Source: a virus | Lineage: Duplodnaviria; Caudoviricetes | Virus record (IMG/VR): IMGVR_UViG_3300020185_000063 | Location: 1-53,177 of that record | DNA length: 53,177 nucleotides | Reading direction: 5' to 3' (one strand) | In this document: piece after piece, positions 1-53,177 of the stretch | Layout of the letters: each line of letters begins with the position of its first letter | How positions within the stretch are numbered: position 1 is the stretch's first letter | The notes under the pieces: model-generated | What the model saw: only the letters and a program-made list of their open reading frames with translations | Databases searched by the model: none | What the model was told of the DNA's origin: nothing | Translations under genes and position numbers: made by a program

Positions 1-11
1 AGTTGGTAGTT

Positions 12-39
12 TAGATTGATGGGTAATACCCGTAATCTA
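12..39 (+). terminator. hairpin, possible terminator of an upstream gene
   Basis: TAGATT-G-ATGGGT/AAT/ACCCGT-AATCTA stem-loop in non-coding sequence; no strong U-tract. Confidence 0.35.
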
Positions 40-71
40 TCATTACGGTTAATCGAATATTAACACCATAC

Positions 72-117
72 AGCTATAATACGTAATAGGAATAGACACA
101 ACGATTTTGTACATTTA
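72..117 (+). promoter_or_regulatory. candidate phage late promoter (AGCTATAATA-N28-TACATTT)
   Basis: Same two boxes with identical spacing recur at 1921-1966; both lie upstream of late gene blocks. Confidence 0.5.
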
Positions 118-157
118 ACCTCTTACAATAGTATATTACAATTAAAAATAATGGTCA

Positions 158-784
158 ATGGAGATAGGAAGTACAATAATAGGAATTATTTCTGCGATAG
201 CAGGAGGAGGTCTTGGTTCTTTTTTTACTTATAAAACAAACGCAAGTAAACAAAACTCAAGTGAGTTTGAAATTTTAGTGCAAGAATACAAAGATATAGT
301 ATCTGCTTTAAAGATAGAAGTGACTGCCTTAAGAACTGAGGTTGATGATGTGAAACTAATACTTGAGCATAGGAATAAGGAGATTGTTAATTTGAGAAAT
401 CAGCTTATCATATTTGAATCATCTCACTCAGACGTACCAGTTCCTATCTGGTTAAAAGACACTAATGGTAAGATGCTATTTCTTAACCCTGATTACGAAC
501 AAAAAATTCTTGTTCCATTAGCAAAGACTTCTGAAGATTATATAGGCAAGACTGATTATGAAGTTTGGGACAAGAAAACATCTGACCAATTTAAAAGACA
601 CGACAGGGAAGTAATGCGTAAGAAAGTTCCCGTAAGATTCATAGAAAGATGGAAAGGCCAAAACGGAGTTGTATTAGAAGGAGAATTAATAAAATATCCT
701 CGCTTCTTAAACAAAACAATCGTTGGTATAGGTGGAATAATAATAGATGTGAAGATAATATTAGATGCTACAAACCAACAGTAA
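158..784 (+). CDS. holin-position membrane protein: N-terminal TM helix, coiled coil, C-terminal PAS domain
   Basis: Hydrophobic IIGIISAIAGGGLGSFF, heptad region, then PAS-like PVPIWLKDTNGKMLFLN...EDYIGKTDYEVW...DREVM...IVGIGGIIIDV; directly upstream of putative endolysin. Confidence 0.7.
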   Translation: MEIGSTIIGIISAIAGGGLGSFFTYKTNASKQNSSEFEILVQEYKDIVSALKIEVTALRTEVDDVKLILEHRNKEIVNLRNQLIIFESSHSDVPVPIWLKDTNGKMLFLNPDYEQKILVPLAKTSEDYIGKTDYEVWDKKTSDQFKRHDREVMRKKVPVRFIERWKGQNGVVLEGELIKYPRFLNKTIVGIGGIIIDVKIILDATNQQ

Positions 785-834
785 AACAGGAAGAGTTTAC
801 AAACTTTGACAAAAAAGAAGTAAATGATACAGCT

Positions 835-1257
835 ATGACTAAAATGAAAATAGAACTAATTAGGTTCTTTGAGAATGACATTCAAACTTTAGGAAAGTTT
901 CGAGTGTTAGACAAAATAGGTACGGAATTATTTCAAGGATTCATGTTGGAATTAGCTGACAAAGGCAATCAAAATTCAATATCAAGAATACCTGAAGGTA
1001 TTTACGATGTGGTCAAAAGAAATTCTCCTAAATATGGAGATCACTTTCATTTAATTAATGTACCTGGTAGATCTTACATACTTATACATGTTGGAAACTA
1101 CTATACAAATACTCGCGGATGCTTACTTCCTGGAGAAGGAATATACGACATCAATGGAGATGGACTTAAAGATATCACAAATAGTGCAAACACCATGAAG
1201 AAACTTAATAAAATCATGGATGATGAATTCACTATTGAGATTAAAGATCAGATATAA
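835..1257 (+). CDS. DUF5675-like protein, putative endolysin (L,D-transpeptidase-like His/Cys motif)
   Basis: ISRIPEGIY and VPGRSYILIHVGNY-x4-GCLLPG motifs; real start probably ATG 835 or 844 rather than 649. Confidence 0.7.
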   Translation: MTKMKIELIRFFENDIQTLGKFRVLDKIGTELFQGFMLELADKGNQNSISRIPEGIYDVVKRNSPKYGDHFHLINVPGRSYILIHVGNYYTNTRGCLLPGEGIYDINGDGLKDITNSANTMKKLNKIMDDEFTIEIKDQI

Positions 1258-1913
1258 TGAAACTAGGATTTAAAGACTACACTATTGCAATACTTACTGC
1301 ATTAGTAATTTTACTTACATACATGAACTGGAATGGTTCAGATGAGCCAATTGAAGATGTGACAATAGTAACACAAGATCAAAGTGGTAGTGTTACTAAT
1401 GATGTGGAGGAAGTAGTGAAAGATACCGTGACTATTGAGATAGAAGTTCCGGGTAATCCACTGCCTGCAATAAAAGAAATTGTAGTTGACTCAACTTATA
1501 AAGCACAATACGAAACAGCTATGAAAGAGAATGATTCTCTTAAAGCAAAAAATTTATTCCTAGAAAGCATTTCCCTTAATACTTGGAAAGGCACTATTGT
1601 AGATGATGATGATATTAGAATAGATGGATCATTTAGGACTAGAGGAACATTACTAGGATATGATATAGATTACACAATAAAAGGAGACACAATAACATAT
1701 ACTCCTGAAGTAGTTACTAGATTCCCAAAGCTATCAATAGTTGGAGGGGTTAAAGCTCATTTACCATCAGTACAAGGATCTCAAGCAGATCCAATGGTTT
1801 CTGCACACATAGGTATTAGAGGAAAGAAAGGTAATACATTCTCTGTTGGATATGATTCTTTTAAAAATGTAACTTTTGGTTACGAGTGGACAATATTTAG
1901 AAGTAAAAAGTAA
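1257..1913 (+). CDS. membrane-anchored lysis accessory protein (spanin-like)
   Basis: N-terminal TM helix, C-terminal amphipathic beta-strands ending FGYEWTIF; third gene of the lysis cluster, start overlaps endolysin stop. Confidence 0.45.
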   Translation: MKLGFKDYTIAILTALVILLTYMNWNGSDEPIEDVTIVTQDQSGSVTNDVEEVVKDTVTIEIEVPGNPLPAIKEIVVDSTYKAQYETAMKENDSLKAKNLFLESISLNTWKGTIVDDDDIRIDGSFRTRGTLLGYDIDYTIKGDTITYTPEVVTRFPKLSIVGGVKAHLPSVQGSQADPMVSAHIGIRGKKGNTFSVGYDSFKNVTFGYEWTIFRSKK

Positions 1914-1920
1914 ACTATTT

Positions 1921-1966
1921 AGCTATAATAGTTATTGGCGTTAGGAGCAGTAATTAATTACATTTG
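1921..1966 (+). promoter_or_regulatory. candidate late promoter for scaffold/capsid operon
   Basis: AGCTATAATA at 1921 and TACATTTG (Bacteroidota -7 TAnnTTTG match) at 1959-1966. Confidence 0.6.
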
Positions 1967-1998
1967 TAGTTAAGGAGAATAAATAACTTATATTTAAT

Positions 1999-3141
1999 AT
2001 GGAAGAATTAAATTTAGGTGATCTTAGTTTTGATACAGACTCATTAGGTTTATTTGATGAGAATGGTAATCAGGAAACAAAGGCACCAGCAGGTGATAAA
2101 CCTGCAGCAGATGGTACACCACCAGCATCAGACAATGATGGAAAAGGTATAGACGATAATACAAATTCTGACGGTGAGGGCGATCCAAAAGATAGCTCAG
2201 AGAGCGTAGCTGGACAGGATAAAGATAAAAACAATCAAGTTCAGGCAGGTAAGACTGCTGATAGTGATGAAGGCGGTAATTCTTCCTCTCCTAAACTGAA
2301 TGAGACTGAACAGCTTTATTCTAACTTAGCCGCTGAGTTCATTGCTAAAGGAGTTTTACCTGAGCTTGATGTTACAAAAATTAAATCACTGAAGGATATT
2401 GAAGATGCTATCCAACAGAAGATTAATGATAGTCTTACTGACAAACAGAAAGCTATTGATGAAGCAGTAAAAGCTGGAGCACCAGTAAATCAAGTTACTC
2501 AAATGCATAACACTATTGAGAAGCTTGAAAAGGTGACACCAGAGTTTATTGGAAATGAAAATAATATTGAGTTTAGGCGTACAGCTATTGCTCAAGATTT
2601 TATAGATAAAGGCTACGATGTAGATAGAGCTAAGTCTCTAGCACAACGTAGTATTGATGCAGGAACAGATGTAGAAGATGCAGAGTTTGCTTTAAAGAAT
2701 TTAATTGCTTCAGAGAGGACTAAATTGAAATCTACTATTGATGCTGCAAAAGAAAAGGAAACAAGGTCTTTAAATGACATTAAAGATTATATTTCCTCAA
2801 CCCCGGAAGTACTTCCTGGTATTGCTTTAACTGATTCTCAAAAAGATCAGTTGTATAACCAGATTACTACCGAAGTTGACAATAAAGAAAATGCTTTTAT
2901 TAAAGCTCAAAAAGCTGATCCTATTGGATCTCGAATTAAGCTAGAAGCAATCTTTATGTTAACGGATGGACTTAAAGATCTTAGCGTATTTGGAAACAAA
3001 GCTGAGACAAAGGCATCCAACAAAATAGAAAATTTATTAAGAGGTACAAAGTTTACTGAGGATGGAAAAGTTGACACTAATGTTGCTGATCCTGAATCTA
3101 ATTTTAAACTTTCAGATCTTAAGGATTTAGAAATAGAATAA
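1999..3141 (+). CDS. putative capsid scaffolding protein
   Basis: Acidic disordered N-terminus then helical region; immediately upstream of the MCP as in crAss-like capsid modules. Confidence 0.6.
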   Translation: MEELNLGDLSFDTDSLGLFDENGNQETKAPAGDKPAADGTPPASDNDGKGIDDNTNSDGEGDPKDSSESVAGQDKDKNNQVQAGKTADSDEGGNSSSPKLNETEQLYSNLAAEFIAKGVLPELDVTKIKSLKDIEDAIQQKINDSLTDKQKAIDEAVKAGAPVNQVTQMHNTIEKLEKVTPEFIGNENNIEFRRTAIAQDFIDKGYDVDRAKSLAQRSIDAGTDVEDAEFALKNLIASERTKLKSTIDAAKEKETRSLNDIKDYISSTPEVLPGIALTDSQKDQLYNQITTEVDNKENAFIKAQKADPIGSRIKLEAIFMLTDGLKDLSVFGNKAETKASNKIENLLRGTKFTEDGKVDTNVADPESNFKLSDLKDLEIE

Positions 3142-3167
3142 TAACAACTTTTTAAAACAATTTAATT

Positions 3168-4667
3168 ATGCAATTAGGTAGGTTCCAAGTAACTGACGCA
3201 AAAGCCTTTGCTGGTATGATTAATCCAGAGAACACTTTAGGTGCAATTTGGAAGACAGCTCCAACAAAGATTAATGATGCTATGATTAAACTTTTGGCAA
3301 TCAATAGAGGTAAGTCTCTTGAGAACATGCTATCAAAGTTTGATACTAAGCTAGTAGACAACGATAATGAGTACTTCTGGGAACTCATTGGTAGTTCTCG
3401 TAGAAACATTCCATTAGTAGAAGCAACTTTTAAAGGTGCTACTGTAACATCTGGTGACAACAACATCGGAGAAGGTGGACAAGAATTCCAACTAACATTT
3501 GGTGAACAATGGTTCTTCAAAGGAGAAATCATAGTTGGTGAAAGAAATGAAGCGTATCCAATCCGAGTATTAGATGATGGTTATCCATCAGGATCTCAAT
3601 GGATACATACTTGTGAGATCGCAGGTTCAGATAGATCAGGTATTCCTGGTTCTGAATTAACTTCAGGTAAGAGATTTAAGGAAGAGTTTGCTCCAGTAGG
3701 AAAAGGTCTTTCGAGAGAAGTAGGTGGTGTTCGTAGAGTAACTCCAGTTTCTATGAGAGGTGAGTTAACTACAATACGTATTGACCACAAACTTCCAGGT
3801 GACGCAACTAACAAGCAAGTTGTAATGGGTATTCCTGTTATCGACAAAGCTGGTAACAAGAAAGTATTTGGTGCATTAGCATTATACGAAGATTGGTTAG
3901 TTGAGCAAGAATTTTCTTTATACAAGAATAAATTCTTAATGTACGGTAAAACAAACAGAACTGCTGATGGTCAGTACCACAACAAAGATGTTTCAGGTCG
4001 TGCAATCAAAATTGGATCTGGTATCCGTGAGCAAATGGAGCAATCTAACACATTCTTCTACAACGAGTTCTCTATTGAGATGCTTGAGGAAATCCTTTTC
4101 GGATTATCAGAAGGTAAGTTAGGATTTGACCAACGTGTGTTTATCTTACGTACTGGTGAAAGAGGTGCTGCTGAATTCCACAAAGCTGTATTAACTACAA
4201 CTTCAGGATGGTCTGCAAATATATCTACTCCAGGAACTAATCCTGCAACAGTGAAGAATACAAACTCAGAATTACATAGCAATGCTATGGCGGCTGGATT
4301 CCAGTTTACTGAGTATATGGCACCAAATGGTGTAACAGTAAAATTAGAAGTTGATGACTTCTATGATGACAAGGTACGTAACACAATTAGAATCCCTGGT
4401 TCTAACGGTGTAGCTGAATCTTATCGTTATGACATCTTTTACATGGGTACAACTGAATCTCCAAACATTCAGAAGGTACAAGTTAAAGGTGCTGATGAGA
4501 TCAGAGGTTACCAATGGGGTTTCAGAAATCCATTTACTGGAGCTGTAAACAACGGTAACATGGGAACTTTAGAGGATAGTGGTACTATCACTAAATGGTG
4601 TCAATTAGGAGTTGTGGTTTATGACCCATCTCGTACAGCATCAATCATCCCTTACGTATTAGCGTAG
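3168..4667 (+). CDS. major capsid protein (crAss-like, HK97 fold)
   Basis: 499 aa; crAss-like MCP features (IGSGIREQME, LRTGERGAAEFH, YMAPNGVTVKL, AESYRYDI); followed by stacked stops TAG TGA TAA TAA and a terminator. Confidence 0.85.
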   Translation: MQLGRFQVTDAKAFAGMINPENTLGAIWKTAPTKINDAMIKLLAINRGKSLENMLSKFDTKLVDNDNEYFWELIGSSRRNIPLVEATFKGATVTSGDNNIGEGGQEFQLTFGEQWFFKGEIIVGERNEAYPIRVLDDGYPSGSQWIHTCEIAGSDRSGIPGSELTSGKRFKEEFAPVGKGLSREVGGVRRVTPVSMRGELTTIRIDHKLPGDATNKQVVMGIPVIDKAGNKKVFGALALYEDWLVEQEFSLYKNKFLMYGKTNRTADGQYHNKDVSGRAIKIGSGIREQMEQSNTFFYNEFSIEMLEEILFGLSEGKLGFDQRVFILRTGERGAAEFHKAVLTTTSGWSANISTPGTNPATVKNTNSELHSNAMAAGFQFTEYMAPNGVTVKLEVDDFYDDKVRNTIRIPGSNGVAESYRYDIFYMGTTESPNIQKVQVKGADEIRGYQWGFRNPFTGAVNNGNMGTLEDSGTITKWCQLGVVVYDPSRTASIIPYVLA

Positions 4668-4679
4668 TGATAATAAACT

Positions 4680-4714
4680 TATTCTCCTCAGTTGTTCGCT
4701 GAGGAGAATATTTT
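4680..4714 (+). terminator. intrinsic terminator after MCP
   Basis: TATTCTCCTCAG-N7-CTGAGGAGAATA perfect 12-bp stem followed by TTTT. Confidence 0.8.
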
Positions 4715-4837
4715 AAAATAACAGTACTTTGAACGCTACCCTTAAGAACAGCGTCCCAGTCGAAGTCTTTTAAACAGTTGGCAGATCTGAAAACACTGCC
4801 ACAAATAAGGAAGGAAGAATATTAAATAAGTAAACAA

Positions 4838-5755
4838 ATGGCTAAAAAGCAAACTGCTTCAAAGGGAGCAACAGAAGAAACAGTGCGTACTGATTTCTTG
4901 GTGAATAAAAAAGTAACTGTTAAGTATGTCCCAAATGAAAAAAATGGGATTAAAGATGTAAAGCATGTTGCTTACGGTGGACTATTAAATGGAGCTGAAA
5001 TCTCCATACCTGCACCAACTTTAGATAACAACAAGATGAAGAATCTGTTAACTAATGTGGAGAAAGCAGGACTAGAAAGTATCCTGAACGGTGTAGATCT
5101 TTCAATATATGGAGACTTTTGGAAAGAGCATGATAAGAATGGAAATAAAGGAGAAGCATATAATATGGGAATCCTTCCAATCTTTTTAGGCAAAGATGAT
5201 GTTATCTTAGATCTATCTGATCCTTATGATTACATTAAATTTAAAGTATTAAAATCATGTCCTATTGTAGCAAACTCATTAGATGAGGTTAAACATAGGG
5301 CTACCAATAAATTTGTACTTACTTCGGCATCAGAAGAGATGGCTAAGCAAATTGAAAAAGGAAGTTATAAAGTAACTGCTTACAAGTTGTTTGTTAAGTA
5401 TGAAGACGATAAAGAGATCTTAAGATATACTCTAAGAGGATTAGGTAGAAATACCAATAGATCTCACCAACTAGATTTCTTGCAAGCAGAAATGCATAAG
5501 GAATTAGAAAAGAACCCAAGTTTAGTTTGTTCTATAATGGGTGATGAATACCTTAAGACTAAGGTATTGCTAGAATCATGTTGGGAATTTGGTGCAGTTA
5601 ACAAGAGAGATAAGAATTTTTATACTCTTGAAGATGAACCAATCTCTGACGGAGACGTACCAACATTGACTGTTGCTTCTGAATATTTAGCAAGTAACTT
5701 AGGTCAGGAAATGAGGCTGGCACTAGAAGCAAGATTAAAGAACGCGTTAAAATAG
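4838..5755 (+). CDS. conserved crAss-like protein downstream of MCP
   Basis: 305-aa ORF with LDLSDPYDYIK motif; syntenic position. Confidence 0.55.
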   Translation: MAKKQTASKGATEETVRTDFLVNKKVTVKYVPNEKNGIKDVKHVAYGGLLNGAEISIPAPTLDNNKMKNLLTNVEKAGLESILNGVDLSIYGDFWKEHDKNGNKGEAYNMGILPIFLGKDDVILDLSDPYDYIKFKVLKSCPIVANSLDEVKHRATNKFVLTSASEEMAKQIEKGSYKVTAYKLFVKYEDDKEILRYTLRGLGRNTNRSHQLDFLQAEMHKELEKNPSLVCSIMGDEYLKTKVLLESCWEFGAVNKRDKNFYTLEDEPISDGDVPTLTVASEYLASNLGQEMRLALEARLKNALK

Positions 5756-5760
5756 AATAA

Positions 5761-6498
5761 ATGACGGCAATAGAGTTGAAAGAAGAGTTTAATTTAAGAT
5801 ACAATAATGCTCTCGAAGGAGCACCTGGATTAGACACTTTCGAAATAAGTTCTTATTTATCAGTTGCTCAAGAGCAATATGTTAAGATGAACTATGACAT
5901 CTCTAAAGATCAGAATTCATCTTTCGAATTAAATGAAAGAACGCGAAGAATATTGAATGAATTAGTTCAAGATGAAAAGATAACATCTCCAATCTCTTCT
6001 ACGAGGGGATTGGTTGATGAATCAAAATTTTACGAACTAAGTAATGAAGCGATGTATTTAGTTGCTGAAACAGTAACATTAAATAGTATAGATCCAATCT
6101 ACAAAGGAAAGATTGTTAGAGTTCACCCAATTACTCATGATGAGTTTATGGTGAGTTATAGAAATCCTTTCAGAAAGCCTAATAAAAATAAGGCTTGGAG
6201 AGTGGATGTATCTAAAGAGAATTCAAAGACAACTGTTGAGATTGTATCAGCAGAGCCTATTTCTCGATACAACGTTAGATATATAAAGTATCCAGACCCT
6301 ATTATAGTAGGAGATTTGACCTCAGCACCAGATGTGGCAGGATTAGGATTTACTATACAAGGCAAGACTGCAATAGCAACGTGCAAACTAGCACCAATGA
6401 CACATAGAGATATTGTCAATATAGCTGTCCAGAATGCTGTATTAGATTACAGGGATGGAACTTTAAAATCAAGAATGACATTAGACTCAAGAGTTTAA
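5761..6498 (+). CDS. tail ring / head-tail connector protein
   Basis: EISSYLSVAQE N-terminal motif, YNVRYIKYPDPI and CKL-x3-HRDIV-x2-AV C-terminal motif; synteny. Confidence 0.55.
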   Translation: MTAIELKEEFNLRYNNALEGAPGLDTFEISSYLSVAQEQYVKMNYDISKDQNSSFELNERTRRILNELVQDEKITSPISSTRGLVDESKFYELSNEAMYLVAETVTLNSIDPIYKGKIVRVHPITHDEFMVSYRNPFRKPNKNKAWRVDVSKENSKTTVEIVSAEPISRYNVRYIKYPDPIIVGDLTSAPDVAGLGFTIQGKTAIATCKLAPMTHRDIVNIAVQNAVLDYRDGTLKSRMTLDSRV

Positions 6499-6587
6499 AA
6501 TAAAAAATATAGGATTATTGATACTTAATCCATATATTGCAACATAAAGTATCACAAATTATTTATTAATTAAAACAATTTAGAATT

Positions 6588-7550
6588 ATGGGATTAGCCG
6601 GACAAAATCAGGTTAGACACATGTACGTAGGTACAGCAGACGTAGCAGACTTTGCAGCTTTAAAAGCTGGATCTGCAAACAGTTTAGTAATCTTAGGAGC
6701 TAACGGTGCTGCCGTGGCTGCTGGTGAAGATTTCAAGCTATTTCAAAAGGATGCACTAGGAAACATTATCTCTAGTGATACCATCAAAGCAGATAATGTA
6801 TTAGATGTACGCTCAGTAGCTTATACTGCAGCAGTAAATAAATTGGTAACTATCTCTGCGTTGACAGTTGATGCTAATTCATTATACACTGTTGAGATCT
6901 TGATTAATGGACATGGTTCATTATCTCCAGAAGATACATACTTAAAGCAAGGTTTTTACAAAGCTGTAACAGGTGATGATCAAGAAGCTGTTGTTGATGG
7001 TCTTATCGCATCATTAAATCGTAATTTCTCAAGAGAAGTAGGTGCAACTGCAACTACAAATCCTTACTTTACTTTTGCTAAAACTGGATCAGGTGCATCA
7101 GCAGCTCTTACAGTAGAAGGTAAACTTTACGGAGTAGGTTTTGATGGAGACAAGAGAACTAGAATTTACAATGACTTTACAGTAGATATTTCTGCTGATA
7201 CTTATCCAACTGTTACTGTTACTAACGAGCAGTTTGATGGAGTTGGTACTGGATACCAGGTTGTTGAAATGGAGTACTTCTTGCTAGGTGAAAGAGGAGA
7301 TACTTATCGTGAGATGGGTTACCCACACAACATCAACGGGCCAGCATTGGTTTCAACTGTTGGTGGAACTTATGACCTAATTGAAATTTCTTACTTCGAT
7401 GAAGGAAGAGATGAAGCAAAGAAGTCTAAGAAGAACTTAACGATTGCTATGCCAACTGCAGCAGTACCAAATGCTAATGTTAACTCTGTAATTACAGATT
7501 TAAACACTATCTTAGGTGCAGGTTCAGTAGACACGATTAAAGCAGCGTAG
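6588..7550 (+). CDS. auxiliary capsid / decoration protein
   Basis: NQVRHMYV N-terminus and MEYFLLGERGD-x-YR-x-MGYP motif; own terminator suggests high expression. Confidence 0.6.
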   Translation: MGLAGQNQVRHMYVGTADVADFAALKAGSANSLVILGANGAAVAAGEDFKLFQKDALGNIISSDTIKADNVLDVRSVAYTAAVNKLVTISALTVDANSLYTVEILINGHGSLSPEDTYLKQGFYKAVTGDDQEAVVDGLIASLNRNFSREVGATATTNPYFTFAKTGSGASAALTVEGKLYGVGFDGDKRTRIYNDFTVDISADTYPTVTVTNEQFDGVGTGYQVVEMEYFLLGERGDTYREMGYPHNINGPALVSTVGGTYDLIEISYFDEGRDEAKKSKKNLTIAMPTAAVPNANVNSVITDLNTILGAGSVDTIKAA

Positions 7551-7573
7551 TCTTAACCTAAGACACAAACCAT

Positions 7574-7608
7574 AAAGGGACATGGAAATTATTCCTTGTC
7601 CCTTTTTT
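7574..7608 (+). terminator. intrinsic terminator
   Basis: AAAGGGACA-TGGAA/ATTA/TTCC-TTGTCCCTTT stem running into a T-tract. Confidence 0.8.
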
Positions 7609-7633
7609 ATTAACTCAATAATTTATAATAACA

Positions 7634-8212
7634 ATGGCAATTAACGTAACAAAATTTGTAGTGTCTAACGACTTAAGCACTCTTGACCTAGAAGTTAATG
7701 TAACATCTGGACAAACAGTTACAGAGATTCTTTTGTGGAATGAGGATACATACAAAGATCCTTCTCAGGCTAAAGACTTATCTTCATTACTAGTGGGAAC
7801 TACTAACTCAGAAGATATTACAATAACTGCTGAAGATGCAGATTTAAGCAGTTTCTCAGGAATGTATTTTCTACAAATCACAACTAGTGAACCTGAAGCT
7901 GTAATAGTAGCAACTGTCAATCTTACTCAATATTATATTACCCAAGCCAAACTAATAGCTAATGTTGATTTATCATGTCTCAACTGTAACGCTAATTTTC
8001 AGAATGCATTATTATTCGATATGTACCTGGAGGCTACAAAGAACTCACTTATTCTTGGAAGATACCGAGATGCAATAGACAATTTAAATAAATTAATAAT
8101 TACGATCGATACATCTGATTGTGACTCTTGTAAGGACATACCTGCATTAGTTTCAACTGCAGGTAACATAGTTTCTGTTGGTGTACTTGATTGTGAGTTA
8201 ACACAAGTATAA
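7634..8212 (+). CDS. putative tail hub protein with Cys pairs
   Basis: CLNC and CDSC motifs; position after auxiliary capsid gene. Confidence 0.45.
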   Translation: MAINVTKFVVSNDLSTLDLEVNVTSGQTVTEILLWNEDTYKDPSQAKDLSSLLVGTTNSEDITITAEDADLSSFSGMYFLQITTSEPEAVIVATVNLTQYYITQAKLIANVDLSCLNCNANFQNALLFDMYLEATKNSLILGRYRDAIDNLNKLIITIDTSDCDSCKDIPALVSTAGNIVSVGVLDCELTQV

Positions 8213-9198
8213 ATGAAAACTAAGGATGCTAGAGTATTTACTGAATCAGTTAAACTTGCTTCAGGTAGATTAGAAAATTATGGCGATGCTAGACTAAGTG
8301 GTATTCACCTTTTAAAGCTGATATATAAATACGCTTCTTACTCAACCACATACAATCAATTAAAAAGATTTGATTCAATGGTAAGCACATTACAACTTAC
8401 AGATCCATTAAAAGCACATTACAACTTACAGATCCATTAATATGTGTTGAGAAGATGGCTAGTAATACATCAGAGTATATTCAACCAGTAGGAACTGTAA
8501 CTGTTGGAGTTGATAATAATCAGGCTCCAGTATTAACTGATTCTGCGATAACAGTAGTTGATGGTGCGGAATTATACACATTCTCTTATAATGATTTATT
8601 CTCAGGGTATTCAGATCCAGATGGAAATGCATTCTCAGGATTTGTAATTAAGACACTTCCTGTAAATGGAGAATTAAAATACAATGGAGAAGCAGTAGTA
8701 GTGGGAAACTTCTATACAGATCCAACTTTACTAGTTTATAGTAAAGATTCTGACTCAGCTTATGTGACAGGCTTTACATATACAGCCTTTGATAATGACC
8801 CTCAACTGCCATTAGAATCTAATTTAGCAGCTTGTGAAGTAACAGTAGAAGCATTAGCAACAACAAATGAACCAGCAACCATCGGAGATAGAGCACAATA
8901 CGCAGGAAACAGAGTAACAACAGTATTTACTGTTGCAGACTTTACGACAGAAACAATAGCACCTTATTTTGATCCAGAAAACAATGACTTGGATGCAATT
9001 AGAATAGATGAAGTATCAACAGCTAACACAGGAGTGTATTATTATTATGCTAACCCTGTAACTGCTGGACAGGTTATTACCGCAGCAGAATTAAACTCTG
9101 GTGCTTTCTATCACATTGCTCCAGATGCCAATGGTGTTTCAACTGACTCCTTTAATGCGAGTGTTCGAGATACAGGGTCAATGATATGGGTAGATTAA
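8213..9198 (+). pseudogene. tail-associated protein with cadherin/Ig-like domains, split by a 29-bp duplication into ORFs 8213-8440 and 8455-9198
   Basis: Removing one repeat copy gives a continuous 318-aa frame (...LQLTDPL-ICVEK-MASNTSE...); could be an assembly artefact. Confidence 0.7.
8383..8440 (+). repeat. perfect 29-bp tandem duplication
   Basis: AAGCACATTACAACTTACAGATCCATTAA at 8383-8411 and 8412-8440. Confidence 0.95.
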
Positions 9199-9243
9199 TA
9201 ACTGTTCAGTGATACTGAACATAATAAAAATAATGAACAAACA

Positions 9244-9987
9244 ATGTTATACACGGTAACTAATAGTGGCTTACAGAATGGTAGGCCAACACAAATAGGT
9301 CAGAATACAATACCTAATATTGATTTAGGTGCAACTCATGTATTCACAATAGCTAATTTCACGACTGAAACAACTCCTCAGTATTCCGATCCTGAAGGAG
9401 ATGCTATGGCTTACATTGAAATATTAACTCTTCCTTCAGATGGAACTCTTAAATTAAATGGAGTAGCTGTAACGTTGAATCAACAAATATTTGCTGGTCA
9501 AATTACAACAGGAAACTTTGTATATGAAGCTCCTGCTACTGGAACTGCACAAGGGTATTCAGTTAATTTTCAATTCGACGCGGCCGATGTAGGATCTAAT
9601 TCATTAAGTGGATTAAATACAGGTTTTATGTTTATTGGAGTAGATGGTGTTGAGAATTTACCTCCTGATGTTATAGGTGACAAAACTATAAGTGTTCCTT
9701 TTGGAGATACTTATGTTTACTCTATGGCTGATTTTACAACAGGTACTACACCAGCTTATAATGATCCAGAAGGGGATCCACCATCTAAGTTAAAGATATT
9801 GGATTTACCAGATAGAGGCACTCTTGTATTTAATGGAACAAATGTTTCTGTTAATCAAGAGATTAATGCATCTGAAGTTAATGCAGGTTATTTAACATGG
9901 GTTCCAGACTTGATTGATAATCTAGCCGTAAATACAACGTTTAATTTTGCTGTCTCTGACACAGGCAGTGGGCAATTCAGTTCATAG
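9244..9987 (+). CDS. virion protein with two cadherin/Ig-like adhesin domains
   Basis: Two copies of FT-x2-TTP-x-Y-x-DPEGD...I-x2-LP-x2-GTL-x2-NG...F-x-F-x3-D-x-GS; paralogous to 8455-9198. Confidence 0.65.
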   Translation: MLYTVTNSGLQNGRPTQIGQNTIPNIDLGATHVFTIANFTTETTPQYSDPEGDAMAYIEILTLPSDGTLKLNGVAVTLNQQIFAGQITTGNFVYEAPATGTAQGYSVNFQFDAADVGSNSLSGLNTGFMFIGVDGVENLPPDVIGDKTISVPFGDTYVYSMADFTTGTTPAYNDPEGDPPSKLKILDLPDRGTLVFNGTNVSVNQEINASEVNAGYLTWVPDLIDNLAVNTTFNFAVSDTGSGQFSS

Positions 9988-9988
9988 T

Positions 9989-10378
9989 ATGGGGCAGATA
10001 ACAATGAGAAGTAGAGGGCAATTAATTGAAAATCCACCAGTCACTAATGGTAATATAGGATCTTTAATAGTATCAGATAATCCATGTCAATCTCAGTTTA
10101 GTTTTTCTGTAATAGTTGAAACTAATGTTTGGGTTGAATTTGATGTACCACTGTCATCTACTATTACAAAGATTGGCGGAGGAGCTTTTGTTAATGGAGA
10201 AACACTGGCAGCAAACCAAGGGTACTTATTAACCATGAATGGATATGTGTCTCCAATACCTTCTCAGAACACTTTAACTGACGCGTTTAGGATTAGAACT
10301 AAAGTTTCTAATGGTGGATCATTGTTGGATTCTGCAGAAGTAGTTCGAGATCATAATGGGGATTTATGTAGTCCTTAA
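9989..10378 (+). CDS. small beta-rich putative virion protein
   Basis: ATG at 9989 two bases after the previous stop; Ser/Thr/Gly/Asn-rich. Confidence 0.45.
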   Translation: MGQITMRSRGQLIENPPVTNGNIGSLIVSDNPCQSQFSFSVIVETNVWVEFDVPLSSTITKIGGGAFVNGETLAANQGYLLTMNGYVSPIPSQNTLTDAFRIRTKVSNGGSLLDSAEVVRDHNGDLCSP

Positions 10379-10410
10379 AAAAAATATACCTATTATTAGT
10401 GATAGAGATA

Positions 10411-10442
10411 TTTGACTTATATAATAAAAAAAACTATATTTG
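10411..10442 (+). promoter_or_regulatory. Bacteroidota primary-sigma-type promoter
   Basis: TTTG (10411-14), 20-nt spacer, TATATTTG (10435-42): full match to the -33/-7 consensus. Confidence 0.7.
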
Positions 10443-10463
10443 CCTGTAACTTAAAATAAATCT

Positions 10464-11591
10464 ATGTCAAACGATAAAGAATTAACTGCTAAAGAAAACA
10501 ACGAGTTAGATACAGTTAAGAAGTTTCTTCGAGAAAAAAGAGGATACTTAAAAAAAGGAAACGGAGCATGTGCTTACGCATTAATGAGAAAGTACAATGA
10601 GGCACATTCATTTAAAATTATCAAAAGAGCAAAGAAAGAAGTAAAGAAAGAGATTAAAGAAAGCAATACTGAAAGGATTTCAAGTAATTTAAACACAGGT
10701 GATGTAAAAATTACTAGAAGTATTGCAGAAGATTTTAGAGATCATTGCGTTGAGAATAGACAAAAACTAGAGAACACACCATTTGCTCCTACATTAGTTA
10801 AGAGGAAAAATCCAAAACTAGTACCTACTCCATCAATTGCAGATCAGGAAGGAATGCACATTCTATTAGGGTGTAATCACGTTCCATTCCACAACAAAAG
10901 ATTACATGCGGGCATTAGAAGATTAATGCGTGATTATAAATACAACATAAAAGGATTTCACTTAATGGGTGATTTTGCTGATATAAATACTTTATCTTCA
11001 CATGATAAAGGAAAATTCACAGCAGTGCCTGGATTAACTTTAGATATGGAATATGATGCTTGTAATGAAGAGTTAGATCTCTTTGAAGCAGAATTACCTT
11101 CTGGAGTTTGGAAGACTTACTTATATGGCAACCATGAAGACAGACACAATAGGTGGATGAATAATATGGATAATGCCAAAACACCTTTACTTTCTCCAAT
11201 GGACGGAATGCTATTAGAGGATAGAGGTTATCATGTAAAGAATAAATGGTCACAAGATTTCTTTAAGCTTGGGAATGATTTTGAAATATTCCACGGAATA
11301 TACTTCAGTATTCACAATGCTAAAGCTCACTTAGATAAGTTGAGAACATCTTGTGCATACGTACACACACATCGTATCCAGAACTATCGTGAAGGAACTA
11401 TGTCTGCGTATAATATTGGATCTTGTGCAGACTTCTGGTCAGCAGCATTTGGTTATGCTACTCGTCCAATGAAAGCACAATGGGCTAATGGGTTTGCAAT
11501 TAATATGATTGATGCTCAAGGAAGAAGTAATGTAACACAAATCTATGTTAATCCAGATGGAACATTCTGGTTTGGTGGTAGATTATATTAA
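10464..11591 (+). CDS. calcineurin-like metallophosphoesterase
   Basis: GDFAD, GNHED, FHG and HTH motifs in order; first motif reads C-N-H instead of D-x-H. Confidence 0.8.
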   Translation: MSNDKELTAKENNELDTVKKFLREKRGYLKKGNGACAYALMRKYNEAHSFKIIKRAKKEVKKEIKESNTERISSNLNTGDVKITRSIAEDFRDHCVENRQKLENTPFAPTLVKRKNPKLVPTPSIADQEGMHILLGCNHVPFHNKRLHAGIRRLMRDYKYNIKGFHLMGDFADINTLSSHDKGKFTAVPGLTLDMEYDACNEELDLFEAELPSGVWKTYLYGNHEDRHNRWMNNMDNAKTPLLSPMDGMLLEDRGYHVKNKWSQDFFKLGNDFEIFHGIYFSIHNAKAHLDKLRTSCAYVHTHRIQNYREGTMSAYNIGSCADFWSAAFGYATRPMKAQWANGFAINMIDAQGRSNVTQIYVNPDGTFWFGGRLY

Positions 11592-11599
11592 AATACACA

Positions 11600-12268
11600 A
11601 TGACAAAGAAAGAGATAATTTATACTATCTATGAGAAACTAGGGATTGCTACTGATGACACTCACATGTCTGAAGAGTTAATCTCTTCTCTTATTGATAC
11701 CAAGAGAGCAATGCTTCTTAAACAACAGTATGCTAAGAATGGGTGGCACATGCCAACAGAAATTAAGCAAGAGCTATGTATGGATGTTTCTTTAGTCGAG
11801 AAAGTTTCGGGATATACATGTGCTGGTAAAATACTCAGTACTTCCATTCCTCTACCCCGGAGCATAAAAATAAAAGGAAAAGAAGGCCCACTGATGGTTA
11901 GAAAGTCTGACAGTACAGTAATTGCCTTAAATATTATTCCTGTTGAAAGAGTTCCATTCTTATTTTCTAATCGATTCACACAGCACTTAAATTATTGTGC
12001 AGTAGACATGGATGGTAAGTTGATTTTAATCTCAAACAATAATGAGTTCAGGTTTTTAAAAAGTATCAAAGTTACTGATATATTTGAACAGCCTGATACT
12101 GTTCATTCTCTTGCATGTGATACACCAAATGTAGAACCATGGGATTTAGACTATCCAGTTGAGGTTGCAATGGTTGACGTAATAACTGACTTGGTTGTAA
12201 AAGAATTAACTAGAAGTCTAGGTATTCCAGAGGATAGAGTAAATGATGCAACTGATGAAAGAAAATAA
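11600..12268 (+). CDS. tail ring protein
   Basis: EIIYTIYE N-terminus, QELC...C pair, C-terminal P-x-D-x2-NDA-x-D; synteny before IHF-like and tail tubular genes. Confidence 0.55.
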   Translation: MTKKEIIYTIYEKLGIATDDTHMSEELISSLIDTKRAMLLKQQYAKNGWHMPTEIKQELCMDVSLVEKVSGYTCAGKILSTSIPLPRSIKIKGKEGPLMVRKSDSTVIALNIIPVERVPFLFSNRFTQHLNYCAVDMDGKLILISNNNEFRFLKSIKVTDIFEQPDTVHSLACDTPNVEPWDLDYPVEVAMVDVITDLVVKELTRSLGIPEDRVNDATDERK

Positions 12269-12776
12269 CGAGGAAGATATTAGAAATCATAGAGTTAAGT
12301 CAGACTATGGTAACTTTGATTACTTTAAACATTACAAGAGAGATTCTGATGGTAAACATACAGTAAATAGAGGTACTTTTTCCGATATACTTATGGAGTT
12401 TAATTCTCATGTTAGAGACAGGATTTCTAAAAAAGGAGCTGAATATATTATGCCAAGAAGAATTGGTAAGATACAGCTCAGGAAACTTAAAACTGAAATC
12501 AAGATTGATGATGATGGTAAAATTATAAATGAATTACCAACTAATTGGAAAGCAACAAAGGAATTGTGGGCTGAGAATAAGAAAGCTAAGGAAAATAAAA
12601 TAAGAATTAGATATACTAACGAGCATACTGGAGGTTATACTTTTAGAATATTCTACAAGAAATATAAAGCAAACTATAAAAACAAGAGTATCTATAAGAT
12701 GCAGTTTAATAGAGATATGAAACGAGAGTTATCAAAATCTATATTTGCAGGAAAGATAGATGCATTTTTAAGATAA
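12255..12776 (+). CDS. IHF/HU-like DNA-binding protein (crAss-like)
   Basis: Basic protein with MPRRIGKIQLRK, NWKATKELW and NEHTGGY motifs; conserved slot in the tail module; start approximate. Confidence 0.6.
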   Translation: MKENNEEDIRNHRVKSDYGNFDYFKHYKRDSDGKHTVNRGTFSDILMEFNSHVRDRISKKGAEYIMPRRIGKIQLRKLKTEIKIDDDGKIINELPTNWKATKELWAENKKAKENKIRIRYTNEHTGGYTFRIFYKKYKANYKNKSIYKMQFNRDMKRELSKSIFAGKIDAFLR

Positions 12777-12779
12777 GAC

Positions 12780-13490
12780 ATGGCAGATACACAAAACTTA
12801 GTAAGCATCAAACTAGTCGCTGATAGACTAATGCAAAACCCTTTAATGAAGGATCTGAATTATGAATTCATAGTTGACAATGCTATTGAAGTTCTAAGAA
12901 TACTTGGTGCACCAGCATTATATGTCACGCGAAGAGAGGGATTAAATGTTGAAAATTATAGAGCACTTAAGCCTATTGATATGTTAAAGATTGAAGGGAT
13001 TGCTAGAGTTGATGGAGTCGACAGACCTATTCCACTTACAGCAAGTGAAGATATTGCACAAGATTTTTTTCATGTCGGCAATTCTTTACCAACTAGAAAA
13101 GACCCTACATATTCACTTAACAGTAAGTACATAAATGTTAATTTCAAAAAAGGTAAGATTAATGTAATTTACAAAGCAGTAGCAACTGATGAAGAATGCT
13201 ACCCTTTAATACTTGATGATGCGATACTTTTAAGATGTGTACAATCTTACATTAAATGGAAATGGTTTGATATACTAAATGACATGGATATGATTAGTGA
13301 CAGAAAGCTAAGTAAGGCTGAGACTGATTATATGTTCAATGCAGGTCAAGCTGATGTAAGTCTTAAAATACCATCTGCAGATGAAATGGAAACATTAGTC
13401 AACACGATAACTCAATTAATTCCTAGCCGTACTTCCTTCTCAAGAAGATTTGAGTATTTAGGTCAGCAGGAACAATTAAGAATACACTAA
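12780..13490 (+). CDS. tail tubular / ring protein 1
   Basis: YKAVATDEECYPLI motif; between IHF-like and tail stabilisation genes. Confidence 0.6.
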   Translation: MADTQNLVSIKLVADRLMQNPLMKDLNYEFIVDNAIEVLRILGAPALYVTRREGLNVENYRALKPIDMLKIEGIARVDGVDRPIPLTASEDIAQDFFHVGNSLPTRKDPTYSLNSKYINVNFKKGKINVIYKAVATDEECYPLILDDAILLRCVQSYIKWKWFDILNDMDMISDRKLSKAETDYMFNAGQADVSLKIPSADEMETLVNTITQLIPSRTSFSRRFEYLGQQEQLRIH

Positions 13491-13491
13491 T

Positions 13492-16400
13492 ATGATCAAG
13501 AAACACATATCATCATACAAAGGTATGAGCAAGGATCTCGCGAGAGATTTACAGTCTGATAAATACTTCGACGCAAAGAACATTAGAATAATGGCAACTG
13601 ATCAAAAAAGTTCATTTGCTGTAACTAATGAAGCTGGTAATGAGCTTGTGTTTCAAATCCCTACACCTATATTTGATTTTAATAATACAAGAATTACTTA
13701 TGACGTAAACGGAGTAACAAAAGAGTTGAAATATACAACAAATTCTTCAGTAATACCTAGATGTAGACTGGAAGAAGATTATGTTGATACTTCAGCTATT
13801 CCTGTTGCTAAAACTTCTTTAGATCAAATAATTATAGGAGTAAAGGAGCTTAGAGATTCAGCGATATTTATAACCACAGATAATTTTGGATTTGATTGCT
13901 TTTGGGAACTGACTGGATTAGATAATGGAAATTACGATTTGAATTTACTTTATATGGGTAACTTAGGATTAAGTACCTCTAACCTAGTTCAAATTATTTA
14001 TAATTACGAAAACTCTGTTATTCAAAAAATATATTTTGTTGATGGTAAACACCAATTAAGGTATTTTAATATTAAACAAAGTGTTGAGAATGGAGATCTT
14101 GTTAACTTAATAGATCTTAATCCAGACGCTATAGATACAGTAAGTACATTTACATTATCACAACCAGAGCCAGACCAAGTAATTAGTGGTGGTAGTCACA
14201 CATCTGGTATGATTCAATATGCTTATGGGCTATACATACTTAATGGTGCACAAACAACTATCTCTCCAGTATCAGAATTGATACCTATTGACAAGGGCCC
14301 AAACTTAGGTGGAGGAGAGGTGAATGAAGTTTTAGGTCGTTCAGTAGTTGTAAATATACCATCGATCGATACGCAATTTACAAACATAAAAATATACTCA
14401 ATAAAATATACAGCTTTTAATGAAATCCCTGAGATTAAAATTATAGCTGATAGAGAGATTGACAACTTTGACAACTTTAGTGTTATTGATGATGGTACGT
14501 CAACAGAAACAATATCATTAGAAGCGTTTACATTCTTAGGATCTGCACCAATCATACCTCAACATATTATTACAAAAGATAATAGATTATTTCCAATCAA
14601 TGTTAAGCAACAAAGATTTATAGTTGACTTAGATATGAGAGCTTATTCTTATAGCTCAGGTGGATCTGCAGTAGTAATGGAAAATGTTTCAGTAGATGAT
14701 GCAAGTAATATTCAAGGAACTACTAGAACTGTTCCTGGTGATTTTAATATTCCGCCAAAACATGATTCTATTAATGCAGATTACGAAACATATAAATTTC
14801 AATCTAACGGAACAACTGTTGGAGCTGAAGGTAAGTATGTTAAATTAGAAATATTCCAAGCATCATTGTCTGACTCAGAAGCAAGAAACTATCAATTTTT
14901 AAAAGATAGAGAGCTTTATAGATTCGGACTTAAGTTCTATAATAGAAGAGGTCAGACTTCAGATCCTAAATGGATAGCTGATTTAAAAACACCTTCTGGA
15001 AATTTAGAAGGAGACTACAATCAATTAAGAGTCACTCTTACTGCTGACTTCTATGTATGGCTGAATGATAGCAGCAACTTTGAATCTGATGATGACAAGC
15101 CAATAGGATACAAAATATTAAGAGCTGATAGAACATTGTTAGATCAAACAATATATGCTCAAGGATTTATAAATCCAACAATAGCAAATTACAAGTCTAG
15201 GTCTAAAAATGTAAGCTATGCTGAGAGAGTAAGAAGAGTTAATAGCAATGAATCTGACATACTACCTAGTATGGTTAGAATGTTTGAGAGTCAGAAACCT
15301 ATGGTTAAATGTAAAGACTATCATTGCTTATCATGGATTTACGAAGATAGCAATTGTTTTTCATGCTGGGAAGGTGGTGTTCCTGGAATTGGAAGATATT
15401 TAGGATTATCAAGACAAAGATCTACTGAAGGGTTTAAGTCTTCAGATAGTCAAGACTTTGTTGCACAAAATTATCAGCACAGTCGACTAATGCAATTCTT
15501 TAGTCCAGAAGTATTATTTAGAAATGCTCAAATTGATGCTAGTTATAAATTAAGAGTTGTTGGTCTTGCAGAGCAAGATGATATAGCTAACTGGAGTGCT
15601 GAAGTAAATCCAGTAAATGCTAATAAAGATCAAGAAACAATATTTAAAGGTGGATTAACAACATCAACTTTAGGAGTTACTTATCAGATTATTTCTGGAT
15701 CACCAAGTAGCTTGTCAGATCAAGGTTTCTTTGGGCCAACTAATTCAGAAGGAAGAAGAGCAGAGCATCAGGTTTATAGAAGTTTTAATGGGACATATTA
15801 TCCTGCACCAAATGTAGATGAGTATGAAATATATGGAACTCCTGAGATTACTGAACACGCAGCAGATTTTAAAAGATATAATAATGACGGAGCTTTAAGA
15901 TATGCAAATAGCTTGAAGACAATGATTATGGATAATTGGAATTACTCTGCTGATGTGCATAAGGATGCAAATGTTCAAATACTTGGATGTAACACAAACG
16001 GAGCAAGATGTATTACATTTGCTCAAGGTCCAGACGATCCTACATTCCCATTAGAAAGTAGGATGACAATAGAAAGAATGCATGAACTTTCTAACATATC
16101 AGAAACTAAAGGTGTATTGATTGCTGAGTTCGTAAAAGATAATTCGGTGTTATACACAAGTAATATATATGGAGGAATGTCATTTGAAGCAAAAGCTAAT
16201 GCAACATATATTGAAATAGGTAAATTTCAAACTATCAACAATAGTACAATATTAATTGAATCTCCAGGAGATACTTTTGTCGACGTATTCACTTTCACAA
16301 AACTCGTTAAGGATGATTTAGAAATTAACTCTGAAAATTACAACTTATTATCTGAGATTGTATCAGTGAGAGTTGAGACTACTGTTGACCTTAAGAATAG

Positions 16401-17592
16401 AAATGATTTATCATTAGATGAATGGAATAACAGATACCAACCAAGATATGAGGAGTACACTAAGTATAATACTGTATATTCTCAACAACCTACACTAGTT
16501 AAATCTGTTGGATTAGGAAGCAAGATAAAGAAGGTTCAGGAGTTTGATACTCGAATCATGGCTTCAAAAGAAAAGATACCTGGAGAGTTTGTTGACTCAT
16601 GGACAGATTTCTTAGAGAATGAGACACTGGATCTTGATGGACAATATGGCCCAATCAACGCGGTAGTAAATATGCGTGACCAGGTATTCTGTTTACAAGA
16701 CACTGCGGTAGCACAAATTAGTATTAATCCTAGAGTTCAAATTAATCCAGAAGATGGAATTGGACTAGAGTTAGGTACTGGTGGAATACTTCAGGAATAT
16801 AGTTACAAAAGTACAGTGGCAGGATGCCTGAATAGATGGGGTGTAGTTAAGTCAGAAAATGCATTTTACTTTATAGATGCAATCAACAAAGGTATTATAT
16901 CATTTGACGGTAATGTAGGTAGATTATCTGATGCTAAAGGATTCCACCACGAATTACTTAATAGAATGAAATTAGAAGACTTGAGATTTGACAATCCTGT
17001 ATTAGGAAAAGGTGTTCAAGTAGGATACAATCCTGTAAACTCAGATGTTTACTTTTCATTTTTACAGTCAACAGATAGTTTTACATTAGGATTCAATGAA
17101 GTTTTAGGAGAATTTATCAGCTACTATGATTATGTACCAGCGTGGTATGTAAACAAAGGATCTGTTATGATGACTACTAATCCAAATAACAAACAGATAT
17201 GGGAGCACTTTAAAGGTGTGCCTAATAATTTTTATGGAACAAACTATAAGAGTGCTATTACATTACATGTCGCACCACAAGGTGACGAGATTATACTTAA
17301 TGGTGCTACTTACAAACTGGAGCTTACTAACCAAAATGGTGTTGAAGTCCCAAACAAAGGGTTAACTGGAGTTAGAGTCTATAACGAATATCAAGACTCT
17401 GGAGAAGTAGAATTAATATTAAGAACAAATGTTTGGAAGAAGTTTAGGAACTGGAAACTCAATTTCCCAAGACAGTCTGGCTCACGAGACAGAGTTAGGA
17501 GTGCTTGGGGATTTGCTGAGTTCTCATTTGATAATGCAGATGGCAACAAACTTATCCTGCATGACATAACAATTTTCTATACACAACACTAA
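13492..17592 (+). CDS. tail stabilisation (muzzle) protein
   Basis: 1366 aa beta-rich; GMSKD...YFDAKNIRI N-terminus, YRFGLKFYN, PGDTFV, DSWTDF, KKFRNW motifs. Confidence 0.75.
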   Translation: MIKKHISSYKGMSKDLARDLQSDKYFDAKNIRIMATDQKSSFAVTNEAGNELVFQIPTPIFDFNNTRITYDVNGVTKELKYTTNSSVIPRCRLEEDYVDTSAIPVAKTSLDQIIIGVKELRDSAIFITTDNFGFDCFWELTGLDNGNYDLNLLYMGNLGLSTSNLVQIIYNYENSVIQKIYFVDGKHQLRYFNIKQSVENGDLVNLIDLNPDAIDTVSTFTLSQPEPDQVISGGSHTSGMIQYAYGLYILNGAQTTISPVSELIPIDKGPNLGGGEVNEVLGRSVVVNIPSIDTQFTNIKIYSIKYTAFNEIPEIKIIADREIDNFDNFSVIDDGTSTETISLEAFTFLGSAPIIPQHIITKDNRLFPINVKQQRFIVDLDMRAYSYSSGGSAVVMENVSVDDASNIQGTTRTVPGDFNIPPKHDSINADYETYKFQSNGTTVGAEGKYVKLEIFQASLSDSEARNYQFLKDRELYRFGLKFYNRRGQTSDPKWIADLKTPSGNLEGDYNQLRVTLTADFYVWLNDSSNFESDDDKPIGYKILRADRTLLDQTIYAQGFINPTIANYKSRSKNVSYAERVRRVNSNESDILPSMVRMFESQKPMVKCKDYHCLSWIYEDSNCFSCWEGGVPGIGRYLGLSRQRSTEGFKSSDSQDFVAQNYQHSRLMQFFSPEVLFRNAQIDASYKLRVVGLAEQDDIANWSAEVNPVNANKDQETIFKGGLTTSTLGVTYQIISGSPSSLSDQGFFGPTNSEGRRAEHQVYRSFNGTYYPAPNVDEYEIYGTPEITEHAADFKRYNNDGALRYANSLKTMIMDNWNYSADVHKDANVQILGCNTNGARCITFAQGPDDPTFPLESRMTIERMHELSNISETKGVLIAEFVKDNSVLYTSNIYGGMSFEAKANATYIEIGKFQTINNSTILIESPGDTFVDVFTFTKLVKDDLEINSENYNLLSEIVSVRVETTVDLKNRNDLSLDEWNNRYQPRYEEYTKYNTVYSQQPTLVKSVGLGSKIKKVQEFDTRIMASKEKIPGEFVDSWTDFLENETLDLDGQYGPINAVVNMRDQVFCLQDTAVAQISINPRVQINPEDGIGLELGTGGILQEYSYKSTVAGCLNRWGVVKSENAFYFIDAINKGIISFDGNVGRLSDAKGFHHELLNRMKLEDLRFDNPVLGKGVQVGYNPVNSDVYFSFLQSTDSFTLGFNEVLGEFISYYDYVPAWYVNKGSVMMTTNPNNKQIWEHFKGVPNNFYGTNYKSAITLHVAPQGDEIILNGATYKLELTNQNGVEVPNKGLTGVRVYNEYQDSGEVELILRTNVWKKFRNWKLNFPRQSGSRDRVRSAWGFAEFSFDNADGNKLILHDITIFYTQH

Positions 17593-17611
17593 GTTTGTGT
17601 GATATAGAATA

Positions 17612-17642
17612 TTGACAAAAGATTCTTAATTTCATATATTTG
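17612..17642 (+). promoter_or_regulatory. Bacteroidota-type promoter upstream of cargo operon
   Basis: TTG (17612-14), 20-nt spacer, TATATTTG (17635-42). Confidence 0.65.
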
Positions 17643-17646
17643 TGAT

Positions 17647-17754
17647 ATGCGTCATAACAAGGAACAATTTAAAAGTATATTAAAACTGCTAGGAGGCTCT
17701 GTATTTGTCGGAGCTTTCGGCTTTGCAACAGCATGGTCAAATCGCATGTATTAA
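17647..17754 (+). CDS. putative 35-aa membrane peptide
   Basis: MRHNKEQFKSILKLLGGSVFVGAFGFATAWSNRMY; below ORF-track cut-off; basic N-terminus plus hydrophobic helix. Confidence 0.4.
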   Translation: MRHNKEQFKSILKLLGGSVFVGAFGFATAWSNRMY

Positions 17755-17779
17755 CAGTTAAGCATCAAAAAATTAAACC

Positions 17780-20272
17780 TTGGAAATAAATAATAATCCA
17801 AATAAAAAATCTAAAGAAACAGCCTCTCTGAATAGGGAGGCTTTCAAGCATGCAATAGGTATGTTGGAGTCTAGTGGTGGAAAAAAATTAGATAACCCAA
17901 CATCATCTGCAGCAGGTAAGTATCATTTCTTATATAGTTTGATAAAGAAAGATCCTGATATGAAAGGTATTTCGAAACGTCAGTTTATAGGTGATCCAGA
18001 ACTGCAAGAGAAAATTATGGATAAAGCTCTCGATGGAAAATTGGAGGGATTTACATACGGTGAAGGATATGCAAAGAAGCTAATAAATAAATATCAGTCT
18101 GATGCTGACGTTAATGATGTATCAGCTCTTATTCACTTCCTCGGCCCACAAGGGACTGATGATTATCTTAGTAACCCAGATAGCTACGTAGTTCCCGGAA
18201 CAAATTTATCTGGTCAAGAATATGTATCTAAGTTTAGAAAACATTTTGATTCATTTACACCACCTGAGTCTAAGCCTGAACCTATACCTGAACCAAAGAG
18301 ATCTTTGTTTTCAGATAATATGAAAAAGAATTTACCAGTAAGAGAAATGGTAGCAGAGAGTACTTCTATTGCTCAACCTCAAATGAAACAAATACCAAAT
18401 ATTAATCAGTTTCTTGAAGGTGGTCAAATTAGTGGTCAAGTAGGTAGTAAAATAACTGGAGATGCTAGTGATTTGGTTACTATGTTTGAGAATGGTGGTA
18501 GCCACGAACAAAATTCATTAGGTGGTATTCCTCAAGGAACAGGATCTAATGGCAAGCCTAATCTTGTAGAAGAGGGTGAGACTAAATGGAATGATTATAT
18601 CTTCTCTAATGCAATATCACTTGACGGAAGTTACGATATTAGTGGACAAAAAGGAAATGTCTTTAAGGACGGGGGAAAGCTTGGTGGTAAAAAGAAAGGT
18701 AAAACAACATCTGAAAGTAATGAAATTGGACAGTCAAAACCAATGACTAGTGCACTAAGAAACATGCTTCCTTTACCACAGAATGGAGCTCAATTACTTG
18801 CATCACTTGCAAATGAAGATAGCACATATACTACTAAAGATGGTGGTTCAAAGGCAAATGAACACTTATATAGAAGTGTGAGGAATGCAGTAAAGAGAAC
18901 TGGAAAAAATAAAGGTGGAACTGAGTATAAGGATTATAGTCCACAAATAGACAATGATTTAAACTCATTAAGAATGAATGCTGCAGATATGGCATTAGGT
19001 AGTGTATTATCTCCTGAGCTAGAAGCTGCTACAACATACGGAAGAGTATCTTATGATTTTGATCCAAAAACCGGCAATGTAAAAATATACGATACTTATG
19101 ACTTTAATAAGACTCCAGGCGGTAAAGGTGTTTACTCTAATATAAGATCTGCTGCAGGTAATGCAAGTAAGGGAAAATTAGATTCAACTCCAAAGCTAAT
19201 TGGAGAATTCAATATGAATGACGATCCAGATGATGTTAAATTTATGGATGTAGTAAATAATGTGCTTAACCCTATTGACGCATTGGACATTGATTATAGT
19301 TCAATAAAAAAAGCCACTAACAAAGCAAGTGAAGTAGGTAATAAGATATATGATGGAGCGAGTAAGGTGGGTAATGAACTTTATAAAAAAGGTAATAAAC
19401 TTTATAGAAAGGGAAAAGAATTCATCAACTCGTTTGAAGATGGAGGTGAACTGATGACAGGCGGCAAGGATAAGAAAAAAAATACTTCTTCTGAAATGGG
19501 CCCTATAGAACCTGAGTCTGCAAAGTATCCATTAAAGTTTACAAAGACTCAATCTAAGTTTCACAAAAAAGGTAGTGATATGTATGTTGATGATATCCGC
19601 GATAAATACATGGGTTCTACAATTCCGTTCCAGAACACAGTTCCAGAAGGAGAAGTTGATTTTCAAGGAGCAGTTCAAGATGAAAGTGCTAAGGCATTTT
19701 TAGAAAGATATAATAATACTTGGACTCGCAATAAAATGAAGGAGCAAGCAGGATTAACTGATTATGATATTGACAATATGATATTAAGAGGATTGAATGC
19801 TACTAAACAAGTTGGAGGTAATGTGCCAGGATCTAAAGGATCTTATGATTCTAAAGAAAATGTAGTAAAAATGGATCCAGAACATGAACACAATAAAGAT
19901 GCTGAGACTCACGAAAGAGTACATGCTTCAGGATTTGATGCAGCTCAAGGATTGAATTTACTCAATGTGTTAGGTAATTCATTCCAGCAAGGTGATAGTA
20001 GAAACTTTTTAAAGAAATTCTCTCCTGAAACTTTAAGGTATTTAAATATGCCTCACGAAGCATACGGAAACTTTGTTGAGTTTAGAGAGAAGTTGGGATT
20101 AAAACCTGGTCAAAAAATAACTCCAAAAAAGTTAAAGAAATTAGTAAAAGAAAAAGATGCTACTATGGAAAATTTCTATCGAGCATTTAATGATGAAAAT
20201 ATAACAGAAGCACTAAACACTATTGCTATGCAAGACAATGGCAATAGTATTAACGATTATAAAATAGCATAA
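17780..20272 (+). CDS. modular cargo protein: lysozyme/SLT-like N-domain, GGSHE module, C-terminal HExxH zincin-like domain
   Basis: AIGMLESSGG...SSAAGKYHF; ENGGSHEQN-x-LGG; ETHERVH...E; TTG start. Confidence 0.6.
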   Translation: MEINNNPNKKSKETASLNREAFKHAIGMLESSGGKKLDNPTSSAAGKYHFLYSLIKKDPDMKGISKRQFIGDPELQEKIMDKALDGKLEGFTYGEGYAKKLINKYQSDADVNDVSALIHFLGPQGTDDYLSNPDSYVVPGTNLSGQEYVSKFRKHFDSFTPPESKPEPIPEPKRSLFSDNMKKNLPVREMVAESTSIAQPQMKQIPNINQFLEGGQISGQVGSKITGDASDLVTMFENGGSHEQNSLGGIPQGTGSNGKPNLVEEGETKWNDYIFSNAISLDGSYDISGQKGNVFKDGGKLGGKKKGKTTSESNEIGQSKPMTSALRNMLPLPQNGAQLLASLANEDSTYTTKDGGSKANEHLYRSVRNAVKRTGKNKGGTEYKDYSPQIDNDLNSLRMNAADMALGSVLSPELEAATTYGRVSYDFDPKTGNVKIYDTYDFNKTPGGKGVYSNIRSAAGNASKGKLDSTPKLIGEFNMNDDPDDVKFMDVVNNVLNPIDALDIDYSSIKKATNKASEVGNKIYDGASKVGNELYKKGNKLYRKGKEFINSFEDGGELMTGGKDKKKNTSSEMGPIEPESAKYPLKFTKTQSKFHKKGSDMYVDDIRDKYMGSTIPFQNTVPEGEVDFQGAVQDESAKAFLERYNNTWTRNKMKEQAGLTDYDIDNMILRGLNATKQVGGNVPGSKGSYDSKENVVKMDPEHEHNKDAETHERVHASGFDAAQGLNLLNVLGNSFQQGDSRNFLKKFSPETLRYLNMPHEAYGNFVEFREKLGLKPGQKITPKKLKKLVKEKDATMENFYRAFNDENITEALNTIAMQDNGNSINDYKIA

Positions 20273-20273
20273 C

Positions 20274-22970
20274 ATGGATATTATATCTAAATTTAATCTA
20301 CCTAAATATATTAAAGGAAAATCCTTTGCAGAAGCTAGTTCTGTAATAGCTAAGAAATTTGAAAATAGGAATAGTCCAGAGGATGTTGCTACTTTAAATG
20401 AACTTCAGTCAAGATTACAGCAGGCTCAAGAATATGTTAAGGCAGAACAAGAGAAAAAGACTAAACCTAGTAAGGCGGCACAGAGCATTTCTTCCCCCGA
20501 AGGAATGGGAGGTGCAGAGCCGTCAGGCTCTGAGCTTGCGTCCAACCCTAACAATCAATATGCTTTAGGTGGATTACTTGGTATGTTAGGAGGAGCTGGA
20601 GCTGGAGCAGGTGCGGCTGCTGGAGCTGCTGGAGCAGGAGCTGCAGGAGCTATATCTGGAGGTGCTGGTGCGGCTGGTGCAGCAGGTGCGGCTAGTAAAA
20701 TACCAGGTATAGGAAGCGTTATAGGTGCGGCTGGTACTGCATTAGACCTAGCTAATACTGCATTTGGCAAACCAAACGTTGATACTACTGGTGCGACTCC
20801 ACCACCAGAGATGCCATCTCAAGGAGCTATGGCTGCTCAAGGTGCTATGAAAGGCATGTCTGCAGGAGCAAGTTTTGGTCCTATCGGTGCAGGTGTAGGT
20901 GCCATTGTAGGAGGTGCAGCCGGATTAATAGGTGGTAAAAAAGGAAAAGATGCTGAAGCTAAAGCTAGTTATGAATACACATCTAAGTTACACAATGACG
21001 CTAGTAATAGTTATAGAACAGGTGGTCCATTAGGATCAGGCATTGGATCTCTTGTAAATATGTTTGTTGAATCTCAAGAAGGAGATGTCCCTGATTTATC
21101 AGCAGTAATGGATAACAAGACAAACTTAATGAGAGATACTGAAGGTATAGATGTTACTGGGATAAGAAAGAAGAACCAACAGTTTGAAGAGATGGGATTA
21201 GATAGTGATTCTATTGATGCCATGGAGCTTGAAGATGAGACTGCTGAATTAACTGAGTTTGCTGATTCACTTGATGATGGAAGCAAAAGTGCAAATACTA
21301 ATACATCTAAAAATACAAATACAAAAAAAGGTGGATTTAATCCTGCTGAACTTTTAAGATACGCACCTGCGGCTATGAATATAGGTCAACTTGCAGGTTT
21401 AAAGAAACCAGAGCAAATAGCATTAGCTAGACTTGGAAACAAGTATGAGAAGCAATTGGTTGATGAGAAAGGATTACAGAACACTGTTCAAGGATCTGTA
21501 AACAATATGAGAGATGCTATTACAAATGCTTCTGGTGGAGATGCTGGTGGAACTAGAGCTAGTTTACTTGCTTCTCAATTACAAGGAACTAAAGCATTAT
21601 CTAGTGCTTATCAACAAGCAACAGAAGCTAACAGAAATGAGAGTAGAAGAGAACAAGAATTTGACTTAGGTGTAGATAGACAAAATTTACAGCAAGGTAA
21701 CCTTGAAACTAATTTAAACTTAGAGCAAGAGGCTGCTTATCAAACTAACAAATCAAAATTATTATCTCAGATAGGTGATAATCTAGGTGATGTTGGTAGA
21801 GAAGAGATGTTTAAGAAGTATCCTGAACTGATAGGTCTTGGTTATGATTCAAAAGGTAATCCAATAAACAGAAGACCTGCTTCTCAAAGAAGTGCAAATA
21901 CTAGTGCTGACACTCCAAATCAAATAGATCCTAATCAAAACAATGAAGATGTTTCATTTAATGAAGTTGTTGACGAGAATTATAATGATATGATTAATAC
22001 TATCGATGAATTCTACTCTGACGGAACTCTTAAAAAAAAAAAAGAAAATCCGGAACTAGAAGGAATTAATCAACCTGAAACAACTAATGAGGGAAGTCCA
22101 AATGATAACACTATCACTTTGACTCAAGAAGAATTAGATGGGCCTGATACAGAAACAGCAGGTGAGTTTCAAGAAATAGGAGGAGATGATTCAGCTCAAA
22201 ACACGCTGTATGATGACATGCTTAAAACACTTGAAAGTGATGTAAATAAAGCAACTGTGGGTGGAGTAAAAGCAGAACCAGTTGAGGCAGTAGTTTCAAA
22301 TGAAGCATCACCTAAAGAAAAAATAAAAGCTAAAGAGATTGTACAAAAAGAATTAGACAATCCAGAAAAAGCTAAAGAAACTATTGACAATATAGTAGAG
22401 AAAGAAGATGACACAATCTCGAAAAATCCTCTTAACATTGCCAATAAGTATTTAGGATTTGATGAAACTAATATTGAGCATCAGAATACAATCAAAGGAT
22501 TCTTGGATCAAGCTGTTCCTGGATTTGTTAAAAATAAATCTGATGTAGCAAAAGACTCAAGTGCTTGGTGTGCAGCCTTTGTTAATAGCATAATTAAAGA
22601 AGGTAGTTTCGAAGACTTGAATGATGAAGGTGACAAGTACAATTTAATTAGAGCTAAGGCTTATCAAAAGATAGGTAGTGATGTAGGAGGAATAGATGTA
22701 GCAAAGCCTGGTGATGTGGTTGTAGTTAGAAGTAAAGATTCTATGGGATACCATGTTGCTTTTTACTCAGGAAGAAAAAATGGAAGACACCTAATGTTAG
22801 GTGGAAACCAAAACAATAGAGTTAGTGTAAAAGAGATAGATGAAGATTTACTCGACATTGTTTCTGTAAGAAGATTGAATGGTATTCAGGACATCAAAAC
22901 AGCTAACTTAGAAAAAATAATTAATACAGAATTTTATGATACTGCTGATAAAGAAGCAGTAATTAGATAA
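20274..22970 (+). CDS. cargo protein with glycine-zipper membrane segment and C-terminal TIGR02594/NlpC-P60-like peptidoglycan hydrolase
   Basis: GASFGPIGAGVGAIVGGAAGLIGG zipper; AWCAAFVN...PGDVVV...HVAF...LGGNQ motifs. Confidence 0.7.
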   Translation: MDIISKFNLPKYIKGKSFAEASSVIAKKFENRNSPEDVATLNELQSRLQQAQEYVKAEQEKKTKPSKAAQSISSPEGMGGAEPSGSELASNPNNQYALGGLLGMLGGAGAGAGAAAGAAGAGAAGAISGGAGAAGAAGAASKIPGIGSVIGAAGTALDLANTAFGKPNVDTTGATPPPEMPSQGAMAAQGAMKGMSAGASFGPIGAGVGAIVGGAAGLIGGKKGKDAEAKASYEYTSKLHNDASNSYRTGGPLGSGIGSLVNMFVESQEGDVPDLSAVMDNKTNLMRDTEGIDVTGIRKKNQQFEEMGLDSDSIDAMELEDETAELTEFADSLDDGSKSANTNTSKNTNTKKGGFNPAELLRYAPAAMNIGQLAGLKKPEQIALARLGNKYEKQLVDEKGLQNTVQGSVNNMRDAITNASGGDAGGTRASLLASQLQGTKALSSAYQQATEANRNESRREQEFDLGVDRQNLQQGNLETNLNLEQEAAYQTNKSKLLSQIGDNLGDVGREEMFKKYPELIGLGYDSKGNPINRRPASQRSANTSADTPNQIDPNQNNEDVSFNEVVDENYNDMINTIDEFYSDGTLKKKKENPELEGINQPETTNEGSPNDNTITLTQEELDGPDTETAGEFQEIGGDDSAQNTLYDDMLKTLESDVNKATVGGVKAEPVEAVVSNEASPKEKIKAKEIVQKELDNPEKAKETIDNIVEKEDDTISKNPLNIANKYLGFDETNIEHQNTIKGFLDQAVPGFVKNKSDVAKDSSAWCAAFVNSIIKEGSFEDLNDEGDKYNLIRAKAYQKIGSDVGGIDVAKPGDVVVVRSKDSMGYHVAFYSGRKNGRHLMLGGNQNNRVSVKEIDEDLLDIVSVRRLNGIQDIKTANLEKIINTEFYDTADKEAVIR
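22032..22043 (+). repeat. A12 homopolymer inside CDS
   Basis: CTT AAA AAA AAA AAA GAA (LKKKKE). Confidence 0.9.
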
Positions 22971-22992
22971 AAATTTATATATTTACAATATT

Positions 22993-25266
22993 ATGGCAGG
23001 ACGTACAGCAGACATATCAACATCATCATTTAAACCACTATCTCTCGATGAGATTATGATGGTTCCTTTAGCTAAGCAAAAGCAAGAGGATCAGCTATTG
23101 GCAGATGCAGACAAGTTTAATCAATTGCAAGCTGATGTCTTATCTGGAGATAAGGAAAAAGCTGAGGGTATAATTAATCAATATAAGAGCCAAGCATCTA
23201 GCTTAGCTGATGAGATTATATCCAAAGGTGTTGATAGAGAACAATTTCATAAGCTAAGAGGATTGAAATCTAAATTAGCTAATGAATACTCTACTGGATT
23301 TTTAGGAGTTGCTGGTGCAAACAAAAAATCAGCAGCAGAGTACTTGAAAAGAATGAAAACTCAAGATGGTCGTCAAGGATGGTCTGCACAAGAAGCAAAT
23401 GATTTTGTTAACAAGCAGATTTCAGGATTCTCAAGCATGGATGAAAATGGAGATTTCAAATCATTTAATGGAAGAGAATTAGCTAAGTGGCAAGATGAAG
23501 ATAAATTCATTGATGCCGCGGCTGACAGAGTTAAAGGTAGTATTTCAAGTAAATCATATCAAGCTATTAAGGTTGGTGGTCTTCCTGAATTTTATAATGC
23601 TGTAAGAGATAATGAAATTAGTGGAGCTGATTTTAACACAGTGATGGCATCTATAAAGTCATCAACTGAAACAAGCCCTGAAATGCTTGCACACTTGAAA
23701 CAACGTGCAGAATTTACTGAGGAAGAAAACTGGAATGACTTTGGTGAGTTTAGAAATGTCGACATCAAACAACCTGATGGAACTACTAAAAAAGTATATA
23801 CATACGTACCTGGTAAATCAAGGTACGCTCAAAAAATGCTAGGTATCGGTAAAGCTAAGTCATCTAAGACATTAAAAATTAGTGACAAGTTTGTCAAAAA
23901 TGATGTCATGTTTCAAATGTGGAAAAATAATTTTGATGAGCAACAACTTGTTAAAATGTATAAGATTCAAACTGGAGAATACTTAGACTTAAAGCCTAAA
24001 GATTTAGTTGAGATGAGAGACCTTAATGCTAGTCTTAGTGTTGGGGTAACTGAGTATGAAGGAAGGATGAAAGAGTTAGAAACACAGCTACTTAACGAAG
24101 GTGTTGATCCGGAAAATATAAAATCACATCCACAGTACTTACCAATGCTTAATGATTACACTCAAGCAAAAACTGACTTAACTAATTCTCAAAATTATAT
24201 TAAACAACTAGAAACTAGTGCTTATGAAAGACTAGATGATAACGGAAAGTCTTGGATCAATGCTAAGAAAATATATGACCAATATAACGGAGATGCAGTA
24301 GAGGCTGTTCACGCTGAATATGGAATAGATCCATCGACACTTGTAGAAGGTTATAATTTCCCTAATACCGAAAGAGGTGAGGCTAGCAAACAAGAAATGA
24401 TTAGAGAAAGGTCTGAAAGATATTTAGCTAAGGAAAATGGTGTAGAAATTCCAACAAACATCTCTGTATTTGATTTTGACAGTAAATATGAGAATACTGC
24501 TGAGAAAATGGATGATCTTATCATGGAAGATATGGAAGCTAACAAAAAAGGTGTTGCTTATACGAAAGTAAACATGCCTAAGACTGGTAAATACTCAAGC
24601 TCTAAGTATAGAACATTTACAGATTTAAGCGAAGAGTTTTTAGACCCAAAAACTGTTACTGTATTAGGGCAGGATAAAATGTCTATAAATGAATACATTG
24701 AAACTGGTGAATTTAAAGATGCTATTGGCGGTTCTGTAAATGCAAAAGAAGGTTTTGAATTTAAAAAATCATTTACTATTGATGGATTCACTGACAAAGG
24801 TGTTCCTTTCGATGAAGTTATTATAAGGAGTAAAGTTGATCCAACAAAACAAGTTATAATTCAAGTTCGTTCTGAAGATTATTCAATGAAAAAAGAACTA
24901 TTTGAATCACTAGTTGCTTCAGGAGATCCAAAACAAAGAATGGAAGGTGAGAAAGGATTGGCGAGCCAATTGTTTATGTCATCTATCAAACAGTCAAACA
25001 TGAGGTATCAAAATGAGGGAACAATGTATGTATCTCTTCCGGGAATGGGAAAAGATGGAGGTACACTCAAAACAAATGAAGTTACATATACAAGAAACAA
25101 AAATAAAGATGGTTCGATTGATTACAGCGTGTCATTGTTTGGAGAGCCTGTTGATTATAAAGGTGTTTATAATTTAAAAGGAGAAGCAGAAGTTGCATAC
25201 GCTTTAAAAGAAAAATACGAAGAGATACTTGAAGAAGTTTCTAATATTGAAGACACTGAAGAATAA
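22993..25266 (+). CDS. cargo / internal virion protein
   Basis: FKPLSLDEIMMVP N-terminus; helical, cysteine-free; within the cargo cluster. Confidence 0.55.
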   Translation: MAGRTADISTSSFKPLSLDEIMMVPLAKQKQEDQLLADADKFNQLQADVLSGDKEKAEGIINQYKSQASSLADEIISKGVDREQFHKLRGLKSKLANEYSTGFLGVAGANKKSAAEYLKRMKTQDGRQGWSAQEANDFVNKQISGFSSMDENGDFKSFNGRELAKWQDEDKFIDAAADRVKGSISSKSYQAIKVGGLPEFYNAVRDNEISGADFNTVMASIKSSTETSPEMLAHLKQRAEFTEEENWNDFGEFRNVDIKQPDGTTKKVYTYVPGKSRYAQKMLGIGKAKSSKTLKISDKFVKNDVMFQMWKNNFDEQQLVKMYKIQTGEYLDLKPKDLVEMRDLNASLSVGVTEYEGRMKELETQLLNEGVDPENIKSHPQYLPMLNDYTQAKTDLTNSQNYIKQLETSAYERLDDNGKSWINAKKIYDQYNGDAVEAVHAEYGIDPSTLVEGYNFPNTERGEASKQEMIRERSERYLAKENGVEIPTNISVFDFDSKYENTAEKMDDLIMEDMEANKKGVAYTKVNMPKTGKYSSSKYRTFTDLSEEFLDPKTVTVLGQDKMSINEYIETGEFKDAIGGSVNAKEGFEFKKSFTIDGFTDKGVPFDEVIIRSKVDPTKQVIIQVRSEDYSMKKELFESLVASGDPKQRMEGEKGLASQLFMSSIKQSNMRYQNEGTMYVSLPGMGKDGGTLKTNEVTYTRNKNKDGSIDYSVSLFGEPVDYKGVYNLKGEAEVAYALKEKYEEILEEVSNIEDTEE

Positions 25267-28200
25267 TGGAAGGAGAAAACGATATAAATTTAGTTGACAG
25301 TCAAGGTGCAGAAGACACAAAAACTGTATCTACTGAAGCAGAAGGTAACACATTAGGTAATTCTGTACCTACTACTGAGACAGAAGATAAGCCTGTTTCT
25401 AGGTGGAGAGATGTAGCTAAGAAGATTAAAAATGGAGAAATAGGAAACGAAGCTCCAATTGAAAGAATCTATGATAAAGTTATTGATGTTAATCTTGATG
25501 ATTATAGGGATTACTTAGGTCCGGATATTTTAAAACCAGACGATCAAGGGGTAGAATTCCTTAACAAAAGAAGAGCTGATGCTCAGTCAATTTACGAGCA
25601 AGCTGGTAACTTTTTAGGTCAAGCTGTTGTAGGGGAAATTATTGGTGGTACTATCGAAGGATTAGGATATATGTTAGATTTAGGATCTATCGTAGATTTG
25701 ATGAAAGGTGAAGAAGTAGAATGGGGTAACTTTATGACTGAATTTGGTCAGAGTATTCGCGAAGGAACTGAAGAAAAATTAAGAATTTATGAAGATCCAT
25801 CAGCAACAGGTTGGGGAAAGATGGCTGATTCTGGATGGTGGTTCTCAAATGGTGTATCCGTAGCCTCTACTTTATCTATGCTCATTCCCACAGCAGGAGC
25901 AATGCGAGCAGCATCTTTTGTTGGAAAAGGTATTGGCTTCAGTAAAGGAGCTAAAGCTGTAAGGAAAGCAGTAGGATTAGCTGAGGAGATGGGAACTAAA
26001 GGTAGATGGATGCAGAATGGTATCTCTCAAGCTGTATTATCTAGGAACATTGAGAACTGGATGGAAGCTCATGGCACATTTGAGGATCAGAGAGAATCTA
26101 TGATGCAACAAACTAATCCTGAAACTGGAGAAAAATTTACAGAAGAAGAAGCAACTAGATTTGCTTCTGAGGCTGCTTCTGAGAACTGGAAAAATGGTTG
26201 GGCAATGTTATTGCAGGATATACCACAATACTTGGCGATAGGTAAGGTATTCAATCCTATAACAAGGAAAATGGAGAATGCGTTAGATGTAGCTTCAAAG
26301 AAAGGAGTGTCAGCTAATTTAAAGCCATGGCAACAAAAAGTAGCAGCATCAGGAAAGACTTTTGTGGGAGAAGGAGCAGAAGAAAGTTATCAGTTCTTAA
26401 TCTCGGAAAGAGCAAAGTTAAAAGCAGACCTGGACGCTGGTTTAATTAACCAAGAACAATACGATAAAAAATTATCAGATGCATTCGGAAGTGAGGATAT
26501 GTTAACCTCAGCTTTCTTTGGTGGTCTTGGTGGTAATGTCTTTCAAGGAGCAGGTAAACTAGTTAATAAGTTATTTGAATCTAAGAGTGATAAAGAATAT
26601 CAGCAAGGTTTATCTGAAATGTATAATAAGATGGTAACTGATGATGCCAAGCAAGTGTCTCTTATGTTTAACCATTTGGCTGAAGTTGATCAGAATGGTA
26701 GCCCTATGATGAGAAAAGCTATCATAAATGAAATGATGCTTAACATGACAGGTAAGGCACTAGAGTCTGATAAGTTTTCTCAGTTTTACGAAGCTCTTCA
26801 GAACATTGGTGAAATGTCTGAAGAAGATATTCAAACACTTAACGAGTCTTCTGACAATGAGTTTAGTGCAGATCTAGCAAAAGCATACTTACCAGAAATA
26901 TTAAAGTCTGCAGAAAAGATGCGTGGCATGTACTTAGGTTTTAGAAATAAGTACAATCCAACGACATCTAATAGACTTGCTAGATTAACATTAGAAAATG
27001 AACAATTATCTGAGATCTCAAATAAAAAATCAGATCAAGTCAGCAGTATAAGAAGTAGTATTCCAAATTTAACACTAATAAATAATTATGAGACTCTTGA
27101 ACTACAAGAAACTCAGGATGTTTTATTAGCTAGAAATAGTAGACTTAAAGAACAAATAAAATCTGAAGAGTCTGATACTAAAAAGAAGTTTTTACAATCT
27201 GTATTAGACTTAAACGAAGAGGAATTAAAAGATGCACAGAAAGCGTTAGATCTCGATAAGAAAGCTAGAAGTAAAAAGCAAAAGAGTGCTAAACAATTAG
27301 ATGCATTTGAAGATGCTAATGCAACTGCAACTAAACCACAAAAGATATTATCTAGTACTGAGGAAAAGAAAGCTAAGATACAATACCTAGCTGCCAAAGA
27401 AGATATTATAGAGGCAAGAATTATTCAGGCTGAAGCTGAAGATAGAAAGCTACTTAACAATGAGGATATGGCTTATGCCAAAACTCCTGAAGGTGCAAGA
27501 AAAGCTGAAGAGGTTCAGCTAAATACAATGCTTGATAAAATAGAAAGTATTGAAGACTTAGAGAGTTTAAGTAAGACTATCGAGAATAATACTACACTTA
27601 GTTCTGAAACTAAGAATTCTATTCAGACTAGAGTGAATGAAAAAATTAAAGCAGCAAAAGCTAAAAAAGCTAAAGAGGATCTTGAAGCAAAGCAAGCTAA
27701 GATTAAAGCTGAAAAGAAAAAGGCTGCCAAGAATAAAGCATCTAATCCTAAAGTAGCTCCCAACACGGTAGTTAAGACTCCTGTGGAAGAAGCAGTAGAA
27801 GATGAGAATGCTGGTGAAGAAATTGATTTCGAAGAAAAGAGATTAGAAAAAGATGACGTTGCTATTGAAGTTAAAACTGGTAACGGCAAAACTATTCCTT
27901 TATTTAACTTAGGAAATAAACTGTATAAGAATTGGATTCTTAATGGTAAGAAGAAAACTGGAATGAAAGGAACATACGATGTTTCTAATGAAGGCCCTTG
28001 GAAGAAAGACAAGAACAGTCTTACATCTAAAGCAGTAGCAGATTTTGCTAAAGCTAAAGCTGGTCAAATGGAAATACCACAATCAGTTTATGACAACTTG
28101 CCAATAAAAATTAGTTTTGATGAGAAAGGTAAACTAAATGCATTCTTGCCATCTAAACCAAGTAATAACTCATCTGCAGAATACAAAGAAAGATATGAAA

Positions 28201-30641
28201 ATAACTATGCTGAGCAGAGAAAAATAATCATAGACGCTTTGTATAGAGGAGAAAAGCCTCAAAGTGAAATATTATTTACTAGTGGTGGACAGCTTCAAAC
28301 TCAAGTTGATGAGAATGATGTAGTTGCAGAAAACAATATTAAAGATTTAAAGCAGGTTAAGGATAGTGGAAAAGTCCCTAACATTGCATACTCTGATATT
28401 AATGGAGAATTATATAACGCTACTAAGATTGGTGGTAAAGCAAAGAGAACTGAAGGATTTGAAAGTACACAATTAGATGTTGGTGAAGATGAGAATGGTG
28501 TAAAGAAACCTTATAAAGGTGGGCTATTTGCTATTATTAGTAAAGCTGATGGCACTCCATTTCCTGTTAGATTAAACTTTCTTAGAAATACAAATGAGCA
28601 GGCTGAAGCATTATCAGATCTACTTATAGGTATCACAGTTCCAGATAAAGCAGGTAAAGGTGCTAAGAGAAAATACAAAATGAGCAGTCCTTTATCTACA
28701 ATAGATAAAGCTACTCAGGATAAAATAAAAGCAGCAATGCCTAATGAAGTTGATTTCCTACCGGGAGATCCTACATTAAATGATTTAATTAACATGTTTG
28801 TTTACGTAAGTGAAAAGACTGAAGGATTAACATCAGGGTTGTATATGTCAGGACATAGATTATACTTCGGAAATGAAGGTAAGTATATTGGTCCTGATAA
28901 AAAGTCTGCAAGCAAAGAAGAGTTGGTTACTTTCTTACGTGATGTAAAGAGAAGACAGCTTAGTTTGAAAATGTGGAATGATACTAAGAACTATCCAGGT
29001 TATAGAGATTTTGTTATGGATAACAGAATTATCAATACCAATGTAGTAGTTGGTGAACCTGAGTTTAATGACAGTGATGAAAGAAAGGTTAAGCTGTATA
29101 TGGCTCCGCTTGTAACTAATGAAGTTCAAGAGTCTCCAGAAGTTGTAACATCTACCAATGATATTGAAGTTGGCGATCAAGGTGTTGCTAACACTATTGT
29201 AGAACAAGATAGGCCAAGTGATACTGAAATTAATGCAGCAATAGCTCAGGAGTTTCCTGGTAAGATGTATAATTATGGAATAAATAGGTTTGATGATGGA
29301 ACTGCTACAACTAAAGTTGGTGATAAACCTATTCCTCTTAATGACTTGCAAAGAATAGATGAAATTATTGACGAAGTAAATAAATTGTATTCTAAGCCTT
29401 CAGTTAATTCAAGTGAAGTTATTCAAGATGGTGATGACATTAAATCTAAAAAAGATGATATAGCTGATATAGCTGATATAGAAAGAAGAAGACAAGAAGA
29501 GTTAGATAAAACAGGTTTGTATGAGTATGACAAAAAGTTTAAAGAATTTCAAACTTATGGTAATACCATAAAAGAAGCTTTTGACAATTTATTTGAACAA
29601 GTAAAAAATAACCCAGCCAATAAAGAACTTAGTAATTTACTTGATTATATTAATGAAAGATTAGTTGCAGAAGATATACAAAAAGGTTCTGGTAAAAATC
29701 CTTTGGTTCAGGAATATATAGATGAAAATCAACAAAATATTGAAAAAGCATCTAAGTCAACTAAAAGTAGAATAAATAAAATCAACGCTAAATATGATGC
29801 TGAATTAGCTGCTCTACAACCAACACAAGCTAGTGAGGTGATTCAGGATTCTGAATGGAAAAATTTTGTAGAAAATGGTCGAGTAACAAATGGAAGCTTA
29901 CAATCAATAGCAATAGCTATTAAGAATGGCAAAACTTTAAGTCCAAGACAAACTGCTATTTTTACAGATAAAACTAGTGAAGTTGAAGAGATCCTAAAAT
30001 CATATCAACCAAAACCACAAACTAGTGATATTGAAATAAAGTATTCTCCAGTAGATATGAAGAACTACGGAAAATCTTATAAACAAGAAGATATATCTGA
30101 AGGAGGAAAAAGTATAGTGTTTAACCCGTATAGGCAAGCCTTTAAAATAAAAAATAGTGTTTTAACTGCCAATATAAATGACATTGATGGTAAAACTTTT
30201 TACCCAATATCTATAGACCTAAGCAACAATCCTGAGTACTTAGATTATCAAGAGAAAAAAGATGCACTTACTGCTGAAAGAACAAGACTAAGAGAAGCTG
30301 GAGAGAAAGGTATTGAAGATATGATTAAAGGAGTTGGAACTGTTATGAGTATGGCTCAAAAAAGAATGCTAGATTCAATAAAAAAAGAGCTTGGAAAGAA
30401 AAATAGTATTGCTTCATTTAAAGGAGGTGATCTATCTCAACCAACACAACAAAGTAGTGATACTCAAAATAGGAATAGTGATAAAAAATCATTAACTTCA
30501 CAACCATCTAAGAAATACACTAGAAAGAAAAGAAGATTAAAAGGTAAAGCTCCTAAAAAGAGTGCACCTACAAAACAAGTAGATAATAAGATTAAACCAA
30601 AAGATGAGAATGGTAAAATAGATACAGATTGCCCATTCTAA
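25266..30641 (+). CDS. giant cargo protein with N-terminal hydrophobic segments and variable C-terminal cassettes
   Basis: 1791 aa; EGAEESYQ motif and Gly-rich hydrophobic helices; directly upstream of the RNA polymerase. Confidence 0.65.
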   Translation: MEGENDINLVDSQGAEDTKTVSTEAEGNTLGNSVPTTETEDKPVSRWRDVAKKIKNGEIGNEAPIERIYDKVIDVNLDDYRDYLGPDILKPDDQGVEFLNKRRADAQSIYEQAGNFLGQAVVGEIIGGTIEGLGYMLDLGSIVDLMKGEEVEWGNFMTEFGQSIREGTEEKLRIYEDPSATGWGKMADSGWWFSNGVSVASTLSMLIPTAGAMRAASFVGKGIGFSKGAKAVRKAVGLAEEMGTKGRWMQNGISQAVLSRNIENWMEAHGTFEDQRESMMQQTNPETGEKFTEEEATRFASEAASENWKNGWAMLLQDIPQYLAIGKVFNPITRKMENALDVASKKGVSANLKPWQQKVAASGKTFVGEGAEESYQFLISERAKLKADLDAGLINQEQYDKKLSDAFGSEDMLTSAFFGGLGGNVFQGAGKLVNKLFESKSDKEYQQGLSEMYNKMVTDDAKQVSLMFNHLAEVDQNGSPMMRKAIINEMMLNMTGKALESDKFSQFYEALQNIGEMSEEDIQTLNESSDNEFSADLAKAYLPEILKSAEKMRGMYLGFRNKYNPTTSNRLARLTLENEQLSEISNKKSDQVSSIRSSIPNLTLINNYETLELQETQDVLLARNSRLKEQIKSEESDTKKKFLQSVLDLNEEELKDAQKALDLDKKARSKKQKSAKQLDAFEDANATATKPQKILSSTEEKKAKIQYLAAKEDIIEARIIQAEAEDRKLLNNEDMAYAKTPEGARKAEEVQLNTMLDKIESIEDLESLSKTIENNTTLSSETKNSIQTRVNEKIKAAKAKKAKEDLEAKQAKIKAEKKKAAKNKASNPKVAPNTVVKTPVEEAVEDENAGEEIDFEEKRLEKDDVAIEVKTGNGKTIPLFNLGNKLYKNWILNGKKKTGMKGTYDVSNEGPWKKDKNSLTSKAVADFAKAKAGQMEIPQSVYDNLPIKISFDEKGKLNAFLPSKPSNNSSAEYKERYENNYAEQRKIIIDALYRGEKPQSEILFTSGGQLQTQVDENDVVAENNIKDLKQVKDSGKVPNIAYSDINGELYNATKIGGKAKRTEGFESTQLDVGEDENGVKKPYKGGLFAIISKADGTPFPVRLNFLRNTNEQAEALSDLLIGITVPDKAGKGAKRKYKMSSPLSTIDKATQDKIKAAMPNEVDFLPGDPTLNDLINMFVYVSEKTEGLTSGLYMSGHRLYFGNEGKYIGPDKKSASKEELVTFLRDVKRRQLSLKMWNDTKNYPGYRDFVMDNRIINTNVVVGEPEFNDSDERKVKLYMAPLVTNEVQESPEVVTSTNDIEVGDQGVANTIVEQDRPSDTEINAAIAQEFPGKMYNYGINRFDDGTATTKVGDKPIPLNDLQRIDEIIDEVNKLYSKPSVNSSEVIQDGDDIKSKKDDIADIADIERRRQEELDKTGLYEYDKKFKEFQTYGNTIKEAFDNLFEQVKNNPANKELSNLLDYINERLVAEDIQKGSGKNPLVQEYIDENQQNIEKASKSTKSRINKINAKYDAELAALQPTQASEVIQDSEWKNFVENGRVTNGSLQSIAIAIKNGKTLSPRQTAIFTDKTSEVEEILKSYQPKPQTSDIEIKYSPVDMKNYGKSYKQEDISEGGKSIVFNPYRQAFKIKNSVLTANINDIDGKTFYPISIDLSNNPEYLDYQEKKDALTAERTRLREAGEKGIEDMIKGVGTVMSMAQKRMLDSIKKELGKKNSIASFKGGDLSQPTQQSSDTQNRNSDKKSLTSQPSKKYTRKKRRLKGKAPKKSAPTKQVDNKIKPKDENGKIDTDCPF

Positions 30642-30655
30642 ACTAAAATAACATT

Positions 30656-33600
30656 ATGAGTTGTAATATTTTGAATCCTGCAAATGGGAAGAAGTCCGAA
30701 TTGCATACCAAATTTCAAGAGATATTTCAAGACGATCAGGCTGCAGAAATTGCTTATGCAAAAGTTGTGGGCCCAAGTTTTAAAAGAAGGTTTGGAGATT
30801 GGGTGTATAACTACAAGAACCCAACAGATGAGAACCTAGAAAAAATAGGTGAGGTTAACGCCATGACTGGTGAACCTAAATTATTTAAAGATCCTGCCAC
30901 AAACCTTTGGTATTTCAAAGATAAGAATGGTGACAGAGACTACATTGATAAAATGAAGTTCTCTCAGTTTGAGGCACAAGAAGTCGAGCAGGTTACAAAT
31001 CACTTTCTACACAGATTTGTATTAGAAGGAGGTAAGAAATCATTTAATGAATACACTCCAGATGAACTAGAGAAGGGTAGAATTACGGCTTCTATAAACA
31101 GAAGTATTACTGCTTATGAAAAAGCTATTCAAAGCAAACCTAATAAGGATGTACTTCAAGAAAGAATAAATCTAGTTAAACAGAATAAAGAAGATTTTAA
31201 GAATGAACTTATATCATCTATCGAAAGATTAGGTGTTAAGGTACGTCAAAGAATAACTGATGCTCAAGGTAATCCTGTTACTGAAGTTGCTGAAGAAGAC
31301 AAGGGTGGTGGACTGAACATGAAAGATTCTTTTGAGACAAATTCAAAAGAGAATGCCACGGTGAATACTAAAATAATGCTTCACCAGATTGAAAACTTAG
31401 AAGAAAATGAAGATGGAGATTTAGTTCCAATTAAAGATGGTTTTTTAGAAGTAGAATCATTTGCAAACTTTGATGACGTATGGAATACTTTAAATAAAAT
31501 ACTAGTCGACACAGTAGGTTATTCTCAAGAAGAAGCTGTATTCGATGTATTCAATTTAATGCTTGATAAATTAAAAGCATACGATGAAATAAAGTTCTGG
31601 ATCAAGCCACTTGTAAACAAGTTAGAGCATTTTAGAAACTCAGGGCAGAATGAAAAGATTAATGAGTTCGTACAGGCTTTCACAAAGACACACTTAAATT
31701 TCTTAGTAACAGAAGTTAACAAAGGAAACTACACTGTAATTAATGCTACATCCACAAATAGTAGAGAATCTCAATTGACTAATCGATGGAGTAATAACTT
31801 TTACGATAAATTTACATCTGAGAATGAATTAACCGATGCAGCCAGAGGGGTCTTGAATTCTATCTACAAAGATATGGCTGCTTCTAAAAAGAAGTTTAAT
31901 GAGAAGCTGACAAAATTAAGAAGAGAATCTACCAATGTAAAATCAGAATATTTCCAAGAAGAATTATTTGAATTTTATGAAGACGCGGCAATTGAAATAA
32001 CTGACATCCTAAAAAGAATGGGTGTTACTGATGTTTACCCGCAGGATATTGACAACTTAGTTGTTATGAATGGTGGTGAAGTTAAAAAGATTGACACTAT
32101 TGATTTGCTTTATACTAGTCTTGAATGGACTATGAAAAGATTAGCTGACAAAAATGCATCATTAGAAGACAATGGAGAGAGGTTTAATATGTTTAAATAC
32201 CAAACAGGTATATTTTCATTTGCCAAAGCTGTTGCTATGAGAGAAGTCGATATGGCTGATGCTTCAGTTTTATTAAGTAATGGTAAGACGGGGTATTCAT
32301 TTTCTAATCCCACATACGTCTCTAATAAAATAAATGAATGGAAGTCTGATGGTGGCGAGCAATTAGAGAAAATGTTGTCAAAGGCAAACAAGCAAAATTC
32401 TCTTTGGATTAGACACTTACTTGCAAAGGATAAACCTAAGGGAGAAGAAAGAGAAATGGAGATGGCTAACAGGTTAGATAAATTTCAGGCAGGTTTAGAT
32501 TCATCTTTCAAATCAAAAGGTAAGAATGATGGTGTTGAGAATACTAAAATAACAATGAATGACCAAGTTAATGCTAATATTTCTCAATTACTGAATGAAG
32601 CATTAGGAGGTGGTAATAAATCTTACTTCCCAACAATCATTGCTGCAGATAAATCACGAAGAATATTATTCGAAGGATTTAATATGGAAACTTTTAATTT
32701 TTCTACATTAGATGACGGTAGCTTATACATTGATGAGAAAGCTGTTGACATTGCATTAGGATACTTTGAAGATGAGTACAGAAGAATGCAAGAGGTTTTA
32801 CGTGAGAATGAAGATGATAATATTGCAAAAGTAGTGCACTACCATGGTGAAGATGGTAATGGATTAAAATCTCAAATATTTCCTGAGTTTAGTGTGGATG
32901 GAAAAGATCCTAAATACAAAACTCTAAGAGGATTACTTTACGGAAAAGAATTTAAGGAATCAAAAGATAAATATGAAGGGCTTACTGATATTCAAAAAGA
33001 TGAATTAAGAAAGCACATCAAAGAAAATATTAAAGACAGAGTAACTGAACATACTCAAGCTGTAAGTAAATTAGCAGGATTAAACAAGAAATTGTTAAAA
33101 CACTATGAAAGCTATTCTAATCTAGCAGGTAACTATTTTATGAATGGATTAATATCCTCGGTAGAATATACAAAGTTATTTTCTGGAGATCCAGCATATT
33201 ACAAGAACACGGCAGATTTAATCAAAAGAATTCCTGCCACATATACGGATGGATTACAATTAAGATTAAAGAAAGAAGATGATTTAATTTTTAACCAGGC
33301 AACTGTTGAAGGAGTTGAGGTAGCTTCGCGATATGTTGAGAAAATTAGAGAGTCTGTAACTGACAAATCTATTGCTGATGCTTATGACAGAGTAAATACT
33401 ACTGATGCTCAAGCATGGATTACTCCTCGTCGATGGAGATTTATCAAACAAAGATTAGGTCAATGGAGTCCAATGCACGATAATGTGTATAAGAAAATGA
33501 TGACTGGAGAGACTCTAAAGGATAGAGAAATGAAATTGGTAGCTCAGCCATTAAAAGGAGTTTACTTTGAGATTAATGACAACAGGCCAGTGTATTTGAA

Positions 33601-36600
33601 ATACTCTCAAGCTGTTCTTATTCCATCTATGGTAAAAGGAACTCCAATGGAAGCACTTTATAATAAAATGGTTAATAATCCTGAGACTGGGAAGCCATAT
33701 AAAGATGGTGAGGCACACAAAGAAATACACGAAGTAATAACTATCGATGGGATTAAAGCTGGTGCTGTAACGCCTACTCCAATAAATAAAGCAGGTACAA
33801 CAGAGATGCTTCCTGAATCAGATATTGAGCTAAATGTTGTTAAGTTAAACAATAGAGGTTGGAAACTTCAACAAGATTTGCCTACTAAATTAATGCACGA
33901 CACTAATGTAGGATCTCAAATTCAAAAGAATATTCTCGAAGGTTTAGACATGAACTATGAGTATGATTTTGAAGGAGGTATGGAAGGTAGAGATTTATTA
34001 GACTCAATACATGCAACAGTATCCAAGCTGTCTAATCTTGGTGTACAAGAAATTAAAGATGAATTTAAGATTGATGAGAATGATAAGATGACTGATAAAT
34101 CTTTCATCTACAAAACACTAATCGATGAATTCAAAGACAGAGGTGGAAATGAAAACATAGTAGAAGCACTTCAAAAAGGATTGCCATTTGACTCTATACC
34201 ACAAATTAGAGGTAAAGTTGAAAGTATATTCATGTCTATAATGAATAAAAGAATAACCAAAATATCTACTTATGGTGGTTCATTTATTCAGGTATCTCCA
34301 TTTGGATTAGAAACAGTAAAAAAAGATAGTGGAATTATACCATTATCTGAAGATTTTGTAAAAGAAGGTGCATTATTACCTCCTCGTATTGAAAATGGAA
34401 AAGTACTTCCGGGACAGGCAATGATACCACATTCACAGGCTGTAAAACTGCTTAAAGAAAATGGGATTAAATTAGCTGGTAAAGATATGAAGTCTGCTAT
34501 GGCCTTATTAGATCCTAGTGCATTAGAAATGATCACATATCGTATTCCTAACCAAGGGATGTCATCTAATGATTACTTACAAATTGTTGGTGTTCTTCCT
34601 CCTGGAGCTGGAGATAGTATTGTGGTTTATGATGGACTACCTGCTAAGACTGGTAGTGACTTTGATATTGATAAGTTATTTGCTATGCAGAACCATGCCA
34701 TATACGATCCTGAAACTGGTAAAGTGACAAAACTTACAGAAGCTAATAAACATTTAGCTGTAAAGAAAAAAGGAAGAAGAGCTTATACAAATAAAGAAGG
34801 TAAAAAAATAACAGCAGTTCCAGACACAATGTATTCTGAAGCTGAGTTAAATAAAATGCTTACAGAGAATAAACTTGTAGCACAATATAAAGCTGTGTTA
34901 AATTCTCCAGCAACCTATGATGCAATGATGAGATCTATTGATGGTTCTCAATTGAAAGATGATATTGCTGGAGACAAAAAGAAAGGTATAAAAGGACTAT
35001 TCCCTGCTCCTGAAATGAGCAATATGGAATTATTCTCACCACTTACTCAGTTAAAAATCAAGAGTGAATATTTATCTGGTAAGACTGGTGTTGGTTTAAC
35101 AGCTAATCAGTTAGTTGACCACGTAATGAATCAGACACAAAATGTAAGAATGCAAAAATGGTTAGGTATTGGTAACTCTCGAATGGAAGATGTCAATGGT
35201 AAGCAAAAGAAAATAACATTCTTTGATACTGAAACAACAGACAAGCATTCAATAGCTGACAACTTATCTGCATTCCTTAACGCGTATGTTGATATTGCTA
35301 AGGATCCATATATTTCAAGAGGTAATCATAATTCAATAACAGCTAATACTACATTTATGTTATTGAGAGCTGGTGCAGATCTTAAATGGGTAAATAGATT
35401 TATAGGTCAGCCAATACTTAGGGAGCTTGCTGAATTAACATTAGAGCAACAGAGTATTACTAAAGATAGTATTATGCTAGAGGGTGATGACGGAGAGAAA
35501 TTCAAAGGTGCTCCAATAGATGAGTTGTTAGCAAAATATGCATTACCAAAGATACCGAGTAATACATCTGGAACTACTGTTGCTAATCTTAGTTCTAGTG
35601 AATTAGAGAATAACATCAAGTCTGATGGAAGCAATCGAAACTTAAACTATGAAGTATTGAAAGCATGGAGCTTTTTATCTGAGCAGGCAAAATTCTTCGG
35701 AGAAGGAGTTATAGCAGCTAAGTCAGATACAGCAGGCCCAGGAGGTAGTAATATAGACAGATTAGTTAATGACAATAAGATTAAGAAGGTTAAGAATGAA
35801 GGTGTATTAGTAGGATACATGGATAAGTTTGATGGCACAATGCTCGGAACTTATAAAAGTAATTCTCTTGATTGGGTTAAAAGTGTAATCAGAAATAGTG
35901 AGCTATTCATATCTGGTACTGCAGATGCAGAAATTGCATACAATAAAATATCATTTCAAACTGGTAATGGTAAGTTATTGACAAATGCAAAATTAGGTAA
36001 AGCGATAGATAACAATTACTATTCTTATATGATGTCAGGAACTTCATTGTTTAAAAATAGTTATAGGAACTATAAATCTATCATGGAAAATACTCCATTG
36101 AAAGTTATGAAGATGCAACAGGATATGGCTGATGATCCAAATATTAATTCCTTAATCAATGCACTTGAAATAGAAGAAAGAAATGGAATTAATTACATTG
36201 GTATCAATAACAGAAATAAACCAACGGATTATCAGAATAAAATTTACAGAGCTTGGGCTAGTCTGTATGAGACATATTATAAAAATGAAGATGGATCTGT
36301 AAACAGAGAAGATATTCATCCGGATAAGAAACTAGCTATCGACTTAGTAAGGTACGCGTATTTAAGTTCTGGATTCCAGAATAACCTTGCTCAATTCTTT
36401 ACCCACATTCCTCACCAAATACTTAAAGACTTTAATTTAAGTGGTGAGATAAGAGATGCAATTAGAAATCAAACAATGTCATCTGATGATATATTTGTTG
36501 ACCAATTTCAGAGACATAGTAAAGAAGATTCTAAGATAGTTAAGATGCTTGATGTAAAAAAAATGGAAGGTAATTCATTTGGATTTGTTTATAGGCCTGC

Positions 36601-37102
36601 ACGTAATAAGAGTCAAGAGTTTGGAACAGTAGATCCAACTACAAAAGGAAAAAACAATAGATACTTCCCTAAGTTTGTAAATGGAAAGGTATCTAACTTT
36701 AATCCACAAACACGTTGGACTTCAGTTAAAAATTACCTTTATGAAAAGAAAGGATTTGTGGAAAGAGAAGATGCAGAAGGTAAGATGATTAAGGTTCCAG
36801 TTTATGTCAGAACATTCGAACTTGGATCAAAGGATGGAAAATATCGTACATTTGAGTACAGTAAAGATACTCCATTAACAAAATCTAATGTTGATGCAAA
36901 TAACCTGACACCATGGGTTCAAAAGAAAATTGATGATTTCTTGGATAATATTAAATTAGAAAGTACCTTTAGTGACTTAAATGGGCTTGATGTAAATCAG
37001 GCGATGATTGATGCTGTTGAAACTCAAAGGGCTTCAAACAAAACAGTAGTAAGAGAAAATTTAACACAAATAATAGAGGATTATAAAATCCCTTGTAAAT
37101 AA
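30656..37102 (+). CDS. virion-packaged single-chain two-barrel RNA polymerase (phi14:2 gp66-like)
   Basis: 2148 aa; catalytic GSDFDIDK (DFDID at 34658-34672), YRIPNQG, TDAQAWI, DIAKDP motifs. Confidence 0.9.
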   Translation: MSCNILNPANGKKSELHTKFQEIFQDDQAAEIAYAKVVGPSFKRRFGDWVYNYKNPTDENLEKIGEVNAMTGEPKLFKDPATNLWYFKDKNGDRDYIDKMKFSQFEAQEVEQVTNHFLHRFVLEGGKKSFNEYTPDELEKGRITASINRSITAYEKAIQSKPNKDVLQERINLVKQNKEDFKNELISSIERLGVKVRQRITDAQGNPVTEVAEEDKGGGLNMKDSFETNSKENATVNTKIMLHQIENLEENEDGDLVPIKDGFLEVESFANFDDVWNTLNKILVDTVGYSQEEAVFDVFNLMLDKLKAYDEIKFWIKPLVNKLEHFRNSGQNEKINEFVQAFTKTHLNFLVTEVNKGNYTVINATSTNSRESQLTNRWSNNFYDKFTSENELTDAARGVLNSIYKDMAASKKKFNEKLTKLRRESTNVKSEYFQEELFEFYEDAAIEITDILKRMGVTDVYPQDIDNLVVMNGGEVKKIDTIDLLYTSLEWTMKRLADKNASLEDNGERFNMFKYQTGIFSFAKAVAMREVDMADASVLLSNGKTGYSFSNPTYVSNKINEWKSDGGEQLEKMLSKANKQNSLWIRHLLAKDKPKGEEREMEMANRLDKFQAGLDSSFKSKGKNDGVENTKITMNDQVNANISQLLNEALGGGNKSYFPTIIAADKSRRILFEGFNMETFNFSTLDDGSLYIDEKAVDIALGYFEDEYRRMQEVLRENEDDNIAKVVHYHGEDGNGLKSQIFPEFSVDGKDPKYKTLRGLLYGKEFKESKDKYEGLTDIQKDELRKHIKENIKDRVTEHTQAVSKLAGLNKKLLKHYESYSNLAGNYFMNGLISSVEYTKLFSGDPAYYKNTADLIKRIPATYTDGLQLRLKKEDDLIFNQATVEGVEVASRYVEKIRESVTDKSIADAYDRVNTTDAQAWITPRRWRFIKQRLGQWSPMHDNVYKKMMTGETLKDREMKLVAQPLKGVYFEINDNRPVYLKYSQAVLIPSMVKGTPMEALYNKMVNNPETGKPYKDGEAHKEIHEVITIDGIKAGAVTPTPINKAGTTEMLPESDIELNVVKLNNRGWKLQQDLPTKLMHDTNVGSQIQKNILEGLDMNYEYDFEGGMEGRDLLDSIHATVSKLSNLGVQEIKDEFKIDENDKMTDKSFIYKTLIDEFKDRGGNENIVEALQKGLPFDSIPQIRGKVESIFMSIMNKRITKISTYGGSFIQVSPFGLETVKKDSGIIPLSEDFVKEGALLPPRIENGKVLPGQAMIPHSQAVKLLKENGIKLAGKDMKSAMALLDPSALEMITYRIPNQGMSSNDYLQIVGVLPPGAGDSIVVYDGLPAKTGSDFDIDKLFAMQNHAIYDPETGKVTKLTEANKHLAVKKKGRRAYTNKEGKKITAVPDTMYSEAELNKMLTENKLVAQYKAVLNSPATYDAMMRSIDGSQLKDDIAGDKKKGIKGLFPAPEMSNMELFSPLTQLKIKSEYLSGKTGVGLTANQLVDHVMNQTQNVRMQKWLGIGNSRMEDVNGKQKKITFFDTETTDKHSIADNLSAFLNAYVDIAKDPYISRGNHNSITANTTFMLLRAGADLKWVNRFIGQPILRELAELTLEQQSITKDSIMLEGDDGEKFKGAPIDELLAKYALPKIPSNTSGTTVANLSSSELENNIKSDGSNRNLNYEVLKAWSFLSEQAKFFGEGVIAAKSDTAGPGGSNIDRLVNDNKIKKVKNEGVLVGYMDKFDGTMLGTYKSNSLDWVKSVIRNSELFISGTADAEIAYNKISFQTGNGKLLTNAKLGKAIDNNYYSYMMSGTSLFKNSYRNYKSIMENTPLKVMKMQQDMADDPNINSLINALEIEERNGINYIGINNRNKPTDYQNKIYRAWASLYETYYKNEDGSVNREDIHPDKKLAIDLVRYAYLSSGFQNNLAQFFTHIPHQILKDFNLSGEIRDAIRNQTMSSDDIFVDQFQRHSKEDSKIVKMLDVKKMEGNSFGFVYRPARNKSQEFGTVDPTTKGKNNRYFPKFVNGKVSNFNPQTRWTSVKNYLYEKKGFVEREDAEGKMIKVPVYVRTFELGSKDGKYRTFEYSKDTPLTKSNVDANNLTPWVQKKIDDFLDNIKLESTFSDLNGLDVNQAMIDAVETQRASNKTVVRENLTQIIEDYKIPCK

Positions 37103-37107
37103 AAGTT

Positions 37108-40100
37108 ATGAGTTGTAAGTACCAATTTAAAGGAGAAATGTACACTGAAGATCAGTTAATAGAAATATTGGCTAGAGACTCAAAAATAATTGATAAGTAC
37201 AAATCTCAAGAAGAAAGATTAACTTCAGATGATTTTGCTAAAGAAGACTTAGCTACATTCGAAGAGAAAGTGGCTGCGTTAAAACAAACAATGAATGTTG
37301 AGGTTATAATGGATGAAACTGTTGAGACTTCAAGAGTTTTGGGTAGAGGAGATAAAAGGGTTAAGGAAGCAGGAAAGCCTGTAATTCTTATTAACCCTAA
37401 TTCCATATTCAAGACTACGGCAATACATGAGTTTGGGCATATATTTATCGATGCATTTCCAAAAGGAATTGATAATCCAAGAATACAACGTGCACTAAAA
37501 GAATTAGAAGGAACTGAATTAGCAGCTCAGGTAACTGAAGCATATCCAGACCTATCACCAGAAATGTTACAAAAAGAGATTCTTGTAACTGCAATTGGTC
37601 AGAAAGGATCTGAATTATGGGACGCGGGAAAGAAAAGTAAATGGGAAACATTTATGGCGTGGTTCTCTGACTACATCAAGAGAACCTTTGGACTAGAGAG
37701 AAGTGAAGTAGAAGCACTATCAAGAGATTTGTTGAGCAATAAGGTGAAACAGACAGGTGTTACACGCTTGAATAAAATAGCTCAAGAGCAAAAAAGGGTG
37801 AAAGTTGAAGAAGATAAAACTGAGACTGAAGAGAAGTTTGATAAGGTTGTAACTTCAATAGAAAAAACACACGCTAGAGTATTAGGTACTGCACAAAAAT
37901 TACTTGCAAGACAAAAGGATAAGCAGAAGTCTAAAGATGCTAGACGTAGAGAAAATAGAAGAGTAAAAGCAGGTAAGACTACCAGACTGTCCTCTATTAC
38001 TGAACTGCAGGAAGCACTTACTAAGTATGAAGATGCTGATAAGATGTTAGGTATTGTAAAGTACACTGAATGGGCTGCAAAAGAGCTTTCATTTATGAAG
38101 AGTGAAATCGAACGCAGAAAAGAAGAAAATAAAGTAACAAGTAATAACCTTGATAAATCATTTGACTGGGCGAAATCTTTTAGAGTTGTTGAAGATATTC
38201 AGGATCTATTAGCAAAAACTTCTGAAGAAGAGATTTTAGAATACATGACTGAGGAACAATTAGATTCTTTAAAGGCAATGGTTAGTTATATTTCATCTGC
38301 AAGAAATGACGTTCAGGCAGAGCTTTTAAACTTATCCAGAATTGAATACGCTAAGATATTAGCAGATAATGACATTCAGACAGAGGAAAGGTATAAAACT
38401 GAATATAGAGAGGAATGGGACGCTTTAAATGAAGCAGGAGGCACATCTTTACAAGAAGGTGAATACATTATTCAAAAGATGCAGGAGAATAAAGAAGCAA
38501 TTGAAGAAGAGAAATTGCTTATAGCTGAGGAAAGAGCTCGTAGAGGTCAAGGTCAGTTAAGTATGTTATCTATGCAAATATTATCTGAGAAGCAAATGAA
38601 GTCGAGAGATATTCAAGCTGTATCTGCAATGTTAGATCAGGCTTCTGCAAGAGTAGAAAGATTTGCAACTGAAGAAGCAACTGTAGTTCTTGAAGAATTT
38701 AATGAATTTCAAAAGTCTAGAGCTGCTAATGTAAAAAGTAGAGACATGCGTAAGAGATATAAAGGAATGTTTGTATTCTCTGAAGGTGGTCAAGGATACT
38801 TTACATCTGAATATGTTCCTGAATTTTTAGAGGAGAAAAAAGATATGCTTGCTAGAATGTATGAAAAAGAAAGTCAGGACGAATTATTCGAAGATACTGA
38901 AGTAAGAATTGTAACTGGACAGAAAAGAGACCAGACAGGTGATCTGGTAAATACAAAAACTTATGAATATGATTCTCAAGTAATATCTACAAAGACTGGC
39001 AAACCTATGAAAGGTGTGTTAAGATTCGGTGGAGCAAAAAATATTAAGTTAGAGGGAGAAGGAACACTAAAGAAAGGTGAGAGAGCAACACATGTATTGT
39101 ATGAGAACTCTGCTGGAAAAGAAGTTAGAATCACACTTAATGAAGCTATTGCTCGAAGTGAATATACAGCATGGAAAAAGACTAATACCAAGACTACAAT
39201 AACAATGGAGTATGGTATGAAGACTAAGTCTGTTACACCTGTTGATAAATGGAAATCTAAAGAATGGGAAGAGCTCAAGAAAGATCCAGTTAGATTTAAA
39301 GAACTCGAAAGATTAAAGGAAAGAGTAAGAGAAGGAAATATGGATTATGACAATAGAGATTCATTAATATCCAAGGAAGGAACTATTGACTTTATTAGAC
39401 TTCCAGGTGTAATGAAATCTACTGTATCAAGAGCTGTGCAAAAGCAAAGTGCCAAAACATTAGGTGAGCATTTATTAAGTACAATGGTTGAGACTCAAGC
39501 TGATGATTTCGATACACAATCAATGAAGTCATATACTAACTTCTCTGAAGGTGAAACTTTAAGAATACCTATCCCATACAGAACTCAATTAAAAGAGTCT
39601 GACCAGTCGTTAGATCTTCACCAGTTAGTTACTATGGATAGAATAATGGCTAAGAATTATAGAGAGAAAAAAGCTATTGAAAGCTCACTAAAAGTTATTC
39701 AGGAAGTGCTCAAGGAAAAAAGATTTCCTGTATTAGATCCTATTACTGGTCGTCAAAAAGAAGATGCACAGTCAGGAGAATTGCTATGGAAGACAAGCAA
39801 AAACTCTACAATACAAGAGTACGAGAAAATACAGAGTATGATTGAAAATAGATTATACGGTATTACTGCCAAGCAAGCTGGTGGATTCCAAGTTACTAGA
39901 AACAAGGGTAAAGAAAATGAGAAAAATTATACTGTCGAGTATCAACAATTAGGTCAGACACTAACTAAATATTTTGGTAGTGTATCACTTGTATTCAACT
40001 ATATGAACAGTATTGTGAATGCTGGTACTGGTACACTTTCTAATTTAATAGAAGCTGTCGGTGGTGATGTTTACAATTTGAGAGATTATAAGAAAGCTCA

Positions 40101-41256
40101 AGCTGAATACAATAAGGATCTGAAAAATATAATGAGTGACTGGGGTTCTCCAGTAGCAACATCAAAAACAAACTTATTACTTAACGCGTTTAATGTAATG
40201 GGACCGGATTATATTCAAAAGAATTTTGAGAAGAGTGGTAAAGCTGAAGGATTACTTAGTCAGAGTACATTAAGACCTGTTGCAAAAATGGGTGAACACA
40301 TGATGCAATCTAAAGTAATGTATGCAATACTTAGCAGTATCAAGGTTCAGAACAATAAAGGACAATGGATTGGTAAGGACGGAAAGAAAGTTTCTAGTAA
40401 GAAACAAGCAGCAAGTATGTCTGATATGGTTTCATTTAAGAAAACTGCTAATGGTAGAATGGAAATGGCTTTACACGAAGCTGTTGAAAATACTTCATTT
40501 ACTACAGGTGGGAAAGAACGAATATTATTAGAAACTAGAAATCTAATCAGAGCTAAAGTTGATGAGTTACATGGTCAATATACAACAGATATTCAGGCAC
40601 ATGCTCAGAGAACTATGATTGGTAAATTAGGTTTCTTTTTAAGAAAATGGATGATACCTGGATACTTACGTAGGTTTAGAGGTGTTAATAACTCAATAAA
40701 AGCATCTAATACAGAATTAGCTGAAGCTGATGAATTCTTTTCTGCAGATCAAAAAGACAATATAGAAGGATATTATGTAACTGCATTCAGGTTTATGTCA
40801 CAAGTAGTCAAGGATGCTAGAGAAGATTCTATTAGTATTACTAAGAGTTGGAAAAATTTAACTCCAAAGCAACAAGCTGGAGTTAGAAAGAGCTTAATGG
40901 ATCTATCATTGATAGCTATTGTTTATGCTTTATCTGCTGGATTAGACGCTGGAGATGATGATGATGAACTGATTCACATGAGGTATTTAGTTAGAAGACA
41001 ACTATCAGAGCTTGCTAACTTTGTTAACCCTGCAGAAGCATTTAAAATTGCATCTACACCAACGGCTGCTACAGGTAATTTAAAACAGATACTAAAAACT
41101 ATGTATCAATTATTTAATCCTGCTGAAGCATATAAGGTTGGCCCATACAAAGGAGAATTAAAACTTAAGCACAAGGCTAAGAAATTATTGCCTAGATTTA
41201 AAAATGAAGAAGACTTTAAACAAGCGTTAGAGTTCTTGAACAATATGAGCATGTAG
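37108..41256 (+). CDS. giant cargo protein with N-terminal zincin-like (HExxH) domain
   Basis: TAIHEFGH (HEFGH at 37426-37440) with downstream KEILVTAIG; long helical C-terminal region. Confidence 0.65.
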   Translation: MSCKYQFKGEMYTEDQLIEILARDSKIIDKYKSQEERLTSDDFAKEDLATFEEKVAALKQTMNVEVIMDETVETSRVLGRGDKRVKEAGKPVILINPNSIFKTTAIHEFGHIFIDAFPKGIDNPRIQRALKELEGTELAAQVTEAYPDLSPEMLQKEILVTAIGQKGSELWDAGKKSKWETFMAWFSDYIKRTFGLERSEVEALSRDLLSNKVKQTGVTRLNKIAQEQKRVKVEEDKTETEEKFDKVVTSIEKTHARVLGTAQKLLARQKDKQKSKDARRRENRRVKAGKTTRLSSITELQEALTKYEDADKMLGIVKYTEWAAKELSFMKSEIERRKEENKVTSNNLDKSFDWAKSFRVVEDIQDLLAKTSEEEILEYMTEEQLDSLKAMVSYISSARNDVQAELLNLSRIEYAKILADNDIQTEERYKTEYREEWDALNEAGGTSLQEGEYIIQKMQENKEAIEEEKLLIAEERARRGQGQLSMLSMQILSEKQMKSRDIQAVSAMLDQASARVERFATEEATVVLEEFNEFQKSRAANVKSRDMRKRYKGMFVFSEGGQGYFTSEYVPEFLEEKKDMLARMYEKESQDELFEDTEVRIVTGQKRDQTGDLVNTKTYEYDSQVISTKTGKPMKGVLRFGGAKNIKLEGEGTLKKGERATHVLYENSAGKEVRITLNEAIARSEYTAWKKTNTKTTITMEYGMKTKSVTPVDKWKSKEWEELKKDPVRFKELERLKERVREGNMDYDNRDSLISKEGTIDFIRLPGVMKSTVSRAVQKQSAKTLGEHLLSTMVETQADDFDTQSMKSYTNFSEGETLRIPIPYRTQLKESDQSLDLHQLVTMDRIMAKNYREKKAIESSLKVIQEVLKEKRFPVLDPITGRQKEDAQSGELLWKTSKNSTIQEYEKIQSMIENRLYGITAKQAGGFQVTRNKGKENEKNYTVEYQQLGQTLTKYFGSVSLVFNYMNSIVNAGTGTLSNLIEAVGGDVYNLRDYKKAQAEYNKDLKNIMSDWGSPVATSKTNLLLNAFNVMGPDYIQKNFEKSGKAEGLLSQSTLRPVAKMGEHMMQSKVMYAILSSIKVQNNKGQWIGKDGKKVSSKKQAASMSDMVSFKKTANGRMEMALHEAVENTSFTTGGKERILLETRNLIRAKVDELHGQYTTDIQAHAQRTMIGKLGFFLRKWMIPGYLRRFRGVNNSIKASNTELAEADEFFSADQKDNIEGYYVTAFRFMSQVVKDAREDSISITKSWKNLTPKQQAGVRKSLMDLSLIAIVYALSAGLDAGDDDDELIHMRYLVRRQLSELANFVNPAEAFKIASTPTAATGNLKQILKTMYQLFNPAEAYKVGPYKGELKLKHKAKKLLPRFKNEEDFKQALEFLNNMSM

Positions 41257-41296
41257 AATAAAAAAAAGTCTGCACCATATTTAGTAAAAAAAAGTC

Positions 41297-41343
41297 TGCA
41301 AAAAATGTCCTGATAGTAAATTTTACCATCAGGACTTTTTGCA
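41297..41343. terminator. bidirectional terminator between convergent blocks
   Basis: TGCAAAAA..GTCCTGAT...ATCAGGAC-TTTTTGCA inverted repeat flanked by A and T tracts. Confidence 0.8.
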
Positions 41344-41402
41344 TAACATAACATATTAATCCAATCACAAATCAATATATTTTTTAGATTTTACCTTACA
41401 CC

Positions 41403-41714
41403 TTACACTTTATCTTTCATCTTAGTGTAGAGTAATTCGTATCTTTCATCAATATCAGCAATGTACTCCATTACCTGTTGTGGATCCGTCTGATCATACA
41501 ACTTATCATTGAGAGGTTTAAAAGGAACACCTTTTTGAACAAACAATTTAACCATATTAGAATTAAAGGCTTGTGAAGCAGCATAGATAATTAAGCCTTG
41601 ATTGTTGCACCATCTCTGAGCTTCAATATTTCTTTCAAGAAATCTTCTCTTGATTTCTTCCTGCCTCTTTTTCTTCTTTAATTTCTCCTGTCTTGTTCTT
41701 ACTGCTTTGTTCAT
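41403..41714 (-). CDS. hypothetical protein
   Basis: 103-aa ORF, basic N-terminus. Confidence 0.6.
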   Translation of the reverse strand: MNKAVRTRQEKLKKKKRQEEIKRRFLERNIEAQRWCNNQGLIIYAASQAFNSNMVKLFVQKGVPFKPLNDKLYDQTDPQQVMEYIADIDERYELLYTKMKDKV

Positions 41715-41760
41715 TCTCGCATTCTTTTATCATCTCTTCTAGGGTTACCTGCCTTCCCAT
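41635..41760 (-). CDS. possible 41-aa overlapping peptide (MGRQVTLEEMIKECENE...)
   Basis: ATG overlaps the end of the upstream gene and the ORF bridges the 41715-41744 gap. Confidence 0.25.
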   Translation of the reverse strand: MGRQVTLEEMIKECENEQSSKNKTGEIKEEKEAGRNQEKIS

Positions 41761-42218
41761 GTAAATTTATTATTAGTGCTCTCTAGCAAGATTCCATTAA
41801 TTATATTTTTTACACCTTCAGTGTAATGAAGAAGAGTACTTTGTGCACTTTCAGAACTAACATAATTTAATGAATCTACTCTCATTAAGAAAGGTCTTTT
41901 CTTCTTTCTTTTAAGTATATCTATTATTCCATCTCCATAACGTGAATCTCTTTTTATTGATAATGGTTGTACTTCAACTATATTTTCAAACGGAGTTTCT
42001 CTGGATACGAATAGTAAATCTGCATCATTTATAAGCACTTTTGCTTTTTCATGTTTAATTTTGCGTCTAGTTATCTCCATACCTTCTAGTTCACAAAGAT
42101 AAGAAAGTGAATTTTCTAAATAACTATCTTTAGTAGAAAAATTATTTAATGCATTTGGAGTGATTGTTGCAAAAGTACCGACCGATGCTGGTTTTGTTTT
42201 TTTTCTTTTGAATTTCAT
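41745..42218 (-). CDS. hypothetical protein
   Basis: 157-aa ORF with AT-rich leader. Confidence 0.6.
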   Translation of the reverse strand: MKFKRKKTKPASVGTFATITPNALNNFSTKDSYLENSLSYLCELEGMEITRRKIKHEKAKVLINDADLLFVSRETPFENIVEVQPLSIKRDSRYGDGIIDILKRKKKRPFLMRVDSLNYVSSESAQSTLLHYTEGVKNIINGILLESTNNKFTWEGR

Positions 42219-42242
42219 AATTTTATATTGTTATGTTAATAA

Positions 42243-42264
42243 GAGAGGGTTGTTACACCCTCTC
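42243..42264 (-). terminator. intrinsic terminator-like hairpin
   Basis: GAGAGGGT-N6-ACCCTCTC just after the 42271 stop. Confidence 0.6.
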
Positions 42265-42270
42265 ATTAAT

Positions 42271-42777
42271 TTAAAAGCTATCAGGGCCTCCCTGAATAAC
42301 TAACTCTTTGACATTATTACTCAATGTCTCCTTGCCTATTTCGGGTTGAGTAGAAGATAACTCTTCATTTTTACTCAAAATCTGTTTTATTCTAGCACCA
42401 TTCTTAAAGCCTTTCTTTTTCATATAGTTGTTAATGGCATTTTTGTGGTCCTCAGAAAATTCAACATATTCTCCTTTAATAAACAATTCTCTAGCCTTTT
42501 GTAAAGGTAGAGGTAACTTGAACTTGTAGGCAACTCTATTGCCATAATCTACATGTCCTTCAAATAATGGATGTTTCATAACCTTTCCTTCAAATTTTAA
42601 GAAGTCTGGATTACTAGCCCATTTATAAAGCAAGCAGAACTCATCATTCTTATCAAAGAATGCATAAGTATTCAATAATCCCGTGGAAACATCAAAGTCA
42701 AAGTATGTTAGAAAGTAAGGTAAAAGGTATGTGATACTTTTATTCTTAACTACATTAATCTTATACGTTGGATTCAT
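42271..42777 (-). CDS. hypothetical protein coupled to nuclease gene
   Basis: 168-aa ORF abutting 42778. Confidence 0.65.
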   Translation of the reverse strand: MNPTYKINVVKNKSITYLLPYFLTYFDFDVSTGLLNTYAFFDKNDEFCLLYKWASNPDFLKFEGKVMKHPLFEGHVDYGNRVAYKFKLPLPLQKARELFIKGEYVEFSEDHKNAINNYMKKKGFKNGARIKQILSKNEELSSTQPEIGKETLSNNVKELVIQGGPDSF

Positions 42778-43869
42778 TTATTTTCCTAGAATTAATTTGC
42801 TGTCCATCTCAACTAAACCTTTATTATTGGCTTCTTCTAGCGAGTATTCAGCGTTATTATTATTTTTACTGTAATAATAGTCTTCTAACAAAGGAAATAC
42901 TCCTTCGTAATAAAAACCATGTCTATCAGTAAATCCTCTTAATGCTTCTTCATGCATATCATCCGTTACTAAAAACCTCATTGGCTTATTAGGATTCAGT
43001 TTTGATATGTACACAAATTCAAATGGTCTAACATCATATCCCATTAATTCGAAATCATTAGAAACTATTGTCTTTAATGCTTCTCTATACAATCCACCTT
43101 GTATGTAATACTTGTGACTTGTGTACAAGAAAGGAAATGATTTGCACGGCTCTTCACCAGTTTTAAGATCTACTGGAAATATTAGTTTTGCATTATGGTT
43201 TACAACCAAGCAATCTAACATCCCTTTACATCTTTTACCATCTACAATAGTATCAAACTTATACTGATAAATTATATCTACATCAGGTATTCCTGTTGCA
43301 AAGTATTTTGCAGTATAAGGATGTTGTATTAATGTAGCGGCAGTGTGAGCAGCTTGTTGCCACATCTCAGGCTTAATTAATATCTTGCCTCGTGATGTCA
43401 TTCTATCTTTAAAATATTTCTTACCTGCAGATACAACTGTATTAATAGTTTTATCGTCAGAATAATTCTTATAGACTTTCAGTTTAATGGCAGCCTGAAG
43501 TATCTCTTTATGATAGTGATCGAGATTGTTGCTAATCTTCATTTTCTTTCTCCTTCCTAAAGGTGATGTAATTTCTGCTTCGTCACCCACATTGCCATCT
43601 AATTCTTGCATTATTAGATCGCATATATTCTTTACATTAGTAGTAGGCGGCTTCTGTGAAGTACCTTGATAGAATGTATCATCTACCTTATGTGGTTCGA
43701 AACACATCATATCTACTAAACTTCCAAACTTAAAGTTGAAGCTTTGTTTTACTCCTCCCACAACATCTAAACCCTGGCTTTGAATGGCCGATAGCATAGA
43801 ATATGATGGTAAATCTAAGTCTCTGTACTGTTGTTCCGTCAACTTAAGATTGTGATCTTGTATTGCCAT
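42778..43869 (-). CDS. PD-(D/E)XK exonuclease (RecB/Cas4-like)
   Basis: KGMLD...VDLKTG...YYIQGGLY motifs. Confidence 0.8.
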   Translation of the reverse strand: MAIQDHNLKLTEQQYRDLDLPSYSMLSAIQSQGLDVVGGVKQSFNFKFGSLVDMMCFEPHKVDDTFYQGTSQKPPTTNVKNICDLIMQELDGNVGDEAEITSPLGRRKKMKISNNLDHYHKEILQAAIKLKVYKNYSDDKTINTVVSAGKKYFKDRMTSRGKILIKPEMWQQAAHTAATLIQHPYTAKYFATGIPDVDIIYQYKFDTIVDGKRCKGMLDCLVVNHNAKLIFPVDLKTGEEPCKSFPFLYTSHKYYIQGGLYREALKTIVSNDFELMGYDVRPFEFVYISKLNPNKPMRFLVTDDMHEEALRGFTDRHGFYYEGVFPLLEDYYYSKNNNNAEYSLEEANNKGLVEMDSKLILGK

Positions 43870-43872
43870 TTA

Positions 43873-44079
43873 TTATTTCATTTCTTTAAATTTTTGTTCA
43901 ATTTTCGTTAAAGCAAGATTGTATCCAAAATTAATAGACAATTGCATTAACAAAAAATCATTAGAACCATAATTAGCACTTGCAAAACCTTCTAAATACT
44001 CTCTTGATGGAGTTGCAACAATTGCTCTATCAAGCATTGTTATTTCTTTTTCTATAAATTTTTTTATATCCTTACTCAT
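43873..44079 (-). CDS. hypothetical protein
   Basis: 68-aa ORF tightly packed in operon. Confidence 0.55.
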   Translation of the reverse strand: MSKDIKKFIEKEITMLDRAIVATPSREYLEGFASANYGSNDFLLMQLSINFGYNLALTKIEQKFKEMK

Positions 44080-44091
44080 TTTATTTAGCTT

Positions 44092-44925
44092 TTAAAATAT
44101 GTATCTAATTGTATTTACGTCAAAGAACTCAGAATATTCATCTTTAAATATTTGAATTGCTTTTGACTTGTATTCTAAAGGGTATCTCATAACACCCATT
44201 TTATTTTTAACTTGATTAGATTTAAACATCATTTCTGATGCCAATCCATCTACTCTTTCCATTTGATTTGGATGATTAGTTAAAAATATTACCTCACATT
44301 TATTTATTCCTGCTATTTCTTTTACTTGACTGAATAAGTTTCTATACTCTTTCCTAAAGTCTTTGTAAATAATAACTGGTGAATAATTTATGTGCACTTC
44401 CCAACCTAATTTTTTAAGCCTGTTTATGTCGTGTATTCTTGACTCTATACTCTGCATCTTAGGCTCTAAAATTGTAGAGTATGATTGAGGCATAATACTA
44501 ACTCTAACTCTTGGTTTTTTATTAAAATGACTAACATCTAGTTTCAATAAACCAGGATACTTTGTAGCCATAGTTGTATTAATTTCAGGATGATCGTCAT
44601 ACATTTTAAGATAATCTACAAGTGGTATTGGACAATGTTTTTGCATAAGAACTAAATCTGTATTGCAAGCAACATCAACCATTTTGTAAACAGGGTCTTG
44701 TTGGTCAGGAACTTTGTCATAAAACCTAGCCCACTCATATACAGAGCTAACAATATCAAGTACATTTGTATTTACAAATATTCTTTTACCGTTATATCTA
44801 GACATATAACAATAAGTACTAACACAGCCTCCAAAACATCCGTAGATTAAATTTGGAGCAATTGCGTTAGCACTATTATTGTTAGGTTTAGTTATTAAGC
44901 TTTTAGTTATTTGATACTTAATCAT
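44092..44925 (-). CDS. spore photoproduct lyase family radical SAM protein
   Basis: GCFGGCVSTYCY, DVACNTD, ATKY, RVRVSIMP, GWEVHINYSPVI, EVIFLT motifs. Confidence 0.8.
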   Translation of the reverse strand: MIKYQITKSLITKPNNNSANAIAPNLIYGCFGGCVSTYCYMSRYNGKRIFVNTNVLDIVSSVYEWARFYDKVPDQQDPVYKMVDVACNTDLVLMQKHCPIPLVDYLKMYDDHPEINTTMATKYPGLLKLDVSHFNKKPRVRVSIMPQSYSTILEPKMQSIESRIHDINRLKKLGWEVHINYSPVIIYKDFRKEYRNLFSQVKEIAGINKCEVIFLTNHPNQMERVDGLASEMMFKSNQVKNKMGVMRYPLEYKSKAIQIFKDEYSEFFDVNTIRYIF

Positions 44926-45230
44926 TCAAAAAATATGTGAGTTTGACTTGGATCTCTATCTAAATAATTGCCATCTTCATCACATTCATTTCCATCTTCA
45001 TCTTCATATCCAATTAAATATGACTCTGTACTAGCCATTACTGGACAGTCATCACACTCAACTTCAGATATTAAATCAACATGACCATTAAACTTCTCAT
45101 TTTCTTCCTTAGTAATTACAACATCACTAAATCCAAGTCTAACAAAAACTTTACCAGCTTTCTTAGGAGTTTCTGGAAACATTTGCTTCTGCTCCATCAT
45201 CTCATTGTATTTCTTAACACTATCACTCAT
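44922..45230 (-). CDS. acidic hypothetical protein
   Basis: 102 aa; repeated DEDGN; 4-bp overlap with next gene. Confidence 0.6.
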   Translation of the reverse strand: MSDSVKKYNEMMEQKQMFPETPKKAGKVFVRLGFSDVVITKEENEKFNGHVDLISEVECDDCPVMASTESYLIGYEDEDGNECDEDGNYLDRDPSQTHIFFE

Positions 45231-45231
45231 A

Positions 45232-45456
45232 TTAAAATATTGTTACAACGTTATTTATTATTTTATACCCAGTGGCCCAGCCTCTCATAACTAAATTTGG
45301 TTGAGTCTTATTCCACTTTGTCTCACAAGGTACAGTGCAAATTACATCATCAACAACATGACAAGGCTCACTTTTAAAGTGAAAACTCATTTTACCATAT
45401 TGCCTATAATAATGAAAAAAGAATCTGTATTGTCCTTTTTTTTTATGTAAAGCCAT
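45232..45456 (-). CDS. hypothetical protein
   Basis: 74-aa ORF tightly packed. Confidence 0.6.
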   Translation of the reverse strand: MALHKKKGQYRFFFHYYRQYGKMSFHFKSEPCHVVDDVICTVPCETKWNKTQPNLVMRGWATGYKIINNVVTIF

Positions 45457-45954
45457 TTAGAATAATTTAATCCAAACTCCAGGATTCTCCTTATCTACTG
45501 AGTAGAGAGGAAATGCTCTTGGATCTGCTTCGTTAATTAATTCTCCTGTTATACTCATAGGAACAGGGAAGACATATTTTACATTATCATCTTCAATGAA
45601 ATCATGTGATGTCATTAAATCTTGTAAAATCTCTACACTGTTACTAAAGTCAAAGAGCCTCTTGCTATTACGCACATGATGATATCCTATAATTAAGGGA
45701 TCACCTTTTCCTTTTTTCATTTCCATGAAAGTTTTCCTGAAAGCTTCAAATTGATTAGGTCTTGAGGCATCCACATAGCCTTTAACTTCTTTTTTACGAG
45801 AGTTAAATTTTTGGATACCCAAAGCTCTAATATATTTGTTAACAGTAGGAGATGAGAAGATTCCTCTACTTGTCTTTACCTTACTGTTCTTTAAGCTTGG
45901 AACGTTCCCTTTGATAAATATCATATCAACTGCTTTCTTCCTTTCGTCTAACAT
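45457..45954 (-). CDS. RusA-like Holliday junction resolvase
   Basis: GNVPSLKNSK, FDFSN, QDLM...IEDDN, PGVWI motifs; ATG 45954 preferred over 45999, which lies inside a hairpin. Confidence 0.65.
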   Translation of the reverse strand: MLDERKKAVDMIFIKGNVPSLKNSKVKTSRGIFSSPTVNKYIRALGIQKFNSRKKEVKGYVDASRPNQFEAFRKTFMEMKKGKGDPLIIGYHHVRNSKRLFDFSNSVEILQDLMTSHDFIEDDNVKYVFPVPMSITGELINEADPRAFPLYSVDKENPGVWIKLF

Positions 45955-45970
45955 ACTTTTGTTTTTAAGA

Positions 45971-46003
45971 TAATTTGCCGGCAAATAAATCACCGGCAAA
46001 TTA
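45971..46003 (-). terminator. hairpin after VWA gene
   Basis: TAATTTGCCGG-N11-CCGGCAAATTA perfect 11-bp stem. Confidence 0.55.
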
Positions 46004-46008
46004 CTAGA

Positions 46009-47454
46009 TTACACACAATAATCAAATTTACTTGTATCTGGATTATAAGATACGCATTGTCTATTCTTACGATATGTAACAAATTGGTCACCAGTGTTAC
46101 TAAACTGTGTACCACCAATACCAATCCAAAACGCACCTGCAGAATACTCTGTGCATGAATCATAACCATCAGTAACTATAACTGAATTGTTACCATTCTC
46201 ACGTATTTTCTGAACCACTTTATTAAAGTTAGTTCCACCAGATTTAGAGAAACTCAATATTGAGATTTCATTAACATTATTAATCTCATACAGAGATCCA
46301 TCAAAGAAATAAAGGTTTTCAATCATTCCCATTCTGTAAAGTATCATAGCAATACCTTTGGCAAGGTCAATCATTCTTAATGACTCTCCTTCAAATGTTG
46401 CATTAGAACTCATAGAACCAGAACAATCTAGGTATAGGTCTAACTTACCTTTGTATATTCTACTTTCATTACCAACGTTCATTAATTCTGTGTGTCTGAA
46501 CGCAGGGTGAAGTAAATGAAGATTAAATAAATCTTCACACTCTTCACAATCGAATATACTTTCCTCTATTGTTTTGAATTTTGCAGAAAAATAGTTCATA
46601 GATTCGTTAAGAATTTTCTCCAATACTATCTTGATGCTTTCTTTACTAATTGAAACAGATTTTAATCTATCTTTCAACTCATCAATTTGCTCAAGAAATT
46701 CTGGATCATTACTCATTAGGTCTTTCATTGCTTCTTTACCCAACTGATTCTCTAAATCTTTGATTCTATCATCTGCATTAGACTTAGCCTTCTCAATATT
46801 ATCTTCCGCATTGTCTAACGCTTTGTCAATAATATCTTGTAGGCTTTGTCTGTTGGAGCTACCAGATTCTTTTGATGCTCCTTTATCAGGTTCACCATCT
46901 TCACCTTTTTCAGGTTCTCCATCTCCATCACCATCTTCATCACCATCTCCAGGCATAACAGATTCTAATCCTCCCTCTTCACCTTCATCTCCATCTCCTT
47001 CATTATTTTGTTTCCTTTGCTCTTCTTTAATCTCGTCATCAACTTTCTGCAATGCTAACGCAAGTTCTCTAGTTAATATGTTAGTATAAAGTGGCGAGTC
47101 AACTGTAACAATCTTGGTTAAAGAGTCATATACTTTGTCCAACACTTGATGCCTAATAGTGTTGTTATCATTCTCAGGTCTTCTTTTAACATTTTCATTA
47201 ACGTAAATACTATATACGTCATTGATTAATTCCTGAGACAATGTAGACGGCTTACCCGTCTCTTTCTCTACATAGTCTAATACACCTTTGAGTCTATTTT
47301 CTTCATATTTAGTAACTCCAGGCATAACAACATGTTTATCTTTCCTAAATCCAAATATACCATTACCGGTATTTTTAAATCTACCATAAGGATCATAAGA
47401 AGGAGCTTTAATAGCTCCTCCTTTAGATCCAGACTTTCTAGAAAATAAACTCAT
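46009..47454 (-). CDS. VWA (MIDAS) domain protein, ViaA-like partner
   Basis: DCSGSM, GGTNF, VTDG motifs; acidic linker. Confidence 0.8.
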   Translation of the reverse strand: MSLFSRKSGSKGGAIKAPSYDPYGRFKNTGNGIFGFRKDKHVVMPGVTKYEENRLKGVLDYVEKETGKPSTLSQELINDVYSIYVNENVKRRPENDNNTIRHQVLDKVYDSLTKIVTVDSPLYTNILTRELALALQKVDDEIKEEQRKQNNEGDGDEGEEGGLESVMPGDGDEDGDGDGEPEKGEDGEPDKGASKESGSSNRQSLQDIIDKALDNAEDNIEKAKSNADDRIKDLENQLGKEAMKDLMSNDPEFLEQIDELKDRLKSVSISKESIKIVLEKILNESMNYFSAKFKTIEESIFDCEECEDLFNLHLLHPAFRHTELMNVGNESRIYKGKLDLYLDCSGSMSSNATFEGESLRMIDLAKGIAMILYRMGMIENLYFFDGSLYEINNVNEISILSFSKSGGTNFNKVVQKIRENGNNSVIVTDGYDSCTEYSAGAFWIGIGGTQFSNTGDQFVTYRKNRQCVSYNPDTSKFDYCV

Positions 47455-47455
47455 A

Positions 47456-48493
47456 TTAATTGAAAGTATTTAAAACTTCTGCTTCATCAATTTGCAAGAA
47501 ATCAAGTTTAGCCTCTTCTTCTGCTATACGCTTCTGAAGATCTTCTTCGTCAGCTTCAGTTAAGTGTCCAGATTTGCTTGCTTCATTATAAGCAAATTCA
47601 AGCTTATCGTACTTTTTGTTGTACTCATCGTTAGACACACACTCACCAATAGCATCAATTATGTCATAAAGATCACGAACTTCTTTTGGTACTAAGTTCT
47701 TAGCTAATTCCTTAGCTGAACTCTTATCGACTAAAAGTTCAGTAGTTTTTACTAAAGCTCTGTCTTCATTCATTTCCCATACTATCATCACATTCTTTAC
47801 CATTGTAGGCAAGAATGATAATGCTCTATCTGATAGTGTGGAGTGACAAATATCCAAAACTTTACGCAATTTGTCAGGATTAAGACTTATAGCCGCAATA
47901 TCTGCTTCTTCAGGTAAAGTTATATTGTGGTCTTGTTTAAATGATTTACCACCTTTTGCATAATAATTTAACATGTCAGAAGGACTTAATCTATTTACTT
48001 CGTGAGTAATTAAGAATCTATCCCAAAATGGTGAATCCACCTCATCTTCTGGAATGCTATTACATGTTGCGATAAAGTTTGTCCATTGGCAAGGTACTTT
48101 CTGCTTACCATTAAACAATACTCTTTCATTCATAATACCTAGCAAACTGTTTCTTAATGAAGCTGACGCTTTATCAATCTCATTAATCACAACAACCTTA
48201 GCAGTTGTTACTGGAGAGTCTAATTGGTATTTGTTATTAGTTACCAACTCTTCCATATCAATATTTCCTTTAACAGCAGTACTTTTAGTACCTTCATCTG
48301 TTTCTAATAGAAATAAGTCATCACCCTTTAATCTACCTAACGATGCTTTAGCAAAGTCAATTACTGCAGCAGTCTTAGCTACACCAGGAGGGCCAATTAA
48401 AAGAATAGGCGTGTTAATAGCCTCACCAAGAGCCATTACTTTGAATGTCTCTAGTTTTTTCATCAAATTTGTGTTGATTGTTCTTGTTATCAT
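47456..48493 (-). CDS. MoxR/RavA-like AAA+ ATPase
   Basis: Walker A GPPGVAKT, NEIDKAS...NSLL-x-IMNER, FWDRF; adjacent VWA gene. Confidence 0.8.
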   Translation of the reverse strand: MITRTINTNLMKKLETFKVMALGEAINTPILLIGPPGVAKTAAVIDFAKASLGRLKGDDLFLLETDEGTKSTAVKGNIDMEELVTNNKYQLDSPVTTAKVVVINEIDKASASLRNSLLGIMNERVLFNGKQKVPCQWTNFIATCNSIPEDEVDSPFWDRFLITHEVNRLSPSDMLNYYAKGGKSFKQDHNITLPEEADIAAISLNPDKLRKVLDICHSTLSDRALSFLPTMVKNVMIVWEMNEDRALVKTTELLVDKSSAKELAKNLVPKEVRDLYDIIDAIGECVSNDEYNKKYDKLEFAYNEASKSGHLTEADEEDLQKRIAEEEAKLDFLQIDEAEVLNTFN

Positions 48494-48515
48494 TTTCGAT
48501 TTAATTTAAAATATG

Positions 48516-49595
48516 TTATTGTTTTTGTTCTTGTTTTTGGATGTTACTCCGTTTTTCTTCTATAAGTCTCTTTATCAACCTTGCTAAAGAGTCTCTATCA
48601 AATTCTTCAATATAATCTGAAGGATCTTTAACTTGGCACCCATCGGGTATTTCAATCTGACGAAAGCCTGTCATTTCTGATAATTTTTGACCAGCTATCC
48701 TACCGTGATTAGTACTTTTATTAAAATCATTGTCATAAAGAATATATATTTCTTTAAACCTATTCCTAAGTTCATCAACTACACTTTCTTTAGGATTAAC
48801 ATGCTCACTTTGAAGTGAACAAGCTGTCAATAATTCAGATGGAAATAAACTTTTAATCACCATAGCATCTTTCCTGCTACTGCAAATTACAAGTATATTG
48901 CCTGTGTTAGGCATCTGAGTCCATAACTCCCAAGTAGAATAATCATTATTGTTTATCCATTTATCTTCCTTTTCAGCATAAGGCTGATAGATTTTAAATG
49001 TTTGTAAACCATCTTTTTCTTCTACAAAAGCATAAGCCTTTGAATGTGCTTCAGTACAATAGCCATTGACAAAATAATGAGATATTGGATATACATTACA
49101 GTACTCCAATTGCTCTTTATTTAATCCATATTTTTTGTACCAAAAGTTTTTATCTCTAAGTTTCCATTCTCTTCTTCTAACGCTAATTCTTAATCTCTCG
49201 TTAGGTTTTATTCTAGGTGTTTTTCTTTCAGGTATTTTTAATTTTGTGGAAGGAGCAGAAATAGAACCGGATGGTAATCTAAATTGATTTAATCCGAAAT
49301 CACCTGCTACTTTATTAAATGCATCTGTCTTTGTCGCGAGGTTAAATAACCTTTTAACAAATATGAAACAATCTCCAACTTCGCCTGTTGAAAAATCCTT
49401 GTAAAATAATTGACTATATTTATCACTTAAAAATAAACTAAATGAAGGATTAATGTCTTCTCTCAAAGGACTGCTTATGGGGTTAGTTGGCAAAAATCCT
49501 AAATAATATTCGAATACATCAACTTCAGAAATAATTCTCAAAATTTCATCACCTGTTGGCAATCTTTTATTAGGTTGTGCTTTTCCAAAACCCAT
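48516..49595 (-). CDS. DNA primase (crAss-like TOPRIM)
   Basis: SPLREDINPSF N-terminal domain, ICSSRKD, LYDND, KDPSD motifs. Confidence 0.75.
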   Translation of the reverse strand: MGFGKAQPNKRLPTGDEILRIISEVDVFEYYLGFLPTNPISSPLREDINPSFSLFLSDKYSQLFYKDFSTGEVGDCFIFVKRLFNLATKTDAFNKVAGDFGLNQFRLPSGSISAPSTKLKIPERKTPRIKPNERLRISVRRREWKLRDKNFWYKKYGLNKEQLEYCNVYPISHYFVNGYCTEAHSKAYAFVEEKDGLQTFKIYQPYAEKEDKWINNNDYSTWELWTQMPNTGNILVICSSRKDAMVIKSLFPSELLTACSLQSEHVNPKESVVDELRNRFKEIYILYDNDFNKSTNHGRIAGQKLSEMTGFRQIEIPDGCQVKDPSDYIEEFDRDSLARLIKRLIEEKRSNIQKQEQKQ

Positions 49596-49616
49596 ATTGT
49601 TGTGTTTTTAATTAAT

Positions 49617-49648
49617 AAAAAAAGAGGGCTGAAATTAACAGCCCTCTT
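49617..49648 (-). terminator. intrinsic terminator
   Basis: AAGAGGGCTG-N7-CAGCCCTCTT with U-tract on the minus strand. Confidence 0.8.
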
Positions 49649-49673
49649 ATTATCTATCTATCTGTGCTGAATA

Positions 49674-50612
49674 CTACTCAGCGTTTAACCAATCGTCATC
49701 TCCTGCTACAACTGCATCTCCAGATTCCTCTACTTGTGCAAAGATGTCTGTTTGATTAGTGTTGTCACTTGAAATAGCTGTTGGTGTAATTTGGTGCTCA
49801 CGAAAAGATAAATCTCTTGGCCCAAAGTCAACATTACCAAATGCACCTGCTGCTACTGCTTCATCTAAATCCTTAAGGATATATTTGAATTTAGTTGCTT
49901 TTGTGCTTGGTATAGAATACTGACGTAAAGTATGACGATTAAATGTAGCTTGCACTAATTTACCATCTCCTTTAGTTTTAACGCCTAAAAGGACTCCTAC
50001 TTTATTATTAGTAGAGCCTGTTACGTTACGCAATAAAGTTACATCTCCAGCAAAGATTTTAACCCACTCCTCTTTAGAGATTTTAGCATAACACTCTGAA
50101 GGATCATCAACCTTATCTAAGTTAAATGGAAGGTTTAATAAGTTCACTAAGAATGAGATTAATTCAACCTCACCTCTTTTAGCTACTTTTAATCCATCGG
50201 CATTATACCAGCTCATATTGTCTGGAATGTTCTTACTTTTAATAACTTCTTGAGTTAACCAAGTATCCTTACCGAAAGAATTAATAACTTTATACTTCCC
50301 TGTTTGAGATTTGTGATGTGTATCTGCTACATAGAACTGAATCTTTGTAGTTACCAAATCTTGTTCATTCTCAGCCTCATTAGATAAGAAGAAATCTAAT
50401 CTAATTTGTGGAACTTCACGCTCACCATCTCCATCAGAAACTTTAGTAGTTCCAATGTACTCTGGAGTGTAATTCAAATCTCTTCCATACATTGCTTCTA
50501 ACTCCTCTTTAGTAGGGTTAACACCTACTACTTTGAAGTTCTCTGCACCTGTGTACAATTTTCTTTGAGGTGAATCACCTACTTCTTGTCCTGCTCCGAA
50601 TCCGTTGCTCAT
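49674..50612 (-). CDS. putative single-stranded DNA-binding protein
   Basis: KLYTG...VVGVNPT-x-EEL N-terminus; acidic-aromatic tail DDDWL; replication-module context. Confidence 0.5.
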   Translation of the reverse strand: MSNGFGAGQEVGDSPQRKLYTGAENFKVVGVNPTKEELEAMYGRDLNYTPEYIGTTKVSDGDGEREVPQIRLDFFLSNEAENEQDLVTTKIQFYVADTHHKSQTGKYKVINSFGKDTWLTQEVIKSKNIPDNMSWYNADGLKVAKRGEVELISFLVNLLNLPFNLDKVDDPSECYAKISKEEWVKIFAGDVTLLRNVTGSTNNKVGVLLGVKTKGDGKLVQATFNRHTLRQYSIPSTKATKFKYILKDLDEAVAAGAFGNVDFGPRDLSFREHQITPTAISSDNTNQTDIFAQVEESGDAVVAGDDDWLNAE

Positions 50613-50675
50613 AATTTTAATTAATTTTTAATTTGTTACTTTAATTTTTTTTGTTTTTACTCAATTTAATGATTT

Positions 50676-51383
50676 CTACATCCAATCACTTTCAACTGCT
50701 AATGGTTGCTCTTTCTCAGCATATTCATTAGTTTCTGATTGTAATACTGGATTTTCTTCTTCAGCTCTAAGAACTTCATCTTTTACAGAATCATATAGTT
50801 CTTCTCCTGTCATAGTTCCCGCGTTGGTTTCTATCACTTCTTCATCCACAACTTCTGTTGCTGCTGCAACATCTGGTGTAGATAAGTCATCAGCACCTTG
50901 AGTTTCCTCAGTTAATGATCTTAATGCATAAGACTCAATAGATGTTGCTGGATCGAAAGATACTAATGCAAATTCTAAATTATCTGAATCGTCTCCTCCT
51001 AAGAAAGAAAAGATTTCTGTACACATGTGAGATGAAGTTACTGCCTTACCACGCTCTGATGTATCTTCTCCATAAGATACCTTATTTTTCGATGTCTTGT
51101 AAGTAACCATCTCGTCTGTTGCTCCTTGAATAGTAGCAACGTTTGCAATCAATACTTCTGCATCTACGTCAGCTCCTGGCTCTACGAATCCAAATACTAG
51201 ATTCTGTACATTTTTCTCCTCAAGAGATAATAGTTCAGCCGCAGCTGTATTGAAAAGGATTCTACGAGACTTTTTAGGGCCTTTCTGTCCTTCTACTGTT
51301 ACTACTGCTCTGCCTGGATGCTTCTCTGATGAAGTGTTTGATTGTGTTCCTCCTAATCTTTTTGTTCCAAATACAATGTTCAT
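50676..51383 (-). CDS. hypothetical protein with acidic tail
   Basis: 235 aa ending ESDWM. Confidence 0.6.
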   Translation of the reverse strand: MNIVFGTKRLGGTQSNTSSEKHPGRAVVTVEGQKGPKKSRRILFNTAAAELLSLEEKNVQNLVFGFVEPGADVDAEVLIANVATIQGATDEMVTYKTSKNKVSYGEDTSERGKAVTSSHMCTEIFSFLGGDDSDNLEFALVSFDPATSIESYALRSLTEETQGADDLSTPDVAAATEVVDEEVIETNAGTMTGEELYDSVKDEVLRAEEENPVLQSETNEYAEKEQPLAVESDWM

Positions 51384-51430
51384 TTTTACTCTGTTTTAAT
51401 TATTAATGTTTGAATTATTTTAACCTTTTA

Positions 51431-52126
51431 CTATCCTTCTTCATACTTGGTGATAGCATCCAAGACTGCCTGCATGTCATTATCAATGACAGGTGCATTA
51501 AACATTTCTGCTGGACTCTTTGCCATATTAGTTGTATTGTTCTGAGTCATAAACCCATAAGAAATGTCATTACCTTTCTTCTCAACAATAGTTTCTAATA
51601 TAACAGCAAACATTCCTTCTGGCTTAACTACATCCTGAACTAGCTTACCTCCCGGTACGCCAAATACAGTTCTGTCAACTCCATTGAATTGTTTAACTTC
51701 TGTGTGAGCCATAACTATTACAGTAAGATCCTCGCGTAATCCATCAATAGATTTCAATGTCTTGTAAACATTATCACCCATCTCAGTAAATTTAGTGTAA
51801 CCAACTGTTTTAGCTTTTTCCATGAATTCACCAATCATTGCATAAGTAATCGTATCGATTACAATTACATCAATGTCAGCTCTGTTCTTGCTAACAAAGT
51901 TCATAGCTCCTTTAATTTTCTCCCAATTAGTTGTCTTGAGATAATTACACGTATTAGGATCAAACATCCCTTTGTCATTCTTCATTATGTAATTCTTTCT
52001 CCATCCTCTAAAAGGTGGTGCTTTCTCATCTGGACAGATAATAAAAGTCTTTTTCGGGTCCAAAGTTCTTAATGAATAAGTTTTACCCGTTCCACTGTAA
52101 CCAGTGACTAATAGTTTGTTTGCCAT
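51431..52126 (-). CDS. AAA_24 / Sak4-like P-loop ATPase
   Basis: GYSGTGKT Walker A, IVIDT Walker B, AKSP motif. Confidence 0.75.
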   Translation of the reverse strand: MANKLLVTGYSGTGKTYSLRTLDPKKTFIICPDEKAPPFRGWRKNYIMKNDKGMFDPNTCNYLKTTNWEKIKGAMNFVSKNRADIDVIVIDTITYAMIGEFMEKAKTVGYTKFTEMGDNVYKTLKSIDGLREDLTVIVMAHTEVKQFNGVDRTVFGVPGGKLVQDVVKPEGMFAVILETIVEKKGNDISYGFMTQNNTTNMAKSPAEMFNAPVIDNDMQAVLDAITKYEEG

Positions 52127-52128
52127 TC

Positions 52129-52437
52129 TTAATTGTTGTTTAAATTGTTTATAGTTTGTTGATAAGCTTCCTGAAGAATATCCTTAGACATTAGAAAAGC
52201 TAGTTCTCTCATTGAGAAAGATTCTTCTAACTTCTTAGCTAATGTTGCTACTGGATTTTCTTGATCTGAATCTACAATCAGATTACTGAATAATTCCTCA
52301 TGTCTTTTTGCAAATCCCTCTTGGTCTGTAATACCACATGCCTCAAGGTCATTATCAAAATTCTTAGGATCGTAATCTGCTGTTTCAGATATTACATTCT
52401 GCTTACCTTCTTTTCTGTTGAAAAAATCTTTAGCCAT
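52129..52437 (-). CDS. hypothetical protein
   Basis: 102-aa ORF. Confidence 0.6.
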   Translation of the reverse strand: MAKDFFNRKEGKQNVISETADYDPKNFDNDLEACGITDQEGFAKRHEELFSNLIVDSDQENPVATLAKKLEESFSMRELAFLMSKDILQEAYQQTINNLNNN

Positions 52438-52630
52438 TTAATAGTTTTTTAATTTTTAATACCGTACTAGTTCTGTTAAAGATATTACTCCTGTTGACTA
52501 GAAGATTGATAGTAAATATTTTCCCTCTAAGTGATCCTACTTGATCATTTAAGATAGAATTAATATGCTCCAATTCTCCAACTCTCTGAAGTAATTCACT
52601 TTTGGTTTTACCTTTGCCTTTTTTTGCCAT
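52430..52630 (-). CDS. small coiled-coil protein
   Basis: 66 aa; similar to neighbour 52635-52955. Confidence 0.6.
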   Translation of the reverse strand: MAKKGKGKTKSELLQRVGELEHINSILNDQVGSLRGKIFTINLLVNRSNIFNRTSTVLKIKKLLNG

Positions 52631-52634
52631 TTTC

Positions 52635-52955
52635 TTATAAAATTTTTTTAATGTTTTTAATGATTCTTCGCCTGTTAAAGATAGTGTTTTCTTCTGAAAC
52701 TAACAAATAAATCTTAGACATTTTACCCTGTAAATCAACAAGTTCCGTAGAGCATTTAGCTGCTTTTCCAGTAATAGAATTATTCAATTCTAACGTCTCA
52801 ACTTGTAAATCCATAAGGTCACTAATACATTTATTTTTCTCAGCAATAGATTCTTCTAATTTAATTGTTTTCTCTTTAAGTTCTTCAACTTTATTTAATA
52901 AGAAAGTTTTACTCATTCCTTTACCTTTATTAGAGGATTTTTCTTGTTTATTCAT
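52635..52955 (-). CDS. coiled-coil protein
   Basis: 106 aa; similar to neighbour 52430-52630. Confidence 0.6.
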   Translation of the reverse strand: MNKQEKSSNKGKGMSKTFLLNKVEELKEKTIKLEESIAEKNKCISDLMDLQVETLELNNSITGKAAKCSTELVDLQGKMSKIYLLVSEENTIFNRRRIIKNIKKIL

Positions 52956-53177
52956 ACTTATTGTTTATTATTTTATAAATCTCATCCCATTCCGGTAATT
53001 CGGTAAGGCACTTATCATCGATGTATAGATCAGCAGATATCTTACGACAATCTGCACCATATTGCTCTATTATGTGAGGAAAATTGCAATTTATATAATG
53101 ATAAGGCACGTTGTTATTGTGTAACCAATTAATGGCTGTAGCTAAAGCTAAACCTTCTCTACATGTATTAATAACTA
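52948..53177 (-). CDS. HAD-superfamily (BT0820-like) phosphatase, 5' part outside window
   Basis: Manual translation VINTCREG...NWL...INCNFP...RKISADLYIDDK...W; stop overlaps the next start. Confidence 0.75.
   Translation of the reverse strand, partial: VINTCREGLALATAINWLHNNNVPYHYINCNFPHIIEQYGADCRKISADLYIDDKCLTELPEWDEIYKIINNKYE

Follow-up and report, generated by a model that had tools for sequence, protein, structure and literature searches.

Paired terminal cysteines on the facing ends of the giant RNA polymerase module proteins of crassviruses suggest a disulfide-linked chain

Among the phages of the human gut, crassviruses are the most abundant. They must store about 700 kDa of RNA-polymerase proteins and inject them into the host. 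Three giant consecutive genes for such proteins lie in a 53,177-nt stretch of DNA from a member of the Caudoviricetes (IMG/VR record IMGVR_UViG_3300020185_000063), which is called the window here. The three genes are as follows.

25266..30641, plus strand: P1, first link of the proposed chain, 1791 aa
30656..37102, plus strand: P2, putative virion RNA polymerase, 2148 aa
37108..41256, plus strand: P3, putative RNAP-associated protein, 1382 aa

The gaps between these genes are 14 and 5 nt. Since each ORF has a frame of its own, read-through cannot join them, and a single polyprotein is ruled out in the window. P1 contains a single cysteine, residue 1789 (codon TGC, 30630-30632), the third residue from the C-terminus. 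P2 has cysteines solely at residue 3 (TGT, 30662-30664) and residue 2147 (TGT, 37094-37096), and the single cysteine of P3 is residue 3 (TGT, 37114-37116). Thus, P1 ends in DTDCPF, P2 starts with MSCNIL and ends in KIPCK, and P3 starts with MSCKYQ. The outer ends, which are the P1 N-terminus and the P3 C-terminus, carry no cysteine. The first-pass annotation of this DNA had placed four cysteines within three residues of the termini, at adjacent ends only, and this is exact to the base. About 51 cysteines are expected in the 5321 residues of P1, P2 and P3 from the 0.96% cysteine frequency of the non-chain proteins in the surveyed loci, and four are present (Poisson P ~2e-17). The chance that four cysteines fall one in each of the four 3-residue stretches at the inner ends is ~2e-12, a post hoc figure.

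P2 is recognizable as a homologue of the phi14:2 gp66 virion RNA polymerase. It matches phi14:2 g066, labelled 'Catalytic RNA polymerase subunit', with 31% identity over 90% of its length (tblastn) and PDB 6VR4 with an E of 2.4e-210 (phmmer). P3 matches phi14:2 g065 and crAss001 gp49 (tblastn). P1 has relatives in related loci by blastp and resembles phi14:2 gp67 (1797 aa) in position and size, with no blastp match between the two. On sequence grounds, the gp66 homologue with its DFDxD motif (DFDID, residues 1335-1339, nt 34658-34672), the giant flanking proteins, and the muzzle and cargo genes upstream assign P1-P2-P3 to the Crassvirales virion RNAP module of the phi14:2 gp65-gp67 type. P3 carries a zincin-type motif, HEFGH (residues 107-111, nt 37426-37440), and a zincin-like protease domain is named in gp65 orthologues in the Drobysheva preprint (bioRxiv 10.1101/2020.03.07.982082); P3 may accordingly be read as a zincin. 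A Pfam scan of P3 gave no match, PHROGs contained no family matching P1-P3 or any of the three cargo-region proteins, and megablast of the region gave no hit among phage records. A search for related loci with P2 alone found none, and a two-sequence alignment was needed as the query.

The cysteines of phi14:2 are at gp67 1797 (the last residue), gp66 3 and 2179, and gp65 3, and nowhere else, a pattern identical to that of the window despite 31% identity. The proteins gp67/gp66/gp65 of phi14:2 and gp47/gp50/gp49 of crAss001 have been detected in virions, and their terminal cysteines are like those of the window. By analogy with the MS/MS notes in the phi14:2 record and with crAss001 virion mass spectrometry, P1-P3 are probably also virion proteins. 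Bayfield et al. place gp47, gp49 and gp50 in the capsid cargo zone, predicted to be folded and helical; this cargo is invisible in the published crAss001 virion maps, and no crass structure resolves these proteins (PMC10172136). When the last 800 aa of P1 were modelled with AF2 (mean pLDDT 66), a mixed alpha/beta domain was predicted with confidence at model residues about 20-280, with a tail of low confidence, and residues 1708-1776, before Cys1789, fall below a pLDDT of 50. Foldseek of this model against the PDB returned 0 matches at E<=0.001, and PDB phmmer and profile searches with P1 and P3 returned coiled-coil noise only. Complex prediction for P3 1-650 with P2 1969-2148, using our own alignments, scored 0.28 (mark 0.32), which weighs neither way.

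The following genes lie upstream of P1.

13492..17592, plus strand: muzzle-type virion structural protein, 1366 aa (phrog_28748, E 2.9e-250)
17780..20272, plus strand: cargo protein 1 homologue, 830 aa (Pfam crAss_CARG1, E 8.7e-20)
20274..22970, plus strand: 898-aa cargo-region protein with one cysteine, at 766
22993..25266, plus strand: 757-aa cargo-region protein with 0 cysteines

The muzzle-type protein, a context gene, has 10 cysteines, which is a normal content. The 830-, 898- and 757-aa proteins are outside the chain. The cargo protein 1 homologue, which uses a TTG start at 17780 (803 aa if translated from the ATG at 17861), has 0 cysteines and thus no terminal one, and the 757-aa protein is also cysteine-free, as had been claimed for both. 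The single cysteine of the 898-aa protein had been called catalytic. The count stands, and the label derives from sub-threshold matches: Cys766 sits within a weak CHAP/NlpC-P60-like stretch from residue 761 (CHAP, E 6e-4, 20.7 bits, cut-off 26; NlpC/P60, E 0.012). Relatives of this protein are 417-529 aa long and cysteine-free.

Counting cysteines in orthologues across Crassvirales, as the first-pass annotation had proposed, shows that the pairs are conserved. The survey covered the window and 100 loci, reduced to 50 non-redundant lineages, and a pair was called when a cysteine lay <=12 residues from the upstream C-end and another <=10 from the downstream N-end. Cysteines are present on both facing ends at 69 of the 73 evaluable split junctions in these 50 lineages. 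The outer ends have none (N-ends 0/46, C-ends 0/46); counted end by end, this is 141/146 for facing ends versus 0/92 for outer ends. Among 462 other proteins encoded in these loci, terminal cysteines occur at a background frequency of 8.2% and 10.6%. The 69 junctions come from related lineages and are not 69 independent events, and only a few changes of junction state are independent. According to the taxonomy lines of the records, the rule holds in Steigviridae, Suoliviridae and Intestiviridae. Across lineages, the cysteine is located 1-4 residues from the C-end and at position 3-6 at the N-end. It is the sole constant residue; the flanks vary, and no second metal ligand is conserved. Internal cysteines amount to 0.016 per 1000 aa in the phi14:2-like set to which the window belongs versus 1.57 in the named gut/animal records. 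The proteins of cr272_1, with 39 and 21 cysteines, tolerate internal ones, and still one ends in HCKN and the next starts with MIFC.

Four of the 73 junctions break the rule. In L019, the P1 cysteine is 32 residues from the end. The 1273|2953 break in L073 has a cysteine on neither side; of its four near-identical relatives, three have an unbroken gene and the fourth is truncated on the 5' side, and the L073 break may be an assembly error. In IAS virus, the 837|2159 break lies within a stretch containing Ns. In cr116_1, there is an extra 833-aa protein with a cysteine at its C-end but none at its N-end.

Gene order is not conserved throughout. In crAss001 and its relatives, P1 (gp47) is convergent and encoded on the other strand, with cysteines at gp47 2339 of 2341, gp50 5 and 2404, and gp49 5. 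Because the pair is kept when P1 lies on the opposite strand and away from P2, the pairing is a feature of the proteins and not of the DNA. These rearranged Steigviridae genomes refute, in our view, the notion that the terminal cysteines are a by-product of nucleotide signals at the junctions, such as translational coupling. The tight spacing of the window genes would agree with such signals, or the cysteines could be a chance occurrence in cysteine-poor proteins. However, codon contexts and flanking residues differ widely, and the contrast between facing and outer ends is sharp; we give this explanation almost no credence.

In other lineages, the module genes are fused. The genes of the crAss RNAP region occur both fused and split, as the first-pass annotation had stated, in the surveyed loci and according to the preprint (bioRxiv 10.1101/2020.03.07.982082). 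P2 and P3 are fused in L010 and L016 into a 3516-aa protein whose only cysteine is Cys7; in the alignment, the split junction IPCK/MSCK is replaced in L010 by NSKT-EGKGK. L010 and L016 nest inside split forms with 100% local support, and therefore their fusion is derived. All three proteins are fused in L021 (4726-4732 aa), with no cysteine, and an HMM of P2 N-termini placed the old P1|P2 boundary near residue 1385. L025 encodes a 4720-aa fusion with the RNAP region, in which blastp detected only P2; its only cysteine is Cys4719, and the next protein starts with MAC. The HMM placed no boundary in the Suoliviridae fusions, some of which have a single internal cysteine, so that no internal pair is possible there. 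The cysteine pair thus covaries with gene splitting and is absent where the genes are fused.

A disulfide of the same geometry has been seen by cryo-EM in the pre-ejectosome of the cyanopodophage A4 (Anabaena phage A-4L), where gp27 Cys1715 is bonded to gp26 Cys5 in a pentameric ring around the portal axis. There the C-terminal helix of gp27 inserts into a gp26 cleft, an insertion that the bond 'further stabilizes' (PNAS 2025, PMC12002296). As in the window, these are consecutive giant internal proteins, otherwise cysteine-free, with one cysteine on each facing end: in A-4L, neither gp27 (1717 aa) nor gp26 (1114 aa) has any other cysteine. The upstream protein ends in DNPCQF in A4 and in DTDCPF in the window, and the downstream cysteine is residue 5 in gp26 and residue 3 in the window. 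The signature is kept in 5/5 sampled members of the A4 family, from 20 records matched, and the four further members have about 25% identity. A4 has a single link where the window has two, and neither of its paired proteins is an RNA polymerase. The A4-type signature is found in the window and at 69/73 junctions, and the disulfide itself has been seen only in A4. Alignment of the P1, P2 and P3 family profiles with A4 gp27 and gp26 by hhalign gave a probability of at most 0.3% (0.2-0.3%), blastp with the A-4L proteins as queries gave nothing at E<=0.01 among all the large ORFs in the loci, and a related-locus search with A4 gp26 returned only A-4L itself. The A4 and crAss proteins share no detectable sequence or fold homology, and therefore the A4 precedent is only an analogy.

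N4-like phages and two-chain toxins allow further comparison. The N4 virion polymerase is of a different, T7-like family. As stated in the first-pass annotation, N4-type ejected proteins lack cysteines: suppression is strong in Schitoviridae gp71/gp72/gp73 and N4 gp50, as it is here, and differs from that in crassviruses in being complete, with no terminal pairs described in the accessible text and the polymerase as one giant chain (PMC11445570). Two-chain AB toxins are held by an interchain disulfide outside the cell, which is reduced on entry into the cytosol (PMC6899712). These toxins are unrelated proteins in another biological setting, and they resemble the arrangement proposed here in principle only.

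We consider it probable that P1, P2 and P3 are packed in the capsid and joined head to tail by two inter-protein disulfides, which is the best explanation of these data. P1 Cys1789 would bond to P2 Cys3, and P2 Cys2147 to P3 Cys3, once the particle exits the reducing cytoplasm. Covalently joined in this way, the three would form a chain of about 5300 residues and match the single polyprotein of the fused-gene lineages. Any other cysteine would be selected against because wrong bonds must not form, and this suggests a reason for the purging of cysteines from ejected proteins. The disulfides might, more tentatively, hold the three proteins as one unit for packaging or ejection, and reduction in the cytoplasm might then free them. 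The first-pass annotation had proposed a disulfide-coupled chain; its pairing of the facing ends is borne out by their conservation at split junctions, their loss in fusions and their persistence when gene adjacency is broken, with the A4 bond as an analogue and with disulfides known elsewhere in crAss001 virions, and ordered threading and reduction-driven release would be further, more tentative steps. Besides the four exceptional junctions, the relatedness of the lineages and the lack of homology to A4, two more points count against the disulfide chain. The gut is anoxic, which makes spontaneous oxidation less obvious for phages that live there. In addition, the fused polyproteins are 'likely cleaved' according to the Drobysheva preprint; if so, covalent continuity is unneeded there.

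The disulfides could also be real but act as staples of folded cargo or of a pre-ejectosome in the capsid, with no ordered thread or redox-released train. The stabilizing role of the A4 bond within its ring and the predicted folded helical state of gp47, gp49 and gp50 in the capsid agree with this. However, it is not obvious that a peptide bond could take the place of a staple, whereas pair and fusion do substitute for one another, and the stretch of P1 before its cysteine, of low confidence in AF2, may be more tether-like than a docked helix. We regard the staple as unlikely. Far less probable is a shared metal ion, either in a zinc clasp between the facing cysteines or in a cysteine switch at P2|P3 that caps the zincin zinc of P3 until delivery. 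The HEFGH motif about 100 residues past Cys3 and the zincin-like domain named in the orthologues fit a switch. The same pair, however, is present at the P1|P2 junction, where no neighbouring zincin motif was found, and the fused L010 protein keeps the stretch homologous to the P3 zincin without either cysteine, so the cysteine does not accompany the HExxH domain wherever it occurs. In an intermolecular zinc clasp or hook, each partner must supply two or more metal ligands (CxxC or Cys+His). There is one cysteine per end, and a histidine is found within 3 residues in 0/70 N-end and 6/71 C-end contexts, which disfavours the shared-metal coupling that the first-pass annotation had offered as an option; the A4 pair is a disulfide. 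Trans-splicing by a split intein, which would need intein blocks at both ends, with Cys as the first N-intein residue and at +1 of the C-extein, was also rejected: Pfam scans of P1, P2 and P3 showed no intein family, and the cysteines vary in distance from both ends between unconserved flanks.

The cysteine rule tells which ends touch, namely the P1 C-end with the P2 N-end and the P2 C-end with the P3 N-end, and it would explain why the chain genes fuse or split freely. What is new is the crAss terminal-cysteine rule, of which no statement was found in the literature searched; the A4 gp27-gp26 disulfide and the crAss RNAP module were already known. In the available texts, the words cysteine and disulfide occur 0 times in the preprint (bioRxiv 10.1101/2020.03.07.982082), the crAss001 paper does not mention the terminal cysteines of cargo proteins (PMC10172136), and the A4 paper, which treats the bond as a local stabiliser, contains 'crass' 0 times (PMC12002296). 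Disulfides are described in the tail and in gp57 of crAss001 virions, and mass spectrometry of such virions already covers both reduced and non-reduced samples (PMC10172136).

Terminal cysteine pairs are conceivably a general, portable podophage way to split a giant ejected polyprotein and re-join it covalently after assembly, although we would not yet call this probable. If it is so, a genome alone would reveal how many links an ejection chain has and in what order, and in crassviruses the chain would carry the RNA polymerase as its middle wagon and release it on reduction in the host cytoplasm. A PDB search with the proteins of cyanophage Lbo-JY46 found no match. The rule is found in lineages with no detectable homology between their proteins: in the RNAP module of crassviruses, in the Saffermanviridae gp27-gp26 pair and in Lbo-JY46, which carries a P1-like/P3-like pair without an RNAP.

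The three giant proteins of the window, P1, P2 and P3 in gene order, meet at two gene junctions. The P1 C-end faces the P2 N-end and the P2 C-end faces the P3 N-end, while the P1 N-end and the P3 C-end are the outer ends. They belong, with the other genes listed next, to a crass-type structural block on the + strand.

Structural genes of the window and their Cys content
3168-4667, + strand, major head protein (phrog_11589)
13492-17592, + strand, muzzle-type protein (phrog_28748), 10 Cys
+ strand, three cargo-region proteins of 830, 898 and 757 aa, part of the crass-type (Crassvirales-type) structural block
25266-30641, + strand, P1, 1791 aa, Cys only at 1789
30656-37102, + strand, P2, 2148 aa, Cys only at 3 and 2147
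37108-41256, + strand, P3, 1382 aa, Cys only at 3

Translation gives four Cys in the 5321 residues of P1, P2 and P3, every one at a facing end, and the DNA carries their codons at 30630, 30662, 37094 and 37114, exactly as the first-pass annotation had read them. At a background Cys frequency of 0.96%, 51 would be expected (Poisson P(<=4) ~2e-17). The placement of the four at facing ends alone has a probability of ~2e-12, calculated post hoc. Other window proteins, such as the muzzle-type protein, have an ordinary Cys content. The 830-aa and 757-aa cargo-region proteins were also correctly described as Cys-free (0 each). The 898-aa protein does have a single Cys, at 766, but its description as catalytic is plausible rather than established, because the CHAP/NlpC-P60-like stretch that starts at this residue is a weak, sub-threshold match. 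This protein (20274-22970) exceeds its relatives (417-529 aa), none of which has a Cys, by ~370-480 aa, and the extra C-terminal part, which gives the weak CHAP and NlpC/P60 matches, holds the sole Cys.

P2 is a homologue, 31% identical over 90% of its length, of gp66 of Cellulophaga phage phi14:2, the virion RNA polymerase (RNAP) of a crass phage. It matches PDB 6VR4 (E 2.4e-210) and has a DFDID motif at residue 1335. P3 matches phi14:2 g065 and crAss001 gp49. Its zincin-type HEFGH motif (residues 107-111, window 37426-37440) lies in a well-conserved stretch ~100 residues past Cys3, where Pfam detected no zincin domain. P1 has relatives among the fetched loci and corresponds to phi14:2 gp67 by position and size. 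Together with the crassvirus cargo-protein-1 domain in the 830-aa protein, these matches identify the window as a crass-like phage and P1-P3 as its virion RNAP module. By analogy with the proteomics of phi14:2 and crAss001, P1-P3 are presumably packaged and ejected.

The pattern in phi14:2 is identical to that of the window: the only Cys of gp67 (1797 aa) is the last residue, gp66 (2180 aa) has Cys 3 and 2179, and gp65 (1421 aa) has Cys 3. For a wider survey, an alignment-driven scan of IMG/VR gave 106 relatives. Keeping 80 of them yielded 79 distinct loci, to which 20 loci cut from named crass and cyanophage records were added. ORFs of at least 700 aa with blastp links to P1, P2 or P3 make up a single component, 225 ORFs in all, from which the muzzle proteins are separate. 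TAG is known to be read as sense in gut crassviruses. In 61 of 101 sources the RNAP-module genes use it as a sense codon, with as many as 84 in-frame TAG in one gene, and it was translated there as Q. These sources are L026, L028-L080 and several named records (e.g. L088, L092, L093, L096, L098-L100); sense TGA was not seen in the three records checked (L098-L100).

Counts were made on 50 non-redundant lineages, 46 of them RNAP-core groups and four added by hand, each represented by its most complete locus. A terminal Cys was defined as one within 12 residues of the C-end or 10 of the N-end. The count in relatives that the annotation had proposed bears out its pattern. A pair, with one Cys on each facing end, is kept at 69 of 73 evaluable split junctions; two have Cys on the upstream end only, one on the downstream end only and one on neither. 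Outer ends have none (0/46 N-ends, 0/46 C-ends). The background, taken from 462 other proteins encoded in these loci, is 8.2% with a Cys within 10 residues of the N-end and 10.6% with one within 12 of the C-end. The N-end Cys lies at positions 2-7 in 70/70 cases (position 3 in 36/70), and the C-end Cys 1-4 residues from the end in 63/71. According to the taxonomy lines of the records, the rule is kept in Steigviridae, Suoliviridae and Intestiviridae, including members that tolerate internal Cys. Internal Cys in chain proteins differ strongly between sets: the phi14:2-like set of the window has 2 in 128,566 aa (0.016/1000 aa), whereas named gut and animal crass records have 182 in 115,949 aa (1.57/1000 aa). 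This difference may mirror how oxidising the habitats are.

The terminal-Cys pattern is far beyond chance and kept order-wide, and it covaries informatively with gene fusion. L010 and L016 encode P2 and P3 as a 3516-aa fusion whose only Cys is residue 7, and L021 fuses all three into a Cys-free protein (4732 aa from the first start codon, 4726 aa from the first ATG). L025 has a 4720-aa protein with the RNAP region, in which blastp detected P2 alone; its only Cys is at 4719, and the next protein begins MAC. In Suoliviridae-type loci, P1 and P2 are fused (4000-6400 aa); the fusion lacks an N-end Cys, but its C-end and the N-end of P3 invariably carry one. In Intestiviridae, a zincin-bearing protein of 2018-2312 aa ends in Cys, and a 4098-4407-aa RNAP fusion begins M-x-C. 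At the junction, split ..IPCK (stop) and MSCKYQFKG.. align with ..NSKT-EGKGKMPQD.. of fused L010, and homology runs on both sides. A FastTree built from 46 rows of the RNAP core nests L010 and L016 inside a split-form clade with 100% local support, which makes both the P2+P3 fusion and the accompanying loss of the two Cys derived states. This is a quick tree, and the positions of L020 and L025 in it are uncertain.

Departures from the rule are few. The sole P1 Cys of L019 lies 32 residues from the end. In L073, a 4406-aa P1+P2 fusion is broken into 1273 and 2953 aa with no Cys at the break; since the near-identical L075-L077 each have a single 4406-aa ORF, the break may reflect misassembly or a split so recent that no pair has yet been acquired. 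The 837|2159 break of IAS virus falls within a run of Ns, and the P1 of L007 is truncated relative to the otherwise identical L008. Phage cr116_1 has an extra 833-aa protein with four Cys, one of them the last residue, and an N-end without Cys. This protein follows a 215-aa ORF with six Cys between the RNAP gene and the P3-like gene (NC_055882, 14438-17780). The two ORFs, which create the sole three-Cys "junction" of the survey, may stem from a mobile insertion or an intron-borne endonuclease.

The terminal Cys could also be a by-product of a coupling signal at the nucleotide level. However, in crAss001, PhiCrAssBcn9, cr128_1, cr85_1, cr106_1 and cr116_1, the P1 homologue is encoded on the other strand and runs convergently towards P2 and P3, and the pair is kept: P1 has a single Cys 2-4 residues from its C-end and the RNAP an N-end Cys at 3-5. 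The residues flanking the terminal Cys are highly variable; Lys often comes next (17/70 N-ends, 25/71 C-ends). This too argues against such a signal and places the feature at the protein level. A shared metal site is likewise argued against, with His nearby in 0/70 N-end and 6/71 C-end contexts. We consider it likely that the facing Cys form disulfides outside the reducing cytoplasm. The bonds would form after the particle leaves it, and the product would be a single covalent chain P1-P2-P3. In crAss001, a chain of gp47 (262.5 kDa), gp50 (276.9 kDa) and gp49 (154.5 kDa) would come to about 690 kDa. The interpretation in the first-pass annotation is supported in part: its disulfide chain is the best reading, given the conserved pairs, their covariation with gene splitting and a structural precedent in cyanopodophage A4 (Anabaena phage A-4L).

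In the cryo-EM structure of A4 (PMC12002296), gp27 Cys1715 and gp26 Cys5 form a disulfide in the outer layer of the pre-ejectosome. In the A-4L record, the sole Cys of gp27 (1717 aa) is in ..DNPCQF and that of gp26 (1114 aa) in MSKHC. The signature at an observed bond is therefore the same as in crass phages. It is retained in Pf-WMP3, Pf-WMP4, TR020 and CHP58 (~25% identity; with A-4L, five phages examined of 20 matched records). Homology between A4 gp27/gp26 and the crass chain proteins was not demonstrable. A4 has a single link in an unrelated phage family, whereas the crass chain would join three proteins around an RNA polymerase.

The main rival concerns function: the A4 authors read their disulfide as a local staple. 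In crass phages, the equivalence of a pair and a peptide bond suggests that covalent continuity itself is kept by selection. Continuity might ensure stoichiometric co-packaging, keep the proteins stable under capsid pressure or let them pass as a single thread. With covalent continuity, the near-total purge of other Cys in the clade of the window reads as avoidance of wrong bonds. As for the annotation's redox-released "train", we infer ordered threading and release by cytoplasmic reductants as a reasonable extension of the chain. When the final 800 residues of P1 are modelled with AF2, confidence is low at 1708-1776, just ahead of the terminal Cys, which is compatible with a flexible tail.

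Leptolyngbya phage Lbo-JY46 (PP438436, 8507-21413), a cyanophage that its taxonomy line does not place in Crassvirales, forms a bridge of sorts between the two systems. The P1 profile matches its 1552-aa protein (91%, E 9e-7), which has one Cys, as its final residue. Next comes a 2748-aa protein with a single Cys at 4 and a C-terminal P3-type domain (99.9%, E 2e-32), and no RNAP homology was found in it. The two may form a chain that lacks the polymerase. A 674-aa protein encoded two genes upstream of the P1-like one begins MKKKC; no partner was seen.

Suppression of Cys in ejected proteins is known for N4-like phages (PMC11445570), and crAss001 virions, which have been run by LC-MS/MS both reduced and non-reduced, have disulfides in the tail and gp57 (PMC10172136). 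The available portions of the Drobysheva preprint (bioRxiv 10.1101/2020.03.07.982082) and of that crAss001 atlas do not mention terminal cysteines. No paper stating the crass rule was found in the literature searched, largely open-access main texts. The single A4 link is the one published case; within this literature, neither a three-protein chain built around the crass RNA polymerase nor the split/fusion rule is described.

On the minus strand of the window, 42778-48493 (early/replication side) encodes a PDDEXK-like DUF3799 protein, a spore-photoproduct-lyase-like radical SAM protein and a MoxR-type AAA+ ATPase. No thioredoxin-like gene was found among the ten minus-strand proteins scanned. 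Small thioredoxin-like genes are annotated near replication genes in cr128_1 (7428-7673) and Rudgehvirus jaberico (28330-28605). Some cargo-region proteins have exactly two internal Cys, 8-9 residues apart, as in crAss001 gp45 (390/398), its homologue in cr106_1 (30083-32449; 259/267) and phi14:2 g069 (369/378). These close couples may each form an intramolecular pair.
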